Shown here: positions 1 through 64,000 of the stretch, piece by piece
Layout: each line of letters opens with the position of its first letter
Position numbering within the stretch: the first letter of the stretch is position 1
DNA from: Vampirovibrionaceae bacterium NZW_1234
GTDB taxonomy: Bacteria > Cyanobacteriota > Vampirovibrionia > Vampirovibrionales > JAGQHJ01
Reading direction: 5' to 3'
NCBI GenBank assembly: GCA_041697335.1
Contig: JBGUGD010000025.1
Coordinates: 131,764-195,763, forward strand
DNA length: 64,000 bases
The notes under the pieces: generated by a model
Database searches by the model: none
Told to the model about the DNA's origin: nothing
The model's input: only the letters and a program-made list of their open reading frames with translations
Program-made: the position numbers and the translations under genes

Positions 1-518
1 TCCTGTTTCAATTTTGTCAGTTTAACGGCTGCGGTTGTCGTCGGCACCACAATCTGGATCTGGTCAGGCCGTAACAGGGCAGCGGCTTTAAAGAGACCCA
101 ATGCATGATTGCCGGTGGATGCGGTAATGAATTGCCGATAATTTCCGCATTGCATCATTTTAGCCATACCCACGACCGCCCCCCGGACCTTATAGGCCCG
201 GGTGATGGTCAAATCTTCACGCTTGTAAAACAGATATGGCGAAAATGTCGACGGTTGAAGCGGCGTTAACGGATCTTGAGGGTTGCTGTTGTTCAGAATC
301 CCCAACTGAGGACGAAACCGATCCAGGATGCGGTTTGCCTCCAAAATTGAGGTATACATCTGAGTCACCTGAAGATAGGATTCTATCGACAACCCGGCCG
401 GGAAACCCGGCATCATAATTCGACCATCGTCTCCAATCATCGCAGGCGCCATTCCAGGAGTAGATATCATGGAAGGCATCGAACGATAAACGGAAGAGGC
501 AAATGTGTCGACGGTCAT
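1..518 (-). CDS. ilvA: Threonine ammonia-lyase (IlvA-like PLP enzyme), 5' part; runs off the window edge
   Basis: Manual translation from ATG at 518 (RBS AAAGGA) gives MTVDTFASS...PYLFYKREDLTITRAYKVRGA...ASTGNHA, matching the KREDL..[SA][FY]K.RGA and SxGNHA motifs; directly downstream of ilvC. Confidence 0.8.
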   Translation of the reverse strand, partial: MTVDTFASSVYRSMPSMISTPGMAPAMIGDDGRIMMPGFPAGLSIESYLQVTQMYTSILEANRILDRFRPQLGILNNSNPQDPLTPLQPSTFSPYLFYKREDLTITRAYKVRGAVVGMAKMMQCGNYRQFITASTGNHALGLFKAAALLRPDQIQIVVPTTTAAVKLTKLKQ

Positions 519-542
519 CACGATTGAATCCTTTCTCGTGTG

Positions 543-1592
543 CTAGTTCTTATTACGATTGACAAGTCGGTTCCCGCTCAGCCAGCTCATCATCTGACGC
601 AGCTTGCGTCCGGTGACTTCCAACGGGTGTTGACGATCCGCTTCGACCAGCGCGTTCAAGTTGGCTTTACCCGACTTGTATTCCGAGATCCATTCCCGGG
701 CAAATGAGCCTGTTTGGATTTCGCTTAAAACTTGCTTCATGGCAAGTTTTACTTCGGGCCCGATGACTCTGGGACCTCGGGTTACGTCGCCATAACGGGC
801 GGTATCGCTGATGGAGTAGCGCATATCTTCCAAGCCACCCTCATACATCAGGTCCACGATGAGCTTAAGTTCGTGCAGACATTCAAAATATGCCAATTCA
901 GGTGGATAGCCTGCTTCCACCAAGGTTTCGAACCCGGCTTTCACCAGGGCAGTCGCACCGCCACAGAGAACGGCCTGTTCGCCAAACAGATCGGTTTCGG
1001 TCTCATCCTTGAAGTTGGTTTCGATAATCCCGGCTCGGCCCGAGCCCAGGCAGGCAGCATATCCCAAGGCTAAGTCCTTGGCGTTCCCGGTGGCATCCTG
1101 ATAGACGGCCATTAATGCCGGGACCCCGCGATCGCGCTGAAATTCGGAACGGACCAAATGCCCCGGGCTCTTAGGCGCCACGAGAAACACATCCACAAAC
1201 GAAGGCGGTGTCACTTCACCGTAGTGAACACTGAAGCCGTGGCTAAAAACCAATGCCTGGCCTTCTTTAAGGCGAGATTCAATCAATTCTTTATACACGT
1301 GGCCATGATCCACATCGGGCATCAGGAAGACCAACACGTCAGCCCATTCAGCCGCATCAGAAACAGGCATAGTTTCAAAGCCGGCTTCCTTGGCTTTGCC
1401 CTCGGAGGCACTGCCGGGGCGCAAGGCAATGCGTACATTGGCACCGGAATCTTTCAGGTTCATGCTCTGGCCAAAGCCTTGGCTGCCAAAGCCAATGACG
1501 GCGATTTTTTTCGAGAGCAACTGGCTCCGATCGATATCCTGATCGTAATAAATGTTCAAGGTTTCTTTGGGTTGCGTTGCGGTTGTCATCAC
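543..1592 (-). CDS. ilvC: Ketol-acid reductoisomerase
   Basis: IAVIGFGSQG, VAPKSPGH, ETETDLFGEQAVLCGG, AYFECLHELKLIVDL. Confidence 0.98.
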   Translation of the reverse strand: MMTTATQPKETLNIYYDQDIDRSQLLSKKIAVIGFGSQGFGQSMNLKDSGANVRIALRPGSASEGKAKEAGFETMPVSDAAEWADVLVFLMPDVDHGHVYKELIESRLKEGQALVFSHGFSVHYGEVTPPSFVDVFLVAPKSPGHLVRSEFQRDRGVPALMAVYQDATGNAKDLALGYAACLGSGRAGIIETNFKDETETDLFGEQAVLCGGATALVKAGFETLVEAGYPPELAYFECLHELKLIVDLMYEGGLEDMRYSISDTARYGDVTRGPRVIGPEVKLAMKQVLSEIQTGSFAREWISEYKSGKANLNALVEADRQHPLEVTGRKLRQMMSWLSGNRLVNRNKN

Positions 1593-1919
1593 TTATCTCC
1601 TTGTGTTTTGTGTGGCAAATACGGGGGCAGGTTTCAGGTTGCCGGGAAACAATTCCGTCACATTGGCTTCCAGGGACGAAGCGCTTTCCACGGAATAGGC
1701 GTGCAACACATAAACCTGTTTATTCAAAAATTTCACGAGCTTATCAATGGTCTTTGAATCAGCACAGACATAGGTCAACGTCACATGAAGGCAGTTGGTG
1801 TCGGTGTCCAGGCTGGACAGGAATTGTTCGGGGATAAACCCGCGGTAGGTCATGGCCTCCAGAACCCGATCCAGGGCACCCAAGCGGTTTTGCAAAATAC
1901 AACATAACGTGTTCTTCAT
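1593..1919 (-). CDS. ilvH: Acetolactate synthase small (ACT) regulatory subunit, short form
   Basis: QNRLGALDRV...RGF ACT pattern, LVKFLNKQVYV; lies between ilvB and ilvC. Confidence 0.8.
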   Translation of the reverse strand: MKNTLCCILQNRLGALDRVLEAMTYRGFIPEQFLSSLDTDTNCLHVTLTYVCADSKTIDKLVKFLNKQVYVLHAYSVESASSLEANVTELFPGNLKPAPVFATQNTRR

Positions 1920-1925
1920 GCGAGG

Positions 1926-3680
1926 TTATTCTCCTTTGTTGTCATCTTCGGTAAGCATTTCTTCGTTACTGGCACCTGCCGGAACCCAGGGGTAGACATC
2001 GGCCTTTTCCTGGACGGGAAAGTCTATCAACACGGGCCGGTCGGTAATGGCAAACGCCTCTTGAATCACCCGATCCACATCCTCAGGGGATTCAACGACA
2101 AATCCGGCACACCCATAGGCTTCGGCCAATTTCACGTAATCCGGCGAGGTTAAACGAGTCTCCGATTCCCGATTGAACATCTTGCCCTGCCATTGACGCA
2201 CCATTCCCAGGTAGCCGTTGTTGATGATGGCGACTTTGACCGGTAAGTTATACGCCTTGGCTGTGGCCAACTCTTGAAGGGTCATCTGGAAGCTGCCGTC
2301 CCCGGCGATATCCAATACGGTCTTATCCGGAAAAGCGCTCTGGATCCCGATGGCTGCGGGGAAGCCAAACCCCATGGTTCCAAGTCCACCTGAGGAGATA
2401 AAGCTCCGGGGACGAGACAGATTAAAGCGCTGGGCAGCCCACATCTGGTGCTGCCCAACTTCAGTCGTCACAAATCCATCTTTGGGCATCCAATGAAACA
2501 GGCGTTCAATAGCATACTGCGGGGTCAGCACGGCAGCCGGAGTTTGCATGGGCTGACGACGGGCTTTCCACTGCTCAATGGTGTCGAACCAAGTTTCACG
2601 GCTGTGGGGGGCCATAGCCTCGGATTCAGTCAAGCGCAACAGATCGGTGAAGATATGACCGATATCCCCTTGAATCGGCAACGTGGCTTCCACATTTTTT
2701 TGCAGTGAGGTCGGATCCATATCGATGTGAATGATCTTGGCGTTCCGGGCAAAGCGGTCGGCCTTCCCTGTCTGACGCTCACTTAAACGATTGCCGACGA
2801 TCAGAAGAACGTCGGCATTGGCAATGGCGATATTGGCCCAGTAATGGCCGTGCATTCCACAGAAACCCATATAGAGGGGATGATCTGCGGGAAACCCACC
2901 GAGCCCCATCAAGGAACATGCCACCGGCAGTTGAAAACGCTCTGCAAATGCCAGCACTTCCGCATTGGCGCCGGCATTCACAACACCGCCGCCACAAAGC
3001 ATCACGGGTTGACGGGCGGTTCTTAACAGCTCAAGCGCCTGTTCCAGATCATGTTCGGTATAGGTATCTGTTTCCGTGCTGTAGCCAGGCAGATCCAGGG
3101 TCACGTTTTCCGGATTGTATTCTGTGCTAGCCAACAGTACATCCTTTGGCAAGTCCACCAATACCGGCCCGGGTCGACCGGTATTGGCGATGTAAAACGC
3201 CTCTCTTATGGCACTTGCCAGGTCCCTCACGTCCCTTACGATAATATTGTGTTTCGTAACCGCACGGGTTATGCCCACGATATCAGCTTCCTGAAACGAA
3301 TCATTGCCCAGCATGCCGGTGGCCACGTTACCGGTAAAGACCACCAGGGGAACCGAATCATAATAGGCATCGGCGATCCCGGTGACGGTATTGGTAGCGC
3401 CGGGTCCCGAGGTCACGAGAACCACGCCGGTTTTACCCGTCGAACGGGCATAGCCTTCAGCCATATGTACTGCACCCTGTTCGTGGCGAACCAGGATGTG
3501 TTCGATGGGGTATTCCGGAAGGGCTTCATAAATTGAGAGAATGACACCGCCAGGGAGACCAAAGACCTTTTCTACGCCTTCTGCGACCAGGGATTTCAAT
3601 ACGACATGTGCGCCCGTGCATACAACGGATACGGGGGCAGCCTGAGGAGCTTGGGGTACGCAGTTGGCGGGCCTATTCAT
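1926..3680 (-). CDS. ilvB: Acetolactate synthase large subunit
   Basis: RHEQGAVHMAEGYAR, TSGPGATN, GDGSFQMT...NNGYLGMVRQWQ ThDP motif. Confidence 0.98.
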   Translation of the reverse strand: MNRPANCVPQAPQAAPVSVVCTGAHVVLKSLVAEGVEKVFGLPGGVILSIYEALPEYPIEHILVRHEQGAVHMAEGYARSTGKTGVVLVTSGPGATNTVTGIADAYYDSVPLVVFTGNVATGMLGNDSFQEADIVGITRAVTKHNIIVRDVRDLASAIREAFYIANTGRPGPVLVDLPKDVLLASTEYNPENVTLDLPGYSTETDTYTEHDLEQALELLRTARQPVMLCGGGVVNAGANAEVLAFAERFQLPVACSLMGLGGFPADHPLYMGFCGMHGHYWANIAIANADVLLIVGNRLSERQTGKADRFARNAKIIHIDMDPTSLQKNVEATLPIQGDIGHIFTDLLRLTESEAMAPHSRETWFDTIEQWKARRQPMQTPAAVLTPQYAIERLFHWMPKDGFVTTEVGQHQMWAAQRFNLSRPRSFISSGGLGTMGFGFPAAIGIQSAFPDKTVLDIAGDGSFQMTLQELATAKAYNLPVKVAIINNGYLGMVRQWQGKMFNRESETRLTSPDYVKLAEAYGCAGFVVESPEDVDRVIQEAFAITDRPVLIDFPVQEKADVYPWVPAGASNEEMLTEDDNKGE

Positions 3681-3761
3681 GAATTTTGTCCTCCAATCTG
3701 AATGGTCATCTGTTCGTGTGTCATCGGGTGGTTCCTTTCGATTACGGGTCGATTATGGGCT

Positions 3762-3798
3762 AAAACAAAACCGCCGGGAGCTTGTGTTCCCGGCGGTT
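3762..3798 (-). terminator. Attenuator terminator hairpin of the ilv operon
   Basis: Minus strand AACCGCCGGGAA-CACAAG-CTCCCGGCGGTT followed by TTGTTTT, between leader peptide and ilvB. Confidence 0.9.
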
Positions 3799-3818
3799 CG
3801 ATGAATTCTTGGTGTTTT

Positions 3819-3902
3819 CTAAACAGAACTCATTGACCCACCGGGAAGTCCGATGAGTACGACAATAATGACGATAATGAGGCTGCTCAGAAAAGGATTC
3901 AT
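3819..3902 (-). CDS. ilvL: ilv operon leader (attenuator) peptide MNPFLSSLIIVIIVVLIGLPGGSMSSV
   Basis: 27-codon ORF with the run LIIVIIVVLI upstream of the terminator; CTTCCCGGTGG in the ORF can pair with the terminator 5' arm. Confidence 0.88.
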   Translation of the reverse strand: MNPFLSSLIIVIIVVLIGLPGGSMSSV

Positions 3903-4345
3903 TTGTTTTTTTGTCTCTTATATAGTGAGGGGAATTCAGGTCCAGCAACTTAGTGTATGAAAAACACTTGCTGGATGTTTACTGACTTTATCATATCTAA
4001 TTTTGATATTCAACCCTTTACTGTGAATTTTTCCAAAAACTACGTTACCTAACGTAATGTGGTTTTTGCGGGGCGCTTCCAGTTTTTTAGAGGTGAATCC
4101 ATCGGAATAGAGAGACTGATAAATTTAGCGCAAGTCTTCAATGAAGCCCAGAGATATAAATTTTAACTGTCGATGCTGGCCAAAATCCCCAGAGTTCTTA
4201 TGCCTAGAAGCTAAAGGCCCAAAATTATTTAGATTGTATTAACCCCGTTCATGAATTTAGGCTTGTTGTTTTTATGTATATACGTATCGTGTGTGACTCA
4301 AACAATGTGTAATGTGTGAGGCTATTGTTTTATAGGAGGTCTATT

Positions 4346-4753
4346 ATGTTTGGATCTATGGGTGGATTAGGTTCCTCGATGATTGGTGGCGGCTTGAACA
4401 ATATTATTGGGATGTTTTCTCCCAAAGCAGCCGGCAAGCGCCGTGAAGCAGAGCAGTTATTGGCCGAAGCATTTCAGAATTACGTAAATGCACCAATCTT
4501 CAAAAAAGATGAAGCGATGCGCACACTAATGGCTGTCATGGCTATCTTGGGTGGAACCAATAATCGCCAGAATAATTTGCTGGACTTTTTACTCAATGGC
4601 AATAACCCGTTTGCCGGTACCTGGAATCAGAACAGGGGCGGTAATAACTTCGGACTGGATTTTTCGTCAAACAGTATGGGTATTCCCAATAATATGCCCA
4701 TTGCCGATATCTCTACGACGAGTCCTGTCGCTGGAACCAGCACCGGAATGTAA
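4346..4753 (+). CDS. Small Gly/Asn/Met-rich hypothetical protein (paralog of next gene)
   Basis: ATG at 4346 after AGGAGG; shares EA.Q.Y.NAP..KK.EA...L with 4912..5220. Confidence 0.75.
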   Translation: MFGSMGGLGSSMIGGGLNNIIGMFSPKAAGKRREAEQLLAEAFQNYVNAPIFKKDEAMRTLMAVMAILGGTNNRQNNLLDFLLNGNNPFAGTWNQNRGGNNFGLDFSSNSMGIPNNMPIADISTTSPVAGTSTGM

Positions 4754-4819
4754 AATACGGCGGCTCTATCTTCAGCAATCGCCCGTTGGGCTTAATTGAA
4801 TACTCGGAAAGATGTATTG

Positions 4820-4855
4820 TCGGATTGGGCAAAACACTTGCCCAATCCGATCTTT
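4820..4855 (+). terminator. Hairpin (terminator or processing site)
   Basis: TCGGATTGGGCAA-AACAC-TTGCCCAATCCGA. Confidence 0.6.
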
Positions 4856-4911
4856 ACTGACATGTATCGTATCAACTATGTGTGTGTGAATAAAAAGCTT
4901 ATGGAGGTCTT

Positions 4912-5220
4912 ATGTGGGATGCAATAAATAGAATGGGTGGATCCTCACCCATGATGGGAATGGGCGCCTTTGGCGGCCAAGTTAATCCTGAACAGAAATA
5001 CATGGAAGCCTTACAAAAATATCAGAATGCACCGGAAGAAAAAAAGGCAGAGGCGTTGGCAAAACTGATTATTGCCATTGAACGTTTGACGGAATTCCAG
5101 CAAAACCAAGGCCAGCCAAATATGGGAATAGCCAATGGCGGCAATAGCCCCTTTGGTGGAATTAATCTGAATCAGGACAATCGGATGTCTACTCAAGGAA
5201 CCTTCAGTATGATGGGCTAG
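4912..5220 (+). CDS. Small Gly/Met/Gln-rich hypothetical protein
   Basis: GGAGG RBS; paralogous core EALQKYQNAPEEKKAEALAKL. Confidence 0.75.
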   Translation: MWDAINRMGGSSPMMGMGAFGGQVNPEQKYMEALQKYQNAPEEKKAEALAKLIIAIERLTEFQQNQGQPNMGIANGGNSPFGGINLNQDNRMSTQGTFSMMG

Positions 5221-5249
5221 TTTAAATAAAAGGCAATATTTCACTATCT

Positions 5250-5292
5250 GCGATCCCGTAGGCCATGATGCCCTACGGGATCGCTTGTATTT
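5250..5292 (+). terminator. Rho-independent terminator
   Basis: GCGATCCCGTAGG...CCTACGGGATCGC followed by TTGTATTT. Confidence 0.75.
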
Positions 5293-5410
5293 TGGGGCAC
5301 TTTAAAAATTAAATTGCGACACATGTCAAAAGACGCTACACTGACATCCGTCGCAGCCAATGAAAACTCTGGCTTCTCTTAAAAAAGAATGAAAAGGGAA
5401 AAGAAAGACG

Positions 5411-6106
5411 ATGGTATCAATCTCTTCAATCTCCACACGCTCAACCACACAAACAGGTTACAGAACACACCGACCTCGAAACGTAGGGCAAAACGTTGTT
5501 TCTCCAACACAGATCCAGAGCTCTCCTTGCTTTGCCGGGTCGAAAACTCGTTCCGGCCTTCTGGGGATAGGTTTTTTGGCTGCTTTGACAGGGTTGGTCG
5601 GATGTCAGACTAAACCCGAGAAAGAACCTCCCGTTTTGGAGATTCGCTTGGATGACACCACGCTCCCTGGCTTAAGCAACGCCAAAGGCTGGTTTATTCC
5701 AACCGTCATGAAGCCGCAGCTCAGTCTGGGAAAAGATCGGGTTGTTGAGCTTGTGATTCAAGGAACCATTGATACCAATCAGGTTTCTGATGAAATTAAT
5801 CGCCATCTGGAAGGCAAATCGATTCACCAGAAAGATTGGGAAGAGGCCTACTTCAAGGAACTCAAAACCAAAGTCCTGGAGCCTGCCCTTCAAGAGCATT
5901 TGAACACGCTTTTGAATGTCGTGCCAAATCCCAATAACCTGGATCGGTTTGATGTGTCTCAATTGCTGCAAGATTATCTGAAAGAGCAAACCCGCTTGCC
6001 TTTTGTCACACGCCCGAATGACGAAAAAAAGAACCGCTTGTACTACAAAGGGCTCTACGGCCTTGAGATCAGGGACATAAAAATCATTCCAGTTGTAACC
6101 CACTGA
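5411..6106 (+). CDS. Hypothetical protein with S/T-rich leader and internal lipobox; weak SPFH-like C-terminus
   Basis: SPCFAG then LLGIGFLAALTGLVGC; ends YGLEIRDIKI. Confidence 0.65.
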   Translation: MVSISSISTRSTTQTGYRTHRPRNVGQNVVSPTQIQSSPCFAGSKTRSGLLGIGFLAALTGLVGCQTKPEKEPPVLEIRLDDTTLPGLSNAKGWFIPTVMKPQLSLGKDRVVELVIQGTIDTNQVSDEINRHLEGKSIHQKDWEEAYFKELKTKVLEPALQEHLNTLLNVVPNPNNLDRFDVSQLLQDYLKEQTRLPFVTRPNDEKKNRLYYKGLYGLEIRDIKIIPVVTH

Positions 6107-6130
6107 ATAAAAAAAATGAAGCAATAAATT

Positions 6131-6175
6131 AAAATACCCTGGCGAAGCTTTTTAATAAAGCATGCCAGGGTATTT
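6131..6175. terminator. Bidirectional terminator
   Basis: AAAATACCCTGGC...GCCAGGGTATTTT between convergent genes. Confidence 0.8.
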
Positions 6176-6193
6176 TTAATGAGACCTAAGGAG

Positions 6194-6658
6194 CTAAGAG
6201 GCTCTCAAACGATCCAATGCTTCCTGGTATTGAGCCGCATGGTGTTTTTCAACGGTTCCCAAGGAACGAAACCGTTTCGCTGCCTTTTTAAAGATATCCG
6301 CATGCTCGGCCGATTCCTGGGCTTGTTCCTGGAATTCCGCAACGGCAGCAGCATCACCTTCTTCGAGTGCGATACGCTCAAATTCGGGATACATATGATT
6401 CGTTTCGTATAACTCACCTTCAATAGCCAATTCCAGCAAACGCTCCACCGTCATTTCCGATTTGGGGTAAATCAAATCCAGGTGGGCAAAGGCATGGCCG
6501 GTTTCATGATGAGCGATCGTCTCAAAGAGGGTGGCGATCTCTTCATTACCGAGTTCGCGAGCAACCTTGGCAAAGTACAAATATTTCCGATTTGCCATCG
6601 ATTCTCCGGCAAAGGCCGCTTCAAGGTTTTTCGAGGTGCGTGTGTCTTTTGTGTTCAT
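6194..6658 (-). CDS. Rubrerythrin (short, no rubredoxin domain)
   Basis: NLEAAFAGESMANRKYLYFA, HETGHA, GELYETNHMYPEF, EKHHA. Confidence 0.92.
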   Translation of the reverse strand: MNTKDTRTSKNLEAAFAGESMANRKYLYFAKVARELGNEEIATLFETIAHHETGHAFAHLDLIYPKSEMTVERLLELAIEGELYETNHMYPEFERIALEEGDAAAVAEFQEQAQESAEHADIFKKAAKRFRSLGTVEKHHAAQYQEALDRLRAS

Positions 6659-6698
6659 GTTGGATTCCTCCGTGTTGTTCTGATGTGTATGGCCGAGT

Positions 6699-6730
6699 AT
6701 AGATATTATCTAATATTGGATTTTGTCTAA
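6699..6730. promoter_or_regulatory. Two PerR/Fur-type boxes upstream of rubrerythrin
   Basis: aTAGA-TATTA-TCTAA (6699-6713) and TTGGA-TTTTG-TCTAA (6716-6730); same pattern as 7203-7217. Confidence 0.65.
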
Positions 6731-6771
6731 ATAAAAGGTAAAAAAATTTGATGCTGATTTAGCGTGAAGGG

Positions 6772-7185
6772 CTAAGTAGCAACCTGTCCATAGAAAGTCA
6801 CCTGGTATGCTTCCATCTTAAAAGGCTTATCCAATTGGAAGGAAATGGCGTTGACCACTTCGTGGGGCAGATCATAAATGCGACCGTCAGCTTTGTTTAC
6901 AAAATGATGATGTTTTTCCAGATTTGCATCATAACGGACACGCCCGGCCTCAATGGCAATTTCATCGATAACACCAGCCTCATGAAGCGTATTTAGGGTG
7001 TTATAGACCGTTGCACGAGACATTTTAACAGGCAACTTGTCTTCAACGGCAGCCATCACCTGATCCGCGGTAGGATGATCTTCCGTACCCATCAGGTACT
7101 CCAGAATCACGACGCGTTGGGGTGTGGGTTTCACACCAAATCGGGATAATCGTTGCTCAGCGGATTCAATCATGGTTTCAGTCAC
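6772..7185 (-). CDS. perR: Fur-family regulator, PerR-like, lacking CxxC motifs
   Basis: TPQRVVIL, HPTADQV, SRATVYNTL, RYDANLEKHHHF; adjacent to rubrerythrin. Confidence 0.8.
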   Translation of the reverse strand: MTETMIESAEQRLSRFGVKPTPQRVVILEYLMGTEDHPTADQVMAAVEDKLPVKMSRATVYNTLNTLHEAGVIDEIAIEAGRVRYDANLEKHHHFVNKADGRIYDLPHEVVNAISFQLDKPFKMEAYQVTFYGQVAT

Positions 7186-7202
7186 TTATTCTGTTTACAT
7201 AT

Positions 7203-7217
7203 TTAGAATAAGTCTAA
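7203..7217. promoter_or_regulatory. PerR/Fur-type palindrome (autoregulation)
   Basis: TTAGA-ATAAG-TCTAA just upstream of the regulator start. Confidence 0.7.
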
Positions 7218-7254
7218 TTGTTGTATTTGTCAACCCTGGTGTAATCAGAATAAA

Positions 7255-7755
7255 TTACTTGGACCAAGGGAATCGTAGCCCCTTAAGCCAAGCAATTAAC
7301 CCTTTAGGCTTAGGCTTTTCATCGGGTAACACCAGCTTTTGTCCGTCAGGAAAGAATTTCTTGTATTGGTCATCGATATACGTCTTGGCTCGGGAGAAGT
7401 CATCCTTTGTTTCGACCTTAAAATCTCCATGATAATTAATTTGTCCGGCACCAACCATCGTTTTGCCCGTCTGAAAGACAGCATTGACCATTAAAAAACG
7501 AAATGCATCCCAGACGATTTCACGGGCAACCTCATCGTGCTTGTCATAGGTCGCAAAGGCAACACCCTTGGATTGTGGCAGTATCCGACTGTAAACTTTG
7601 TCTTTTCCAATCTCGGACTCCAGCGCATTGACGATCTGCCCTGCAAATTGGTTGTGCTGCTCTTGATTCGCCTCATCAAAGGGCAGCGGTACGTGATACA
7701 GACTCTTAAACCGTAGTGGACTTGAAAGAGAGTTGGCCGTCATTGAAGCTCGCAT
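7255..7755 (-). CDS. Hypothetical protein with RF-type leader
   Basis: ATG at 7755 after GGGAG; MRASMTANSLSSPLRFKSLYHV. Confidence 0.7.
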   Translation of the reverse strand: MRASMTANSLSSPLRFKSLYHVPLPFDEANQEQHNQFAGQIVNALESEIGKDKVYSRILPQSKGVAFATYDKHDEVAREIVWDAFRFLMVNAVFQTGKTMVGAGQINYHGDFKVETKDDFSRAKTYIDDQYKKFFPDGQKLVLPDEKPKPKGLIAWLKGLRFPWSK

Positions 7756-7821
7756 AAAACACACTCCCACGATGTAACCCATGATGGGTTTACTTTAGCG
7801 AAAAAAAAGGTCAGTTACAAA

Positions 7822-7854
7822 GTCTCCGTACGCGCAAATTGCGCGTACGGAGAC
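7822..7854. terminator. Perfect 16-bp inverted repeat downstream of ilvD
   Basis: GTCTCCGTACGCGCAA-A-TTGCGCGTACGGAGAC. Confidence 0.65.
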
Positions 7855-7891
7855 GGGTTTAAAATCATGTTTGAGACGTGTTCAACCCAAT

Positions 7892-9598
7892 TCAGGCATG
7901 GACGTTGCTGGGAACTTGGCCGGGATGGGTCACGGCCCCTTCGGCTGCAGAACCCACGAGTTGAACGTACTTGTAAAGGGCGCCGGAAGTATATTTCAGA
8001 GGCGGCTGAGCCCATTCGGTCCGACGACAATCCAGTTCCATGTCATCGACTTCCAGCGACAGGACACCCTCATGAGCATCCACCAAAATAATATCGCCAT
8101 CCTTGACGAGGGCAATCGGACCCCCGACAAAGGCTTCCGGACTCACGTGACCGATCATCAGCCCGCGTGTGGCACCACTGAAGCGACCATCGGTCAATAA
8201 AGCCACTTTATCACCCAGATTCTGGCCGTACAGGGCTGCGGTGACACTCAGCATTTCCCGCATCCCCGGCCCGCCTTTGGGACCTTCATAGCGGATGATG
8301 ACCGTATCTCCAGCCTGAATCTGTTGTTGCTGAATCGCCGCAAAACAAGCTTCTTCACTATCAAAGACTTTGGCAGGCCCGCGATGAATCTTATTTTTTA
8401 ATCCGGCAACTTTGACTACCGCCCCATCCGGCGCCAGATTCCCGAACAGAATTTTTAAACCGCCCGTGGGACTTAGCGGGTGGCTTGGCGAGAGCACCAC
8501 ATCCTGATTGGGCGGCAACGTGACATTGGCCAGATTCTCTGCCATGGTACGTCCTGTCACGGTCAAACAATCTCCATGCAGGAGCCCGGCATCCAATAAG
8601 GCTTTCAGAATCACGGGAACTCCGCCGATTTCAAAGAGATCGTTCATCACATAGCGACCGCCGGGTTTGAGATCCACAAAGTAGGGAGTATCGTTAAACA
8701 GCCGCTCAATCTCATCCAGGGTCAACTCAAGTCCAACTTCTCGGGCAATGGCCGGCAAGTGAAGAATGGTATTGGTAGAGCCGCCGGTGGCCGCAACCAC
8801 GCGAATGGCATTCTCAAAAGCCTTGCGGGTCATGATATCTCGTGGACGAATATTATCATGCAACAGGCGCATCACGGCATCACCACAGGCCATATTGATG
8901 GCCTTACGTTCAGGGTGAATGGCAGGGTATCCGCTGCTACCCGGTAAAGCCAGGCCCATAGCTTCAGCGACACAGGCCATGGTATTTGCCGTAAACTGAC
9001 CACCGCAAGAACCGGCTCCGGGACAGGCGTTACATTCAATGGCATACAGCTCTTCATCGGAGATTTGCCCGGTGGCATGGGCTCCAACCGCTTCATAAAC
9101 ATCCTGAACCGTTAAGTCTTTACCGTTCAAGCTTCCCGGCATGATGGTTCCACCATATAGAAATACGGAAGGCACGTTCAAACGACCCATAGCCATCATC
9201 ATGCCCGGCAGACTTTTGTCACAGCCAGCCACACCGACCAAGGCATCGTACCCATGGGCATGCATCACCAATTCTACCGAGTCGGCAATGATATCCCGGC
9301 TAATCAGAGACGCCTTCATGCCTTCATGCCCCATGGCAATCCCGTCACTGACGGAAATGGCGGTAAACTCTCGAGGTACACCACCTGCCTGATTCACCCC
9401 ATCCTTGATGAAGGCTGCTTGATCGCGGAGGGTAATATTACACGGGGTCACTTCGTTCCATGTGGTTGCCACTCCAATCAAGGGCTTGTTAAAATCCTCA
9501 TCCTGCAGTCCCATGGCACGGTAAAAAGCCCGGTGTGGGGCTCTGCTAGGACCTTCCAGGGTAATACGGCTCTTGTGTCGCATATCAGGATGAGTCAT
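7892..9598 (-). CDS. ilvD: Dihydroxy-acid dehydratase
   Basis: [53 protein letters not shown]. Confidence 0.98.
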
Positions 9599-9648
9599 TG
9601 TCTTGCTTTCCTTTAGTCGATGGATAATGAGTACTTACTGAAACATCG

Positions 9649-12600
9649 TTATTGTACGGGCTGAGCCACCTTTTGGGGCAAGTTCAGATAAGACTGAAGA
9701 CTGCGGACATCAAAGCCGCGGGACTTGATACCTGCAATCGCATCGGCCATGGCCTTGGCCCCCGAAATGGTGGTTGCCGATGGAATATTCTGCAAAATAG
9801 CCGCTTTACGGATATACGAGTCATCCGTTAGTGCCTCTTCCCCAATAGGCGTATTAATCACCAGTTGGACTTCTCCATTGAGGATCAGCTCTTCGGAATG
9901 AGGCGAGCCTTCGTGTTTTTTATTGATGGTCTTGACTGGAATGCCGGCATCTTGGAGGTATTTTGCCGTTCCTCCCGTTGCCACGATGGAAAAACCCAGC
10001 GCATGATAGGCCTGGGCCACGGACAGAGCCTCTGGCTTATCGGTATCATTGACACTCATAAAGATCTGGCCGCTCAACGGAAGAGTGTTTCCAGCGCCCA
10101 CTTGGGCTTTGGCAAAAGCCAAATCAAAGGATTCATCAATCCCCATCACTTCACCGGTACTGCGCATTTCCGGACCCAACTTGGGATCAGAGTCTTTAAA
10201 CTTGATAAAGGGGAATACAGGGACTTTAACCGCCACATGCGAGGGAGGCGTATAGTCTTTGGGGACGACATCCTTCAGCGACTCCCCGAGCATAATGCGG
10301 GTCGCCATCTGAATCAAAGGAAGCCCGGTTGCCTTGCAGACAAAGGGCACTGTCCGACTGGCTCTGGGATTCACTTCCAGGACATAGAGCTTGTTATTTT
10401 GGATGGCAAACTGGATGTTGAGCAACCCTTTAATACCAATGGCAATGGCCAACTGTTCGGTAACCCGGGTAATTTCATCCAGAATATCGGATGAGAGGGT
10501 TTGGGGTGGCCATACACAGGCACTGTCACCACTATGAACCCCAGCGTGTTCGATGTGTTCCAGAATGGCACCCATAAAAATCCCGGTCCCATCGGAAACG
10601 GCATCCACATCCACTTCTTTGGCCGACTCCAGAAAACGCTCGATCAGGACGGGAAAATCGGGTTCAACCCGGATAACATTGGAGAGATATTGTTTCAGAC
10701 TGGTTTCACTATAGAAGATCCGCATAGCCTGACCGCCCAGTACATAACTGGGGCGAGCGATTAAGGGAAAGCCGATCTCACGGGCCACTGCCACGGCTTG
10801 TTCTTCCGAAAACGCAATGCCGGATTCCGGTTTATGCAGACCTAAACCGGAGAGAATCTGAACAAACTTATCCCGATCTTCTGCCGCATCAATGCTATCA
10901 ATGGAGGTCCCCAAAATGGCGATATCTTGGTGTTGAAGTGCATAGGCCAGTTTTAACGGGGTTTGGCCGCCCAATTGGGCAATCACCCCGCGGGGATCCG
11001 TATTGCCATCCACAGTATGACGTTCCTGCTCCAGAATGGCCATAACATTCTCCGGCGTCATGGGCTCAAAGTATAAGCGAGAACTAATATCATAATCTGT
11101 GGACACCGTCTCCGGATTCGAGTTTACCATAATAGCCTGATAGCCAAGCGTCTGAAGGGTGAAGGCGGCATGCACACAACAATAATCGAATTCAATCCCC
11201 TGGCCTATCCGGTTGGGGCCACCTCCTAGAATAACGACGGGTTTGGCATCGGTAACTTCAGCAAGAACTTCGTTTTCATCGCCATCATAGGTCGAGTAGA
11301 AATACGGGGTCTCGGCCTGGAACTCCCCTGCACAGGTATCCACGGACTTAAAGACAGGGACAATGCCATGTTGCTTACGATAGCCCTCGACCGTCAGGCC
11401 CGTCTTGTCTTCAAGGTTTAACAGAGTGGTAATTTGGCGATCGCTGAACCCCTGTTCCTTGGCTTTTCGAAGCAGGGATAAGGGCAGTGAATCCAGTGTA
11501 TTATATTGAGCCAAAGCTTTTTCGGTCTGAAGGATCTCCCTGAAGTTTTCCAGAAACCAGGGGTCTATACCGGTCAATTGATAGATCTGCGGCACGGAAA
11601 TCCCATCTTGTAACGCCTGGTAGATCCAGCGAAGGCGATCGGGCGATGTCCGAGCCAGACGCTCCAGGTGGGCTTCCTTGCTGATATGGGCCGGCGGGAA
11701 GTGAAAACCGTCCACGCCGACTTCGAGACCTCGAAGGGCTTTCTGGAAGGATTCTTGGAATGTCCGTCCGATGGCCATCACTTCACCCACGGACTTCATC
11801 TGGGGGGACAAATCGTCTTTGCTGCCCGGAAATTTCTCAAAGGAGAAGCGGGGAATTTTGGTCACGACATAATCGATGGCAGGCTCGAAGGAAGCCGGCG
11901 TACTGCGGGTAATATCATTCTGAATTTCATCCAGGGTAAACCCAACGGCAAGCTTGGCAGAAATTTTGGCAATGGGAACTCCGGTTGCCTTACTCACCAG
12001 GGCCGAACTGCGAGAAACTCGAGGGTTCATCTCAATTACCACGACACGGCCGGTCTTCGGCTGGACGGCAAACTGAATGTTACACCCACCGGCATCCACA
12101 CCCACGGCACGGATAATGGCAATGGAGGCGTCTCTGAGTAAGTGATATTCTTTGTCCGAGAGGGTCTGGGCAGGTGCCACGGTAATGCTGTCTCCGGTAT
12201 GAACACCCATAGGGTCCACGTTTTCAACGCTACAGACAATAACCACGTTGTCCTTGGCGTCTCGCATTACCTCAAATTCATACTCTTTCCAGCCCAAGGC
12301 ACTTTCTTCCAGCAGAATCTGGTTGATGGGGGATTGATCCAACCCATGCGTGACCAGTGGCTCCAGCTCTTCGGGGGTATGGACAATGGCCCCGCCGGAT
12401 CCACCCAGGGTGAAAGCAGGACGGATAATAACAGGGTAGCCAAGTTCGGCAACAACATCCTGGGCTTCCGCCAAACTACTGACCGTCTCGGACCGAAGCA
12501 TTCCCAGGCCCACTTTTTTCACAATGTCTTTAAAGGCATCCCGATCCTCGGCGGCATGAATCGCTTCGAATTTAGCCCCAATCAATTCAACATCGAAGCG

Positions 12601-12927
12601 ATCGAGGACACCGTTTTCGTGAAGGCTAAAAGCAATATTCAAAGCCGTCTGGCCACCCATCGTCGGCAAGATAGCATCCGGACGTTCTTTCTTGATGATC
12701 TGAGCGACGATATCCGGTGTGATAGGCTCAATATACGTTGCATGTGCCAGATTAGGATCCGTCATGATGGTGGCCGGGTTAGAGTTAATGAGAATTACCT
12801 CATACCCTTCTTCCTGTAAGGCCCGGCAGGCTTGGGAACCGGAGTAGTCAAACTCGCATGCCTGACCAATGACAATAGGGCCAGCGCCAATAATCAAAAT
12901 TCGTCGGATATCAGTACGTTTGGGCAT
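9649..12927 (-). CDS. carB: Carbamoyl-phosphate synthase large subunit
   Basis: [28 protein letters not shown], duplicated ATP-grasp, MGS domain. Confidence 0.99.
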
Positions 12928-13154
12928 AGTATCAATAAACTCTCTTAGGTTGATGCAGGTTTTTAGCGGAGGTAGAGGGTTTCTTTCCTGTTGACCATAT
13001 CTGTAGGAAAATAAATTCAGGGTTCTTCAAAAGATTGCCGGAAGGACCATTTCATACTAGTCTATCCCAAACACAGTTGGTTTCGCCAAGACATTCTTCA
13101 GAACAGACCTCGCTACACGCATCCACATTGTCCCACATAGGAGTTTTTTCGACC

Positions 13155-14285
13155 ATGAGTTTCGATGCAAAGAGCCCCGCAAAGCTAATGTTGGAAGACG
13201 GACACGTTTTTCACGGCCAAGCTATAGGTGTTCCTGGGACAACCTTTGGGGAACTCGTCTTTAATACCTCGGCTACGGGCTACCAGGAGGTTCTCACAGA
13301 CCCCAGCTATCGGGGTCAGATTGTGTTGATGACCTATCCTGAAATAGGGAACTATGGCGTCAATCCGGAAGATTACGAATCTTCCCAGATTCACGTGGCA
13401 GGCTTCGTGGTAAAGCGTTTAAGCCCCTATACCAGTTCCTGGCGGGCCCAAATTTCGCTTCAGGAATTCTTATACCGCAATGCCATTGTGGGCATTGAGG
13501 GCATTGATACACGAGCCCTGACACGGATTGTCCGGGACTATGGTGCCATGAAGGCGGGGATTACCACTGGGAATATCTCCGATGAGGATTTCCTGAAGCA
13601 GGTTAAAGCACAGCCTTCGCTTGCCGAGCAGGACTTGGTGGGGATTGTTAGCACCCCGAAAAAGATGACCTATGAGCAAAACCTTCAGGTGCTCCACGAT
13701 ATGCACCTGAATCGGATGGTTTTGGTCGATTATGGCGTCAAGCAAAGCATTGTGGATTATCTGAGAGTCTTCGTCAAAACGCTGGTCATTTTGCCATCGG
13801 ACAGTACCTATGACGATGTAATTGCTCAACAGCCCGATGCAGTGTTACTTTCTAACGGCCCTGGAGACCCAACAGTTATGACTGGGGCTGTTGAGATGGC
13901 CCGTGAGCTTATTCACTCGAATATTCCTACGTTTGGCATCTGTTTGGGACACCAGATTTTGGCGTTGGCTTGTGGTGCAAAAGTCGAGAAAATGAAATTC
14001 GGCCATCATGGCGGAAACCATCCGGTAAAGGATCTGGAAACCGGTCAGATAACCATTACCAGTCAAAACCACGGTTACGCCGTATCCCCGGATTCCGTGC
14101 CCGAGGATGCCATGATCATTACCCACATCAATCTCAACGATCATTCCGTGGAAGGGTTTCGTCACAAAAATAAACCTGTCAGCAGCGTCCAGTTCCACCC
14201 TGAGGCCAGTCCCGGCCCCCACGACACCCGCTACCTCTTCCGCCACTTTATCGCTCAAGCCTTAGCACAGTCTGAATTAGTTTAG
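13155..14285 (+). CDS. carA: Carbamoyl-phosphate synthase small subunit
   Basis: GELVFNTSATGYQE, SNGPGDP, GICLGHQ, QFHPEASPGPHD; likely ATG at 13155. Confidence 0.97.
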   Translation: MSFDAKSPAKLMLEDGHVFHGQAIGVPGTTFGELVFNTSATGYQEVLTDPSYRGQIVLMTYPEIGNYGVNPEDYESSQIHVAGFVVKRLSPYTSSWRAQISLQEFLYRNAIVGIEGIDTRALTRIVRDYGAMKAGITTGNISDEDFLKQVKAQPSLAEQDLVGIVSTPKKMTYEQNLQVLHDMHLNRMVLVDYGVKQSIVDYLRVFVKTLVILPSDSTYDDVIAQQPDAVLLSNGPGDPTVMTGAVEMARELIHSNIPTFGICLGHQILALACGAKVEKMKFGHHGGNHPVKDLETGQITITSQNHGYAVSPDSVPEDAMIITHINLNDHSVEGFRHKNKPVSSVQFHPEASPGPHDTRYLFRHFIAQALAQSELV

Positions 14286-14425
14286 GTATAAGAGATTTAT
14301 GCGAGTTCATGACAGATGGACTGTCGCTAAGCCATAATCCGCAGTGAACTACTGCAACTGCATCATTTGCTCACCAACAAAAAATTATATAATTTTCAAG
14401 GAAATACTAAATAAGTTAGGATTTT

Positions 14426-15388
14426 ATGGGAATTGATATATTTAGCCTGCAATTACTTGAATTAGGCAGGGCCATTGGTATTAATTTCAACTCGGTACTC
14501 CTGATTGGTAGACACCAATTGTTTATGAGTCCCTATGAGCTTAATACCTTCTATCGAATACTCCAAAAGAATCAGATTCCCACCCCTGAATTACAAGGAA
14601 ACTACGGTCCCTACTCCGAGCGTTTTTTAAGTGAAGTATTTGGTGCAAGCATAATTGACTCTGTAGATACAAGCGATTATGAAGGGGCTACAATTGTTCA
14701 AGATATGAATATGCCCTGGAAGCCTGAAAAACAATACAATGTTGTTTTGGACTTCGGAACGCTCGAACATGTCTTTAACTTCCCTGTTGCCGTTAGTAAT
14801 GTCATCCAGGCCTGTAAAGAGGATGGCTATATCATCCATGCGTTACCGGGAAATAATTGGAGTGGGCACGGGTTTTATCAATTCTCCCCAGAGCTGTTCT
14901 TCAGTCTCTACTCAGAAGAAAGAGGGTTTAAAAACACGAGAGTCTTTGCTGCAGAGCTGTTTAATACCGATGACTGGTATGTGTTGACTTCTCCTAAAGA
15001 TCTCAAAGCTCGATTGGAAATCAGTAACCTCGAACAAACCTATGTCTTGGTTATCACACAAAAAACGGAACACGCAGAATTACCAATCGATAGCCCTCCC
15101 TATCAATCAGACTATGTCACGAGCTGGGAACAATCAGAACAGACACTATATATTCCAAAAACAACCCGAATTGGGATCATTCGAAAACAGCTGAAGCGTA
15201 TCTGCCTAATTGGCTGGGTTATCCGGTTAGGACAAATTTTAAATATGAATCGTCGAATTGGAGTCCATGGGTATCGTAAAGAGGCCTTAAAAAAATGGAA
15301 ATATGTATCACTGCTAAAAAGCTATTATTCAACGGTACAGAGATCCACTCGAGATTGTGCAAAAGAAATCTCAGGAATTAACAGTTAG
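14426..15388 (+). CDS. Class I SAM-dependent methyltransferase-like protein
   Basis: SVDTSDYEGA..QDMN, YNVVLDFGTLEHVFN, GHGFYQFSPE. Confidence 0.65.
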   Translation: MGIDIFSLQLLELGRAIGINFNSVLLIGRHQLFMSPYELNTFYRILQKNQIPTPELQGNYGPYSERFLSEVFGASIIDSVDTSDYEGATIVQDMNMPWKPEKQYNVVLDFGTLEHVFNFPVAVSNVIQACKEDGYIIHALPGNNWSGHGFYQFSPELFFSLYSEERGFKNTRVFAAELFNTDDWYVLTSPKDLKARLEISNLEQTYVLVITQKTEHAELPIDSPPYQSDYVTSWEQSEQTLYIPKTTRIGIIRKQLKRICLIGWVIRLGQILNMNRRIGVHGYRKEALKKWKYVSLLKSYYSTVQRSTRDCAKEISGINS

Positions 15389-15894
15389 GCGATCAAAGTA
15401 ACTCATTTTTTTAAATATATATAAGAATCTAAAAAAAAGATTAACGGCCGCAATTTTTTTCATAATAGTGTTTTTATTTTCATAGAGTCCTTAATTATTT
15501 TGTAAGGCTTCTACCCTTATAAGGGCCTCATTATGGCGTGTTAAGCCATTGAGGAAGGTTCGCTTCAGAAGTTAGGAGGTCGTATTGGTAACGCTTTTAG
15601 TTTTATTGAATCAAGTTTGTAGAATTCCGAAGCATCGTGTCATTTTTTGCAGATGCTAGCTGTGGCTTCCCCGAGTTAGATCGCATTAGACAGGACTGAC
15701 AAATCATCGTGGTGCTTTCACCTCATACCCCGATGGTCGAAACGACCTGTCTTGTGTTTGAAATCATCAAAGAAAGGAGGTTCTTCACCCACACATCAAA
15801 AATAATACTGTTACTGCAAAGATGGGCACGATGAATCAATCACGATATGGAGTGAGAGTGTCCATAGTATTGTAAAAGTCGTCAATTGATGCAC

Positions 15895-15930
15895 ATCAGG
15901 TTGCCTCGGCCAAGGCAACCTGATTGTTTT
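15895..15930. terminator. Terminator hairpin
   Basis: ATCAGGTTGCCT-CGGCCA-AGGCAACCTGAT followed by TGTTTT. Confidence 0.75.
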
Positions 15931-15946
15931 GGAGAGAAAAAGAAAG

Positions 15947-16576
15947 TTATCGCTTGATAAAAAGTCCCAGATATTCTTCGCCTTGACGATCGCCCCAGGA
16001 ATTCTGGGCCAAGGACAGTTGAGCCACTTCAAACGCAGGGGAAAACAAGTCGAGAAGTTCTTTCTCACTTGTGCTATAGGGAGGGCCACCTGTCTGGGGG
16101 TGAATCCAAAAAAGTCCAAGGAGCTTTCCACCAGTCTTCAGGAGTGATGAGACGGTTTGGACATAGGCTTGACGCTGAGTGGGGCGGATGGCACAAAAAC
16201 AGGTGTATTCCAGAACATAATCAAACTGATGGGTGTATTTGGGATCCAGTTGAAAAATATCGGCTTGCTCAAAGCTTGCCCACTGTCCATAACGAGCCTT
16301 GGCTGCTTCAATCGCCTGAGGAACAAAATCAAAGCCTATGACATCAAACCCTTTTTGGCCGAAGAAACCGGCATCATGCCCTCGGCCACAGCCCAACACC
16401 GCCATTTTCCCGGGGGGCAAGAATCCCTTGGAATCGGACTCGATGAGATCGACAAAGGGGGGTGCAGGTTGATCGATATCCCATGGGGTCGATTCATTGG
16501 CATAACGTGTCTCCCAAAAGGCAGGTTGATCACTGGTTAGACTTTCAGAATTGGGTTCATTGGTCGCTTGGGTCAT
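15947..16576 (-). CDS. Thiopurine/thiol S-methyltransferase family protein
   Basis: FWETRY...TPWD, VLGCGRGHD, EYTCFCAI, GGPPYS. Confidence 0.88.
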   Translation of the reverse strand: MTQATNEPNSESLTSDQPAFWETRYANESTPWDIDQPAPPFVDLIESDSKGFLPPGKMAVLGCGRGHDAGFFGQKGFDVIGFDFVPQAIEAAKARYGQWASFEQADIFQLDPKYTHQFDYVLEYTCFCAIRPTQRQAYVQTVSSLLKTGGKLLGLFWIHPQTGGPPYSTSEKELLDLFSPAFEVAQLSLAQNSWGDRQGEEYLGLFIKR

Positions 16577-16744
16577 CGTACTTCGGTTAAACCTCCGTTG
16601 CGAAACGTAACAATGAATTGACAATCTCGAATATTTGCGAGACAGTGACGGCTTGATTTGCGCGTATGGAACATGGACTATTTTTTCTTGCTAATGTCAC
16701 CCTAGCGCAAATTGGGAGTCAGGAAAATGGGTGGAGTGTTTGAT

Positions 16745-17542
16745 ATGAACGTTTCAATGTCAAACCGGCAATGGCGCGTGTTTTCGAAACCGGTACAGGA
16801 ACCGCGCAGGAATGATGTGAATTTATCGTTGCGACATGGTCAATCACCTCGGTTTGGAGGGAATGACACGGGTTCGTATGCGCCCAACCTTCATCAGTGT
16901 CTACAGCAATGGGCAATTCGGGCATTAACCTACTTGAAAACCTTGATTGGGGACTTGCTCCAAAAGCTGGTAGCCCCATTGGCCAAAGGGGAAACCCGCG
17001 TGCTACATAAGACGAAATTCCTGGAAATGTGCGAATATCAGAGCCCCAATATCAACCATCCATGGATTTATGTCCGGTCCCCCATCGCCAAAGGGGCTGT
17101 GGTGGTTGTCCCGGTCAAAAACGACAAATTGATTCTCATCGAGCAGAAACGTCCGCCTCTTGAACATCTGGATGGCCAGGACACCAAAGGTGTTATTGAG
17201 CTTCCAGCGGGCCTCATCGGCGATGAGTCCGATCGGCAGGATGAGAATGCAATACAAGCCGCCAAAACGGAGCTGCTTGAAGAAACGGGATATAAGGCCA
17301 AATCGTTTACCTATCTGGGCAAAGGGGCCACATCACCGGGGATGAGCAATGAAGTTGTCCAATATGTGAAAGCCGAGAACCTGAAGCGGGTCTCGAAAAC
17401 GCTGGGGACTGAAAGTGAGGCCATTGTGAAGGTTCATCAGGTCCCACTCAAAGGGATTCAAGAGTGGTTGAAGGAAAAACAGAACGAAGGCTATGTTATT
17501 AACTGCTCTGTTTATTCCGGCCTGGGTTTGCTAAATAAGTAA
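16745..17542 (+). CDS. NUDIX hydrolase (ADP-ribose pyrophosphatase-like) with N-terminal extension
   Basis: ELPAGLIG...AAKTELLEETGY, SPGMSNE; leader ends SPRFGG. Confidence 0.85.
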   Translation: MNVSMSNRQWRVFSKPVQEPRRNDVNLSLRHGQSPRFGGNDTGSYAPNLHQCLQQWAIRALTYLKTLIGDLLQKLVAPLAKGETRVLHKTKFLEMCEYQSPNINHPWIYVRSPIAKGAVVVVPVKNDKLILIEQKRPPLEHLDGQDTKGVIELPAGLIGDESDRQDENAIQAAKTELLEETGYKAKSFTYLGKGATSPGMSNEVVQYVKAENLKRVSKTLGTESEAIVKVHQVPLKGIQEWLKEKQNEGYVINCSVYSGLGLLNK

Positions 17543-17716
17543 TGGCTGGATTCAATGGCAGAGACTGCTTCTGGAAGTTAAGTTTTATAACAAAATCACG
17601 GATGGAAATGCATTTTTAAGCTTCACGGTTTTTATTTCGTTACCCTGTTTGTGTTATAAACAACTACAGTATTTTGACTATCATTTTTGGTGACGATAAA
17701 TAAGGGAAAGGATACT

Positions 17717-19390
17717 ATGGCTGAAGCATCGGGAATGCAATCCCCATCGCTTCTTTCGCGGATGTTTAAGCGAAAGAACCTGGATGACATTATTGCCGCA
17801 TCCGAAAATGCGGAACACAAGTTGAAAAAGACGTTGACCGCATTTGATTTGGTTATTTTCGGTGTCGGGGCAATGATTGGTGCCGGGATTTTCGTTTTGA
17901 CCGGTTCTGCAGCCGCTGGTTCTGAAGGTCACTTGGCTGCGGGTCCGGCACTTACTCTGTCCTTTGTCCTTACAGGTCTGGTCTGTGCGTTTTGCGCCTT
18001 AGCTTATGCCGAGTTTGCTGCCATGGTACCTGTCTCCGGAAGTGCCTATACCTATACATACTCCACACTGGGCCAAATGGCGGCCTGGATTATCGGTTGG
18101 GCTTTGGTGCTTGAATATGCCGTCGGCAATATGGCTGTGGCAGTCGGTTGGACAGGCCATATTAAGGAGTTTCTCGAACAGTTCCTACACCTCTCCTTAC
18201 CCACGGCCTTAACCAGCAATACCATTGATATTGCTTTCGAAGCCAGTAAAATCAACCCGGATAATCTGTTACAGACCATTCCGCTTGAAATTTTTGGTCA
18301 TCCATTCTTTTTAGCCCTCTACAATGCCTTTAACGTTCCTGCCTTTATTATTGTGCTGGCCGTCACGGCACTTCTGTATGTTGGTGTTCAGGAAAGCGCC
18401 CGCACAGCCGCTTTTATGGTTTTTCTTAAAACGGCCGTCGTTTTGCTCTTTATCGGGGTTGGCGGAACCTACCTCTTGAACCAGGTGTTCAATATGCCCT
18501 TTGAAACCTCGGCATTCCACAAGAACTGGTTTGAGAACGGAATGCAAACGTTTGCACCCAATGGCTTACAAGGGATCATTACCGGTGCTTCCACCATCTT
18601 CTTCGCCTATATCGGGTTTGATGCTGTTTCAACGGCTGCCGAAGAAACCAAAAATCCCCAGCGTGATATCCCGATTGGGATTATTGGTTCTTTGGCTATT
18701 TGTACGTTACTGTACATTATCGTTTCTGCCGTCATTACCGGGGTTGTTCCCCTGCACGAAATCAACAAGGAAGCCGCTGTTGCTGCTACCATGAGCTATG
18801 TTGGCTTCGAATGGGCATCTTTGGCGGTCAATATCGGTGCTATTGCCGGTTTAACCTCAGTTCTACTGGTACTTCAAATGGGCGGTGTTCGTATTTTCTA
18901 CGCCATTTCCCGAGATAACCTCTTGCCGGCGTTCCTGGCAAAAGTTCATCCCAAGTTCCAAACACCGCACATCTGTACCATCATTGTCGGTTTGTTTGTG
19001 GCCTTGTTCGGTGCCATGTTGCCGATTACTCTGCTGGCCGAAATGTGTAATATCGGGACCCTGGGTGCCTTCATCGTGGTCTGTGCGGGCGTGATGCTGC
19101 TTCGCTTCACCGACAAAGAACGTCCCCGCCCGTTCAAGTGCCCGATGGGTATCTTGCTTCCCTTGATCGGGATTGCCGGTTGTATTTATATTGCGAGCGG
19201 CCTGCCTTCCGTCACTTGGGCGATGTTCTGGGGCTGGTTTGCCTTAGGCATGGTCATTTACCTGGGCTATGGCTTGCCCAATAGTGCCAAAGCCGAAGCT
19301 CTGGCATTAAAAAAAACACTTAACACCCCCAATTTATCCGTCGTAAAAAACGACAATGATAAATCGGTAGATCTGGAGCCTGTAGGCTAG
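17717..19390 (+). CDS. APC-family amino acid permease
   Basis: GVGAMIGAGIF, YAEFAAMVPVSGSAYTY, FFAYIGFDAVSTAAEE; multiple TM segments. Confidence 0.95.
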   Translation: MAEASGMQSPSLLSRMFKRKNLDDIIAASENAEHKLKKTLTAFDLVIFGVGAMIGAGIFVLTGSAAAGSEGHLAAGPALTLSFVLTGLVCAFCALAYAEFAAMVPVSGSAYTYTYSTLGQMAAWIIGWALVLEYAVGNMAVAVGWTGHIKEFLEQFLHLSLPTALTSNTIDIAFEASKINPDNLLQTIPLEIFGHPFFLALYNAFNVPAFIIVLAVTALLYVGVQESARTAAFMVFLKTAVVLLFIGVGGTYLLNQVFNMPFETSAFHKNWFENGMQTFAPNGLQGIITGASTIFFAYIGFDAVSTAAEETKNPQRDIPIGIIGSLAICTLLYIIVSAVITGVVPLHEINKEAAVAATMSYVGFEWASLAVNIGAIAGLTSVLLVLQMGGVRIFYAISRDNLLPAFLAKVHPKFQTPHICTIIVGLFVALFGAMLPITLLAEMCNIGTLGAFIVVCAGVMLLRFTDKERPRPFKCPMGILLPLIGIAGCIYIASGLPSVTWAMFWGWFALGMVIYLGYGLPNSAKAEALALKKTLNTPNLSVVKNDNDKSVDLEPVG

Positions 19391-19419
19391 ACCTGCTTTC
19401 CAGTCTATCCAAAGTTATG

Positions 19420-19458
19420 ACACGAGAGAGGACAAGGTTCTCTCTCGTGTTCTTTTTG
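19420..19458 (+). terminator. Rho-independent terminator
   Basis: ACACGAGAGAG...CTCTCTCGTGT followed by TCTTTTT. Confidence 0.75.
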
Positions 19459-19526
19459 AAGGGCTTGCAAGCCAAGCCGGTTAATGGCACTCTATGAAAA
19501 TGCATCCAATGTAGCGATGAGGTCTC

Positions 19527-20693
19527 ATGCTCCCTCCAATTCCCAATATCAATGGTCGAAAACCCAAGATTGCCGTTGCCATGAGTGGCGGCGTAGATAG
19601 CAGCATGGTGGCCTACCTTTTGGCAGAAGCAGGGTATGATCTCGTTGGCTTTACCGCCTGGACCCTTAATGGTCCCGGCAAATGCTGTAATGATGCCTTG
19701 ATTAATGCGGGTCGCATGTGCGAACGGCTCGGCTTTCCCTACGATACTGTGGACTTACGAGAAGCCTTCGCCCACTTTGTCATGGACTACTATGAAAACT
19801 CCTATCGGGAAGGGTTAACACCCAACCCGTGTGTTGAATGCAACCGCTACATCAAGTGGGAACGCTTGATCGAGTATGCCCGTCATGATCTCGGCGCAGA
19901 CTACATTGCCACAGGGCACTATGCACGTATTGAGCATGGCGAAGACGGCAGTGTGCGAGTTTTCCGGGGACAAGATAAACGCAAGGACCAGACCTATATG
20001 CTGGCCCGTGTCAAACCGGAAGACCTTCGCCATACCCTGTTCCCACTGGCCTACTACGAAAAACCGCACCTGGTGGAATTGGCTCAGAAGCTGGACATTC
20101 CAACAGCCTATAGTAAAGAAAGTCAGGATGTCTGCTTTGTCCTGAACGGTCAGGCAAACTATATAAGCCAAGTCCTCGGCAAACGCCAAGGTGACATCGT
20201 AGACTATGATACCGGCAAGCATTTGGGACATCACGACGGTCACTATCTCTTTACCCTGGGACAACGCAAAGGGGTCGGGGTTGCCGCAGGGCGCCCGGTG
20301 TATGTCGTGAAAATCGACAAGCAGTCCAATACGGTTTACGTGGGTGACCCGCATCACCTGGAGCAGACCATTTTTCAGGCCCAAGATGTCAGCTGGATCT
20401 GCGAACCTGAGGCTGATGAGTTTAAAGCCATGGTCAAAATCCGCTACAATACACCCGCCGCAATGGCGACTTGCCGAAAATTGACGAATAACGCAGGGGC
20501 CCAACAGGTGGAAGTCATCTTTGATGAACCAGCGATGGCAGTGACTCCGGGACAAATAGCGGCATTTTATGATGTGACGGATACGGAAATCCTGGGTGGG
20601 GGGTATATTGGAGCCCACCTCGTGCATCGGCCCTTTGTGCCTGGCCAACGCGAGCTGCCTTCTTATGATGATGTCTGCGGAATATTCCGATAG
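19527..20693 (+). CDS. mnmA: tRNA 2-thiouridine(34) synthase
   Basis: AMSGGVDSS, TPNPCVECN, ATGHYAR, KDQTY, ESQDVCF, TLGQRKG, TPGQ. Confidence 0.97.
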   Translation: MLPPIPNINGRKPKIAVAMSGGVDSSMVAYLLAEAGYDLVGFTAWTLNGPGKCCNDALINAGRMCERLGFPYDTVDLREAFAHFVMDYYENSYREGLTPNPCVECNRYIKWERLIEYARHDLGADYIATGHYARIEHGEDGSVRVFRGQDKRKDQTYMLARVKPEDLRHTLFPLAYYEKPHLVELAQKLDIPTAYSKESQDVCFVLNGQANYISQVLGKRQGDIVDYDTGKHLGHHDGHYLFTLGQRKGVGVAAGRPVYVVKIDKQSNTVYVGDPHHLEQTIFQAQDVSWICEPEADEFKAMVKIRYNTPAAMATCRKLTNNAGAQQVEVIFDEPAMAVTPGQIAAFYDVTDTEILGGGYIGAHLVHRPFVPGQRELPSYDDVCGIFR

Positions 20694-20723
20694 ATTCATC
20701 ATCCGTTATAAGGACACCCAAAG

Positions 20724-21293
20724 ATGATACAGACACATCGCATTGGAATACCGCCTCGATTCGCCGGGATTTACCGTGTGATTCCGGTGCCCGTTTCCCA
20801 ACCTGCACCCTCATTTCCCTTAAACAGTTCCAGTACTTCTCTAAGGCAACAAGAACGCTGTCGTCTTCGGAGCTCTCTATGGGAATGGGCTGCGTATGCG
20901 GCCAATCAAGCCCAAGGCATCTATCAGCGATGGGTACCCTTTGCATCAGGTTCGACGAATCCGCTGGCCCAGCGAAATCAGGTGATTGCTCGAAACGCGG
21001 CGCAAAAGATCCCGGATACCCAGCATCCTCAAGTCATTGAGGTGAGCTCAGAATACTATCTCGTGACCAATGATGCTCAAGGCGCTCACAACGCTGCGTT
21101 GTGGAAAGAACTGGGCTCTCATATCGATGCGTGTTTCGCGAGCCAGGTAAAAATGAAGCCAGGACAAAGCGAACGCTTACTCGCTTTCCTGAGGCATTAC
21201 CAGAACCAGGGGCAGGTTATGCCACTGAAGGCTCATTATCTGGAGCACCCCAATGGAGAATACCCCGTTATCCACACCGAGTTTCCCGGGTAG
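20724..21293 (+). CDS. Hypothetical protein with RF-type leader
   Basis: MIQTHRIGIPPRFAGIYRV; AAGGA RBS. Confidence 0.65.
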   Translation: MIQTHRIGIPPRFAGIYRVIPVPVSQPAPSFPLNSSSTSLRQQERCRLRSSLWEWAAYAANQAQGIYQRWVPFASGSTNPLAQRNQVIARNAAQKIPDTQHPQVIEVSSEYYLVTNDAQGAHNAALWKELGSHIDACFASQVKMKPGQSERLLAFLRHYQNQGQVMPLKAHYLEHPNGEYPVIHTEFPG

Positions 21294-21367
21294 GCCCGGA
21301 GCAAATTCCCATCAGCCACAGACCAATATGATATACTAGTGGTGTAGAGTAAAGAGGCATCAGGCTT

Positions 21368-22153
21368 GTGAATACGCAATTGCTGGCGCGCCAGGTTCGG
21401 CGTGATAGCTTGAAACAAATCCATCGCGCGGGCTCGGGGCATCCGGGTGGTGCACTTTCTTCGGCGGACATTTTGGCAGTTCTGTATCGCAATATCCTGA
21501 ATTTGGACGGACCGAGCCGAGACCGGTTTATCTTGTCCAAGGGCCATTCCGCCCCAGCCCTCTATGCTGTGTGGGCCAATAGCCAATTAATTGAACATGA
21601 AGCCCTTCAGGGCTTTCGCAAATTAAATGCCCCGCTCCAGGGCCATCCCCATGTGCTGGCAACGCCGTTATGTGAAACCAGTACCGGGTCCTTAGGGCAG
21701 GGCTTCTCCGTAGCCCTGGGGATAGCACTGGGCTATCGACATCAAGGTCTTTCCGGCCGTGTTTTTGCGCTGTTAGGCGATGGCGAACTTCAAGAGGGCA
21801 TTGTGTGGGAAACAGCGATGTGTGCCGCCCAGTATAAGCTGAACAATCTCATTGCCATTCTGGATTACAATAAGCTCCAGAGTGATGACAGAAACAGCAA
21901 TATCATCGGCCTCGAACCGCTGACCGATAAATGGCGTGCCTTCGGTTGGCATGTCCTGGAAGTGGATGGTCATGATCATGACGCCCTGTACGAGGCCTTG
22001 TCCCAAACTTACGATAAACCCACGTTTGTAGTTGCCCACACCGTAAAAGGAAAAGGCGTCAGCTGGATGGAAAACATCCCGAAGTGGCATGGCAGTGTTA
22101 AATTAACCGATGACGAGTTGACCCGGGCCCTGGAAGAATTAGGAGAGGAGTAA
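21368..22153 (+). CDS. Transketolase N-terminal subunit
   Basis: SGHPGGALS, DRFILSKGH, GSLGQG, GDGELQEG, TVKGKG. Confidence 0.93.
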   Translation: MNTQLLARQVRRDSLKQIHRAGSGHPGGALSSADILAVLYRNILNLDGPSRDRFILSKGHSAPALYAVWANSQLIEHEALQGFRKLNAPLQGHPHVLATPLCETSTGSLGQGFSVALGIALGYRHQGLSGRVFALLGDGELQEGIVWETAMCAAQYKLNNLIAILDYNKLQSDDRNSNIIGLEPLTDKWRAFGWHVLEVDGHDHDALYEALSQTYDKPTFVVAHTVKGKGVSWMENIPKWHGSVKLTDDELTRALEELGEE

Positions 22154-22156
22154 GTT

Positions 22157-23122
22157 GTGAGTAGCCAGCCTACATTGATTGGCATGTCGGGAGACACCTT
22201 GCGGGAAGCCTTCGGGAAGGCACTTGCCGATCTTATGGAACACTATCCCAATGTGGTGGTTCTGGATGGCGATGTCGCCGGCGGCACGGGGACCCACCAC
22301 GTTCGTTCCCGGTATCCGGATCGCTTTTATCAGATGGGCATCGCTGAGCAGAATATGATGGGTGTAGCCGCCGGTATGGCAGCCACAGGCCTTATCCCTG
22401 TGGTTACGACCTTTGCCGCTTTCTCCCTGCGGGCTTATGAGATTGCTCGACTCTCTGTGGCCTATGCCCAGCGCAATGTCAAAATTGTTTGCAGCCATCC
22501 GGGGCTTGACACTGGACCCGATGGGGCTTCGGCTCAAAGTATGGAAGATCTGGCCGCCTTTATGGCCATTCCCAATATGACCGTCCTTTCTCCAGCGGAT
22601 CCGGTGGAGGTCAGATTGGCTACCAAGGCCATGCTGGACCATCAAGGCCCGATTTACATGCGGACCGGCCGAAGCGCCACGACCCGTCTGTTTGATGAAA
22701 AGCATCGTTTCGAGATTGGCAAAGGACAAATTCTGAGATCCGGCAGTGACATCACATTAATTGCCTGCGGTGTCCAGGTGGCTCGCTGCCTTGCTGCGGC
22801 CGAACTGGCTTCGAAGATGGGGATCTCCGTTCAAGTGGTTAATATGCCCACGCTTAAACCCATTGATGAGGCATTAATTCTTCAATGTGCCAAGGAAACC
22901 GGGATTCTGATGACCTCCGAAGACCATAACACCTTGAATGGGTTGGGCTCGCAAGTGGCACGCGTGACAGCTCGCCACTGTCCTGTTCCTGTCTTTTGTC
23001 ATGGGGTCCAGGACACCTTTGGTGAATCCGGTGAACCCGAAGAGCTCGCCGAAAAATATGGGCTTTCTGCCCCGTCGATTCTTCGTCAGTTACAGGATTT
23101 TCTGGCGCAGCACCGAAACTAA
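22157..23122 (+). CDS. Transketolase C-terminal subunit
   Basis: GIAEQNMMGVAAG, GPDGA, GPIYMR, TLKPID, EDH. Confidence 0.92.
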   Translation: MSSQPTLIGMSGDTLREAFGKALADLMEHYPNVVVLDGDVAGGTGTHHVRSRYPDRFYQMGIAEQNMMGVAAGMAATGLIPVVTTFAAFSLRAYEIARLSVAYAQRNVKIVCSHPGLDTGPDGASAQSMEDLAAFMAIPNMTVLSPADPVEVRLATKAMLDHQGPIYMRTGRSATTRLFDEKHRFEIGKGQILRSGSDITLIACGVQVARCLAAAELASKMGISVQVVNMPTLKPIDEALILQCAKETGILMTSEDHNTLNGLGSQVARVTARHCPVPVFCHGVQDTFGESGEPEELAEKYGLSAPSILRQLQDFLAQHRN

Positions 23123-23715
23123 GCCAAGAGTGTATCCGTCCCTGCCGGCCCAGCGGGAACAAAGGGAATATTATCCCCGCCAATAATTCCTTGGCCACCG
23201 GGAAGAGATTTGCCCACCGTAGAACTTAGCCCTTCCATCAGGCCTCTGAGGTTGGTCTGTGCATTCGCATTGAGGGTTCCTCTCAGCTTCGGCGCATTTT
23301 TATTGGGGTCCCCACCGCTAAAATAGGGATCATTAGGAGTGTCGTAGCTGCTACCCCAATTGGCAACAGGGAACGTATCGCTGCCACCAATATCGGCTGT
23401 TGTGCCACGACGGCCTGAGGAGCCATTCGAATTATTTACCCGGGGAGATCCGCCTGCAAGAAGCGTGTCCGTCCCTGCGGGGCCAGCCGGAACAAAAGGA
23501 ACATTATCACCGCCGATGATGCCCTGACCACCCGGCAACGATTTACCCACCGTTGAACTGAGGCCTTCCATGAGCCCTCGTAAATTGGTTTGAGCCCCTC
23601 GGCTCAAGGAACCATTTAATTTGGGTGCATTCTTGTTGGGATCACCACCACTAAAATACGGGTCATTGGGCGTTGAATAATCGCTAATCCGATTCGCCAC
23701 ATTTCCAAATGTCAT
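23119..23715 (-). CDS. Gly/Pro/Asn-rich hypothetical protein with two 75-aa near-identical repeats
   Basis: AGGAGG RBS; YxTPNDPYFSGGDPNKNAPKL...GPAGTDTLLA occurs twice. Confidence 0.85.
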   Translation of the reverse strand: MTFGNVANRISDYSTPNDPYFSGGDPNKNAPKLNGSLSRGAQTNLRGLMEGLSSTVGKSLPGGQGIIGGDNVPFVPAGPAGTDTLLAGGSPRVNNSNGSSGRRGTTADIGGSDTFPVANWGSSYDTPNDPYFSGGDPNKNAPKLRGTLNANAQTNLRGLMEGLSSTVGKSLPGGQGIIGGDNIPFVPAGPAGTDTLLA

Positions 23716-24173
23716 ATCGCTGACCTCCTAGGTCCACATAACCAGCCTAATCACATCTGAAGATATAAAAACAATAAAATGGCTCATTGATGCTAGGGTT
23801 TATATTTTCTTAAGATTGTTGATCGAAACAGGTTGATTTTAAAAAATCAGCGCCAAGCTTGAAATAACAAATTTAAAAATGTTACAAATGCGCACAAAGT
23901 CTGGTTTTGAGGTTTTTATATAAACAGAGAGAGTCCTAACAAGTTTTAGAGGGGGATACATTAGAGGGGTTGTTAAAAGATTTGATAATTTAATACGATA
24001 GCCATTTTGGGCCAACATTGCTTGTGACTTGAACGCATTTCAAGACACAGACCTGTTTAACCCGCAAGGCTAGTTTTAGCCCACTATGCCTATCAATAAC
24101 ATCATCGAAGCGTTCACGTCGTTGTGAACAAATTGATGCCAGTTATCTGTCTTCGCCCAACCCATCCACCAGG

Positions 24174-24230
24174 GGAAGCATTTCCTGAATTTTCTCTTCT
24201 CGGGGGGAGGAAATGCTTCCTATTTTTCTT
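24174..24230 (+). terminator. Terminator of an unannotated intergenic transcript
   Basis: GGAAGCATTTCCT...AGGAAATGCTTCC followed by TATTTTTCTT. Confidence 0.6.
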
Positions 24231-24400
24231 TGAGAGTTATGGTTATTGTTCAATGTGTGTATCGTAATGTGTGTTGCCAATTATATTAATTAGGGTGTTG
24301 GGCCTTTATTCCTTTAGCCGATGCCCGGTAACATCGAGCATCCCGGGCAAGTCGGGTTCTGTGAAACAGCGATTTAAAAATATGACGCTTATCGTTGCAT

Positions 24401-24432
24401 AACGGTTTTGCAAACTAATTTGCAAAACCGTT
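24401..24432. repeat. Perfect 14-bp inverted repeat
   Basis: AACGGTTTTGCAAA-CTAA-TTTGCAAAACCGTT. Confidence 0.8.
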
Positions 24433-24625
24433 CAGGTGTGTGTTTAAAGGTCAATGAATGTCCTATCCTGGGGGGATATTTTATAAAAAATCAGCATTCA
24501 ACAATGAATCAATTGTTCAATACACTCTGTTTTCACGCGCAAAATAAAGTAGATAAGGAAGCTCACGGATACGGGTATGAATCGAGCTGCAATAAAAATT
24601 ATTATTGTAAAAACCTCCAAGCTCA

Positions 24626-24820
24626 GGACCTGATGCCCTAGAATCTCCATTAGCCAGAGGAATTCCAGTCCTATATCTCATCTAAGCGAGTGGCATTTCG
24701 ATAAATAGCTCACCTAGGCAATATGTCCGTTTCGACATATCCCGCATAATTTCCGTGTGATTCAACTCTCTTCCACTCATAGAACATACAGCGGGCCTCA
24801 TTTCATGAGGCTTTTTTTTT
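24626..24820 (+). ncRNA. ssrS: Candidate 6S RNA with terminator
   Basis: About 170 nt; ends GGACCTGATG / CATACAGCGGGCC can close a rod; AGAGGAAT/ATTCAACTCT pairing; internal hairpins; GCCTCA-TTTCA-TGAGGC-T9 terminator. Confidence 0.5.
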
Positions 24821-24901
24821 CGAAATAACCTAAAATTGCTTTCTAAAAAACACCTGGGCCTTATGACCCAGGTGTTTAATGTTTTTAATATCGACAGAAG
24901 C

Positions 24902-25204
24902 CTAACCGTGACGGAAGGTCACGCCATGGCCGTCCTTGGGATAAAACCATTCGATGGATTGGTAGACACAGCCCAGACGGCACGCGCCACACTCGAAACA
25001 GTTTTCAAAGGCAACCAGGTTTCGACTCTGATCGGGATCCCAATGATACACATTTGCTGGGCAAAAATAGTTGCAGGCTTTGGATTCACAAACCTGACAA
25101 TCATCTTGATTCGGTATCAAGTGAGAGCTTGGGCCCGGCTTATATTTAACGGTAAAGAGTTTTTCCTCAATGGTGGACTGAGGAATCGCTTGATTGGCGC
25201 TCAT
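24902..25204 (-). CDS. fixX: Ferredoxin-like protein FixX
   Basis: CQVC...CNYFCPANVY, NCFECGACRLGC, WFYP..GHGVTFRHG. Confidence 0.9.
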   Translation of the reverse strand: MSANQAIPQSTIEEKLFTVKYKPGPSSHLIPNQDDCQVCESKACNYFCPANVYHWDPDQSRNLVAFENCFECGACRLGCVYQSIEWFYPKDGHGVTFRHG

Positions 25205-26511
25205 CGTAACATTGGCCCTCCTATTTTAACCATATCCAGCATCATGCTGGCGATGGAGCGTTGCTTAAACGTTTTGCCGATAAACTCTTTCATCTTTTCT
25301 TTTTTCGGCACGCTGTCCACACTAACCATAGCGTCCATTAAGTCGTTGATTTTCTTGGGATAAAAGCCCATAAACACATCGCTGTTATGTTCTACCGTGG
25401 GCAACATATCGCGATAGGTCTGCAGATCTTTCATGACATAGCTGCTATTGAGTAGTTTTTCATACAAGGCCAGCTGGTATTCGCTGTAATCGTGATTTTC
25501 CAGTGCCTGAATAGCTGTTTCTGCAGCGAATTGTCCGCTTGCCATAGCCAGGTTGGTTCCTTCCCAATGGACGTTATTCACCAACATCGCAGCATCGCCA
25601 GCGACCATAACACCTTTGCGATACAGCTTGGGAACGGAATGAAACCCGCCTTCGGGAATCATGTGCCCCGAATACTCCATCATTTCGCCTCCGGCAATCA
25701 GAGGACGGATCATGGAATGCTTTTTAAACTGCTCTAATAAGTCATACGGCTTGATGCATTTTTGCTGCAAATCGTATAAAGAAGCGCCCAGCCCAACGAC
25801 AATGGAGTCTTTATTAGTGTAAATAAAGCCCATTGAGGTAATACCTTCCATGGCGCCGCCCATTATGGTGTAAATAACACCGCTGCCGTTCTCGCAGTTA
25901 AAACGCTCGTTAATAACCGATTCACCAAGCTTAATGACTTCCTTGACACCCAAGGCCACTTCGTTGGGCTTGGGGATGCTCTGACGAAGGCCTGCTTTTT
26001 CGACCAAGAGCGAATTGACCCCATCGGCAATAATGGTCACCCGGGCTCGGAAATCTTCCTGATCGGTTTTTACGCCCACGACTTGATCGCCATCCCACAA
26101 GAGATCGCGAACGACTGTTTGCGTCACAATATAGGCACCAGCGGCTTCGGCTTGCTCTGCGCACCATTTATCCCATAAAGATCGCTGAACCGTAAAACTG
26201 TTATAGTGGGGCTCATGCATATGTCGTTCCGACTTGTACCCCACCGTAACAGCCGACTCACCGGTTAGCAATGCAAACCGGTGTTCGGCATTAAAGCGCT
26301 CAACAGGTGCGGACTTCCAGAATTCAGGATAAAGTTCTGCGGTAGGCTGCGTGTAAATGGCGCCGCCAAAAACGTTTTTGGCACCTACAAATTCACCGCG
26401 TTCTAAGACAACAACTTCTTTACCGGCTTTTGCCAAGGTTAGCGCTGCCGCCAAACCTGCTGGCCCCGCCCCGACAATTACTACATCGACTGCATCCGTT
26501 AATTCAGCCAT
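25201..26511 (-). CDS. fixC: FAD-dependent oxidoreductase FixC (ETF-quinone oxidoreductase-like)
   Basis: IVGAGPAG, ERGEFVGAKNVFGG, IIADGVNS, HMIPEGG, VAGDAA; overlaps fixX. Confidence 0.9.
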   Translation of the reverse strand: MAELTDAVDVVIVGAGPAGLAAALTLAKAGKEVVVLERGEFVGAKNVFGGAIYTQPTAELYPEFWKSAPVERFNAEHRFALLTGESAVTVGYKSERHMHEPHYNSFTVQRSLWDKWCAEQAEAAGAYIVTQTVVRDLLWDGDQVVGVKTDQEDFRARVTIIADGVNSLLVEKAGLRQSIPKPNEVALGVKEVIKLGESVINERFNCENGSGVIYTIMGGAMEGITSMGFIYTNKDSIVVGLGASLYDLQQKCIKPYDLLEQFKKHSMIRPLIAGGEMMEYSGHMIPEGGFHSVPKLYRKGVMVAGDAAMLVNNVHWEGTNLAMASGQFAAETAIQALENHDYSEYQLALYEKLLNSSYVMKDLQTYRDMLPTVEHNSDVFMGFYPKKINDLMDAMVSVDSVPKKEKMKEFIGKTFKQRSIASMMLDMVKIGGPMLR

Positions 26512-27040
26512 TCAGGCTACCTCCCACACTGACAGCATGATGCTTAATAGTATAGAACCCCCAATCGTTTTTGACCAGAGCGTGCCATCGCCCCGGGTGT
26601 GTATCTGATCAGGACAGGTTGATCCATGAGGGCACTTGGCAAGAGCGCATGAATGTTGTTTCGACTGCGTCATCCATGTTTTAGAGGGGAGTTTCACCGT
26701 TCGGACAAATTGGCCGAACGGTGCGGGCGTCTTCAAAATGTTGAGAACAGGCGTCGATAATCCCGATATGATTGCAACAAAGGCATGCGACCGTGGGGAC
26801 AAATTGTCCACACGGTGATTCCATCCTGATATCAATATGGCGTTCAGATTGAGGAGTACTGGAATAATGCATCAGATAAGCCTTAACGAGATTATTTCTA
26901 GTATAATTCCCGTATTTAGGCCATTTTAAACATCATAACTGCAAATTAGTCTTGAGAGAAGGGAATTTGGGCAGATCAAACAATTCTGTCTCTAGGGGAC
27001 AAGGCAAGTGAGCCTGGAGTCATGTTAAATGTCAAAAGAA

Positions 27041-27130
27041 CGGAGAGGGTGGGATTCGAACCCACGGTCCAGTTTTAGGCCGGACAACTTCTTAGCAGGA
27101 AGCCGCTTTCGTCCACTCAGCCACCTCTCC
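27041..27130 (-). tRNA. tRNA-Ser(GCT), CCA not encoded
   Basis: GGAGAGGTGGCTGAGTGG...CTTCCT-GCT-AAGAAG, long variable arm, GGTTCGAATCCCACCCTCTCCG. Confidence 0.96.
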
Positions 27131-27252
27131 ACAGATTTGTGGGGACTCGGACACGAGTCAGTATAAAGTAAATTATACCGCATCCGACCTGCTGTCAAAT
27201 CCTATTTTTATGGGGGATCTGTCCAGAATGTCTCAAATAAGCCCACAAATGC

Positions 27253-27282
27253 AAACCACCTCTCTGAAGAGAGAGGTGGTTT
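27253..27282 (-). terminator. Terminator hairpin
   Basis: AAACCACCTCTCT-GAAG-AGAGAGGTGGTTT. Confidence 0.75.
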
Positions 27283-27300
27283 GGTTAATATGACGTGTAA

Positions 27301-28470
27301 TTAAACCATGCATCCCATTGGGCGAGAAGAATGGGTGACCGGAATGTCGCGACGTTCCATTTCCTGGCGAACGGAGCCTAATGGGACCACCCGTTCGGGA
27401 GGAAAAACACCCCGTTGGGTAATGGCGTTGGAACCCAGGAGCTGGGCGACAATGGACACGGGGAAGGCGGTTGTCCGCATCATGGCGGTCATTTTGTTCT
27501 GTGTGTCATAACGATCGAGACAGTCAAACTGTTCTTCGATCATCTGTCCTTTTTTCTCGCCTTTAACCGTCACCCGAATCACAACATAATCGGTAGGCTC
27601 ATCCACGCGTAAGGATTGATTCATAACCGCTGCAGCCACTTTGCGAGGTTCAACTGTAATGCCGTCACGAGTCGTTACAGGGGTCGTATCAAAAAAGCCC
27701 AGGGTTTCGAGCAATTGAATTTTTTCGCAATGCCCCGGATAACGGACAGTCTTGTAGTCCAAATTCTTGACTCGCCCTTCATATGTCCAGGGAAGAGTGG
27801 ATGTTCCGCCTAAAGTCGTAAAAGCCTCACACGGACCTACGGGCTGAGGAAACTCGATGGACTCAAGTTCGGTCAACGATTTGACCAGGGTTCTCTTGCC
27901 ATTGCGAATAACAGCACAGTCTCCGAGATATTCGTTGATTAATCCCTCAATGGAGAAGAACAGCTGATAGTTGAGGGGTTGTTCCGGATTCTGAGGGAGC
28001 CCGCCAACACGAACTTTTACGGACTCAACCGAATCAAAGCCATCGATAAGCTCTGCAGCAAGAAGGTTGGCATATCCGGGTGCGAGTCCCATGTCCGGTA
28101 CAATGGTGACACCGGCTTTTTCAGCCTGAGAAGAATAGGTCATCTGTTTCAAGACCACATCGGTATTACCACCCATATCCACAAAATGGGAACCGGCCTC
28201 AATAGCCGCTTGGGTGAGCATTTCATTTAGGAAGTAAGGCACAGCACTCACGGTAACCTGCCCATGGCGCATTGCCTGAACAGCGTTGGCGTGCGTTGTG
28301 ATATCCAAAACCACTGTATTTAATTTCGGACTGTTCAAGCGTTTCTGTGCCGCTTGCAATGCCGTCTCAGACTGATCAACCAGAGTGACTTCGTCAACGC
28401 CTTCAGAGCGCAAGAGATCAAATGCACACGCTGTTCCCTGAAAACCAGCCCCCAAGATTACGATTTTCAT
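27301..28470 (-). CDS. Saccharopine/lysine 6-dehydrogenase family protein
   Basis: MKIVILGAG, HFVDMGG, DMGLAPG, VGGLPQNP, GLINEY, YKTVRYPGH, AMMRTT. Confidence 0.9.
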   Translation of the reverse strand: MKIVILGAGFQGTACAFDLLRSEGVDEVTLVDQSETALQAAQKRLNSPKLNTVVLDITTHANAVQAMRHGQVTVSAVPYFLNEMLTQAAIEAGSHFVDMGGNTDVVLKQMTYSSQAEKAGVTIVPDMGLAPGYANLLAAELIDGFDSVESVKVRVGGLPQNPEQPLNYQLFFSIEGLINEYLGDCAVIRNGKRTLVKSLTELESIEFPQPVGPCEAFTTLGGTSTLPWTYEGRVKNLDYKTVRYPGHCEKIQLLETLGFFDTTPVTTRDGITVEPRKVAAAVMNQSLRVDEPTDYVVIRVTVKGEKKGQMIEEQFDCLDRYDTQNKMTAMMRTTAFPVSIVAQLLGSNAITQRGVFPPERVVPLGSVRQEMERRDIPVTHSSRPMGCMV

Positions 28471-28583
28471 CCGTTTTTCCTCCTCGAGAAACCTTACACC
28501 GGCATTATCTCGAAAAGATGGCGCAAACGCACGTGAAATATTTCAAACACGTAAAAACCAATGGGGGGATAAATTGTGAACGC

Positions 28584-28934
28584 TTATACGAACAGGTTCA
28601 AGCCTTTTCTGGCGGTTTCTTTTTGGGCAGCCTGTTCAACCAGCTGTTGAGCCATAGTCCGCCGCATAACCTGCTTGACAACAAAATCATAGGGCTGCGT
28701 TATGGCAGCAATAAAAGAATTGGCATCCAGCTTGTTCCGATTGCCTTCGAAAAATACAGGCATCTTAAAAGGGCTGGACGAACTGTCCTGCCGATTGGGA
28801 TTGGCATTGGCTAAAGGACGGTCAAACATTTTTTGTTGCTGTTCAGACAAAGGCTTAAATTGCCGGTTCGCCATGGTAGCGTACTGGCTCATTATTTGCT
28901 GTCTGACTACTTGAGAAGCCGCAGGGCCCAACAT
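28584..28934 (-). CDS. Small Gln-rich hypothetical protein
   Basis: 116-aa ORF filling an intergenic gap; ends KGLNLFV. Confidence 0.55.
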   Translation of the reverse strand: MLGPAASQVVRQQIMSQYATMANRQFKPLSEQQQKMFDRPLANANPNRQDSSSSPFKMPVFFEGNRNKLDANSFIAAITQPYDFVVKQVMRRTMAQQLVEQAAQKETARKGLNLFV

Positions 28935-29552
28935 TGTCGTCCAATCCCTAAATCAATAACCACGAGAATGGTCTGTCCACATGTTTCAGTATACGCATGT
29001 TTCTTTATCTTGTAAAGTAACACGCCTGGTGAATGTTACAAACCCAAGACTGCCGAAACACGCATCGCCTGTTGTTGCGGGCATTGAGGACAACTACTAA
29101 GATAGTATTAACCTTCGTTGTCGTTAATAAAGACAGTGGAACAACGACAGGCGTAACCCACACGAAGACATTGATACTCAAATGTGATTGTTTAATTTCA
29201 ATAATATTCAATTTCATTCAAAAAAGAGAGCGACATAAAGTGGATTCCACTTATGAATTAAAAAGCCATATGATACTTAAAAGACCCTTAAGAGTCGTGA
29301 TTTGATATCACAATAAGGCTGGAAACAGTTTTTATGCCTATACAAAGCGGGACAATCGTTCGCTGAGCTTCTCTCTAATAACATCATCTCTCTCTTCTCT
29401 ACTTCTCTCTCTTCTCACACATTGGAGTGCATACCACTTCCTCTTCTTTTTCTTCACTTTTTACTGTCGTGCATGATCCACAGAGGGTTTCGCTCCCCCC
29501 TGAGCCCCGTGGATCATGCCTGGCAGAATTTTTGATTTTGTCGGCCAACCGA

Positions 29553-30233
29553 TTAGGCGGCTTTTGAAGGCGTGGTTTGATTCTGATTTTTCAAAATCGT
29601 GTGAATGAGGGCTTTGACTTTATCAATAGATGCCTGTAGTTGCCCCTGGCCATTCACAATAATGTGGTCAAATTGGGACATCAAGGCAAGTTCACCCGTT
29701 GCATTTTTAATACGGGTCTCAATTTCTTCTGGCGTCTCTGTACCCCGCCCCTTCAAACGCTCACGCAAGGTGGCTTCATCTGGTGGGGCAATAAATACGG
29801 TTGTCGTTTTTTCAGGATACGCCTGCTTGATTTGTTGGGCGACTTTGGCTGCCAGTTCAAATAATATAATGCCGCCTTTTTTAGCCGCATCCGTAATATC
29901 CTGACGACTCGACGCATAGACGTGACCGGCATAGGGGAACCATTGAAAAAGCTCTTGATTCTCTTTCATTCGGGTAACGTCGGCGAGGGTTTTAAAAACA
30001 CTATCGGTTCGATTCGTGTCTTCCCCAGGACGCGGTGGCCGGGTCTTAATGGACTGAACGGTGTGCATTTGACTCTTTAGGAAAGAGTCCTTTTTGACTT
30101 CTTCAAGGATTGTGCCCTTGCCCACTCCAGAAGGCCCTGAAATCAAGAAAAAGTGTCCTGGTGCAGCAACAATCTCAGGGTAGCGTGCCACACCGCTTTC
30201 TGTAACATTCCCAAACCGAATCCTCATCCTCAT
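29553..30233 (-). CDS. gmk: Guanylate kinase (with short MRMRIRFG extension)
   Basis: ISGPSGVGKGT, TRPPRPGE, VFIAPP...LRERLKGRGTE. Confidence 0.8.
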   Translation of the reverse strand: MRMRIRFGNVTESGVARYPEIVAAPGHFFLISGPSGVGKGTILEEVKKDSFLKSQMHTVQSIKTRPPRPGEDTNRTDSVFKTLADVTRMKENQELFQWFPYAGHVYASSRQDITDAAKKGGIILFELAAKVAQQIKQAYPEKTTTVFIAPPDEATLRERLKGRGTETPEEIETRIKNATGELALMSQFDHIIVNGQGQLQASIDKVKALIHTILKNQNQTTPSKAA

Positions 30234-30433
30234 GCCCTCACTATAGTTCCTATCAATTCAAAAGCGAGATAAATAATACCGCAAATGTTTATCTTTGCCT
30301 ATAGGGTGTTCCAAGATCCATCGCTCAACACCAGGCCAAACATGATCCAATGTCGTTACCAGGTAAAATCAAGGAAGCGTTGTTCTCTAGATCTCTATTT
30401 TTTGTGGCATGAATCCATTCAAGGAGAACGTTT

Positions 30434-30799
30434 GTGGACGATTTATATCATCGGGAAACAGCCCTTATTCAAGCACAGCAGGAACCAAACCCTGAATTAA
30501 TGTCATTATGGCTGGCCGACAATTTTATTGAGTTTGGCAGTAGTGGTCGGATGATGACAAAGACAGATGCCCTAAAGTCACTGGGTACCTTTCAAATCCT
30601 GCGATGGGAGATTCAGGACTTCAACACGCTGCTTGAAACCGAGAGTGTAATTATTGTGACCTATATGTCTACGTTTGTTTTGAACGTTCGAGGAGAAACC
30701 GTGGTTAAAAGGGCTTTACGCAGTTCTACCTGGCATCATTACGATGGGCAATGGCGAATGGTGTTTCACCAAGGGACACCCATGGCTGAAACACCTTAA
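30434..30799 (+). CDS. NTF2-like / DUF4440 protein
   Basis: LADNFIEFGSSG, RSSTW...WRMVFHQGT. Confidence 0.85.
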   Translation: MDDLYHRETALIQAQQEPNPELMSLWLADNFIEFGSSGRMMTKTDALKSLGTFQILRWEIQDFNTLLETESVIIVTYMSTFVLNVRGETVVKRALRSSTWHHYDGQWRMVFHQGTPMAETP

Positions 30800-30809
30800 A
30801 CATGGCACA

Positions 30810-31922
30810 TCAGTGACATGCCGGAAAGGTTTTTAAAGGATCCCCACAACGAACAAGCACATGCCACAGCAATTTGAACTCATGCAATACTTCATCAACC
30901 GTCCCACGATCAGCCCAGGCTGCTGGTTGCTGTTTCAGCTCCATGACAGCAGGCCCAATCATACTGGCGGTTAAGTAAGCATCCGTGGCAATTCGTTGTG
31001 CAAGAGAGGGCATTGTTGGTCCGCGGAAATCCTCGGGAACGGCGTCGACATCCAAGGCAAAACCACAATGAAAATAGTGTTTTATCTTATATTTCTCGCA
31101 CAGCTGATTTAAGACGTCACCCGTGGGCGTATCTATAAAGGACGGATCCGTCACCAGAATCTCAACGTCCTCTGCCAAAGTCACATCTCCATGAATCTGC
31201 GCTTCAATATAATGGTTCAGATTTCGCCGAGCGAGTCTGGTCGTTGGGTCATGAAACGGATGAATTAAATGGTGGCAGAGATGATCGATCAGACGTCTCG
31301 GCGTTAAATCCGGCTCTCCAATCGCAGAATCTCGCACGAAAGCCTCAAACAAAAGAGCCGCCATAATATCATCAAACTCGTCATAGGTTCCTTTTTCTTC
31401 AGGGTTATAGTGGGAATCCAGATAGGTAAATGAACACCGCTTCGATACTGTTGGCTTGAGCAGAAAATAACACGACCCGAATCGGGGTGAAGGCCCATCC
31501 GCATGCAGCATTAAATCCAAAGCCCCATACTTTGGGCGCTCACTAGGAGTCACTCCTGCCTGATGATACGCTGCACCGAACAGCTCTCGTTCCCATTGAT
31601 CCCGATCGCCTCCAGGAAATGCCGTAATACTGCCATTTGAAATTTGAGTCTCAAATTGACTGCGATACAAACCTTCGGACAGCAAGGATTGAGCCACAGT
31701 AAGCCCATCGGAGTCAGGACGATCCGGATGAAAATGCAATGCCACCCGGGCATTTCTTTTTATGACAGAAACAGCCTCAACATAATCATCCTCGGGGATA
31801 TTCGCCATTTTAAGCACTTCGCGGTATTTTTTTTGAGCGCCGGATTTACGGCCTCGAGCGTAATCGGTCACATAGGCCAACGCAGCTTTCTGGGCCTCTG
31901 TAAGACCTTTTGTCACACTCAT
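30810..31922 (-). CDS. DUF3626-like protein
   Basis: LHFHPDR, YRSQFET, ERPKYGAL, RFGSCYF, YIEAQIHG. Confidence 0.75.
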   Translation of the reverse strand: MSVTKGLTEAQKAALAYVTDYARGRKSGAQKKYREVLKMANIPEDDYVEAVSVIKRNARVALHFHPDRPDSDGLTVAQSLLSEGLYRSQFETQISNGSITAFPGGDRDQWERELFGAAYHQAGVTPSERPKYGALDLMLHADGPSPRFGSCYFLLKPTVSKRCSFTYLDSHYNPEEKGTYDEFDDIMAALLFEAFVRDSAIGEPDLTPRRLIDHLCHHLIHPFHDPTTRLARRNLNHYIEAQIHGDVTLAEDVEILVTDPSFIDTPTGDVLNQLCEKYKIKHYFHCGFALDVDAVPEDFRGPTMPSLAQRIATDAYLTASMIGPAVMELKQQPAAWADRGTVDEVLHEFKLLWHVLVRCGDPLKTFPACH

Positions 31923-32205
31923 CTCTCACTCCTTGCCATACATCATTTTCTTAAACAGGGCACAAGACGGTGCTGTGATACTGTACCATCCTCTCGTGCA
32001 GAGCGTTATTCAACACCCCTCTAATCGAACCAACATCGGATTTGAAAAACATCGTACAATTAGTCCTGATTCCTGAATAACAACCAAAAATTCTCATACG
32101 TTCTCCATAGGCTTGTCAGCTGAGCAGCTCCAAAAAGGAACAAGCTATTGATAAGCCTAACCAATGTCAAACCAGAAAACTCGGTAAAATCCTCGGTTTT
32201 TCAAT

Positions 32206-33048
32206 TCAGTAAGAATCATCGCGCTCAGTAAAGGTCGATTGAAACCCACCGGGCTTACCCGGAATGTAGGAAGCGTGCCCTTGATAAGAAGCCACTTCAA
32301 GACCATTCCCCGGGAAGTGACGAAATTCGAGGGCGACATTGGGATAATAGGATGTAATGGTTTTGAGAAACGAATTCACGGATTGCTGGGTTAAATGGCT
32401 TCTGCCGGGAATAAACACCACCCGATTGAAACCTTGCGGCATAAAGCGTTGAATGTCCTCGCGATAGGGCTCATTGATCTCATCATGAAACGAGAATTGA
32501 TGGATGAGCCCATGTTGTTTTGTGGCGTCGTTGTAAAAGATGGCTATGGCACAATTCCCTGCACCGCACGTAGATAGAGGAACATCCCAAGGGCGGGCTT
32601 TCAGGATACCAATGCAACCTGGAACAGTTGAAAAGCCGGCTTCTTTCTTCATCGGTCCCGTATACGGCTTTAAGAGTTCTGACCCGGCAATGACATAACC
32701 ATTATCTCGAACACTGCCATGGCTCGGGTCGGCGTTTTGAGAAATAGGGACAGGAAACGTGAGAGGTGTGGATGCTCTGAAACGAAGAAAACGATCCGGC
32801 GGAGTGGATTGAATAGGCACTGCCTGGACGCGGGTTTGCAATCGCTGACGCTTGATGTTTTGAGATGGTCCTATAGGGATAGGCAGCACTAGGGAACCCT
32901 CGTTCAGAAATTTATCCGGGAAGAAGCCGTAAATTACGTTTCTTTTCCTCAGATTTACTAACGTATCTGACAGGTATTTGCTGCTATCAGGGCAAACTTG
33001 TTTTAACAATTCTTTAAAAAGCCATGCCCCGAAAGACTGGCGAGGCAC
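32206..33048 (-). CDS. Hypothetical protein with CheD/CNF1-like deamidase motif; start uncertain
   Basis: LSTCGAGNCAIAIFYNDATKQHGLIH resembles the CheD T.gl.sC...d......l.H motif. Confidence 0.55.
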   Translation of the reverse strand: MPRQSFGAWLFKELLKQVCPDSSKYLSDTLVNLRKRNVIYGFFPDKFLNEGSLVLPIPIGPSQNIKRQRLQTRVQAVPIQSTPPDRFLRFRASTPLTFPVPISQNADPSHGSVRDNGYVIAGSELLKPYTGPMKKEAGFSTVPGCIGILKARPWDVPLSTCGAGNCAIAIFYNDATKQHGLIHQFSFHDEINEPYREDIQRFMPQGFNRVVFIPGRSHLTQQSVNSFLKTITSYYPNVALEFRHFPGNGLEVASYQGHASYIPGKPGGFQSTFTERDDSY

Positions 33049-33086
33049 CTGTTTTTATCTAAAAAGCCGGGTAAATACGTCAATCT

Positions 33087-34055
33087 CTATTGATTACTGG
33101 ATTCTCGATAATAAATTCGCCCAGAGTCAATATAACGTTGAATCGCCATAGAAGCTGAGACCGGGGTCTGAAGCGATTCATCGAGGCCTTTCTCATAATA
33201 GCCAAGCTTGGTTGATGTCGCCTTTGCAGTTTGTCCCAGTTCACGCGAGGCAATATCGATGACCAGATGGTTGAAATAGCGTTCGGGGTTGGGTCCAGTA
33301 GGAGCCATATGACGTACCCCATGGCCATGACCCAGGTTGGATTTTCCGTGATTCGTCCCGATGCTGTCATTCAACACGACCAACTGGACAGCCTTGGGGT
33401 TTAAATCTTTTAAATCATAGGCATAGTGTGCCAAGACGTGTGCCTGATATTCTTTTTTAAGCTGGTTTCCATAGTGAGACTTTACTTGTTTACCCGGAAA
33501 CAAGAGATCCGTGGGAGCCAGCCCATGGTCTTCGGCAAATTGAGAGAGATCGGCGAAAAACGGATAGGCTTCAATGTCTTTCGACGGCTCATAAAGCATC
33601 ATAGCAATCGAGTCCGTGGATTTGGTGTCGCAATGGATGGGGTTCAGCTTGAGCTTGTTGGAACGCCCCATATATTTCATCGTAAATCCGGCTTCACCGG
33701 CTACCCCAATCTCGGCGGAACGACGTTTCGCTAAGTGTTGGCCCAGCGCTACTTGGAAGGCTCGAATCAGAGGCATCTGATCCTGAAAGACGGTATCCAA
33801 TCCGGAAATCAAGGAGAAACCAGGCCCGGTCAAATCCTGACGAAAAACGCGGTCATAGACGGCATCGACAAAACGGCCCCGAATTTTTATCCGGTTTCCC
33901 GGTAAGACGCGAACATCCGTGGGCTTCAAGTCCAATCGATAGTGATCGGGTTCAGGCATGGGACGGGGATTCTGATGCGCATCCACGCCACCAAACCCAA
34001 AACGAGGGTTTTTGACCGTTGGAGTCACAATAGAATAGAAGGAAAGCACCGACAT
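33087..34055 (-). CDS. TauD/TfdA-like Fe(II)/2-oxoglutarate dioxygenase-like protein with RFG leader
   Basis: GFSLISG, IHCD (HxD), FFAD, VVLND...HGHG...RYF; leader NPRFG. Confidence 0.55.
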   Translation of the reverse strand: MSVLSFYSIVTPTVKNPRFGFGGVDAHQNPRPMPEPDHYRLDLKPTDVRVLPGNRIKIRGRFVDAVYDRVFRQDLTGPGFSLISGLDTVFQDQMPLIRAFQVALGQHLAKRRSAEIGVAGEAGFTMKYMGRSNKLKLNPIHCDTKSTDSIAMMLYEPSKDIEAYPFFADLSQFAEDHGLAPTDLLFPGKQVKSHYGNQLKKEYQAHVLAHYAYDLKDLNPKAVQLVVLNDSIGTNHGKSNLGHGHGVRHMAPTGPNPERYFNHLVIDIASRELGQTAKATSTKLGYYEKGLDESLQTPVSASMAIQRYIDSGRIYYRESSNQ

Positions 34056-34165
34056 CAGGGTCGCTCCTTATTGAGACTTTTGTAGCAGACCAAGCCTATT
34101 ACTTATAGAAAAGACACATCATAATTACAAGCTTATTGTTTCATGAGGAGGATTCTAGAATTTGC

Positions 34166-36097
34166 CTAGGCATCACTTAAGGCTTCTGCAACCTCTTCCC
34201 AGTTCTGATTCAGAACATCCAACTGCGCCTGCCGTGACTCTATATCCTGATTCACGGCTGCAAGGGCCTCATAATTCTGTTCTACACTCAATTCGGTCAG
34301 CCGGGATTGAAGGGTCAGCAACTCCTCTTCCAAAGCCATGATGGATTTTTCCAGCTTGTTGAGCTGTTTTTCCAGCTCTTTCCGGGCTTTCATCGGGCTC
34401 GACGATCCGGATGGCTTTAAAGATTCAGTATCAGAAGGGCTGGCTGTGGAGTCAATTACTGACCTTGACGCCGATTGACTTCCATTTGTAAGGGCACGGA
34501 CACGGAATTCCTCTCGTTTTTGGAGGTAATAGTCATACCCGCCTTCGTATTGGATGAGATGACCTTCATAAATTTCCCAGACATGGGTGGCCAACTGCTC
34601 GATAAAATACCGATCGTGAGAAATACACAGCACCGTTCCATCATATTCTCGAAAAGCGTCTTCCAGAACTTCTTTGGCGGGAATATCCATGTGGTTGGTC
34701 GGTTCATCCAACAGCAAGAGATTGGGACCGGAAAGAATCAGTTTCGCCAGGGCCAGCTTACTTTTTTCACCGCCACTCAACACGGAAACAGGTTTAAAGA
34801 CCTCATCACCGGTAAACAGAAAACGGGCCAACAGACCGCGTACCTCTGTGTTCGTGAGCTTGGGGCAGGCATTATGGATAGTATCGAACACAGATAAGGA
34901 TGCATCCAGGGTTTCCAGCTGATTCTGGGCAAAATAGCCAGGAACCACCTGATGCCCGAAACGAAGCTCACCGGCATCGGGCGCAATCTGGTCCAGAATT
35001 AATCGAAACAGAGTGGTTTTACCACAGCCATTAGGCCCCAGAAGAAAAATCCGTTGGTATCGCTGCACATCGGCATTGGCGTTGGAAAACAAGGTTTTCG
35101 GGCCAAATGCTTTGGTAACGTTTCGAACGGTTACAACCTGCTTGCCACTGGCTACCGGCGAGGGAAAACGGACAGCCATGCGACGAGTGTCGGTCTCCAT
35201 AAGTTCAATACGCTCGACCCGAGCCAATTGCTTTTCTCGGCTTTTCGCCTGAGTGCTTCGATTGGCACTAGCCCGAAAACGTTCTATATAGGCCGTTTGC
35301 TTGGCAATTTCTTTTTGCTGGCGCTCATAGGAGCTTTGATTCCGCTCAAGCCGCTCCTGCTTTTGAACCAGATAAGCCGAATAATTCCCCGGATATAAGG
35401 TTAACCGGCCGGAATCCACCTCGGCAATCTGATTGCAAACCCGATCCAAAAAACGGCGGTCATGAGACACCACGACCAGGCCGCCCGGATATTCTTCTAA
35501 AAAGCCTTCCAGCCATTCACAGGCATCCGGATCCAAATGGTTTGTCGGTTCATCCAGCAAGAGTATATCAGCCCCTTCCAGCAGAACCTTGGCTAGATTA
35601 ATACGCATCTTCCAGCCCCCACTGAACTCCATGACGTTGCGAGCCAGATCGGCCTGTGAGAACCCAAGCCCACTGGCCATGCGATGCACTTTAGGTTCTA
35701 CACTCACCGCATCGAGCCGATGTAAATCCTCATGAACCTGAGCCAACCGTTTGACAGTCTTTTCGTCCGTCTGTTTTTCCAAGGTGTTCAGTAACTCTTT
35801 TTCTTCGGCCAATAGCGCATTAATCTCACGAAAAACAGACGTTAATTCGGATTCCAGGGTATTTACCGCAGAGAGCATAGGCTCTTGGGAAAGGTAATTA
35901 ACCGATGTCCCGGGGGCCCTATAAAGAGTGCCTTCATCAGGGTCTACAAGACCCATTATCATTTTCAGCAAAGTTGATTTGCCGCATCCGTTACGTCCAA
36001 TCAAACCCAGTCGGCTTTTTTCATGGATCTGTAAGGTGACATTCTCAAATAGCGTATGGGGAATGTAGGTTTTTGAGACCTCGGTCAGCTGGATCAT
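34166..36097 (-). CDS. ABC-F family ATPase
   Basis: Two ABC domains (GRNGCGKST, GPNGCGKTT, DEPTNH twice), no TM segments, C-terminal coiled coil. Confidence 0.95.
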   Translation of the reverse strand: MIQLTEVSKTYIPHTLFENVTLQIHEKSRLGLIGRNGCGKSTLLKMIMGLVDPDEGTLYRAPGTSVNYLSQEPMLSAVNTLESELTSVFREINALLAEEKELLNTLEKQTDEKTVKRLAQVHEDLHRLDAVSVEPKVHRMASGLGFSQADLARNVMEFSGGWKMRINLAKVLLEGADILLLDEPTNHLDPDACEWLEGFLEEYPGGLVVVSHDRRFLDRVCNQIAEVDSGRLTLYPGNYSAYLVQKQERLERNQSSYERQQKEIAKQTAYIERFRASANRSTQAKSREKQLARVERIELMETDTRRMAVRFPSPVASGKQVVTVRNVTKAFGPKTLFSNANADVQRYQRIFLLGPNGCGKTTLFRLILDQIAPDAGELRFGHQVVPGYFAQNQLETLDASLSVFDTIHNACPKLTNTEVRGLLARFLFTGDEVFKPVSVLSGGEKSKLALAKLILSGPNLLLLDEPTNHMDIPAKEVLEDAFREYDGTVLCISHDRYFIEQLATHVWEIYEGHLIQYEGGYDYYLQKREEFRVRALTNGSQSASRSVIDSTASPSDTESLKPSGSSSPMKARKELEKQLNKLEKSIMALEEELLTLQSRLTELSVEQNYEALAAVNQDIESRQAQLDVLNQNWEEVAEALSDA

Positions 36098-36118
36098 CGG
36101 TGTCGTGGACGTCTCCCA

Positions 36119-36331
36119 CTAATCCCAGGGATGACGATGGGTGAGGCGGGTATCCTGATCCAATTGAACGGCAAAATAATCCCGCACTTGCCCCAGGGTT
36201 TGTGACCGATGCACGGGCTTTGGCTTGGCCTTTACAGGCAACGTGGCATAGGACTTGCCTGGTGGGGATACCAAAGGAGCAGGTTCCTTGGCCGACGGAG
36301 CAGCAGACATATTCATCGACGAATTTTCCAT
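36119..36331 (-). CDS. Small hypothetical protein
   Basis: 70-aa ORF immediately upstream of ABC-F. Confidence 0.4.
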   Translation of the reverse strand: MENSSMNMSAAPSAKEPAPLVSPPGKSYATLPVKAKPKPVHRSQTLGQVRDYFAVQLDQDTRLTHRHPWD

Positions 36332-36464
36332 AGGCGTATTATACGCGGTTCGACCGAGAAAATCATCATGGGGGATTACAACTTGATGAACCCGACAAAA
36401 ATCCGGTATAAGATTAGGGAAGAATCGTTCGATTCGTTTTGGAATTCAGAAGGAATGTTGTCAG

Positions 36465-36953
36465 ATGAGAAAACAGTTTGCATCCCTCCTGGCCATTGGC
36501 GGAATTTTGGCCGGAATCTCTCTAAACACCGGCGTTGACGCATTTGAAGTAAGCCGCGAAACCTCCAGTCAGGATAGCTTCTTGGGCTACGTGGAAAAAT
36601 CCAGCGGACTGAAGTACAAAGACGTCATGGTGGGAGATGGAAAAGAAGCCAAACAAGGTATGAATATCAAGGTCCATTATGAAGGAACCTTGTACCCAAC
36701 CGGTCAGAAATTTGACAGCTCTTTTGACCGAGGCCAACCGGCGTCATTTAAACTGGCGAAAGGCCAAGTTATTCAAGGATGGGTTGAAGGCGTTTCCGGT
36801 ATGAAAACCGGTGGCAGACGAACCTTGATCATTCCTGCCAACCTGGGCTATGGTGAACAAGGCTACCCCGGTGTTATTCCGCCTAATGCAACCCTGAAAT
36901 TCGATGTTGTGCTGCTGGATGTCGAAGAAGTCAGCAAGAAACGCAAGAAATAA
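36465..36953 (+). CDS. FKBP-type peptidyl-prolyl isomerase with signal peptide
   Basis: VHYEGTL, KFDSS, VIQGW, IPANLGYG, IPPNATLKFDV. Confidence 0.95.
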   Translation: MRKQFASLLAIGGILAGISLNTGVDAFEVSRETSSQDSFLGYVEKSSGLKYKDVMVGDGKEAKQGMNIKVHYEGTLYPTGQKFDSSFDRGQPASFKLAKGQVIQGWVEGVSGMKTGGRRTLIIPANLGYGEQGYPGVIPPNATLKFDVVLLDVEEVSKKRKK

Positions 36954-36967
36954 AACCTGTTTTATCG

Positions 36968-37000
36968 TAAAGCGCTCCTGAGACCTCAGGGGCGCTTTTA
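36968..37000 (+). terminator. Terminator hairpin
   Basis: TAAAGCGCTCCTGAG-AC-CTCAGGGGCGCTTTTA. Confidence 0.75.
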
Positions 37001-37112
37001 TCGTCTGTCGTGATTTGATAATTGGATAGCAACAGATCGACTTGAGCGGTGTTCATACATCATCTTCTCACCTAAACACAAGCATCACCTTGAGAGTAAA
37101 GAGGAAAATTCG

Positions 37113-38441
37113 ATGAATCGCTTGGCTATCAATTCTTTGACATCTGCCTCGAGCCCAAGATTATCCTCCCGCAAGCCGATACTCCAAGGGCCTATTTTGT
37201 GCCAAACACAGGATAAAGTTCACTTTTCCGGAAAACAAGCCATCACCGCAGAGTCCCAATCAGCCACTGTAGCAGTCACACCGAAGATCATAGACATTGA
37301 CACCACTATCCCTGCATCAGCATTGGAAAGCGGTCCCGTGACTCTCGGGGCTCAAAGCACCGGAGCCGGCTATGAACTCCAGCACAGTCTCCACAATGAC
37401 GGCCAGGATTCGCTTGTAAAACTGCAAAAAGAGGGTTCAACATTACAACTGGAACACCAATCAGGGTCACCTGTGACCGTAACCACATCTACAAGTGACC
37501 ATCGCATCAGCCTATTCGCGTCAGAAAGGATTGCACTTCAGCCAGGAGATCGGCTGGAAATAGCGAATCACCAGTTTGAAGTTACGCCAGATTCAGGGAT
37601 AAGACTGATCACCCGAGACATCGTTGCATTGTCGAAACTTTACCCCGATAGCCGGGTCGCTGTTCCACATCAAACATTCGAGTCAAACACCATCGACACT
37701 CCTACGGTACAGTGCCACCAAACGTCTACCCCTGACTGCGGCCTTGTGGCGACCCTGAATAGCATTGCGTTTAATCCGGCCTTCAGCCACTTGTTGAGTT
37801 CAAAATTTCGACTCATCAATCCGCATACAATAGAAGTTTCGCTGTTTCACCCGAAATCGCGTAAGGTAAATCCCAATAACGGCTGGGAACTCACTGAACC
37901 TGCTCAAAAAGTAACCACCTGTTTAACCCGGGAAGCATTAAATGCCCATCTCAGTCCACAAAACCCAGCCACGCATCGAATCGGCTTGCAGGGACCCAAG
38001 GGCAATACGTTACTCGAAATGGCGTTCCAAAATGTTATGCGCGACGTTCGAAACGATCCGCTTTGCGGCCCCAGACCAGAAGAAGTCATGTTCAGCTTAA
38101 CCGGACTACCAGCCTTGCAACTGGATTACAGTGAGCCGAAACAGATAGGCAAGCTGGCGACCTTCCAAAACAACTATCTTATGGTCGCAGAAGTGATGTG
38201 TGTTGCCGGCATGGACCCGAAACTGGGTGGCTTAGACACGGCCGGTAACCTCTGGGTATTCGATACCGAAGGCAATAAGGTCCAACTGCCGGAGATGCAT
38301 TTCTATTCGGTGTTAAACATTGACTCGGAAAAACAAACCGTGAAACTGCTCAATCCTCATCAAGGTTCTAAACCGTTTAGTATTACATTTGAGGCTTTCA
38401 GCGCCGCATTCGGCAACATGATATTAGGGCGAACACGTTAA
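37113..38441 (+). CDS. Calpain-like (C2 / papain fold) cysteine protease with FHA-like region and leader
   Basis: QTSTPDC.LVA.L, LLEMAF, LTG, HFYSV, LLNPH; LQPGDRLEI; leader DKVHFSG. Confidence 0.7.
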   Translation: MNRLAINSLTSASSPRLSSRKPILQGPILCQTQDKVHFSGKQAITAESQSATVAVTPKIIDIDTTIPASALESGPVTLGAQSTGAGYELQHSLHNDGQDSLVKLQKEGSTLQLEHQSGSPVTVTTSTSDHRISLFASERIALQPGDRLEIANHQFEVTPDSGIRLITRDIVALSKLYPDSRVAVPHQTFESNTIDTPTVQCHQTSTPDCGLVATLNSIAFNPAFSHLLSSKFRLINPHTIEVSLFHPKSRKVNPNNGWELTEPAQKVTTCLTREALNAHLSPQNPATHRIGLQGPKGNTLLEMAFQNVMRDVRNDPLCGPRPEEVMFSLTGLPALQLDYSEPKQIGKLATFQNNYLMVAEVMCVAGMDPKLGGLDTAGNLWVFDTEGNKVQLPEMHFYSVLNIDSEKQTVKLLNPHQGSKPFSITFEAFSAAFGNMILGRTR

Positions 38442-38444
38442 TCG

Positions 38445-38780
38445 CTAATAATTTTTCTGATGATGGAAAACACCTTCGATGTATTCAACAAAAGCCAGTT
38501 TAGGAAGCTGTTCCAGCAGGTTCTTACGAGTAATCACACCCGGCATCAGACGAGATGGCTGCTGTTGATGAAAATTCGAAATAACCAGTCCGGCACGTTT
38601 TAGCGCTTGCAATTGCGAAGCTCCCGGATCGGTATCCAAGGTAATCAAAACATCAAAATACTGTCCTTCCGGTGACTGCTGTAATTTAATCCACAACGGC
38701 AGCGCCAGCTTCGGATTCGGAACCGTTTGATTGTCCAATACGACAGATTGACCTTGCGAGTCACCCCAACGTGTACTCAT
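38445..38780 (-). CDS. Hypothetical protein, protease-propeptide (I9)-like ferredoxin fold possible
   Basis: GGAGG RBS; ends LEQLPKLAFVEYIE. Confidence 0.55.
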   Translation of the reverse strand: MSTRWGDSQGQSVVLDNQTVPNPKLALPLWIKLQQSPEGQYFDVLITLDTDPGASQLQALKRAGLVISNFHQQQPSRLMPGVITRKNLLEQLPKLAFVEYIEGVFHHQKNY

Positions 38781-38920
38781 GACACGTACCCTCCTATATC
38801 TATGGTGCCATATGCAAGGTCAACTGTACTTTATCTCGTCTGGAAACACAATCATTCTGTAAGGCAATCGCCTGATCATCCCCGATAAATCAAATAACAT
38901 CGATTTACATTTCAACTCGA

Positions 38921-39517
38921 CTATTCAGGATCAACCCAACCCAGCGGTGTAAAGAAATAGCCGCGACCCATGGGCTGGAGCACGCCTTTTCGAACCAGGT
39001 AGTTCGCTCTCGAAGAAATCTCTGTCAGGGGGACATCCTCAAAGCCTTCACCCGTTTGGGGTTGCTGGGCACCACTTTCAACGAGAAAGGCCTTAATTTC
39101 CTCTGTCGATGCTTTTCCACCCTTAAACACCACAGCTTTGAACATTTCGTAATTCAAGGATTGTTTTTGTTTCAAAAACCGCTCGACATCCATGAAGGCT
39201 TTGTCGGGATGAAAACTTTTTAATGTACTCAACTCTTCAAATGAAAATGATTTGACTTGAGTTAAGTCCATAGAGGACATCGAAGATGACTCAGAATCAG
39301 ACTCAACATTATCTATTGTTAAATTGTCCAGCATGGTGGTCAAACTCATTTTCAAAGTAATCAGCCGCTGCTTGGACAACTTCAATGATTTCAGTTCTTG
39401 TGTCAGTTTTTCGAGCTCTTCAATCCGAGGTTGGATTTCCTGCAACTCTCTTTCTGCTTCCTGCAACAATTCCTGAAGCCGCTGCGGACTTGTCAACGAT
39501 ATTTCGGTTGTCGTCAT
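38921..39517 (-). CDS. Coiled-coil plus winged helix-turn-helix protein
   Basis: N-terminal heptads LQELLQEAERELQEI...; C-terminal GGKASTEEIKAFL...EISSRANYLVRKGVLQPMGRGYF; GGGAG RBS. Confidence 0.75.
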   Translation of the reverse strand: MTTTEISLTSPQRLQELLQEAERELQEIQPRIEELEKLTQELKSLKLSKQRLITLKMSLTTMLDNLTIDNVESDSESSSMSSMDLTQVKSFSFEELSTLKSFHPDKAFMDVERFLKQKQSLNYEMFKAVVFKGGKASTEEIKAFLVESGAQQPQTGEGFEDVPLTEISSRANYLVRKGVLQPMGRGYFFTPLGWVDPE

Positions 39518-39536
39518 CAAAACAAACTCCCAACTG

Positions 39537-39749
39537 TGTACTTAATTATTAAGTTAAATTTTACGCGGTGTTTTTGAATTGCGCAAGGTCTATTTTTAAA
39601 TAACTTTAGTTATTCATACAAATCACGTAATTTCAGAAATAATTAAAATCAGATTAGTTTTAAGGAAGTATTTCCATCTAAAAGAGTTGAATGCTTTATT
39701 AAGCACTTAACCTAAAAATAAAGTACATAACTCTAATTTAAGTACTTTA
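39537..39749. repeat. TGYACTTAA motif cluster 1
   Basis: TGTACTTAA 39537, TTAAGCACTTAA 39699, TAAAGTACA 39719, TTAAGTACTTTA 39738. Confidence 0.7.
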
Positions 39750-39851
39750 ATTTCTCATTTTCCTAAAGGCAGTATTTGGATGGTTTCTAACAACCATGTT
39801 TGTAGTATTTATTGAATATTCTCTAAGCATTACATCTATCTATAAAAAAGG

Positions 39852-41339
39852 ATGTCCAACGTGTACATTTCTAGTCTCCGATTTAAAGGGGAATTCTTGT
39901 TTCCCAAGCAATATCAGCCTGTAGCCGATGAATTGAATAATCCGATCCAGTTTGTGACGCCTGAAATCGATTACACACCGAATGTCCGGGAGTGGCCCAA
40001 AGATAAGAACTTTTTCTATTTCTTTCAACGAAACTTCGATGATAGCCAGTTTACCTCTGTTAACGGGACACACTTCGACATTCGAACGGCTTTATACCTC
40101 AAGGACAAGAATGTTCCCTTTGCCTATCAGTCCAGTTTTGAGGGGGGTATGGATACACCGGAAACCTTTGAAAAAAATGCAGGCACTCCCATTTCAAACA
40201 ATGCCGATACGGATGATCTGATTGCGGGCAAGATTGCGTTGCGCAAATCCTTTGTTTGGGTACCTGCTACCATGAGTGGGAATCCTTTTGCCGCCTTAAG
40301 CACCCCCGTAAAGACGACGACTGCTGCTATGACTGCTGTTAATACTGTTGTTCCGGTTCAAGTTGTTACCCTTCAGGAACGCATTAAAGGTGCCATTCTG
40401 GCACTGGCCAGTGGCGATGCCCTTGGCTGCAATGTGGAATTTAATTCACCCGATCTGATCAAGCAGAAGTTCGGCGTCCATAAAGACATCACTGGCGGTT
40501 CTACCGGTCCAAAGCACCCTTATGAATACCCCAGAGGTGCCGTAACGGATGACACACAGATGACTGAAATGATGGCCGAAAGCTTAATTGCTCACCCAGA
40601 GGGCGATATGTGGGATTTGCGAGATCGATTTGTTGCATGGATTAAACCGAATCCGCCCGGCACCGGCAAAGGCACCCGTGAGGTTTTGGCCAGAGCCGAG
40701 CACTTGAATCCGGCCAAAGATCAGCCGGATGATGCTGCAAAAGCATTATGGGAAGCCGATCATAAGAACGGCGGCGGCAACGGCAGCATTATGCGTTGTT
40801 CTCCTATTGCCCTGATGTATGCCAGCAACCCCGACAAGCTGAAAGAGTTATCACTAAAAACCTGCAGCATTACCCATTACTCCCCGGCGGCTAAAGCGTC
40901 TACCTTGGCTTATAACCGCATTCTGGCTGCCATCGTGAATGGCACTGCAAAAGATAAAGAGAGCTTTCTTTCTGTCTACGAAGAGGCTGCCAAAGAAGCT
41001 GAAACGTTGAGCCCGGAAACGGCCCAGGCCATTCGGAATGTCCCTCTCATTACCGACAAGTCGCAACTAAAGACGAGCGGTTATACCCTGGATACCATGC
41101 AGGTTGCTTTATGGGCCCTACTGAATTGCGACACCTTGGAAGACGCTATCGTAACCATGGTTAACCTCGGCGGAGATACGGACTCCAACGCCGCCGTAAC
41201 AGGCGCTTTGTTTGGCGCTCTTCAAGGCGAAAAAGCGGTGCCAAAACGCTGGTCTGAAGCTCTTTTGAACGGCCCGCAATTGAGTTCCCTTGCAGACCGA
41301 CTCTATCAGAAGACACAAAGCCTAAACTCGCCTGCATAA
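39852..41339 (+). CDS. ADP-ribosylglycohydrolase (DraG/ARH family) with N-terminal extra domain
   Basis: GDALG, TDDTQM, GNGSIMR, ITH, GGDTDSNAAVTGAL; leader SSLRFKG. Confidence 0.9.
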   Translation: MSNVYISSLRFKGEFLFPKQYQPVADELNNPIQFVTPEIDYTPNVREWPKDKNFFYFFQRNFDDSQFTSVNGTHFDIRTALYLKDKNVPFAYQSSFEGGMDTPETFEKNAGTPISNNADTDDLIAGKIALRKSFVWVPATMSGNPFAALSTPVKTTTAAMTAVNTVVPVQVVTLQERIKGAILALASGDALGCNVEFNSPDLIKQKFGVHKDITGGSTGPKHPYEYPRGAVTDDTQMTEMMAESLIAHPEGDMWDLRDRFVAWIKPNPPGTGKGTREVLARAEHLNPAKDQPDDAAKALWEADHKNGGGNGSIMRCSPIALMYASNPDKLKELSLKTCSITHYSPAAKASTLAYNRILAAIVNGTAKDKESFLSVYEEAAKEAETLSPETAQAIRNVPLITDKSQLKTSGYTLDTMQVALWALLNCDTLEDAIVTMVNLGGDTDSNAAVTGALFGALQGEKAVPKRWSEALLNGPQLSSLADRLYQKTQSLNSPA

Positions 41340-41370
41340 ACAATCTGTCACGCATTTTGTTTTAAACTAA

Positions 41371-41446
41371 TGCACTTAATGCACAATATTAAGTTTTGCA
41401 CTTAAGAAATAACTTAAGTGCAAAACTTTTAGTATTAAGTGCTTAA
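41371..41446. repeat. TGYACTTAA motif cluster 2 including a perfect 16-bp inverted repeat
   Basis: TGCACTTAA 41371; AAGTTTTGCACTTAAG (41391) / CTTAAGTGCAAAACTT (41413); TTAAGTGCTTAA 41435. Confidence 0.75.
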
Positions 41447-41554
41447 TTTTAAATGACCTCCTCCATTCAGTGTGAAAGATTACCGAAATGGTTTGATTTC
41501 TGTGCCTTGCGGGAATAGTAACTCTACACACCGGAAAAATGTCGAACAGGCGCC

Positions 41555-42070
41555 ATGGCGAACCACTCCTCCTACTCCAACTCGTCAGAGCCGTGCTGCG
41601 AGCGGTGCATATTCTATGGACCGTCAACCTTTGCAGAAACAGGTAGCTCCTATGGTGGCGCTTGTCGCCGCTTGCCACCGAATATTCCCATTCCCCAGGA
41701 ACGTCTCCGTTTTGCCAAATCAAAGGTAAATGTTTATTTTGAAGCCGTCCGATGGAATCATTGCTGTGACGAGTATATCGAAAAATCCTCGGTCGAAATG
41801 GCCGCAGGTAAGCGAAAGCCCTCCTATATCACCAGCTGTGAAGATTGCCATTATTTTGAAGCTGAAGAACGAATTCAATTTGTAAGCAGAGGGGCCTGTG
41901 GGCTCTGTCATGCCTGTCCTGAAGATCAAGTGCCCATGGAAGCCCAAAATAGGATTGTAAATAAGTCCTCATGGTGCGGAACGTTCCGAAAACGTGAAAC
42001 CTTAGGCCCTTCGGACTCACTTACTCTAAATCCGCACATGCCTCCGAGTGCAGACCCTCTATCGTCATAA
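41555..42070 (+). CDS. Cys-rich hypothetical protein with two CxxC...C...C metal-binding repeats
   Basis: CERCIFY..GACRRLPP..HCCDEY and CEDCHYF..GLCHACP..SWCGTF. Confidence 0.7.
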   Translation: MANHSSYSNSSEPCCERCIFYGPSTFAETGSSYGGACRRLPPNIPIPQERLRFAKSKVNVYFEAVRWNHCCDEYIEKSSVEMAAGKRKPSYITSCEDCHYFEAEERIQFVSRGACGLCHACPEDQVPMEAQNRIVNKSSWCGTFRKRETLGPSDSLTLNPHMPPSADPLSS

Positions 42071-42113
42071 TCGTTGTCATCAAATTGCCATTCCTTCTGG
42101 GTAGCATAGCTGT

Positions 42114-43625
42114 ATGTACCCCGTCCGCTTGCATTATTCACCACAAGGTGCCCGAATAAAAAGCGAATACTCGTTTTCCAAGGCACTGTTTCCACGTGTA
42201 ATACCCGACTCCCTAAATAAATGGTCATCCTCTACCCGCTTCCTTGGATTTCCTAAACCTTATACCATCACAGCAGATTTGCAGCCTGGTGCCCCCAAAC
42301 GTCTATCGGTTCAGGTTGTGAGCGATGTCCACCTCAATAACCACGAGCATGCGTCTTCGGAAGACGGTATTGTCACTCCAACAACCATAAAGCCTGCCTA
42401 TGACAACCCGCGACGGCGTCACTTCCGGCGATGGTTGGATACGGTGTATGACCATGGCAAACACAATCCTCAACAGCTGGTGCTCATCCTCAATGGGGAT
42501 ATTCTGGACGTCAATGGGTCGTGGTTTGATGCCAATCACCCCTGCCAGCTTCAGAACAAAAACACATCTGCTCCCAGTCAAACACTACACCGAGTCGTTC
42601 AATCCATTATCGATAATAATGCGTCTGTTTTCGATCGGCTGCAAAGCATTCTAGCACAGCCCTTTGCTCGAATTGTTTATGTAATCGGCAATCATGATCA
42701 CCTGCTGAAAACCGATCCCACCATCCAACAGCGCATTCGAGACCGACTAATGCCGGGCTTAAGTCCGGAGGAGCAGGCTCGAAAGTTCATTTTTTCCCAA
42801 GCCGTTGACATACCGGACGTCGGTCTGTACGCCACCCATGGACATCATCTGGATCCCTTCAACCGAATCGAAAAATCCCGTCAGGCTTGTTGGGGCGACT
42901 GGGTCACGGTTCAACTGGTTAACGGCAGTATTCGTCATACGGTGGCAACCCTCAAAGCTGCGGCACTTCCGGAGCCCGTTATCGAAAAAATCACAAAAAA
43001 GCTCCACCATTTGGAATACATTCGCCCGAGTACGGCGGTGCCTATTTATATCAAGCAACTGGCGAAGCAGTATGAATCACTCTATGCCACCAGTAATCCG
43101 GAGATGGGGAAAACCATTTCCAAGGCCCTGATGTCCTTCTCGGATGCCTTGGGGGACGCTTGCATTGACAGCATTGCTATTTTAAGAAAATCAAAACACT
43201 CCTGGGCAGGCAAGCTTGTTCGCAGCGTGCTGCAAAACCCTAGAATCCAAAGGATATTTGCCCGTATCGTATCCCTCGCAGAAGCCTGGTCGACTGACAG
43301 CAATCGGGCCCAGATTCGAGAAGTCCGCCAATGGGCCAGGGAAAAAGGGTATAAAATGGTAACCTATGGCCACACCCACAGCCCAGAATATCGGCTTGTC
43401 GAAGGTGTCCGCTATATTAATACGGGCACGTGGAAACATGCCATTCATGCCTTCCTCGACAAGGGCACCTGGATTTTTCCTGAAAAAATCGTCCCCAGAA
43501 GCATCCTGAAGTGCAGCGTGAATCTTGAAAAACCACTGGAGAAACGCAAAATCCATTTTCAGGTTGAGACAATGGAAAAAGGCAAAATCCGGTCCGCCAA
43601 CATCAATCAGGATAATCCGAATTAG
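42114..43625 (+). CDS. Calcineurin-like metallophosphoesterase
   Basis: SDVH, NGDILD, GNHD, HGH, GHTH, YINTGTW. Confidence 0.88.
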   Translation: MYPVRLHYSPQGARIKSEYSFSKALFPRVIPDSLNKWSSSTRFLGFPKPYTITADLQPGAPKRLSVQVVSDVHLNNHEHASSEDGIVTPTTIKPAYDNPRRRHFRRWLDTVYDHGKHNPQQLVLILNGDILDVNGSWFDANHPCQLQNKNTSAPSQTLHRVVQSIIDNNASVFDRLQSILAQPFARIVYVIGNHDHLLKTDPTIQQRIRDRLMPGLSPEEQARKFIFSQAVDIPDVGLYATHGHHLDPFNRIEKSRQACWGDWVTVQLVNGSIRHTVATLKAAALPEPVIEKITKKLHHLEYIRPSTAVPIYIKQLAKQYESLYATSNPEMGKTISKALMSFSDALGDACIDSIAILRKSKHSWAGKLVRSVLQNPRIQRIFARIVSLAEAWSTDSNRAQIREVRQWAREKGYKMVTYGHTHSPEYRLVEGVRYINTGTWKHAIHAFLDKGTWIFPEKIVPRSILKCSVNLEKPLEKRKIHFQVETMEKGKIRSANINQDNPN

Positions 43626-43627
43626 AT

Positions 43628-44083
43628 TTATTTCAGCTTTGATGCCAGCTCCGGCAAGGACAAGGCGACGGCTCTCAGTCCTTCTTTGGCTTGTTTCAAC
43701 TTACCCAAAGTCAAGGCTGCAGGAACTTGCTGGAGTTGAAAGAACAGAGTACTACGCTGATCGCCCGTTTGATCCGGCCGCGTATCTCCTAAATAGACCA
43801 GGCGGAGCAACTGATCAGCCAACTTTAAGCCTTTTTCGGAACCGTCGGAGATGCCATCGACAATTTTCTGCTGCAATCGATCCATCGGCACTTTCGAGGC
43901 CAATGTCTTTAATGTCCGCACCGGCGTTTTTTTCGACAAGGCCATCAGTAAGTCAGACTCGAAGGCATTGTCTGTTGTTGAAGTACTGGAAAAACGAGGG
44001 GATTGAACGGCGCTTGTTTGTTTCGAGACAAAGGCAGTGCCACGACCATACCCAGGGCACGGGGAAGAATACGCAATTTTCAT
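43628..44083 (-). CDS. Hypothetical protein with RF-type leader
   Basis: MKIAYSS...QSPRFSS followed by a helical domain. Confidence 0.6.
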   Translation of the reverse strand: MKIAYSSPCPGYGRGTAFVSKQTSAVQSPRFSSTSTTDNAFESDLLMALSKKTPVRTLKTLASKVPMDRLQQKIVDGISDGSEKGLKLADQLLRLVYLGDTRPDQTGDQRSTLFFQLQQVPAALTLGKLKQAKEGLRAVALSLPELASKLK

Positions 44084-44245
44084 GCAATGAAATCCTAATC
44101 AGTTCATAAACAGAATAATGAGGGGAAGCTCATCTTTAATCTAGCCAAAAGCTTGTTGGTTTTCAACCCTTTTGACATAACTCACGATTCGTATCGTTGT
44201 TCATGAGCGATTTGCCCTTACCAAAACACCCCTAATTTTGAGGGA

Positions 44246-44402
44246 TGTACTTTATTTAGTGTCATTGCCGATGATGTACTAAACTTAAATATTAAGTATT
44301 TAGGATAACGAAACTACTTAACTATTAGTTTAGATAATTTAAGTACTAAATATTTTCTCTACTAAACATTAGATATTTCATGTTTTGTCTGGATTAAGTA
44401 CA
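44246..44402. repeat. TGYACTTAA motif cluster 3
   Basis: TGTACTTTA 44246, TGTACTAAA 44275, TTAAGTATT 44292, CTACTTAA 44314, TTAAGTACT 44339, TTAAGTACA 44394. Confidence 0.7.
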
Positions 44403-44513
44403 TCACCTATCCTCTGCTAAAGAGAAAACGGAAGCAGCCCATCAGTCTTTATGGCAAAATACACCTGGTCGCTTGTAAATATTGAAGGTAATTGAACGGG
44501 TTGATTCTTGTAA

Positions 44514-45464
44514 ATGTCCGATATCAGCTGGTATGAAACCGAAGATGGTACGTTAACCTGCTATAACAAAGCATACGGTGAGCATTATCATAACCGCATT
44601 GGCGCCTTTACCGAGGCTAACGGAATTTATGTCCGTCATGCCCAACTGTCAGAGAGATTTAACACGCAAACGCGCGTAACTGTACTCGATCCATTTTTTG
44701 GATTGGGCTACAACAGTCTCGCGATCATGGCCGAATGGGATCGACTTCGACAAACACAATTTCCGCATGCATGCCTAACGCTTATTGCGATCGAAATGGA
44801 CCCCGATATTTTAATTCGCGTGCCCGACATTTTTAAAAATAAGGACCTTGAACACCTAAAATCATTTTTACCCCTCTTTGAACATAATACATATTATCGG
44901 ACCCTGCCTGATCATTCAGACTTGCTTATAAATTTGAACGCTTTAAATACGACAGAACCGGTTCAGGTCATCTTGATTCAGGGGGATTCCCGCCAGGTGG
45001 TTCAGGCCCTGCCCGATGAATGCATTAACATCGTCTTTCATGATGCTTTTTCACCAAGAACTCAGCCTGAACTCTGGACAGAGACTCTATTTCGACAATA
45101 CCGTCGAATATTAACAACAGCTCCGCGTGGTGATGTTATTACCTACAGTGCCTCTGCGCCTATTCGTAAAGGGCTTCAAAATGCCGGGTTTCACGTTTAC
45201 CCCTTGCATACGTCCTTTGGAAAACCGGGAACCTTAGCAAGCACAGAACCCCGCTCCGACTATCCGGACTTTGACGATTTGGAAAAAGCCTTACTCGGCT
45301 GCCGAAGTGCGATTCCCTATAAAGATAACGATACCCTGACGCTGACACCACAAGAGGTTATTTCTCAGCGTAAGTCGGAAATGGAATCCAGCACGCTACC
45401 CACGTCATCCTCTATCCATAAACAGTTTGGTTACTTCCGAAATCCATCATCTATTACTTCTTAA
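44514..45464 (+). CDS. MnmC/MnmD-like tRNA mnm5s2U34 methyltransferase domain protein
   Basis: TEDGTLT..YGEHYH..GAFTEA, FFGLGYN, FHDAFSP..QPELWT, TYSAS..IRKGL. Confidence 0.85.
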   Translation: MSDISWYETEDGTLTCYNKAYGEHYHNRIGAFTEANGIYVRHAQLSERFNTQTRVTVLDPFFGLGYNSLAIMAEWDRLRQTQFPHACLTLIAIEMDPDILIRVPDIFKNKDLEHLKSFLPLFEHNTYYRTLPDHSDLLINLNALNTTEPVQVILIQGDSRQVVQALPDECINIVFHDAFSPRTQPELWTETLFRQYRRILTTAPRGDVITYSASAPIRKGLQNAGFHVYPLHTSFGKPGTLASTEPRSDYPDFDDLEKALLGCRSAIPYKDNDTLTLTPQEVISQRKSEMESSTLPTSSSIHKQFGYFRNPSSITS

Positions 45465-45702
45465 GATTTTATTTGCAAACATATATCAACTAACACCTCT
45501 TCGACTTAGTAATTCGTTGGGGTTTTTGAGTTTGCCTGTTAACGGGATACAAGATTAGCCAAGTTTAAGAATAGCTATTTAATCTTATCTTTATTTACAT
45601 TTCAGAAAACAATAACACGAAGAAACCTTTTCAATCCGTTTATGCTCTTGGTGACTTAGGCTATTTAGATAGAGATATATTTACATAGGGAGGGCTATAA
45701 CT

Positions 45703-46014
45703 ATGGCTGGTTGGTGGAGCAATGAAATTTTCCCCAATGCGAATCGTTCCAGTGGTCTTGGTGCTGTCGGATGGGGTATTGTCGATGCAGCCTTACTGCT
45801 GCCTCGAGCAGTATCGATTACGGCTGCCGCACCCTTTTCAAGTTCATCAAATGCCGCTGCAACGTTGTCTAAAACACCCGGCGGTAACCCCAGTCCCGTG
45901 GTTGGAAACCCGGCTAACGTGGTCAATCCGGCCAATTCTAACGGGGTTCACCAAAAGGTGGTAAACCCTACCTTCAACCGAGTCAGCGATGTGCTTGGTG
46001 GTCCTGGCAGGTAA
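45703..46014 (+). CDS. Small Gly/Ser/Asn-rich hypothetical protein
   Basis: GGGAGG RBS; followed by a terminator. Confidence 0.65.
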   Translation: MAGWWSNEIFPNANRSSGLGAVGWGIVDAALLLPRAVSITAAAPFSSSSNAAATLSKTPGGNPSPVVGNPANVVNPANSNGVHQKVVNPTFNRVSDVLGGPGR

Positions 46015-46037
46015 AGTGTGATCAAATAGAACTTACG

Positions 46038-46073
46038 AACCCCAGTGATTCAGCTTTGAAACACTGGGGTTTT
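46038..46073 (+). terminator. Terminator hairpin
   Basis: AACCCCAGTG...CACTGGGGTT followed by TT. Confidence 0.7.
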
Positions 46074-46167
46074 GGGGTGTTGCTCCTGTTTTCGAAGCGC
46101 AATTTTATGGCAGGCGTGGTGTTATATAAACCACATCCGATTAATGACATACGGAGTCATCGGCCTG

Positions 46168-47994
46168 ATGCGCATCTCTGCTACCACGCCCCCAATCCGC
46201 CTGAACACGCCCATCCAAGCGAACCGTAGGACTCCGTCTGCTCGCTTTAGCGCAGCGCCTCAGAAAAAGATCAGCTTACTGAATCACCCGCTTCAGACAC
46301 ATTTTTCTATCCAACACCCTGAACTCCCGCGCCCTTTAAACTTGACGCTTTATATCGAGGATATGGACTCTGCGAATCCCAATCATCTGGGGTTTCAGTA
46401 TCGGGCCATCGATCGTCAGGCCGGTCGTTATTCCTTTAAGCAAATCCAAAACGCGGTTTCCTTCGAACTCCTCTATACAGACAGCTATACCGAAGGCCTT
46501 ACCCAGGAACTTGATTACCGAGAGTTCTTTCAACAGAATTCGCCAGAAGAATTTGCCTGGTTCAATTGGCCCGAATCCAACGATATTGCCTTTAATCCAA
46601 AAATTCGTGTTCTTCTGGCTCAGGCCTTATTGGATGAAGCTATACAGAAAATTGAAAACGACTTCCAGACATCCTGGCCCCCAAAGCCCAAGACCCTTGC
46701 CATGCCGGTTTATGAAAAATCGCAGATGGATGTAGCCCTGGCGCTCGGCTTCAAGCCATTACCCGTCAAGGCCTCTGAGGAGCTGATGGCTGAAATGCAG
46801 ACATTGGGACGGGTCAAATATGATGTTCCCATGATATTCTATCGCCCAATCGACTCACCTTCCCCTATCGTCCCTGCTCCGGAACTTCAAATCGTTCCAA
46901 TCACCGCAGACCCACCCAAACTCGTCACCCGAGAGGATGTTCACCCGCAAACACACTCGAATCATATCTCCTTTCCCAATAATGCAGGGGATTCAAGGCC
47001 CAATATCCTCTTAAGCCATGATGGTGAGCCCGTGATTTCGGTCATTGATTCACCTCCCGGCTTTATTCTGGAGCGGAAGCATCCGGGAGTTCTGCAGTTA
47101 AACGTCTCGCAAGGGTTAAACCCCGAACAAAGCAAAGTCAACGGCCGAAAGATCGGTCGTGCAGGGACCTATTTTCTCAATCCGGGAGATGAATTACGGG
47201 CTGGCGCCCATGTTTATGCATGTGATGCCAGTGGGCTTCGCCTTCTAAGTGCGCAGGCAGATGCCTATGAGCGTCTGTTTCCACGCGGTCTCAAACATCT
47301 ACAATTCAAACAAGGGGGCTACGGAGATTGCTACTTTCTTTCAGCCATTGCTATTGCAGCATCCCATCCCAAAGCCCGCCAGAGATTGGCGCAGACAGTG
47401 ACATTAAACACGAAGGGTGAGGCACAAGTGGTGTTTTATGGGTTACCCGATCTTCCCCAAACCGTCAGGATTCCTCTGCCGTTTAAAGACGGGCGGGTGC
47501 ATGGGCCGCTTGGGCTTCAGATTATCGAGGAAGCTTTTGGGCAAATGTTGGCCACTAAGGGTAAAACGTCAATGCGAAAAGCGCTCAATGGCGGAAGTCC
47601 TGCCAGTGCTTTGGAGCTCCTCACCGGATTCCAGCAATCGGATTACGCCATTTCCCATACCACGTCCGATGGAAAGCGGATTGTCGATGACGATACGCTA
47701 CTGAGTAGCTTAAAACTGTTGGCCAAAGCGGCTCAAGACCCAGGGCGCTATCTTATCGGGGCGAGTCGAAACAAATTAAAAAAAGGGGAAGTCAACGAAT
47801 ATCCGCAGTTTCCGACGCAGCACGCTTATATTCTGCGTAAAATCGATTTGGAAAACGACCTGATTATCGTGACCGATCCCCATGACACGCGCCGGAAAGA
47901 ACGCCAGTTAGATATCAAATCCTTCAGCGAAATTTTCGATCACCTCTGGTTAGCTCGCGACACCGCCGAAACCGACAGTGTCGCGAGTAACTAG
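46168..47994 (+). CDS. GNAT-like + FHA-like + calpain-like cysteine protease
   Basis: QGGYGDCYFLSAI, IIEEAF, GGSP..ALELLTG, HAY, DPH; VNG...LNPGDELRAG; leader SARFSA. Confidence 0.8.
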   Translation: MRISATTPPIRLNTPIQANRRTPSARFSAAPQKKISLLNHPLQTHFSIQHPELPRPLNLTLYIEDMDSANPNHLGFQYRAIDRQAGRYSFKQIQNAVSFELLYTDSYTEGLTQELDYREFFQQNSPEEFAWFNWPESNDIAFNPKIRVLLAQALLDEAIQKIENDFQTSWPPKPKTLAMPVYEKSQMDVALALGFKPLPVKASEELMAEMQTLGRVKYDVPMIFYRPIDSPSPIVPAPELQIVPITADPPKLVTREDVHPQTHSNHISFPNNAGDSRPNILLSHDGEPVISVIDSPPGFILERKHPGVLQLNVSQGLNPEQSKVNGRKIGRAGTYFLNPGDELRAGAHVYACDASGLRLLSAQADAYERLFPRGLKHLQFKQGGYGDCYFLSAIAIAASHPKARQRLAQTVTLNTKGEAQVVFYGLPDLPQTVRIPLPFKDGRVHGPLGLQIIEEAFGQMLATKGKTSMRKALNGGSPASALELLTGFQQSDYAISHTTSDGKRIVDDDTLLSSLKLLAKAAQDPGRYLIGASRNKLKKGEVNEYPQFPTQHAYILRKIDLENDLIIVTDPHDTRRKERQLDIKSFSEIFDHLWLARDTAETDSVASN

Positions 47995-48003
47995 CCGATA
48001 ACC

Positions 48004-50625
48004 TTAAGCGGCGCTACTGGCTTGTGACTTTTGACCCAGGGATTCCCAGACCGTCAGGATATCGTGCAACCGTTGACGGGATTGCGGATTACGAATCATC
48101 GAGGCATTAATCTCCCGCATCCAGTCCGTCAGTCTGTAGCCAAAACGTTTATCCCCATCGCCGCCATATTGGTGCGTCAATTCGTGGAGATACGTTGCCA
48201 GGACCTCTTCAAAGGGGTGCGTGTTGAGGTGAGTGCGGTCAATCCAGCAACCTTTAAAGGTATAGGGCGCATGCCAGCTATCGCCAAAATCAGGATATTC
48301 TGTGATGGCCTGACCATAAACATGGCTGCCCTCATTGGCATCTTCACCTTGATCGACCTTGGCGCGAGCCTCCGCTTTGTAGTCAAACAGATAAATCGGC
48401 TGGTCCACGTCAGCCTTACGGATCAGAAGCGGTGATTTTTGCATTTTGGCAATCACCTGATCTTCCAGAAATACCGTTGCGGCTTCTTTCAGAAGATTCA
48501 TCCGCTTGGTTTCGACAATCGTAGGGCGTACACCCTGGTGTTTGCCCAATTCATCCAAAACAGTATCCATGGTGGGAACGCCTACTTTGGCAAAATTATG
48601 ATGCACCATGGTGTACCCGCGTTCTACAAGCGATTTTATGGCATTGGCGCGATTCCCATAAATATGTTCGGGTAAAGCCACGCATTTCAGATTTTTAGGC
48701 ATGCGAAGCCCGCCATTACGATTTCTGTCGGCACTGCCCAATTCACTGAGCAGGGCACCTAGAATGCGAACCGGCACAAGATCCTCACAGCGCTCAATGG
48801 AGGGAGCAACCTTCTGCTGAACCAAGGCCACCGGGCTCCAGAAGTTTTTCAAGTCATACGCGGCTTGCACAATCTGTTCATTGGTCATCGTTTTGACAAA
48901 ATCCTTGTTGAGCAGCTTTGACAAATCGTCATTCGTCAGGAAGGTCCTGTCCCGTCCCACGCTCACATCGGCGGCGGCATTGGGCTTGCGCTTAAACCAC
49001 AAACTCACGTGAGGGGTCTCATTGGCCCATTTACCCCGATCGCCATATTCAAAACGCTGATTGGCCAGGTAGACATTCCCGTTTTGCCCCGTGGGCAGGA
49101 TCTTAAAACCAAAATGGTCGTTTTCGAAAGTCGGGGCCTGGAAGTCCTTGTTTTCAGGATGATAAAAATAATTCATGGCCCGAAAGACCGCCGAAACCAG
49201 GTTTTCATCCTGGGTTTCAAATTCCACGAAATTCCCTTTAATGGGGGGAACCTGCTTCAAGGTCTTGTAAATATAATCTTTCTTCTTAGAATCTCCGGAT
49301 TTGTTGCCGAGCTTGAAGCCCATACGCCAGTCACCGCTCTGGAAGGCAATTTCTTTGACGCCAAATTTGCTGACCATACGGTACGACAACATTTTAGCCC
49401 CTTCACCATACCCTCCGGCATTATAGGGGTTTTCACGTTTATTCCCGGCACCATAGTCTTCAATACATTTTTGCTGGAATTCGCCTTGGCCGCTAATCCG
49501 AACTTTGTAGCTCTTTGTTGCGGGATTGTAATGGACATCGTATTTGACGCCCTCCAGCGTGTGTCCGTGACCGTCATAAAAATTCTGCAATAAATCCCGG
49601 GCCGTTTTGTCCTCGGTCCACTCGGCCAGGGACGAATCACCGTATTCAAACTTGAACTTGGTATTCTGCTCCCCATCCGCCAGGAACTGTCGAATTTCCG
49701 GATCGGTCATATCCAGATTCGGGTTGGGATCCACGTCCGGCCTGATTCGCCCATGTACCGGAATTTCACCCGAAACACGACCTTGAGATTTTAATGTGCG
49801 GATGACATCAGCACCTTTTACGCGTGTCCCGTCAAATATGGGTAGTCCCACCCGGATGGAGGGTGTCGAGACTTGGGATGGCAAATCAAAAACTCGGCTC
49901 TTACCCGCTAACGGATCCGTCGTACTGTTGGTTTGTGCCGGGGCTATCGGATGAGTCACAGGAGCCTGGATCTTGGTTCTCAACGCTTCCAGGCGACTTT
50001 GACGGGTGGTATCCAATTGCCGCACCTGGTCATCGGACATGCCATTTAAAATCGTCCGAAACGTCTGAAGTGCTTGATTATCCTGGGTCAACCTGCGATT
50101 CTCTTTTCTGAGCCTCCGATACCGTTTCTGGAGCTTCTGATACGCATCACTGTCCTGAGCCGCAATTGTCGTATTCCGCCCGGCACCCCTAACCACCGTT
50201 TTCTTACCGCCAGTTGAACTCGTATTCGCGGTCGCTGTCGGTTGTGAACTGGCAGCTCCATTGCCGCGAGCAACAGACCCATTGGTTGAAGCCGTTGGCT
50301 TTCGTTGAGTTTTCGAAGGCTTTGCAGTGCCCGTAGGCGGTTTCTTCCGCTCGCCGGTGATCCATCCGAACACCCAGGCCAGAGAGTTATAAATCAACCG
50401 GAATGGGTAGGTCAAAATATCCCCAATGGTTTGTATGAACGAACGCGATTGCTCTCTGGAGTTGCTGCGTTGGGTATTCGACTCGCTGGCAAAACGAACT
50501 GAATCCGCTTTGGGCTCTAGGCCTTGTGTCAGGAAAATGCTTTTAGCAGACTTGGCTCGGAGAGGAGGCGCAGCAGAATATCCTGTAGAAACAGTAAAGA
50601 CCGGCGAGGTCAAGGCGTTCATCAT
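48004..50625 (-). CDS. GHKL-ATPase-like + HExxH zincin protein with leader and coiled coil
   Basis: RDLLQNFYD, GAGNK, AGGYGEGAK, YLHELTH; leader DSVRFAS. Confidence 0.7.
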   Translation of the reverse strand: MMNALTSPVFTVSTGYSAAPPLRAKSAKSIFLTQGLEPKADSVRFASESNTQRSNSREQSRSFIQTIGDILTYPFRLIYNSLAWVFGWITGERKKPPTGTAKPSKTQRKPTASTNGSVARGNGAASSQPTATANTSSTGGKKTVVRGAGRNTTIAAQDSDAYQKLQKRYRRLRKENRRLTQDNQALQTFRTILNGMSDDQVRQLDTTRQSRLEALRTKIQAPVTHPIAPAQTNSTTDPLAGKSRVFDLPSQVSTPSIRVGLPIFDGTRVKGADVIRTLKSQGRVSGEIPVHGRIRPDVDPNPNLDMTDPEIRQFLADGEQNTKFKFEYGDSSLAEWTEDKTARDLLQNFYDGHGHTLEGVKYDVHYNPATKSYKVRISGQGEFQQKCIEDYGAGNKRENPYNAGGYGEGAKMLSYRMVSKFGVKEIAFQSGDWRMGFKLGNKSGDSKKKDYIYKTLKQVPPIKGNFVEFETQDENLVSAVFRAMNYFYHPENKDFQAPTFENDHFGFKILPTGQNGNVYLANQRFEYGDRGKWANETPHVSLWFKRKPNAAADVSVGRDRTFLTNDDLSKLLNKDFVKTMTNEQIVQAAYDLKNFWSPVALVQQKVAPSIERCEDLVPVRILGALLSELGSADRNRNGGLRMPKNLKCVALPEHIYGNRANAIKSLVERGYTMVHHNFAKVGVPTMDTVLDELGKHQGVRPTIVETKRMNLLKEAATVFLEDQVIAKMQKSPLLIRKADVDQPIYLFDYKAEARAKVDQGEDANEGSHVYGQAITEYPDFGDSWHAPYTFKGCWIDRTHLNTHPFEEVLATYLHELTHQYGGDGDKRFGYRLTDWMREINASMIRNPQSRQRLHDILTVWESLGQKSQASSAA

Positions 50626-51340
50626 GGTGAAATCCCCTTAAGTTAAATGGGTGCATTCCTATCAAAGAAATAAATGTACGACTCATGAAAAAGTAGAAAA
50701 ATGTGTTCTACCCATCTAAACCACCTCAAGCAAATTTGTTGCTAGGACATTTTACCCATCTCTTGCTCCATTCTCAGGTTGAAGACACCCGACCAGTCGA
50801 TATTGGCTTTAGTCCATTAGGCCGTCTTCCCCAATCTTATACACCTTCGTGTCTTGTTTACGTTTTTGTAACGCAACATATGTTTACCTACTATGTTCTC
50901 CGTAATATGGTCCGCATAAGATAATACCATCAGCTTTGAAGGGCTGGTGCTTTAAGGAAACAGGTGTTGCAGCTTTTATTTCCCGGATCTCGATCCTGAA
51001 ATAAGGCAATCCAGTGGAACACCAGACATTATCAAGAGATCCCGATTTCTTGATTTTCCATTTCGAAGGGAATGGTTAAACTCTCCTATGAGGCAGTAAG
51101 CAAGAACACTTGTGTTCACGTGCTTATGACATAAATTCGGTGAAATTCCGAAACGTATCGTCCTGCTCAACAGCTTCGTGCTCAAACAGCAACGATGCCG
51201 GAGGTCCACAGTCCTCCACCCAACCTTCAAGGCTGATACATTTATCTGACACAACACTGTGTCATTGGATTACCAACCCACTCTTTTCTATCAACACACA
51301 CACATCTCTCAACCAATCACACCACATATCAGAAATTCAC

Positions 51341-51378
51341 ACCGTTCGACGCCCTGCTGTTGAACGGTTTGTTTTTTC
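51341..51378 (+). terminator. Terminator of an intergenic CA-rich transcript
   Basis: ACCGTTCGAC...GTTGAACGGT followed by TTGTTTTTTC. Confidence 0.7.
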
Positions 51379-51441
51379 AAGCGCCCTTTGGATTTGCTAT
51401 AATTCTCCCCTGAGGATGAATGGGGACGGTTATAACGTATC

Positions 51442-53424
51442 GTGGTTTTGCGTGTGGATTCGCTGACAACATCTGGAAGCATACGTCAGAATGTACAAGA
51501 GGTCCTTGTGTCCTCACCTTTGTTTTTACAGAGGCCAAGTACACTTTATTCGCCGGTCGTGGATTCGGTTGCCTTCTCGGGCAGAGGCAAGAAAAACAGA
51601 CGTGTTAAACGTTTTCCAGATATTCACCCTCCGCCAATCCCCCAAGGCGAACCGGCACCGGGCATTTTTACCGTCGCTATGCCAGACACCGGCCTACCCC
51701 TCCAGTTTTATCTCAAGACCAGCAAAAGCAAAGCCCCTGGTACTGTAAGCTATGAATGGGAAGATCACCGTATCGGTTCTCAACAATTGGATGTCACCCA
51801 TAGGGTGTCCATGGAGCTACAGGTGCAAGGCCGAAAGCACCTCAAAAAACAGGGCATGAATGCATACAGTTACGATGGGCTTCCTGCCGGAGGGCCGGTC
51901 ACGCGTCTGGACATCCGGAATATTTCAATGCCCTATGAGTCCGAAGAGATGAAACAAACAGTATTACCGGCCTTACTGGAGTATGCGGTGTATAAGAGTC
52001 GGGAACTGGGTATGGAGGGTCGGGTATCCTGGACCTTTAGAAAAGACAACTGGGCCTGGTACACCACGGCTATGAATGCGGGTTTTGTCCCCCGCCCGGA
52101 GCGGGAAACCCCACAGAAGCAGCCTTCAAAAACGATGACGATGACGTTGCCCTCTGCGCATATCCAACGCATCCTGAAATCTCCCAGGTACCATCTTCCG
52201 GTTAATGCTGCCGTTGTCATTCCCAATCCGCTACTTTTTCCCAAGCCGGAGTTCTGGGCCCTGCCTGTGCCCAAGACTCAAACACCATGGCTGAGCTTTG
52301 ACACGCAAGGTGAGGCAAAGCCTGTTTCGACGGCCTCAACCGGACCAACGCTGATGGTTACACCCAATGGTCATGCTTATCTGTATCCCGGCACCGGCGA
52401 CAATCCAAAAGCCACCCTCGTGTCCCGATCCGTCACGCTTGCGGACAGCCCCATCCGACTGTATACCGAGGATGAATTCCAGATAGGGAACAAGGTTTAC
52501 CTGTTGAGTGCGGCCGGTCTCCACCTGCTGACCAGTCAAGCCGAGGTATACCGTTCTATGTTCCCCACCGGGCTCAAGGATCTCCAGTTCCAACAAGGCA
52601 AAATTGGAAATTGCTTCTTTCTGGCAGCCGTCAAAGCATTGACGTATCATCCGCAGGGTAAAGTCACTTTGGCCAATCTCCTAAAATCTCATACCGATGA
52701 GCGCGTCACCCTGCGCCTTACAGCATTTCCTGAAAATCCATTTACCCTGAGCCCCGATACCAGCTATGTGCCCAACGGCGTCAAAACACCGAACCCGGCG
52801 TTAAAACTGCTTGAAGAGGCCTTTGGCCGGTTGCGCCGTCAGTTTGGCTGGGGAGGGAGGTCACTGTCGCATGATCTGTCCAAGTGGCTTGATGGCGGAG
52901 ACCCGGCAGATAGTCTTTACACCCTTACAGGCTGGCCTACGGAGTATTACAGCGGTACTGAGCGCCATACCAAGGCCAAACCCAGATCGGGGAATGTGAC
53001 GTTCTCTGATATCGAAGATGACCATGGTTCCTCTTGGCGAGCCTTATGCGCCTACCTGGATCATCTGGCCGACAACCCCGAGAAATATATCGTGACTGCC
53101 GACACCCCCGAACGTCGTAAAACCTACCATAATCTCATTCGTGGTGGGTTTGTCGACCCCGATTGCCGACTGCTGGAAAACCATGCATTCGCCGTTTGCC
53201 GCATTAACAAAGCGCAAAGAACGCTGACCATTGTCGATCCCCATTATGCCGGTGACAACGCCAGCGAAATTACTCTCAGATATGCCGATGCATATTATTA
53301 TTTCTCCGGGTTTAACGTGGCCCGAGTGCCCCAGGAGTATCATTTTAAACCTGTCGTTCTCCCCGAGAGCGCCCCAAAACGATGGCTCTATCGGGTCGCC
53401 CTATTTTTAAGCCGATTCATGTGA
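51442..53424 (+). CDS. GNAT-like + FHA-like + calpain-like cysteine protease
   Basis: QGKIGNCFFLAAV, LLEEAF, GGDP..LYTLTG, HAF, DPH; leader DSVAFSG. Confidence 0.8.
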   Translation: MVLRVDSLTTSGSIRQNVQEVLVSSPLFLQRPSTLYSPVVDSVAFSGRGKKNRRVKRFPDIHPPPIPQGEPAPGIFTVAMPDTGLPLQFYLKTSKSKAPGTVSYEWEDHRIGSQQLDVTHRVSMELQVQGRKHLKKQGMNAYSYDGLPAGGPVTRLDIRNISMPYESEEMKQTVLPALLEYAVYKSRELGMEGRVSWTFRKDNWAWYTTAMNAGFVPRPERETPQKQPSKTMTMTLPSAHIQRILKSPRYHLPVNAAVVIPNPLLFPKPEFWALPVPKTQTPWLSFDTQGEAKPVSTASTGPTLMVTPNGHAYLYPGTGDNPKATLVSRSVTLADSPIRLYTEDEFQIGNKVYLLSAAGLHLLTSQAEVYRSMFPTGLKDLQFQQGKIGNCFFLAAVKALTYHPQGKVTLANLLKSHTDERVTLRLTAFPENPFTLSPDTSYVPNGVKTPNPALKLLEEAFGRLRRQFGWGGRSLSHDLSKWLDGGDPADSLYTLTGWPTEYYSGTERHTKAKPRSGNVTFSDIEDDHGSSWRALCAYLDHLADNPEKYIVTADTPERRKTYHNLIRGGFVDPDCRLLENHAFAVCRINKAQRTLTIVDPHYAGDNASEITLRYADAYYYFSGFNVARVPQEYHFKPVVLPESAPKRWLYRVALFLSRFM

Positions 53425-53477
53425 CCTGCCCTCAACGCAATCGTCTTTCGATGACAATCCACGTCGGAGCATAGAGA

Positions 53478-54716
53478 TTACATGAGGCGATAGTGGGGGT
53501 ATCGGGCTTTAAAAGCGGTTATGGCGTCATCGGCTTGGGCTTGAAACTGGGGCATCAGTGCCATGGCGACATAATTTTCCTTGGAAGACATTCGGGTGAC
53601 GGCAGGCAAAAGATGATGATACAGACATGTGGTTTCAAGCCCCAATGGGGTCCGATCCGGGTCCAGGTCGTCTCGTCGCCACTCTTCACCGAAACTGCGC
53701 GCGGCCATTCTCGAGAGCCGCACAATTCCTTCATCCATCAATATATCGAGGACAGCTTCGTGATCATCACTGTTCACAAGTTTCGGCGGTGTTTTGTCCT
53801 GCCATGTCCTGACCAGAGAACTGACTCGGGGAAAGGGGAATGTTTTCGAGGATTCCAAGGTATCCACCAACTGACGCACCAATTCCTGGCGGACCTCACG
53901 ACAAGGGGCGATGGCATCCGCAGCATAAGGATTTCCCTTACCTGCCAACGTAGGTAAATGATGTTGCATCAGCGCCGAAACAAGCCGAATCTCCATTGCC
54001 AGCCGCATCGGTGCCGGCATAGACACTTGCTCCGAATTGTCGAATGGGTTTTCCGTATACGTATTGTATTTGGCTTCATACAGTTTCTGGGTCAGCAGCA
54101 TGGACAAATCCCGTGCTGCTTTTCGGTTCGGATTCCGAATATCCGAAGGCACCTCGGGCTTAATGGCCTGGACCAGCTTCAAAAGATTCTGGTAAGGAAA
54201 AATCGAGGGATTTTGCATCAGGGTCATAAACGACTCCTGAAGTTTTTCCCGGGCTGTATCGGCCAGGCGCAACCCCTCCAAAGCAAAGGGATTCTGTTCT
54301 TCTTTCAACAGTCTCATCAGGCCTGGATAAATATCATCCCGCAGGGTTTGCAGTTGCAGATGATGCATTTCCCACTCTGGAATGCGACGCCCCTGACGAA
54401 CAGTGCTTCGCATCCCAAATTCCGCATATAGCTCATTGACCCCTTGACGAAGTACAGCCAGCACCTGCTCATGGTCATGATCCAGTCCCCCGTCCGGGGA
54501 TGGCGGAAACCCATGAACCAACGCACTCATCAACGGAAACACCAAGCCGGGGGAGGCCGACGCCGGATTTGAGGATCGGGCCACCGAGGCAAAACGCACG
54601 AAGACATCTTCCACCTTGGTGTTCGAGGCATTCCGTCTCAGAACATTGGGAGATAACGTCACTGTCGGACGCTGGTGAGCTTTGGTGAATCCTGGCAATG
54701 AAAGCGGATCTGTCAT
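53478..54716 (-). CDS. Helical-repeat hypothetical protein with leader
   Basis: Three diverged ~110-aa repeats with NPFA / NPYA / NYVA; leader DVFVRFAS. Confidence 0.7.
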   Translation of the reverse strand: MTDPLSLPGFTKAHQRPTVTLSPNVLRRNASNTKVEDVFVRFASVARSSNPASASPGLVFPLMSALVHGFPPSPDGGLDHDHEQVLAVLRQGVNELYAEFGMRSTVRQGRRIPEWEMHHLQLQTLRDDIYPGLMRLLKEEQNPFALEGLRLADTAREKLQESFMTLMQNPSIFPYQNLLKLVQAIKPEVPSDIRNPNRKAARDLSMLLTQKLYEAKYNTYTENPFDNSEQVSMPAPMRLAMEIRLVSALMQHHLPTLAGKGNPYAADAIAPCREVRQELVRQLVDTLESSKTFPFPRVSSLVRTWQDKTPPKLVNSDDHEAVLDILMDEGIVRLSRMAARSFGEEWRRDDLDPDRTPLGLETTCLYHHLLPAVTRMSSKENYVAMALMPQFQAQADDAITAFKARYPHYRLM

Positions 54717-54861
54717 CACATTCCTTCTTAAACATGGTTTGTCTACAGAAGATAGAACAACAGACCTGTTGCAAAATTGCGCCGACGGCATCCATTATGA
54801 AGTGCTTGTGACAAACCTAAAGAGGGACTCTTGACGAGCCCCTCTGTGATCCAACAGCCTA

Positions 54862-55065
54862 CTAAGCGTCATATACCAGTCGATACAGAACTGATTCGAT
54901 ATCGAAATTCCCTGTCTGACGTTGTCCCGAAGAGCCACCCCGCAACATTCCCAGGAGATTGAGTTCTCCGGGGCCTGTGAGAATGGCTTTGGCGAACTGG
55001 CCTTTCATCTCCGCACTTGGGCCATACCCAGATAACGGGGAAGACGCACCATTCACATTCGCCAT
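54862..55065 (-). CDS. Small hypothetical protein
   Basis: AGGGAG RBS; hairpin AGAGGG/CCCTCT downstream at about 54821-54845. Confidence 0.6.
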   Translation of the reverse strand: MANVNGASSPLSGYGPSAEMKGQFAKAILTGPGELNLLGMLRGGSSGQRQTGNFDIESVLYRLVYDA

Positions 55066-55250
55066 AGACACACACTCCCTATTTGTCTGACCTTTGTTAT
55101 TTAAATAAAAAATATATCTTTTGGATAATTGCGCGTCAAGAAGAAAAAAACTAAAACAAACCAGGCCAACTAACCGGAGACCCTCTTCCAGAATGATTGA
55201 GAGCGAAGTTACATTTCGTTACACGACACGAGGTTCAAATGCAGGGACGC

Positions 55251-58200
55251 TTAAGACACCATCGATAGCTCTGGAGACAGTGGAGCAGAGTTATCAGGAT
55301 GAGACTCTTCGGGCAAGGTTGGGGCCAAGGGCAACGGCATGTCCTGATGAAACTCGAGGACATAGCGGAAGTGATCGTCCATTAATGGACGAAGTGCTTG
55401 AACCGCCGCTTGGGAATCGACCCAGAATTGCTGTCCCACCACCATGCGAGTCCGATCCGGCCAGTGCAGCACGACCGGGTCCTCCCCCTTGCATTGGCGG
55501 AATATTTCCCGCAAATACGCCACATCCTCGTAGCGAGGAGCCTGCTTAAACTTCAACTCCAGTACCTGCAACTGTTCCAGCGGGCGCATGGTGTTCACCA
55601 CGATACTGTAGGAATCATCTCCCCGAAATTGCAGCTTGCCGGAAATCACCACCTTGCCGCCATCCACCAGAAGCTCGGCGAACTTCTCGATAGAATCGCT
55701 AAAGGCTACAAATTCCACACTGCCCGAGAGGTCTTCCAGTTGCCCGATACGCATCGGTTTATTGGTCTTGGTAATCTTGTGGACCATGGACGTAATCAGC
55801 CCCGCCAGTATTACGTGAGTGCCGTCACTGAGTTCACCCAGTTCCTTCACCGAGGCCGTCGCCGCCAGGGGAATCACATCAATCACGTCATCCAAGGGGT
55901 GCGAGGTGACATAGGAACCCAACAGCTCCTTTTCCGATTTTTGGATCTCTTTAGGCGTGAATTCATCCGGCTCGGAGGTCAGTACAAGAGCTTCTTTATA
56001 GCCGGTGTCCTCGGCGCCACCACCGCCACCCAACGCGGCAAATAAACTCACCTGACCCGTCTCCCGCCGCTCGGCCAGACGAGCGGCATATTGGTACAGG
56101 GTATCGATATTGTTAAACAGCTGCTTTCGCGAGATACCAAAGGAATCAAAGGCACCCACCAGGATCAGGCTTTCCAGATTCCGGCGATTCACGGTTTTCA
56201 TGTCCACCCGCTCGCAGAAATCTTCCATCGAGGTAAATTCGCCCTTGTCGCGCCGGGATTCCAGGATCCGATCCACCACGGCTTCACCCACGTTTTTAAT
56301 GGACGCGAGGCCAAAACGGATGTCCTGGCCGTCGGGGGTGAAATCGGCATCGGACTTGTTGATGTCCGGCGGCAACACGTTGATACCCATCTTGCGGGCC
56401 GTCAGAATATAAAGCTGAATCTTGTCCAGATCACTGCTGACACTCGACAGAAGGGCCGAGAGATATTCCACCGGGTAATGGGTTTTCAGCCACGCCGTCT
56501 GATAGGCGACAAAGGCATAGGCTGCCGAGTGAGACCGGTTAAAGCAGTACTTGGCAAACTCGGTCATATCATCAAACAGGTCGTTGGCAACTTTTTCGGG
56601 GATGTTGTTATTAATGGCCCCTTCCAAAAAAGTGGCCCGCTGCTTGTTCATTTCCTCTTCTTTTTTCTTCCCCATCGCCCGACGCAGCAAATCCGCTTGT
56701 CCCAGCGAATAGCCGCCCATCACCTGAGCAATCTGCATGATTTGCTCCTGATAAACGATGGTTCCGTAGGTGTCTTTCAGAATGGGTTCCAGACAGGGGT
56801 GCGGGAACTCAACCTTGGATTTTCCGTGTTTGCGTTTGACGAACTCTTCCACCATGCCGGAGTTCAAGGGTCCCGGACGAAACAGCGCCACCAACGCGTT
56901 GATGTCTTCGAAGTTCGTGGGCTTCAGCTCCTTCACCAGGGCTTTCATCCCGCCGGATTCCAACTGAAAGACCCCATCGGTCTGACCGGCCGAGAGCATC
57001 TTGAACACTTGGGCATCGTCCAGCGCCAAGTGACTCAGGTCCAGGGTTTCATTCTTGTGCTTTAGGACCAGCCGCACCGTATTTTCCATAATGGTCAGGT
57101 TGCGCAGGCCCAGAAAGTCCATTTTCAGAAGCCCCATCTTGGCCACGTCGTCCATGGAGAACTGGGTTACGACTTGGCCTTCTTTGGAATGTTGAAGCGG
57201 GGCAACCTCATCAAGGGGATCCTTGGAGATCACGACACCGGCTGCGTGAACCCCGGTGTTGGAGTTCACCCCTTCAATCTGCAAGGCCAGATCAATGACT
57301 TCCTTAACCTTGGGATCGCTTTCATAGAGCTTGCCCAGCTCGGTTTCCGGGGCAATGGCATCTTTCAGCTTGGTCCCTGGGGTCGCCGGAATCAGTTTGG
57401 CCCACTTGTCGCTTTCGGCAAAGGGGATTTCCATCACCCGGGCGACGGCCTTTAAGGCCGCTCGGGCCGCCAGGGTCCCAAACGTAATAATCTGAGACAC
57501 CCGCTCCTTGCCATACAGGTCCGTAACGTACTGAATCACCTGTTCCCGCTTGGCGATACAGAAGTCGATATCAATATCGGGCATGCTGATCCGCTCGGGA
57601 TTTAGAAAGCGCTCAAACAGCAAATTGTGCTCGATGGGGTCAATATCGGTAATCCCCAGCACAAAGGCGACGGCGCTCCCGGCTGCAGACCCCCGCCCGG
57701 GCCCAACGGGAATATCGTTCTTGCGGGAGTAGTTCATGAAATCCCACACAATCAGGAAGTAGGCCGGGAAGCCCATGTGGTTGATGACATCCAGCTCCAG
57801 ATGCAGCCGTTCGCGAATCTCGTCGGTTACCGCCGGATAGCGTTCCTCGGCACACTTGAACACCAGCTCTTCCAGATACGTGGCGGGTGTCATGCCTTCA
57901 GGCACCGGGTAATCCGGCAGAATCGATTTTTCCAGTTCCAGTTCCAGATTGCATTTGTCGGCAATGGTCAGGGTCATATCAATGGCCCGGTCCACAATGT
58001 CCCGATCGAGATTAAAGAACCCTTGAGCCACTTCGTCCCCGTTTTTCACATAAAACGTCGGCCCCGAAAAGCGGTTTCGGGAGGGATCGTTCAGGGTCTT
58101 GCCGTTTTGCAGACAGAGGATAATATCGTGCATGGTGGCGTGTTCGGCCTTGGGGTAATAACTGTCGTGGGTGGCCACCAGTTCAATGCCCAGTTCCTTG

Positions 58201-58775
58201 CCGATTTGCACCACTTCGGCATTCATCCGATGCTCGGCTTCATTGCCGTGGTCCTGGATTTCCAGGTACAGATCCTCACCAAAGACCGACTTCAGGAAGC
58301 GGGCGCGTTCGCGGGCTTCTTCCGGATTGTTTCGCAAAATCGGATGCCCCAGCGGCCCGGTCATCCCGGAAGTCAAGCACACCAGCCCGGCAGAGTATTC
58401 GGCCACCTGCTCCCAGTTCACCCGGGGTTTATAGTAGAAGCCTTCCAGCTGGCCCTTGGAGACCAGCTTCACCAGATTCTGATAGCCCTGGTAATCCTTC
58501 ACCAGGAGAACCAGGCGATAGTTCTGGCGCTTGGTCACCCGATCCGTCGGATCGCCGTCAATCACATAGAGCTCGCACCCGATAATCGGCTTAATTCCTG
58601 CAGCCCTGGCCTTCTGATACAACTCCAGCATGCCATACATCACGCCATTATCCGTAATGGCCACGGCCGGCATATCGTTTTGCACGGCAATATCAATTAA
58701 CTGGGGAATCTTGGTGGCCCCTTGCAGAATACTGTAGTGCGTATGAACGTGGAGCGGTACATAGGGTCTGGGCAT
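55251..58775 (-). CDS. dnaE: DNA polymerase III alpha subunit, unsplit and intein-free
   Basis: PHP LHVHTHYS, GPGRGSAAGS, MPDIDIDF, LLKMDFLGL, FAKYCFNRSH. Confidence 0.98.
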   Translation of the reverse strand: MPRPYVPLHVHTHYSILQGATKIPQLIDIAVQNDMPAVAITDNGVMYGMLELYQKARAAGIKPIIGCELYVIDGDPTDRVTKRQNYRLVLLVKDYQGYQNLVKLVSKGQLEGFYYKPRVNWEQVAEYSAGLVCLTSGMTGPLGHPILRNNPEEARERARFLKSVFGEDLYLEIQDHGNEAEHRMNAEVVQIGKELGIELVATHDSYYPKAEHATMHDIILCLQNGKTLNDPSRNRFSGPTFYVKNGDEVAQGFFNLDRDIVDRAIDMTLTIADKCNLELELEKSILPDYPVPEGMTPATYLEELVFKCAEERYPAVTDEIRERLHLELDVINHMGFPAYFLIVWDFMNYSRKNDIPVGPGRGSAAGSAVAFVLGITDIDPIEHNLLFERFLNPERISMPDIDIDFCIAKREQVIQYVTDLYGKERVSQIITFGTLAARAALKAVARVMEIPFAESDKWAKLIPATPGTKLKDAIAPETELGKLYESDPKVKEVIDLALQIEGVNSNTGVHAAGVVISKDPLDEVAPLQHSKEGQVVTQFSMDDVAKMGLLKMDFLGLRNLTIMENTVRLVLKHKNETLDLSHLALDDAQVFKMLSAGQTDGVFQLESGGMKALVKELKPTNFEDINALVALFRPGPLNSGMVEEFVKRKHGKSKVEFPHPCLEPILKDTYGTIVYQEQIMQIAQVMGGYSLGQADLLRRAMGKKKEEEMNKQRATFLEGAINNNIPEKVANDLFDDMTEFAKYCFNRSHSAAYAFVAYQTAWLKTHYPVEYLSALLSSVSSDLDKIQLYILTARKMGINVLPPDINKSDADFTPDGQDIRFGLASIKNVGEAVVDRILESRRDKGEFTSMEDFCERVDMKTVNRRNLESLILVGAFDSFGISRKQLFNNIDTLYQYAARLAERRETGQVSLFAALGGGGGAEDTGYKEALVLTSEPDEFTPKEIQKSEKELLGSYVTSHPLDDVIDVIPLAATASVKELGELSDGTHVILAGLITSMVHKITKTNKPMRIGQLEDLSGSVEFVAFSDSIEKFAELLVDGGKVVISGKLQFRGDDSYSIVVNTMRPLEQLQVLELKFKQAPRYEDVAYLREIFRQCKGEDPVVLHWPDRTRMVVGQQFWVDSQAAVQALRPLMDDHFRYVLEFHQDMPLPLAPTLPEESHPDNSAPLSPELSMVS

Positions 58776-59232
58776 CGATAAACTCTCGCTCGGCTCTCTA
58801 GAACAGTAAAACGACGGAATATCTTGTTAAAAGGCCCTACACGGTCCCGGTCGAACCAAGGCTCCCGCGATGCAAGGCAAGGATGACACGCTCGTCCATG
58901 GGGTCACCCGCTGTTTCATAATCCTCCTGGGATCCGTCTCATCCTATTCTGCCATACGTCCCCATCCAATCCCAAGCGCTTCCCCTACTACGTGGCATGT
59001 AACAGTTACATTTCCCAACGCGGTCCCTTCAACCCGCCAGGCGCCCGCATCCACATCCGGAGCAACAATACCACATTGTAAACACCCATTTACACAGTCC
59101 ATCCGGAGCAAATACAGCGATTTACCTTGAAAACCGCTAATCTAGCGCTTCATATTTCCAAACACACCTTCAGATTTATACGCATGAGCCGATACCCAAC
59201 GCATGTCGTGCAGCGATCAAGGTGTGCCATTG

Positions 59233-61728
59233 ATGAGGATAAACAGGTCTTTTAACGGGTTTACCCTGGTAGAAAACATGGTTACCGCCGTCATTATCGG
59301 CGTTATTGTGACGTTTTCCCTCACGTCTCTCGTCCAGAATAACCAGAAGGCATCCATCGACTCGAAGATAAAAACCACCCAGCATCACCTGCACGAACTG
59401 GCCGCAATGGCCAATGTAAACGGCAACATGAACCGTCCACCCAGTGATATTTTCAAGTCATTGGCCGGTGTTGCCGATGTAAGAAGCTTCACGGATATGG
59501 CGGAGATGAAAACCCCTTTGGGTAAACTCCGTGTGCCCCATCAATGGGCACCCAACGCCAAGGGCGTCGCATTAATCCAGGCATTTCTGGACGAGGCACC
59601 CGATGCCGACCCCGAGTGTTTCGTGATATTTCAGTCCGGCCATGTACAACAGGCAAACGGACTATCCGGGTGCAACAATAACAGTGTCACCTGGGATGAG
59701 ATTCTCAACGAGCTGGGCCACGACAACCCCATCGCCCAGGATGCTTTTGAGGACTACCAACACCTTGCCAACAATCCACCATCCGCCACGGAATCGGAAA
59801 TTTCAACGGATTTCCCCTTTGACGACGCTGATGAGAGGGAAGATGTCTCAGAGCCGCCCCCACCGAATCCGGGCTTTGGATTGGATGCACCGCCCCTGAC
59901 ACTGCCCATTACCCTCAGTTGGTGTGAAGAACTTTACACCCCTGTTGACGGGTCACTGCCCCAATTCGATCCAATCAAGCTGACCGATGCCACTGCCGCC
60001 TTCGGCGGAAAAACGTTAACGCAAATTCAGCAAACCACAACCACCAACGCTGGGCTGATTAAGTTTCGCGAGTTTCTGGTCGGCGGTGGATTCAACTATC
60101 TGGATACCAACGGCAACAAAAAGCTGGAGACGACCGAACTGAACGCGGCCGCCAGTCTGGACAAAACCGACACCACCGGGTCATCGGGCGGAAACTACGT
60201 GCTGAGTTATGCCGATCTTCAGAACCGCATCGGCAATAACAATTTAAATGCCTGCAATCTGGTCGAACAACGAATTGTCGATGCTGAAGCCGCCATTAAC
60301 CAGGCTGCACAGGAAAGAGACACAGCCATCACAGCCGCAACCAGTGCCTACTATGCCGCCCTCGAAGAAGCCACCAAGGACAAGCAGGAAGCCATTAACG
60401 CTGCCACGGCGGCCAAGAACACGGCGCTCGCGCAAGCCGATGATGCTCGGGATACGGCGATTGCCGAAGCCGCAGAAGCCAGAGACAAAGCCTTGGCCGA
60501 GGCACAACGGGTCAGAGATGCCATCATCGCTGAAGACGAAATCAATATCCGAGCCATTCGCGACAGTGCCATTGCCGAAGCCAAGGACGCGCGAGACGCA
60601 GCGATTCGCATTGCCACTGAAATCCGGGATAACATTCTGGATGCAGCCAAGGCCCTTCGGGATGCAGCAATTGCAGAACTCGAAGCCGATAGAATCGCAG
60701 CCATCGCTGCCGCAAAAGATATCCGAACCAATGCCATTGCCGAAGCTCTGGCCCAAAAGAACGAAAGCCTGGCTGTGGCTCTTGACGTCAAAAATGCCGC
60801 TATAGCTCAGGCTGCCAACGAGCGTGATGCCATTATTGCCGAGGCCACACGTGTCAGAGATGCGGCCCTCCAGGAAGCCATCGCAGCACGAGACGCCGCC
60901 TTACAGGCAGCTACAACCGCCGCTCAGCGTACAGCCGCCATCAATGCATACAATCGTGCGGTTTCAATTGCCAACACAACCTACAATCAAGCTACAAATG
61001 CCGCAAGAACCCGGTACAACAGTGCTGTCCAAACGGCCAATGCAACCTACAACAGAACGGCCAACATCGCCAACGCAACCTATAATTCCAGCGTATCTGC
61101 CGCCAATGTTGCTTACAATGCAGCGGTTTACGATGCCAATGTGACCCGGAACAAAGCGGTGTACAATGCCAATGTCGCCTACAACGTGGTGGCAACCACT
61201 GCCAACGCCGCTCGCAATGTTGCCGTGGGGGCAGCCAATTCGGCCTACGCCATTGCGGTCAATTCTGCCAATACCAATTACGCCATTGCCTACAGAACAA
61301 CCGCCAAAACGGCAGAGGCCAATTATCAAAAGACCGTCACTGCGATTCAGACGACCTACAACCGTCAAGTAGCCACCGCCGATGCGGCCTACAACCGGGC
61401 GGCACAAGTGGTCAATACCCGTTTCAATGCTGCCGTTCAGGTGGCCAATGCCAACCACACCCGCGACGTCAACACGGCAACCCATCTTCGCAACGTTGCC
61501 GTCAATGCCGCAAAAACGGCTTATAGCGTCGAAACCCGGGTTCATACGGCGGTACTGAACCAAAGCCGTCAACAGGCCGGACGCCTCATGGCTGCCGAGA
61601 ACAATCTACGAACGGCCAACCAGCAACTTCAGAATGCAACTACCCCCCAAGGTGTCCGAACCGCCCAAGTCCGCCTGTATTACGCCAGAACCGCCGTCGC
61701 TTCGGCCCGCCGTTCCATCACCGGATAA
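59233..61728 (+). CDS. Giant type IV pilin/pseudopilin-like protein with EF-hand-like motif and hendecad coiled coil
   Basis: G|FTLVE prepilin cleavage motif plus hydrophobic helix; DTNGNKKLETTEL; about 36 eleven-residue repeats. Confidence 0.8.
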   Translation: MRINRSFNGFTLVENMVTAVIIGVIVTFSLTSLVQNNQKASIDSKIKTTQHHLHELAAMANVNGNMNRPPSDIFKSLAGVADVRSFTDMAEMKTPLGKLRVPHQWAPNAKGVALIQAFLDEAPDADPECFVIFQSGHVQQANGLSGCNNNSVTWDEILNELGHDNPIAQDAFEDYQHLANNPPSATESEISTDFPFDDADEREDVSEPPPPNPGFGLDAPPLTLPITLSWCEELYTPVDGSLPQFDPIKLTDATAAFGGKTLTQIQQTTTTNAGLIKFREFLVGGGFNYLDTNGNKKLETTELNAAASLDKTDTTGSSGGNYVLSYADLQNRIGNNNLNACNLVEQRIVDAEAAINQAAQERDTAITAATSAYYAALEEATKDKQEAINAATAAKNTALAQADDARDTAIAEAAEARDKALAEAQRVRDAIIAEDEINIRAIRDSAIAEAKDARDAAIRIATEIRDNILDAAKALRDAAIAELEADRIAAIAAAKDIRTNAIAEALAQKNESLAVALDVKNAAIAQAANERDAIIAEATRVRDAALQEAIAARDAALQAATTAAQRTAAINAYNRAVSIANTTYNQATNAARTRYNSAVQTANATYNRTANIANATYNSSVSAANVAYNAAVYDANVTRNKAVYNANVAYNVVATTANAARNVAVGAANSAYAIAVNSANTNYAIAYRTTAKTAEANYQKTVTAIQTTYNRQVATADAAYNRAAQVVNTRFNAAVQVANANHTRDVNTATHLRNVAVNAAKTAYSVETRVHTAVLNQSRQQAGRLMAAENNLRTANQQLQNATTPQGVRTAQVRLYYARTAVASARRSITG

Positions 61729-61955
61729 CCGGTTTCAGGTTAGACAGTCGAGTCGGATCTTTATCCGTCACGCCACGCCTTCGCCTCTGCACCCGAAAAC
61801 GTCCCGAATCGCCGTGCGATGCATTGGGCATAAAATGGTTTTCACCCGCGGCCCAGAGAGCTGTCCTTTGGCCGTCCCACACCGTGACCAGGGAAGCGGG
61901 AATGAATCCCCGGAAGTCATCATCGAAGAGGAGGTAGCCTCGTTTTTAAACACCT

Positions 61956-62354
61956 ATGATAGAGCCTATCATGCCGGAGAACCCAACATTAAATACCGAC
62001 TCACTCAGGAGTGACACGCTCTTCCAGCACACGCGCTATTGGATTGAGCAGTCCATGTGGCCGATACACTACCTTCGCTTTATGGTTGCTGCCGGGGAAA
62101 GAAGCAACCGCATCCTGGAAGTGCATTACCATCCCAATACCCCTCCCTTTAAAGGCTACTTCTACAAACAAACCGAAACACCCGTCTTTGAACTTCAACG
62201 GGTAAAACCGTATTCGGCATCCTACGATATTGTCTGGGCCACAGGTGAACGATTGGGGCAACTGGATCCATTCTTGAACTGGGCTCGAATCCCAAAACCC
62301 GAATTCCGATTGTTTGTTACATCAATCGAACTCACTCCTATCTTGCTGATATAG
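61956..62354 (+). CDS. Hypothetical protein
   Basis: 132-aa ORF; GGAGG upstream. Confidence 0.45.
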   Translation: MIEPIMPENPTLNTDSLRSDTLFQHTRYWIEQSMWPIHYLRFMVAAGERSNRILEVHYHPNTPPFKGYFYKQTETPVFELQRVKPYSASYDIVWATGERLGQLDPFLNWARIPKPEFRLFVTSIELTPILLI

Positions 62355-62579
62355 CGAAAACATTCGCCCTAAACTCCCCCGTGGTTTCAGAACAGGCTCT
62401 TGAGCAGAAAATGATGCTCAGACCTCATGTTTAACATAGCAGGAATTGACGAATCTCACAAAAGCCCATGGCATTAAGGCGCTCCCGGATGAAGCAGACC
62501 GACACATTTTTCGTGCATGGCAGTAAACTGCGATTGCGACCCAACAGCCATATTCCAGTGTCATTCATCAACTTTACGT

Positions 62580-63962
62580 TCACAGCCCCTGGAATAAAGC
62601 AGCGGTATTATATTGAAAATTTTCATAGCCTTCACGGATCGATTGATGAATTTCAAACGTGACATTATCCAGTTGATTTTTCAGAGTCTGGGCCTGTTGT
62701 TTTTTGGAGTTCAGGTTCGTTTGAAACGTCTGCATGAGCGTATCACGTTCAGCAATTTTTTGATTTATTTCCTGATTTAATTGTTGAATCTCTTGATCAT
62801 AAACCTCTATTTGAGATTCATTCGAGGCAATAGTTTGTTCAATGTTATTTACACTTGCCTCCAAGGAACAAATCGTATCTTGAGGTAAATTGCTATCGTC
62901 ATTCAGATTAATTGACTGTAACTGGTTTCTTGTCTCTTCCGCAGCTAACCGATCATTCACGGCCGCCTCTTCATTATTCATGATCTCGGTCTGGTCAGAG
63001 ATCAGAGCACTTATGATCGACTGTACCTGTTGTTGAGAAACCGGCTGTTCCAATCCGCTTAAACTACTCGATAAGCCTTCTAGTACACCTTTGGTATAAT
63101 TCAGTCTGGCATTCTTACGGGATAGAAAATCACGGGTTTCTTGACGTTCATCCCGTTCCTTGGTTAAGGAATTAATGTCATTGGTCCGGGATTTATACAA
63201 TGCACTGTAGTCAATTTTAAGCGTCAGCATGTCCCCATGGAGATCACTGATCTGACCATGCAAATTCTCGAATTGCGTTGTCAAATTCGTAATCGTTCCC
63301 ATTAATTGATTTGCCATTGTTGTGGCTTGGGCTTTCATCCGAGCATTCAGGATTGGTGCTTTGTTCGGGTCAGCCTGTATGCGCATAAAGGTCGGGTATA
63401 CACCAGGCTGTAGTAGCTGTGAATTCGCTAATCCCATCATTTTGGAGACTATAGGTTCGTTATTTCCATTTAAATTGTAGTGATCGACGCCAAACACATG
63501 ATAGATGCCCTTCTTTCTTTCAGGTTTATATTCATACCAGACATCGGTTGCAAGCTTATAGACTTGCTCATAATTAAATAAGGGCACCTGAACAGGTTGA
63601 CTGGCCTCTTCAGTCGTCGTTGTCGTTGGAGTTGTATTAGCTGTTGATTGAATAGAGGATGCTTGCTGTGAGGAATTCATTGCCGACATAGTGGTTGCGG
63701 AAGCAGAAGAGCCTGCTAAAGCTGAAAATGCATTATTTAGTGGAGACACGGGCGTGGATGAGACAGAATTTATCGTCGTCATTTGACTGGGTGTACTGTT
63801 GACAGCGTTAGTAGATGTGCCTTGAGTCCCGCTATTGAGCGTGACATTCGGTATGGATTGATTTGTAGAAATAAGAGGGTGCGGAAAAAGGTTGTGAATT
63901 TTCTGAGGCGTTAAAATAGAGGAAAGGCATTGAGAGAGGAGCTTTCCAAATGAATTTTGCAC
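62580..63962 (-). CDS. S/T-rich N-terminus plus long coiled-coil hypothetical protein; start uncertain near window edge
   Basis: Low-complexity S/T/N region followed by heptad-rich Q/E/N helices. Confidence 0.7.
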   Translation of the reverse strand: MQNSFGKLLSQCLSSILTPQKIHNLFPHPLISTNQSIPNVTLNSGTQGTSTNAVNSTPSQMTTINSVSSTPVSPLNNAFSALAGSSASATTMSAMNSSQQASSIQSTANTTPTTTTTEEASQPVQVPLFNYEQVYKLATDVWYEYKPERKKGIYHVFGVDHYNLNGNNEPIVSKMMGLANSQLLQPGVYPTFMRIQADPNKAPILNARMKAQATTMANQLMGTITNLTTQFENLHGQISDLHGDMLTLKIDYSALYKSRTNDINSLTKERDERQETRDFLSRKNARLNYTKGVLEGLSSSLSGLEQPVSQQQVQSIISALISDQTEIMNNEEAAVNDRLAAEETRNQLQSINLNDDSNLPQDTICSLEASVNNIEQTIASNESQIEVYDQEIQQLNQEINQKIAERDTLMQTFQTNLNSKKQQAQTLKNQLDNVTFEIHQSIREGYENFQYNTAALFQGL

Positions 63963-64000
63963 AGTTTGTTGTGAATGAGGTCTGTCCTGAGTACCGATTT

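Follow-up and report, generated by a model that had tools for sequence, protein, structure and literature searches.

A Phe-centred N-terminal tag on accessory proteins of a Vampirovibrionia bacterium and a candidate second flagellum-derived machine for their export

Unrelated accessory proteins encoded in a 64,000-nucleotide stretch of DNA from a Vampirovibrionia bacterium (hereafter the window) begin with similar leaders, which raises the question of what such a shared N-terminus is for. The initial annotation described an 'RF-box' leader, ending in a Phe motif, as a candidate export or targeting signal of an effector set. The leader itself was borne out and proved to be genome-wide, occurring on approximately one protein in 10. 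Its tag has the consensus [P/V/L/I]-R-F-[G/S/A]-[G/S/A] and is embedded in an acid-poor context. Judging from sequence, we consider it likely, with a probability of roughly 0.55, that the tag addresses its ~215–340 carriers for type III-like export via a second flagellum-derived machine. No published description of the tag or of this machine was found in the open literature; the flagellar gene table of PMC4451040 may list two sets.

In the window, all 14 motifs quoted initially lie in frame and near the N-terminus of the named ORFs. Scored with a genome-wide matrix, nine of the 14 reach at least 12 bits and the motif of ORF 53478–54716 (RFAS, 54585–54596, reverse strand) 8.8 bits; counting those at 10 bits or more, or close to it, gives 10 of 14. 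On the forward strand, boxes are carried by a Nudix protein (16745–17542; RFGG, 16850–16861), ORF 20724–21293 (RFAG, 20757–20768) and an ADP-ribosylglycohydrolase (39852–41339; RFKG, 39879–39890). On the reverse strand, they are carried by ORF 7255–7755 (RFKS, 7702–7713; upstream DNA box of 11.3 bits), an extra guanylate kinase (29553–30233; RFGN at residue 6, 30207–30218), one of three Gmk-like genes in the genome, ORF 33087–34055 (RFGF, 33993–34004), which is without a family match, and ORF 43628–44083 (RFSS, 43985–43996). An additional candidate, RFRA (32773–32784, reverse strand, 11.9 bits), lies in ORF 32206–33048, whose start is uncertain. The low-scoring motifs are CFAG (5528–5539, forward, 5.2 bits), a weak box followed by a hydrophobic, lipobox-like stretch in ORF 5411–6106; RFLG (42237–42248, forward, 1.4 bits), also weak, in the metallophosphoesterase 42114–43625; AFSG (51571–51582, forward, 5.2 bits), a variant in the calpain-family protease 51442–53424; and HFSG (37221–37232, forward, 1.6 bits), a variant in the calpain-like ORF 37113–38441. 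This last is backed independently, because its gene has a promoter-like DNA box (37028–37056, forward, upstream of 37113; 23.8 bits). Promoter-like DNA boxes also lie at 46098–46126 (forward, 15.8 bits), upstream of a calpain start near 46168, and at 50715–50743 (reverse, 28.1 bits), upstream of 50625. The former precedes a calpain-family protease ending at 47994 (RFSA, 46243–46254, forward), and the latter an 873-residue protein (48004–50625, reverse; RFAS, 50485–50496) whose Melainabacteria homologues keep a variant box; the preset box occurs in 23 of 59 homologues (shuffle mean 2.4), which belong to just 6 of the 26 clusters formed at 50% identity.

Pfam agrees with the Nudix, Gmk, ADP-ribosylglycohydrolase, metallophosphoesterase and two calpain labels. 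The third calpain is recognizable only through its similarity to the second (E 1.6e-6), the 'GHKL-zincin' retains only a weak WLM match in Pfam, and the 'TauD-like' label is not confirmed, with no Pfam match at 0.01 and no PDB match at E 1. The ilv, car, mnmA, fix and dnaE products, described as lacking the leader, do lack the tag (matrix scores below 5). In language-model space, type III substrates (SopB, YopR, EspF, SctX and SopE) make up most neighbours of the 20724 protein, a weak lead with scores of 0.75–0.78, below the reliable range, from one query without a control.

Across the genome, with gene calls and start sites from our own script, 278 of 2476 proteins have RF[GSA] among their first 70 residues, whereas shuffling the N-termini gives 87 (maximum 108 over 100 shuffles) and interior windows give 92; for RFG the counts are 161, 27 (maximum 41) and 35. 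The looser pattern [RHA]F[GSAK], for which a test of enrichment had been suggested, is likewise in excess (472 vs 278 shuffled, maximum 318). Conserved genes are rarely tagged (4/155, vs 338/2874 overall). In frame, RF[GSA] is found 247 times vs 83, whereas the off-frame control is flat (140 vs 138 and 146 vs 144; n=2168), and TTT is mildly favoured at the tag Phe (267/338 vs 575/822 in the same N-termini). The tag is selected at the protein level. A DNA-level or frame artefact as its source was ruled out by the off-frame and codon tests.

The leader is acid-poor and S/T/P-rich, as first described (D+E 4.2% vs 9.3%; S/T/P 29.6% vs 19.9%), and the reported lack of a Sec/Tat-like h-region holds: N-terminal hydrophobic stretches occur in 7/338 tagged vs 368/2127 other proteins. 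Membrane helices are scarce (26/338 vs 446/2127), and a Tat motif RR-x-F followed by an h-region was found in 0/338. Beyond the box, a Sec-, lipoprotein- or Tat-like stretch does occur in a few of the tagged proteins. Counted from the first start downstream of the DNA box, the Phe is 4 to 75 residues away, and the tag falls within five residues of the start in 5 of 85 promoter-anchored genes. True starts downstream of the motif had been named as a possible objection; all 85 of these genes have an in-frame predicted start between DNA box and Phe. That the domain follows directly after the motif is correct for some proteins; in others a gap of ~4 to at least 60 residues intervenes. Composition rules for type III signals in Pseudomonas syringae comprise I/L/V/P at position 3 or 4, a D/E-free first 12 residues and at least 10% Ser; all three are satisfied jointly by 94/338 tagged vs 161/2127 other proteins, which is an enrichment only. 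Taken together, these data support a tag that works at the protein level, is neither of the Sec nor of the Tat kind and marks an accessory set.

The Phe is followed by small residues, and beyond it acidic ones reappear, which would suit a processing site or a sorting tag for another route, such as a peptidase-coupled ABC exporter, an M16 peptidase or Tad/type II-like systems; a Tad cluster (C2:140729-150242) and a type IV pilus/type II cluster (C19) are indeed present in the genome. However, a GG, GA or GS pair after the Phe occurs in only 78/338 leaders, which do not conform to the double-glycine (PCAT) type. Mitochondrial MPP/M16 presequence sites have Arg two residues before the Phe, whereas the tag has Arg there in 2/338 cases and immediately before the Phe in 311/338. 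Moreover, leaders of 4–5 residues offer little to cleave, and some relatives have two or three boxes in a single leader, though tandem boxes show no excess in this genome (5/338 vs 6.7). Finally, Tad and type II systems draw their cargo from the periplasm, whereas the tagged cargo is without Sec/Tat signals. Such a route is, in our estimate, rather unlikely.

New in this analysis, beyond the earlier annotation, is a DNA box, RGCA-N10-TTGAGG-N4-TT, upstream of 85/307 tagged vs 45/1634 untagged genes, so that about three in 10 tagged genes share it. It held up in cross-validation (40/169 vs 32/988 and 36/138 vs 26/646), and no clear second motif emerged among the tagged genes without it. When genes were chosen by the DNA box alone in another family, the tag was present in 6/12 (G140) and 4/8 (G029), under a loose tag pattern with a background of 23/150 in G029. 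In family f7 it was present in 0/8 genes so chosen, and the strict DNA box was not enriched in f2, f6, f7, f8 or f9.

The tag was added ahead of domains that occur leaderless in outside homologues. The tagged set includes extra, leader-bearing copies of housekeeping enzymes, and of the 31 tagged proteins that have a leaderless paralogue, 26 show homology that begins after the Phe. PurA, present as one copy in 34/34 other genomes, occurs twice here, the additional copy being tagged and retaining the conserved motifs. Close homologues of the ADP-ribosylglycohydrolase have the box in 9/11 cases, vs 0/104 distant ones, by a pattern widened after inspection (3/11 vs 3/104 by the stricter preset pattern). 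Adjacent PrkA, SpoVR and DUF444 genes each have their own box, as expected if the chains are exported singly. Nameable cargo comprises proteases and enzymes of NAD, nucleotide, glucan, TCA and beta-oxidation metabolism, next to many orphans; 62 of 103 sampled proteins are without a Pfam match, and the cargo is genome-specific and fast-changing. Compared with the proposed effector toolkit, the cargo is accessory but broader than a classical kit, much of its nameable part being second copies of metabolic enzymes and proteases. A common folded domain behind short leaders was considered and rejected, as leave-one-out profiles recovered 0/7 seeds at a useful E-value. A strand-like pattern follows the box in 31/338 tagged proteins, sequence searches returned only 1 to 5 relatives, and a single-sequence fold of the protein starting at 7743 was unusable (pLDDT 47).

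This cargo also includes Lon, ClpP, ClpX-like and FtsH-like proteins, which, with the complete housekeeping-type enzymes and the PrkA-SpoVR-DUF444 trio, would fit a tag that is not for export and recruits a stage-specific second proteome, under one sigma factor, to an internal site or to a protease or adaptor, as a degron or scaffold. In the same direction points the DNA box, common to cargo genes yet missing from the machine's operons: it is absent at 17/17 operon heads of the two flagellar systems, the sigma genes and the Tad cluster (best 1.5 bits). Against such recruitment, the cargo changes quickly from genome to genome, the tagged copies are additional to intact leaderless ones, and the leader composition fits type III rules; we hold it to be unlikely.

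The box could instead act mainly after delivery, by mimicking chloroplast or mitochondrial targeting peptides and directing proteins to organelles of algal prey. The leader is acid-poor and S/T/P/R-rich, its cargo resembles organelle enzymes, and the co-occurrence of F, G/P, R and S recalls the Toc34-binding FGLK motif (PMC5571161). The FGLK consensus fits only loosely, many leaders are far shorter, and the motif is not clear in algal RbcS peptides in the available part of that source (PMC5571161). A predominantly organellar role appears quite improbable.

Which machine might then export the tagged proteins? The genome encodes a complete type III export core, with two sets of FlhA, FlhB, FliPQR, FliI, FliH and FliF. 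The second machine has its own FlhA, FlhB, FliPQR, FliO, FliH/I/J, FliF and FliE, as well as rod and short-hook proteins. FlhB2 retains an NPTH-like site (NPIH), and adjoining flhB2 is a gene for a FliA-like sigma factor, whose FliA/WhiG-like match is below the cut-off. In a FastTree phylogeny of 80 rows, from which matches shorter than 550 residues were excluded, FlhA2 belongs to a long-stemmed Melainabacteria clade within the flagellar part of the tree, the SctV-side clade being labelled from taxa and context rather than from named references. With this placement, and with rod/hook-type subunits instead, the machine is not an injectisome of the SctV lineage; no needle, translocon or dedicated outer-membrane ring was identified for it. 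No CesT chaperone exceeded the cut-off in 26 genomes, a weak test in which no control genome gave a match either. The box is present on the second machine's own transglycosylase, a FlgJ-like protein has RFS, and both FliD caps start with a motif resembling the tag; the rod subunits of the second machine have no tag. The initial suggestion of a type III/flagellar or a type IV signal thus gains a concrete type III-like candidate machine, and its type IV option is weakened because VirB4 (PF03135) had no match; TssC (PF05943) had none either, one family being searched for each system in a genome 94.75% complete.

Relatives, in which the tag census covered 43–386 genes per genome, bear on a possible co-occurrence with a secretion system in a one-sided manner. 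Families f5 and f10 are without FlhA (1/78, 0/2) and without the sigma factor (0/7, 0/2), and show no excess of the tag (3/205, 0/85, 3/143) or of the DNA box (18 vs 36 shifted; 2 vs 5), a FlhA-negative comparison of two lineages only. In contrast, FlhA and the sigma factor are both present in f2, f8 and f9, yet the tag is not in excess there under the preset rule (0/59, 2/133, 3/152), nor is it in samples G161 (0/53), G029 (0/148) and G001 (3/154). Second-type FlhA persists where flagellin was not found (f7 6/8, f8 4/4, f9 4/4). Exit through the export gate of the motility flagellum, with a signal derived from the FliD start, would agree with the tag-like motif of both FliD copies, with RFS in the FlgJ-like protein and with flagellin in all of f1, f3 and f4, the families with the clearest tag and DNA box, but is very unlikely given G144, which has second-type FlhA, no flagellin match and a variant box (10/386, p 0.016, by a rule partly derived from G144 itself).

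If the tag is indeed an export signal of the second machine, tagged proteins would leave in one step through it, beside the swimming flagellum. The FliA-like sigma factor by flhB2, or a paralogue, would read the DNA box and turn cargo genes on during a feeding phase. The Phe-centred box may bind, in extended-strand form, to the export gate or to a chaperone, and the cargo would serve as metabolic effectors beyond the bacterium itself, a prey or host cell being the most plausible site.

To our knowledge, type III signals have no fixed motif. The tag resembles injectisome effector signals in being N-terminal, Sec-less, Ser-rich and acid-poor, and metabolic enzymes including MalQ are in its cargo, as in Chlamydia, where the glycogen enzymes GlgA/B/X/P, MalQ and MrsA are secreted by type III (PMC4829429). 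It differs as a fixed five-residue motif that is found on hundreds of proteins, at varying distances from the start, and the FlhA of its candidate machine lies outside the SctV-side clade (as labelled from taxa and context). The flagellar gate-recognition motif has the consensus FxxxL, and hydrophobic residues at +3 or +4 of the tag are not enriched (54/338 and 49/338). Like that motif, which lies in the N-terminal region of unchaperoned flagellar-type gate substrates, the tag is short and hydrophobic, but it can sit at residue 5 and has no fixed spacing, whereas in FlgD the motif occupies residues 36–40 and requires spacing from a second N-terminal signal (PMC8983047). The needleless T3SS* of Myxococcus xanthus, which works with a Tad-like Kil pilus and has a proposed role in prey lysis, offers a parallel in its type III-like core without needle or translocon, neither of which was identified here, and in a Tad cluster in the same genome; a common substrate motif is not described in the accessible text (PMC12075869). 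Unlike T3SS*, the second machine is of flagellar-side origin, with rod and hook proteins. Regulons of the hrp box type unite cargo genes from scattered sites through a single upstream motif and include an alternative sigma factor tied to the export genes. The same arrangement is seen here, with another sequence, a DNA box missing from the machine's operons and a sigma factor that is FliA/WhiG-like below the cut-off. RxLR and PEXEL are short N-terminal host-targeting motifs of eukaryotic parasites that follow a signal peptide. With these and FGLK the tag shares a short linear N-terminal motif on hundreds of unrelated cargo proteins, but it is bacterial and without a signal peptide, whereas the others follow one or act in organelle import.

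If the export reading is true, the tag would represent a novel type of secretion label in bacteria, and a readable motif would give the secreted repertoire from sequence alone for a whole uncultured class, the sister group of the oxygenic cyanobacteria, to which an algal predator and common gut bacteria belong. Export tag and second machine would provide a direct alternative to the conjugative type IV system through which Vampirovibrio has been proposed to attack (PMC4451040). The finding bears on how frequently secretion systems arise from flagella, and the long-open nature of the type III signal would become testable on a motif with a real consensus. More tentatively, Vampirovibrionia may have turned a duplicated flagellum, independently of the injectisome, into a type III secretion system with a sequence-defined tag and a sigma-controlled regulon, which would install a second metabolism of hundreds of enzymes and proteases in prey or host, machine and variant tag persisting in the non-flagellated gut Gastranaerophilales.

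A short Arg-Phe-Gly-type motif within an acid-poor N-terminal leader, hereafter the tag, is a real, genome-wide, protein-level feature of this bacterium, and its cargo appears to be co-regulated. Every motif named in the initial annotation lies in frame in the window's ORFs (translations checked), and the N-terminal enrichment over shuffled N-termini and core genes that it proposed to look for is present. Among N-termini from a whole-genome set of 3069 genes called with our own script, RFG is the most enriched tripeptide in the first 70 residues. RF[GSA] is found in 278/2476 proteins; shuffled N-termini contain 87 (at most 108 over 100 shuffles) and interior windows 92. Only 4/155 conserved genes score as tagged. 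The consensus reads [S]-[S/A]-[P/V/L/I]-R-F-[G/S/A/Q]-[G/S/A], and a matrix trained on N-termini gives at least 10 bits to 338/2874 proteins; it is positive in 258 N-terminal vs 18 interior cases of 2168 windows, a comparison made partly circular by that training. Four fixed patterns exceed interior rates by 154-255 proteins (RF[GSA] alone by 215). The reading-frame test gave 247 vs 83 in frame, and 140 vs 138 and 146 vs 144 off frame. Because the signal is thus confined to the reading frame and the full range of Arg and Gly codons is in use, selection acts on the protein.

Leaders are poor in acidic residues and rich in Ser, Thr and Pro. N-terminal hydrophobic stretches (tagged 7/338 vs 368/2127) and membrane helices (26/338 vs 446/2127) are rare, and the tag does not match the defining features of Sec, Tat, MPP, double-glycine and gate-recognition motifs. 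To judge from sequence comparison, the leader is an add-on to the domain, since in 26/31 tagged proteins with a leaderless paralogue homology starts past the Phe, and since the window's ADP-ribosylglycohydrolase shows the same pattern: its close clade carries boxed leaders with unrelated flanks, and distant homologues begin nearly at the domain. With a pattern widened after looking, the box is present in 9/11 close vs 0/104 distant homologues; the preset pattern gives 3/11 vs 3/104. Many Melainabacteria homologues (P0023-P0055 and others) of the 873-aa protein at 48004-50625 (-) have a membrane-helix-like stretch directly after the boxed leader. In the Fur/PerR-like regulator at 6772-7185 (-), an SRFG at residue 15 scores 7.7 bits and is probably there by chance. 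A candidate tagged protein without Pfam match, at 32206-33048 (-), has a Cys/His arrangement that we take to resemble CheD/CNF-type deamidases.

Upstream of tagged genes lies a DNA box, RGCA-N10-TTGAGGnG-N2-TTWWT, mostly 20-50 bases ahead of the start; the Phe follows 4 to 75 residues after the first start behind it. Position and strand suggest a promoter. At 12 bits, omitting genes with an upstream gap of <50 bases, it precedes 85/307 tagged vs 45/1634 untagged genes (reverse strand, 4), and held-out halves gave 40/169 vs 32/988 and 36/138 vs 26/646. Many of the "untagged" genes with the box show, by eye, variant motifs (HFSG, QFG, LFG, SFSG) or Pro/Tyr-rich N-termini. Across 44 genomes of families f1-f10 of the class, the strict pattern exceeds a spacing-shifted control in f1 (84 vs 15), f3 (39 vs 7) and f4 (15 vs 3); there is no enrichment in f2 (16 vs 15), f5 (18 vs 36), f6 (6 vs 10), f7 (25 vs 19), f8 (4 vs 7), f9 (2 vs 6) or f10 (2 vs 5). 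Genes picked by the DNA box alone are tagged at 6/12 (G140) and 4/8 (G029) sites with a downstream ORF in f3 (background 23/150), doubtfully in f4 (4/11, two convincing; background 40/156), and in none of 8 in f7 (per-genome tallies; 0/10 including G048). A protein with a Pro/Gln/Tyr-rich N-terminus stands behind the box in f4 and f7 genomes (loci L246, L235, L261, L277, L108:18310-19521) and is possibly a core regulon member; no homologue is listed in the source genome.

The cargo was surveyed in 103 of about 330 tagged proteins, from 19 tag-rich regions, and in 20 window proteins. Pfam matches were obtained for 41/103 and none for 62/103; some of the former (YdjM, FliW, SLH) are probably spurious. 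Protease-type matches comprise Lon, ClpP, ClpX/B-like, FtsH-like, trypsin-like and calpain proteins, and metabolic ones citrate synthase, PurA, PRPP synthetase, nicotinate/nicotinamide phosphoribosyltransferase, CinA, adenosine/AMP-type deaminase, MalQ, thiolase, enoyl-CoA hydratase, aldehyde dehydrogenase, DAG kinase and Nudix. The PrkA, SpoVR and DUF444 genes, which lie side by side, each encode a tag of their own. For PurA, citrate synthase, PRPP synthetase and malate dehydrogenase, the tagged copy aligns unbroken with leaderless ones (41-55% over the portions compared), and PurA is single-copy in 34/34 other genomes. Elsewhere in the window lie a 111-aa protein without Pfam match (38445-38780, -), convergent with the calpain-like gene at 37113, a 198-aa protein formed by near-perfect internal duplication of a unit of about 100 residues (23119-23715, -), and a protein with a pilin-type N-terminus followed by a long repetitive Ala/Thr/Asn-rich region (59203-61728, +).

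The source genome (G000; C-numbers are its contigs) encodes a full flagellum and a second flagellum-derived export set. The main cluster of the latter holds FliI, FlhA, FliH, a FliG-slot protein, FliF, FliE, a transglycosylase and FlgC/B/G/F-like proteins (C32:10110-20950); FliN/SctQ-like, FliO, FliP, FliQ and FliR lie at C8:66046-69954, FliJ and FlgE-like at C30:50448-52826, and FlhB followed by a FliA/WhiG-like sigma factor at C29:178730-180600. FlhA2, the gate of this set, is 37% identical to FlhA1 of the swimming flagellum and 62-67% identical to its counterparts in 13 Melainabacteria-type loci that share its gene order; in a FastTree tree its clade has a long stem on the flagellar side. 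FlhA occurs in 171/251 genomes of the class, with absences mainly in f5 (1/78 with FlhA) and f10 (0/2); flagellin was not found in 14/16 sampled f7, f8 and f9 genomes that retain FlhA. The sigma factor follows flhB2 in G000, G144 and G050, and was found in 35/44 genomes, none of them in f5 or f10. A second paralogue, 42-44% identical, lies at C16:18950-19630; two copies are present in f1, f2, f3, f7 and one f4 genome, and one in f6, f8, f9 and f11. Three Gastranaerophilales-type loci (L031, L032, L033) encode a conserved 80-81 aa protein just 3' of flhA2. Two FliD proteins (C5:100662-102461 and 141547-143340), the FliD of a relative and a flagellin-like protein (L153:13191; L027:2038) start with a box-like hydrophobic-x-FGG.

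The likeliest role of the tag is as an export signal of this flagellum-derived, type III-like system, a reading that we hold slightly better than even (about 0.55), the link to the machine being indirect. It rests on cargo properties that demand a one-step route, together with the failure to find other one-step machines; VirB4 and TssC had no match in G000, which does contain Tad and type IV pilus clusters, the Tad/Flp cluster looking complete (C2:140729-150242; labels from sequence features and a secretin match). The second machine's transglycosylase itself carries the tag, and language-model neighbours give a weak lead to type III substrates. Co-occurrence with a flagellar-type system, which the initial annotation proposed to map, holds in part: both machine-less lineages, f5 and f10, have neither the tag nor the DNA box in excess, but FlhA-bearing samples of f2, f8 and f9 show no tag excess. 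Scored with a rule set on G000 and G144, the tag exceeds chance only in G000 (180/2843), G146 (4/43, one being FliD) and G144 (10/386); the lack of excess in G161 and in f2, f3, f4, f8 and f9 samples counts against the link, as do the absence of the DNA box from the second machine's own operons and the failure to identify a chaperone or needle for it. Single clear tags are nevertheless present in G161, G029 and G001, and the samples without excess could reflect small cargo sets or motifs that differ between lineages.

Database homologues come from Candidatus Gastranaerophilales, Melainabacteria and Vampirovibrio, which puts the source genome within Vampirovibrionia or close to it. Among the matches listed, four sequencing runs, labelled hot spring or microbial mat, contain at least half of the sampled words. 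Searches of an open-access literature collection turned up no account of either the tag or the second machine. The nearest precedents are the secreted glycogen enzymes of Chlamydia (PMC4829429) and the needleless T3SS* with Tad pilus of Myxococcus (PMC12075869). By analogy, the closest functional likeness of the tag would be a type III secretion signal coupled with a regulon box.

Follow-up and report, generated by a model that had tools for sequence, protein, structure and literature searches.

Large type IV pilins of modular build form a known class, exemplified in the portion of Raynaud et al. (2021, PMC8179133) drawn on here by S. sanguinis PilB and PilC, ETEC CofB and T. thermophilus ComZ, and they follow a carrier-plus-effector design in which most members have binding roles and a location at the pilus tip is predicted. 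Type I antifreeze proteins are characterized by an Ala content of 62-75% and a TX10 repeat in which X is mostly Ala, and in Maxi (PDB 4KE2), a hyperactive member of this group from winter flounder, two molecules join into a water-filled dimer of four helices (PMC5304152, in part). The arms of SMC and MukB proteins (PDB 7OGT, 5XG2) are long intramolecular antiparallel coiled coils with a discontinuity at an equal level in both strands, and SMC elbows are, in the extract of 10.1101/464701 used here, predicted breaks in both strands. The window analysed here, a stretch of 64,000 nucleotides from contig JBGUGD010000025.1 of Vampirovibrionaceae bacterium NZW_1234, a relative of the algal predator Vampirovibrio that lives in hot-spring mats, contains an ORF (59233-61728, + strand) encoding an 831-residue prepilin that may be compared with each of these systems. 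In common with the modular pilins of PMC8179133, it has a class III signal, a pilin module, a linker and a large non-pilus module, and several such pilins occur in one genome. The non-pilus modules in the consulted part of that paper are globular or beta-repeat binding domains, whereas here the module is a two-helix rod of ∼410 residues. The rod shares with Maxi its Ala-rich 11-residue repeats and a helix folded midway into an antiparallel hairpin, but it lacks the TX10 repeat, has two distinct arm chemistries, an Arg/Tyr/Ile/Val core and arms twice as long, is fused to a pilin, and comes from a warm habitat. As the Thr repeat is missing, the likeness to Maxi is one of geometry and not of function. 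The rod has the matched discontinuity of the SMC/MukB arms, but is built of hendecads where SMC arms are heptad-based, is probably extracellular, is closed by a bare turn, and has neither ATPase head nor hinge; in Pfam and NCBIfam the protein matches pilin N-terminal families only.

The gene is solitary, flanked by dnaE and a small ORF and away from the pilus loci (Table 1). An alternative in-frame ATG lies at 59203, and AAGGT is found 9 nt upstream of 59233 only. The N-terminus carries the class III signal as defined in PMC8179133, with a hydrophilic leader ending in Gly, Phe1, Glu5 and ∼20 hydrophobic residues, the motif G|FTLVE occupying aa 9-14. The prepilin identity assigned in the first-pass annotation is supported by Pfam N_methyl (22.6 bits, cut-off 21.2) and TIGR02532 (16.9, cut-off 16.3). 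T2SS pseudopilin identity is not supported, as the GspH and GspG scores (20.9 and 18.6) are far under the NCBIfam cut-offs of 80 and 88.85, respectively. The head model, at low confidence (pLDDT ∼50-69 at aa 41-178), shows helix 12-61 followed by strands in a beta-meander, a topology of long alpha1 on an antiparallel beta-sheet. The top five VIA structure matches to it are all pilins or pseudopilins (Z 4.5-5.3), as are 13 of the top 20 by name, though at low Z (3.6-5.3), and Foldseek gave no match to the head model at E ≤ 0.001. Cys129 is invariant in 4/4 paralogs, all of which have another Cys downstream of it (Cys147 here), and a Cys pair closing the head (D-region) is a feature of type IVa pilins. 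The genome encodes PilD, a secretin-PilB-PilC cluster and two PilT-family ATPases above cut-off. Where the first-pass annotation had named a type IV pilus or T2SS, this gene content and the low GspG and GspH scores support a type IVa pilus over T2SS.

Three tandem paralogs share the same pilin head and bear different passengers (beta-rich domains, an SPM-like module), with acidic linkers of the same kind. The SPM-like domain has no PDB sequence match. A search by head for other giant pilins returned two matches, both in the same genome, and the four giant pilins are unmatched in size among the Vampirovibrionales matches listed. A head shared with differently loaded paralogs, together with a rod type that also occurs on a non-pilin, is the mark of a modular pilin, and by analogy the carrier-plus-effector design fits this set. 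The architecture had been called atypical, which holds for the rod but not for large size and modularity as such, given the class described in the consulted part of PMC8179133.

Table 1. Features of the giant pilin gene; nucleotide positions are those of the window.
Feature	Residues	Position	Strand	Basis
Class III leader peptide, basic, last residue Gly	1-9	59233..59259	+	sequence; Pfam N_methyl above cut-off
Type IV pilin module (F1, E5, hydrophobic alpha1, Cys129/Cys147)	10-180	59260..59772	+	common to three paralogs; model
Acidic Pro-rich linker	181-225	59773..59907	+	sequence; unstructured in model
Base domain (EF-hand-like loop, degenerate possible second loop, Cys231/Cys341)	226-345	59908..60267	+	pattern test
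EF-hand-like loop	291-302	60103-60138	+	flanked EF pattern
Arm 1 outer segment, 7 hendecads, Arg/Asp type	358-434	60304..60534	+	repeat rows, periodicity
Insert DEIN, half of matched discontinuity	435-438	60535..60546	+	sequence; model helix break, pLDDT < 50
Arm 1 inner segment, 11 hendecads	439-559	60547..60909	+	repeat rows, periodicity; pLDDT ∼80-90
Hairpin turn ATTAAQRTA (9 residues)	560-568	60910..60936	+	model turns at aa 560-562; Maxi overlay centre aa 560-561
Arm 2 inner segment, 11 hendecads, Tyr/Asn type	569-689	60937..61299	+	repeat rows, periodicity; pLDDT ∼80-90
Insert TAKT, other half of matched discontinuity	690-693	61300..61311	+	sequence; model helix break
Arm 2 outer segment, 7 hendecads	694-770	61312..61542	+	repeat rows, periodicity; pLDDT ∼70-76
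Basic C-terminal helix-turn-helix and stop codon	771-831	61543..61728	+	model: helix to aa 801, turn, helix 805-830

The rod is an exact mirror about its turn, as first annotated: 7x11 + DEIN + 11x11 on one side and 11x11 + TAKT + 7x11 on the other, with 121 residues from the turn to either insert. Identity at a lag of 11 residues exceeds that of every one of 2000 shuffles in both arms (arm 1: 71 matches, shuffle mean 31, maximum 47; arm 2: 68 matches, mean 27, maximum 43), and the net charges of -12 and +12 bear out the earlier description of two chemically different arms. Repeat positions 1, 5, 8 and 9 are conserved, the four core positions that in hendecads are named a/d/e/h. The Fourier period is 3.67 over the whole of each arm, in agreement with the 11/3 periodicity of PMC8016460. 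Ala accounts for 31% of residues, and Thr is found in at most 6 of the 18 rows at any position. At the DNA level there is no palindrome and no recent duplication, third-position identity between repeats being 0.39-0.44; the mirror symmetry exists in the protein and not in the DNA. Contigs of 280 and 295 bp from public runs cover DEIN, and one of 707 bp covers the turn with TAKT, with no differing base and no gap, so an assembly error is unlikely as the source of the symmetry, although these runs may include the source sample. All 11 runs with the gene carry a hot-spring or microbial-mat metagenome label (possibly one campaign), and strain variation in 7 of the 11 comprises no indel and one missense change, in a single low-depth contig. 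No RNA run is listed among them, and a promoter and terminator scan gave signals at chance level.

The antiparallel hairpin proposed at the outset was borne out by the AlphaFold (single-sequence) model, which predicts four long helices with breaks at DEIN, the turn and TAKT only, the inner part being the most confident; the pTM is 0.37 and pLDDT exceeds 60 in just two of the five models. The model superposes on Maxi at 2.4 Å over 196/196 residues (18% identity), whereas the remaining 24 of the 25 matches with at least 150 aligned residues give 4.2-90.6 Å; the Maxi Z of 10.6 is within the range that long helices reach through a common arrangement. When residues are paired at a sum of 1122, the turn register of the model, the volumes of facing side chains are negatively correlated (r = -0.43, the lowest value among 30 registers) and no like-charge pairs occur. 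The anticorrelation recurs at the +11 register (r = -0.40), and hence fixes the phase but not the row. In the inner arms, exceptions confined to single rows offset one another (z = -2.2, p = 0.017, among 126 register and subset tests of which several gave p < 0.05 at other registers), but the outer arms show no such compensation at this register (z = -0.4). A single Arg/Tyr swap in row 17, with a chance of 3 in 18, is left out of the evidence. Taken as a model, the inner arms are predicted to pair intramolecularly and antiparallel, giving a hendecad hairpin with the turn at its centre, for which a rigid predicted length of ∼18 nm is well supported. The outer arms align symmetrically past the inserts, yet the model appears bent there and no row-specific signal is seen. 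As the matched inserts may form an elbow, 30-35 nm would be the length of the fully extended rod only. Thus, of the ∼30 nm rod first proposed, the inner part stands, whereas a straight continuation to 30 nm is less certain, since the predicted helices are interrupted at DEIN and at TAKT and the best long match reaching past them is a folded cohesin elbow.

Such an elbow is itself a tentative alternative, to which we assign a low probability: the inserts would act as in SMC proteins, so that four helices lie near the base and the rod, folded to ∼18 nm (e.g. to fit the periplasm), reaches 30-35 nm once outside or when pulled. The alignment to 7ogt, a folded cohesin elbow, covers 314 residues (model 144-540) at 9.4 Å, no worse than matches to the inner part alone, whereas straight hairpins taken beyond the inserts give 16-18 Å (2ch7) and 77 Å (8i4x), and breaks in both strands are likewise what is predicted for SMC elbows (10.1101/464701, in extract). 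Against this, long coiled coils are often spuriously bent by AlphaFold, according to the part of PMC11676326 consulted; the 3.67 phase continues through both inserts; and a hendecad plus four residues is 15/4, a known continuous-helix periodicity (PMC8016460). Large hydrophobics occupy 8/98 non-core positions in the outer rows compared with 17/98 in inner rows 5-11 (clustering p = 0.10), so the polar outer faces of the outer rows offer no clear fold-back interface.

The base domain, with pLDDT < 50 almost throughout in both models, contains the EF-hand-like region seen earlier, whose loop matches 4/5 consensus positions of the motif D-x-[DN]-x-[DN]-G-x5-[DE] (PMC7078468), with Lys replacing Gly6 and no Pfam match. 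The flanked EF pattern, composed after the sequence had been seen, is rare by chance, occurring 11 times in the long ORFs of the genome (995,951 aa in total) and in 0.015% of segment shuffles. The domain may bind Ca2+ and Cys231/Cys341 may form a disulfide, and in the model the C-terminal helix-turn-helix may clamp the rod base.

A word search of 5.8 billion proteins returned no ortholog of the rod, the protein itself being alone among 8000 scored candidates, and cross-species conservation and covariation are therefore unavailable. The 401 genomes of the class gave only two weak non-self matches, set aside because one falls within another gene, in the opposite frame, and the other is a short unrelated helical protein, and there is no second rod copy among the 8481 ORFs of the genome. 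No match was found in metagenome and genome contig scans, no meaningful one among phages and PHROGs, and no sequence match in Pfam, NCBIfam or PDB. A two-row profile gave ten weak non-self matches (E 1e-6 to 1e-3), of which the two inspected, a stomatin-like protein and a thioredoxin whose tail is rich in Ala (both named from sequence), were rejected. The best ESM Atlas score, 0.78, is to small viral clusters and is a lead only; BFVD gave generic long coils, including two phage proteins of 260-320 aa at 24% identity. Our literature search found no pilin with such a hairpin rod; the account of hendecad families by Martinez-Goikoetxea and Lupas (2023; J Struct Biol 215:108007) may describe the module.

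Both arm types occur as separate blocks in 3 of 28 non-self phmmer matches (P0017, P0020, P0027), and the others were set aside as compositional. P0017, an unrelated 715-aa hypothetical non-pilin protein (JGI/IMG), ends in nine Arg/Asp-type rows, a turn and nine Tyr/Asn-type rows, bounded by Cys494 and Cys712 at the two ends of the hairpin; its arm types separate at a permutation p of 0.00015, and its r of -0.50 is the lowest among 18 registers. It shares with the pilin rod the arm types, their order, the packing register and equal arms, at 33% identity over 296 residues, but has 9 + 9 repeats without inserts, Cys at both ends and no pilin head. As the one clear analog with adjoining arms, it agrees with the expectation that arm lengths be equal. 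The resemblance may reflect homology or convergence on a low-complexity pattern; as a non-pilin has the same two arm types, the rod looks, at the sequence level, like a portable module. P0020 and P0027 have inserted segments between the arms and, together with P0035, are weaker look-alikes of the P0017 module.

The reading we favour, to which we give an even chance, is that the product is a minor type IV pilin of modular build, whose head carries matched 202-residue arms that are predicted to fold within one molecule into an antiparallel rod of two helices; on a type IVa pilus this rod would likely present a long adhesive surface along its side. The class III signal and the PilD, PilB, PilC, secretin and PilT-family genes are present; the leader would be cleaved, Phe1 methylated and the subunit inserted at the tip or sparsely. 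The arms are predicted to zip, with small residues facing large ones (Ala opposite Tyr or Arg, and opposite Val or Ile), into a thin, nearly untwisted rod, ∼18 nm from turn to inserts and 30-35 nm when extended, bendable at the inserts, its root stiffened by the putative Ca2+-binding base and the C-terminal helices. In the weakest step, an Arg/Tyr stripe flanked by Asp and Asn, with a repeat of ∼16 Å, would bind a repetitive partner, such as mat polysaccharide or sheath, mineral or the surface of another cell, and retraction would then draw the cell in. The rod ends in a bare 9-residue turn without a domain, so 'adhesin stalk', one of the roles first suggested, is not literally apt and the flank is likely the binding surface; 'ruler' and 'prey-contact spike' found no support, no VirB4-type domain (PF03135) being found in the 95%-complete genome.

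Self-association in the manner of Maxi is improbable, somewhat more so than the elbow. Hairpins from two pilins would pair into a bundle of four helices, or would exchange their acidic and basic arms, and pili or cells of the mat would thereby be joined to one another, as may be suggested by the geometry shared with that dimer, the opposite arm charges, some exposed Val/Ile/Tyr in inner rows 5-11 and the thick bundles in which V. chlorellavorus pili were observed (PMC4451040, in part); but the Ala content is half or less that of type I antifreeze proteins, the charges are already paired inside a single hairpin, and the non-core faces are mostly polar (mean hydropathy < 0). Slightly more doubtful is a role outside pili, in which the pilin helix would keep the protein anchored to the inner membrane and the protein would act as a periplasm-spanning strut or ruler. 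The rod length is on the order of the periplasm width, the gene is unlinked to pilus loci and the rod has no tip domain; yet the F1/E5 motif is intact, the head is pilin-like with a Cys pair, in the paralogs the same head bears Ca2+ and beta-sandwich modules of extracellular type, and no outer-membrane-binding motif was recognised in Pfam and NCBIfam searches. Less probable still are unpaired arms, as parallel oligomers or amphipathic LEA/apolipoprotein-like helices with incidental symmetry: the phmmer matches are mostly one-type 11-mer repeat proteins of such kinds (tape measures, LEA-like, apolipoprotein-like), but equal repeat counts, equal-sized and equidistant inserts, complementary layers, the Cys-bounded analog P0017 and the confident hairpin model all argue for pairing. 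Ice binding is scarcely credible, since despite the overlay on Maxi and the identical 11-residue spacing the TX10 repeat is missing, Thr and Ala are too few, and every run holding the gene bears a hot-spring or microbial-mat label (possibly one campaign).

A rod-bearing modular pilin would mean that the passengers of such pilins extend beyond globular binding domains to wholly fibrous ones, and a passenger longer than the envelope it crosses raises the question of what the secretin and periplasm can pass. A portable Arg/Asp versus Tyr/Asn hendecad hairpin placed on a pilin with an SMC-like elbow, opening like a jack-knife from ∼18 nm in the envelope to 30-35 nm on the pilus, is an unlikely outcome, but if true would be a hinged, lever-like appendage with no described counterpart among type IV filaments. 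The hairpin module is apparently unnamed and occurs in secreted proteins of unrelated bacteria; as a very regular natural monomeric two-helix hendecad rod (predicted), with 18 layers per arm, it may be useful to coiled-coil design, and it represents a Maxi-type geometry reached in a hot-spring organism. For the organism itself, which belongs to a poorly known lineage, the four giant pilins are candidates for a part in attachment.

The pilin that carries the 11-residue repeat rod is real and known from one genome, and its function is what we infer. The class III signal, the EF-hand-like loop and the repeat layout that the first-pass annotation had listed are all found where it placed them, with the four-residue inserts of arm 1 (DEIN) and arm 2 (TAKT) each 121 residues away from the turn. 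Identity matches at a lag of 11 number 71 in arm 1 and 68 in arm 2, whereas none of 2000 shuffles exceeded 47 and 43, respectively, and the highest 11-periodicity of the 4221 ORFs of the genome belongs to this pilin. The repeats are old at the DNA level, and no DNA palindrome was found in the arms. Contigs from public runs, among which the source sample may be present, run across both inserts and the turn and are identical to the pilin gene there. A single contig (run X1, depth 3.5) has C>T at window position 61706 (Ala825 to Val), possibly an error.

Coordinates of the rod-bearing pilin and its paralogs (window positions unless indicated)
Feature	Position	Strand	Remarks
Pilin ORF	59233-61728	+	831 aa
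Class III signal	aa 9-14		G|FTLVE, from the sequence
EF-hand-like loop	aa 291-302		from the sequence
Repeat region	60304-61542		order 7x11, DEIN, 11x11, 9-residue turn, 11x11, TAKT, 7x11
Three tandem giant pilin paralogs	L016:8883-16881 = G000:C29 about 192900-200900	+	same genome

Both arms follow one template: positions 1 and 8 are Ala, position 5 is large (Arg/Lys in 17 of the 18 arm 1 rows, Tyr in 13 of the 18 arm 2 rows) and position 9 is Ile/Leu or Val. The period is 3.67 throughout each entire arm. The single-sequence AlphaFold model of aa 224-831 has helices at 326-430, 436-559, 563-688, 694-801 and 805-830, with pLDDT of about 80-90 in the inner segments and about 66-76 in the outer ones, and pTM of 0.37. 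Maxi, the winter flounder type I antifreeze protein (PDB 4KE2), overlays on this model at 2.4 Å over all 196 residues, centred on aa 560-561 (Z 10.6, alone not decisive), and the remaining 24 of the 25 structural matches with at least 150 aligned residues lie at 4.2 Å or more. In the turn-set register of the model every core layer pairs a usually-Ala position with a usually-large one; exceptions in individual rows are compensated for in the inner arms (p = 0.017, among many tests) but not in the outer arms (z = -0.4). A hairpin structure of the rod, as modelled, is highly probable. At 0.1485 nm per residue the helices would span 18 nm (inner), 30 nm (entire arm) and 35 nm (including base helices).

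The four extra residues locally change 11/3 to 15/4, and as 15/4 is an established coiled-coil periodicity (PMC8016460) and the phase runs on through the inserts, a continuing rod is favoured. In the AlphaFold model both inserts are break points, and the model aligns with a folded cohesin elbow over 314 residues at 9.4 Å, whereas straight hairpins carried past the inserts fit at 16-18 Å or worse. This behaviour would suit a jack-knife elbow, a reading that is nevertheless unlikely given the unbroken phase, the documented spurious bending of long coiled coils by AlphaFold (PMC11676326), and outer rows in which no hydrophobic fold-back face was found. The phase is in favour of the rod of ~30 nm first envisaged and the model speaks against a straight one; a flexible joint at the inserts is likely.

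Similar repeats occur in unrelated hypothetical proteins, a full phmmer scan giving 29 matches (the pilin itself included), mostly with one repeat type. P0017 (715 aa, no pilin signal; 33% identity to the pilin over 296 residues) ends (aa 492-715) in nine Arg/Asp-type rows, a turn and nine Tyr/Asn-type rows in the same volume-complementary register, the whole bounded by Cys494 and Cys712. The equality of arms anticipated for homologs is thus borne out in part, by this analog (9 + 9) and not by an ortholog. In P0020 and P0027 both arm types flank an inserted segment, the arm order being reversed in P0027, and P0035 has similar, shorter stretches; one of the four proteins combines a lipoprotein-like N-terminus with reversed arm order. 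P0017, P0020 and P0027 have no Pfam match. We read these proteins and the pilin as sharing a putative portable hairpin module, and the arm types may also have converged on a simple pattern.

The three tandem C29 genes (932, 802 and 801 aa) match pilin aa 5-191 (E 1e-8 to 1e-15), with 18 invariant head positions common to all four proteins. Past the acidic linker the paralogs have beta-rich domains and then a C-terminal module; the Atlas clusters closest to this module are without exception SPM (PF26745, score 0.84), which serves as no more than a lead. The SPM of FrpC cuts at Asp-Pro (PMC7078468), the apparent equivalent of which is Ser-Pro in the paralogs, and their SPM-like Ca2+ module is possibly a non-cleaving, Ca2+-folded tip domain. 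As the same head bears different modules in the four giant pilins, it is a carrier for varied passengers, the arrangement by which modular pilins are defined (PMC8179133). A head profile run on 49 genomes of the order gives 415 matches, and among the 150 listed only the four giant pilins have frames >272 aa. Vampirovibrio chlorellavorus has 40 head matches, in frames of 192-281 aa. The head structure model is weak; the five structures closest to it, at Z 4.5-5.3, belong to pilins or pseudopilins, and a Foldseek search with it gave no significant match. Four further pilin-like genes, clustered on contig C9 (L023:4378-11005, minus strand; products of 665, 906, 395 and 229 aa), resemble a minor-pilin tip set; the 906-aa product has G|NSTTL without Glu5, as PilX/GspK, and no NCBIfam match.

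The pilin gene and dnaE point away from each other, and a small ORF with no annotation comes after the pilin gene. The adjoining DnaE shares 61-68% identity with records that bear the label Vampirovibrio or Vampirovibrionales, and 55% with a Gastranaerophilales record. The pilin gene occurs in 11 runs, each carrying a hot-spring or microbial-mat metagenome label, possibly all from a single campaign. Elsewhere in the genome lie PilD, one cluster with secretin, PilB and PilC, and another of Tad-like type. Two ATPases score above cut-off as PilT-family members, and 14 ORFs begin in a class III-like manner. No VirB4-type domain is found by PF03135 search of this 95%-complete genome, so that a predation T4SS as proposed for V. 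chlorellavorus (PMC4451040) is not evident here. Also present are an ORF rich in Ser, Thr and Asn that spans at least 460 aa and has a long coiled coil at its C-terminus (window 62580-64000, minus strand; by eye AT-richer than its neighbours, with weak, generic coiled-coil matches only); a protein of 660 aa that matches the calpain family (Peptidase_C2) above cut-off (51442-53424, plus strand), which a protein at G000:C29:203044-204207 resembles; a protein of 873 aa in which a HELTH zincin motif occurs and which matches WLM weakly, below cut-off (48004-50625, minus strand); and a Pro-rich 464-aa protein with near-perfect ~22-residue repeats containing KYPSDQETG (G000:C28:11977-13368, plus strand).

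By signal and context the rod-bearing protein classifies as a type IV pilin, and by architecture as a modular pilin. The matched discontinuity of the rod is like that in both strands of SMC arms (10.1101/464701), but without any SMC domain. Pilins and the modular design were known already; no pilin with such a rod appears in the literature searched, and a two-arm hendecad rod as passenger is apparently new.

The class III signal, head, pilus machinery and arm symmetry are observed, and to these our proposal adds the predicted hairpin. The prepilin would be processed and incorporated into a pilus, at the tip or sparsely, with a base that Ca2+ may stiffen and a rod that would serve in adhesion. 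Because its tip is a bare turn, the rod is no stalk for a distal domain, and the adhesin stalk suggested earlier is a poor fit in the literal sense. By computed helical-wheel angles and general antiparallel geometry, residues 5 and 9 in each arm would turn toward a common face. The outcome would be a stripe of Arg and Tyr that has Asp and Asn on its flanks and recurs every three turns; this putative binding face would suit a repetitive partner. Self-association in the manner of Maxi is improbable, a periplasmic strut somewhat more so, and arms that stay unpaired are very improbable. Ice binding is hardly credible, as the rod has the hairpin shape of Maxi but neither its TX10 nor its Ala content. 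Display of the rod-bearing pilin on a pilus is probable, and adhesion, given hairpin and display, would be a fairly likely role; for the entire chain, from predicted hairpin through pilus display to adhesion, the chances are about even.
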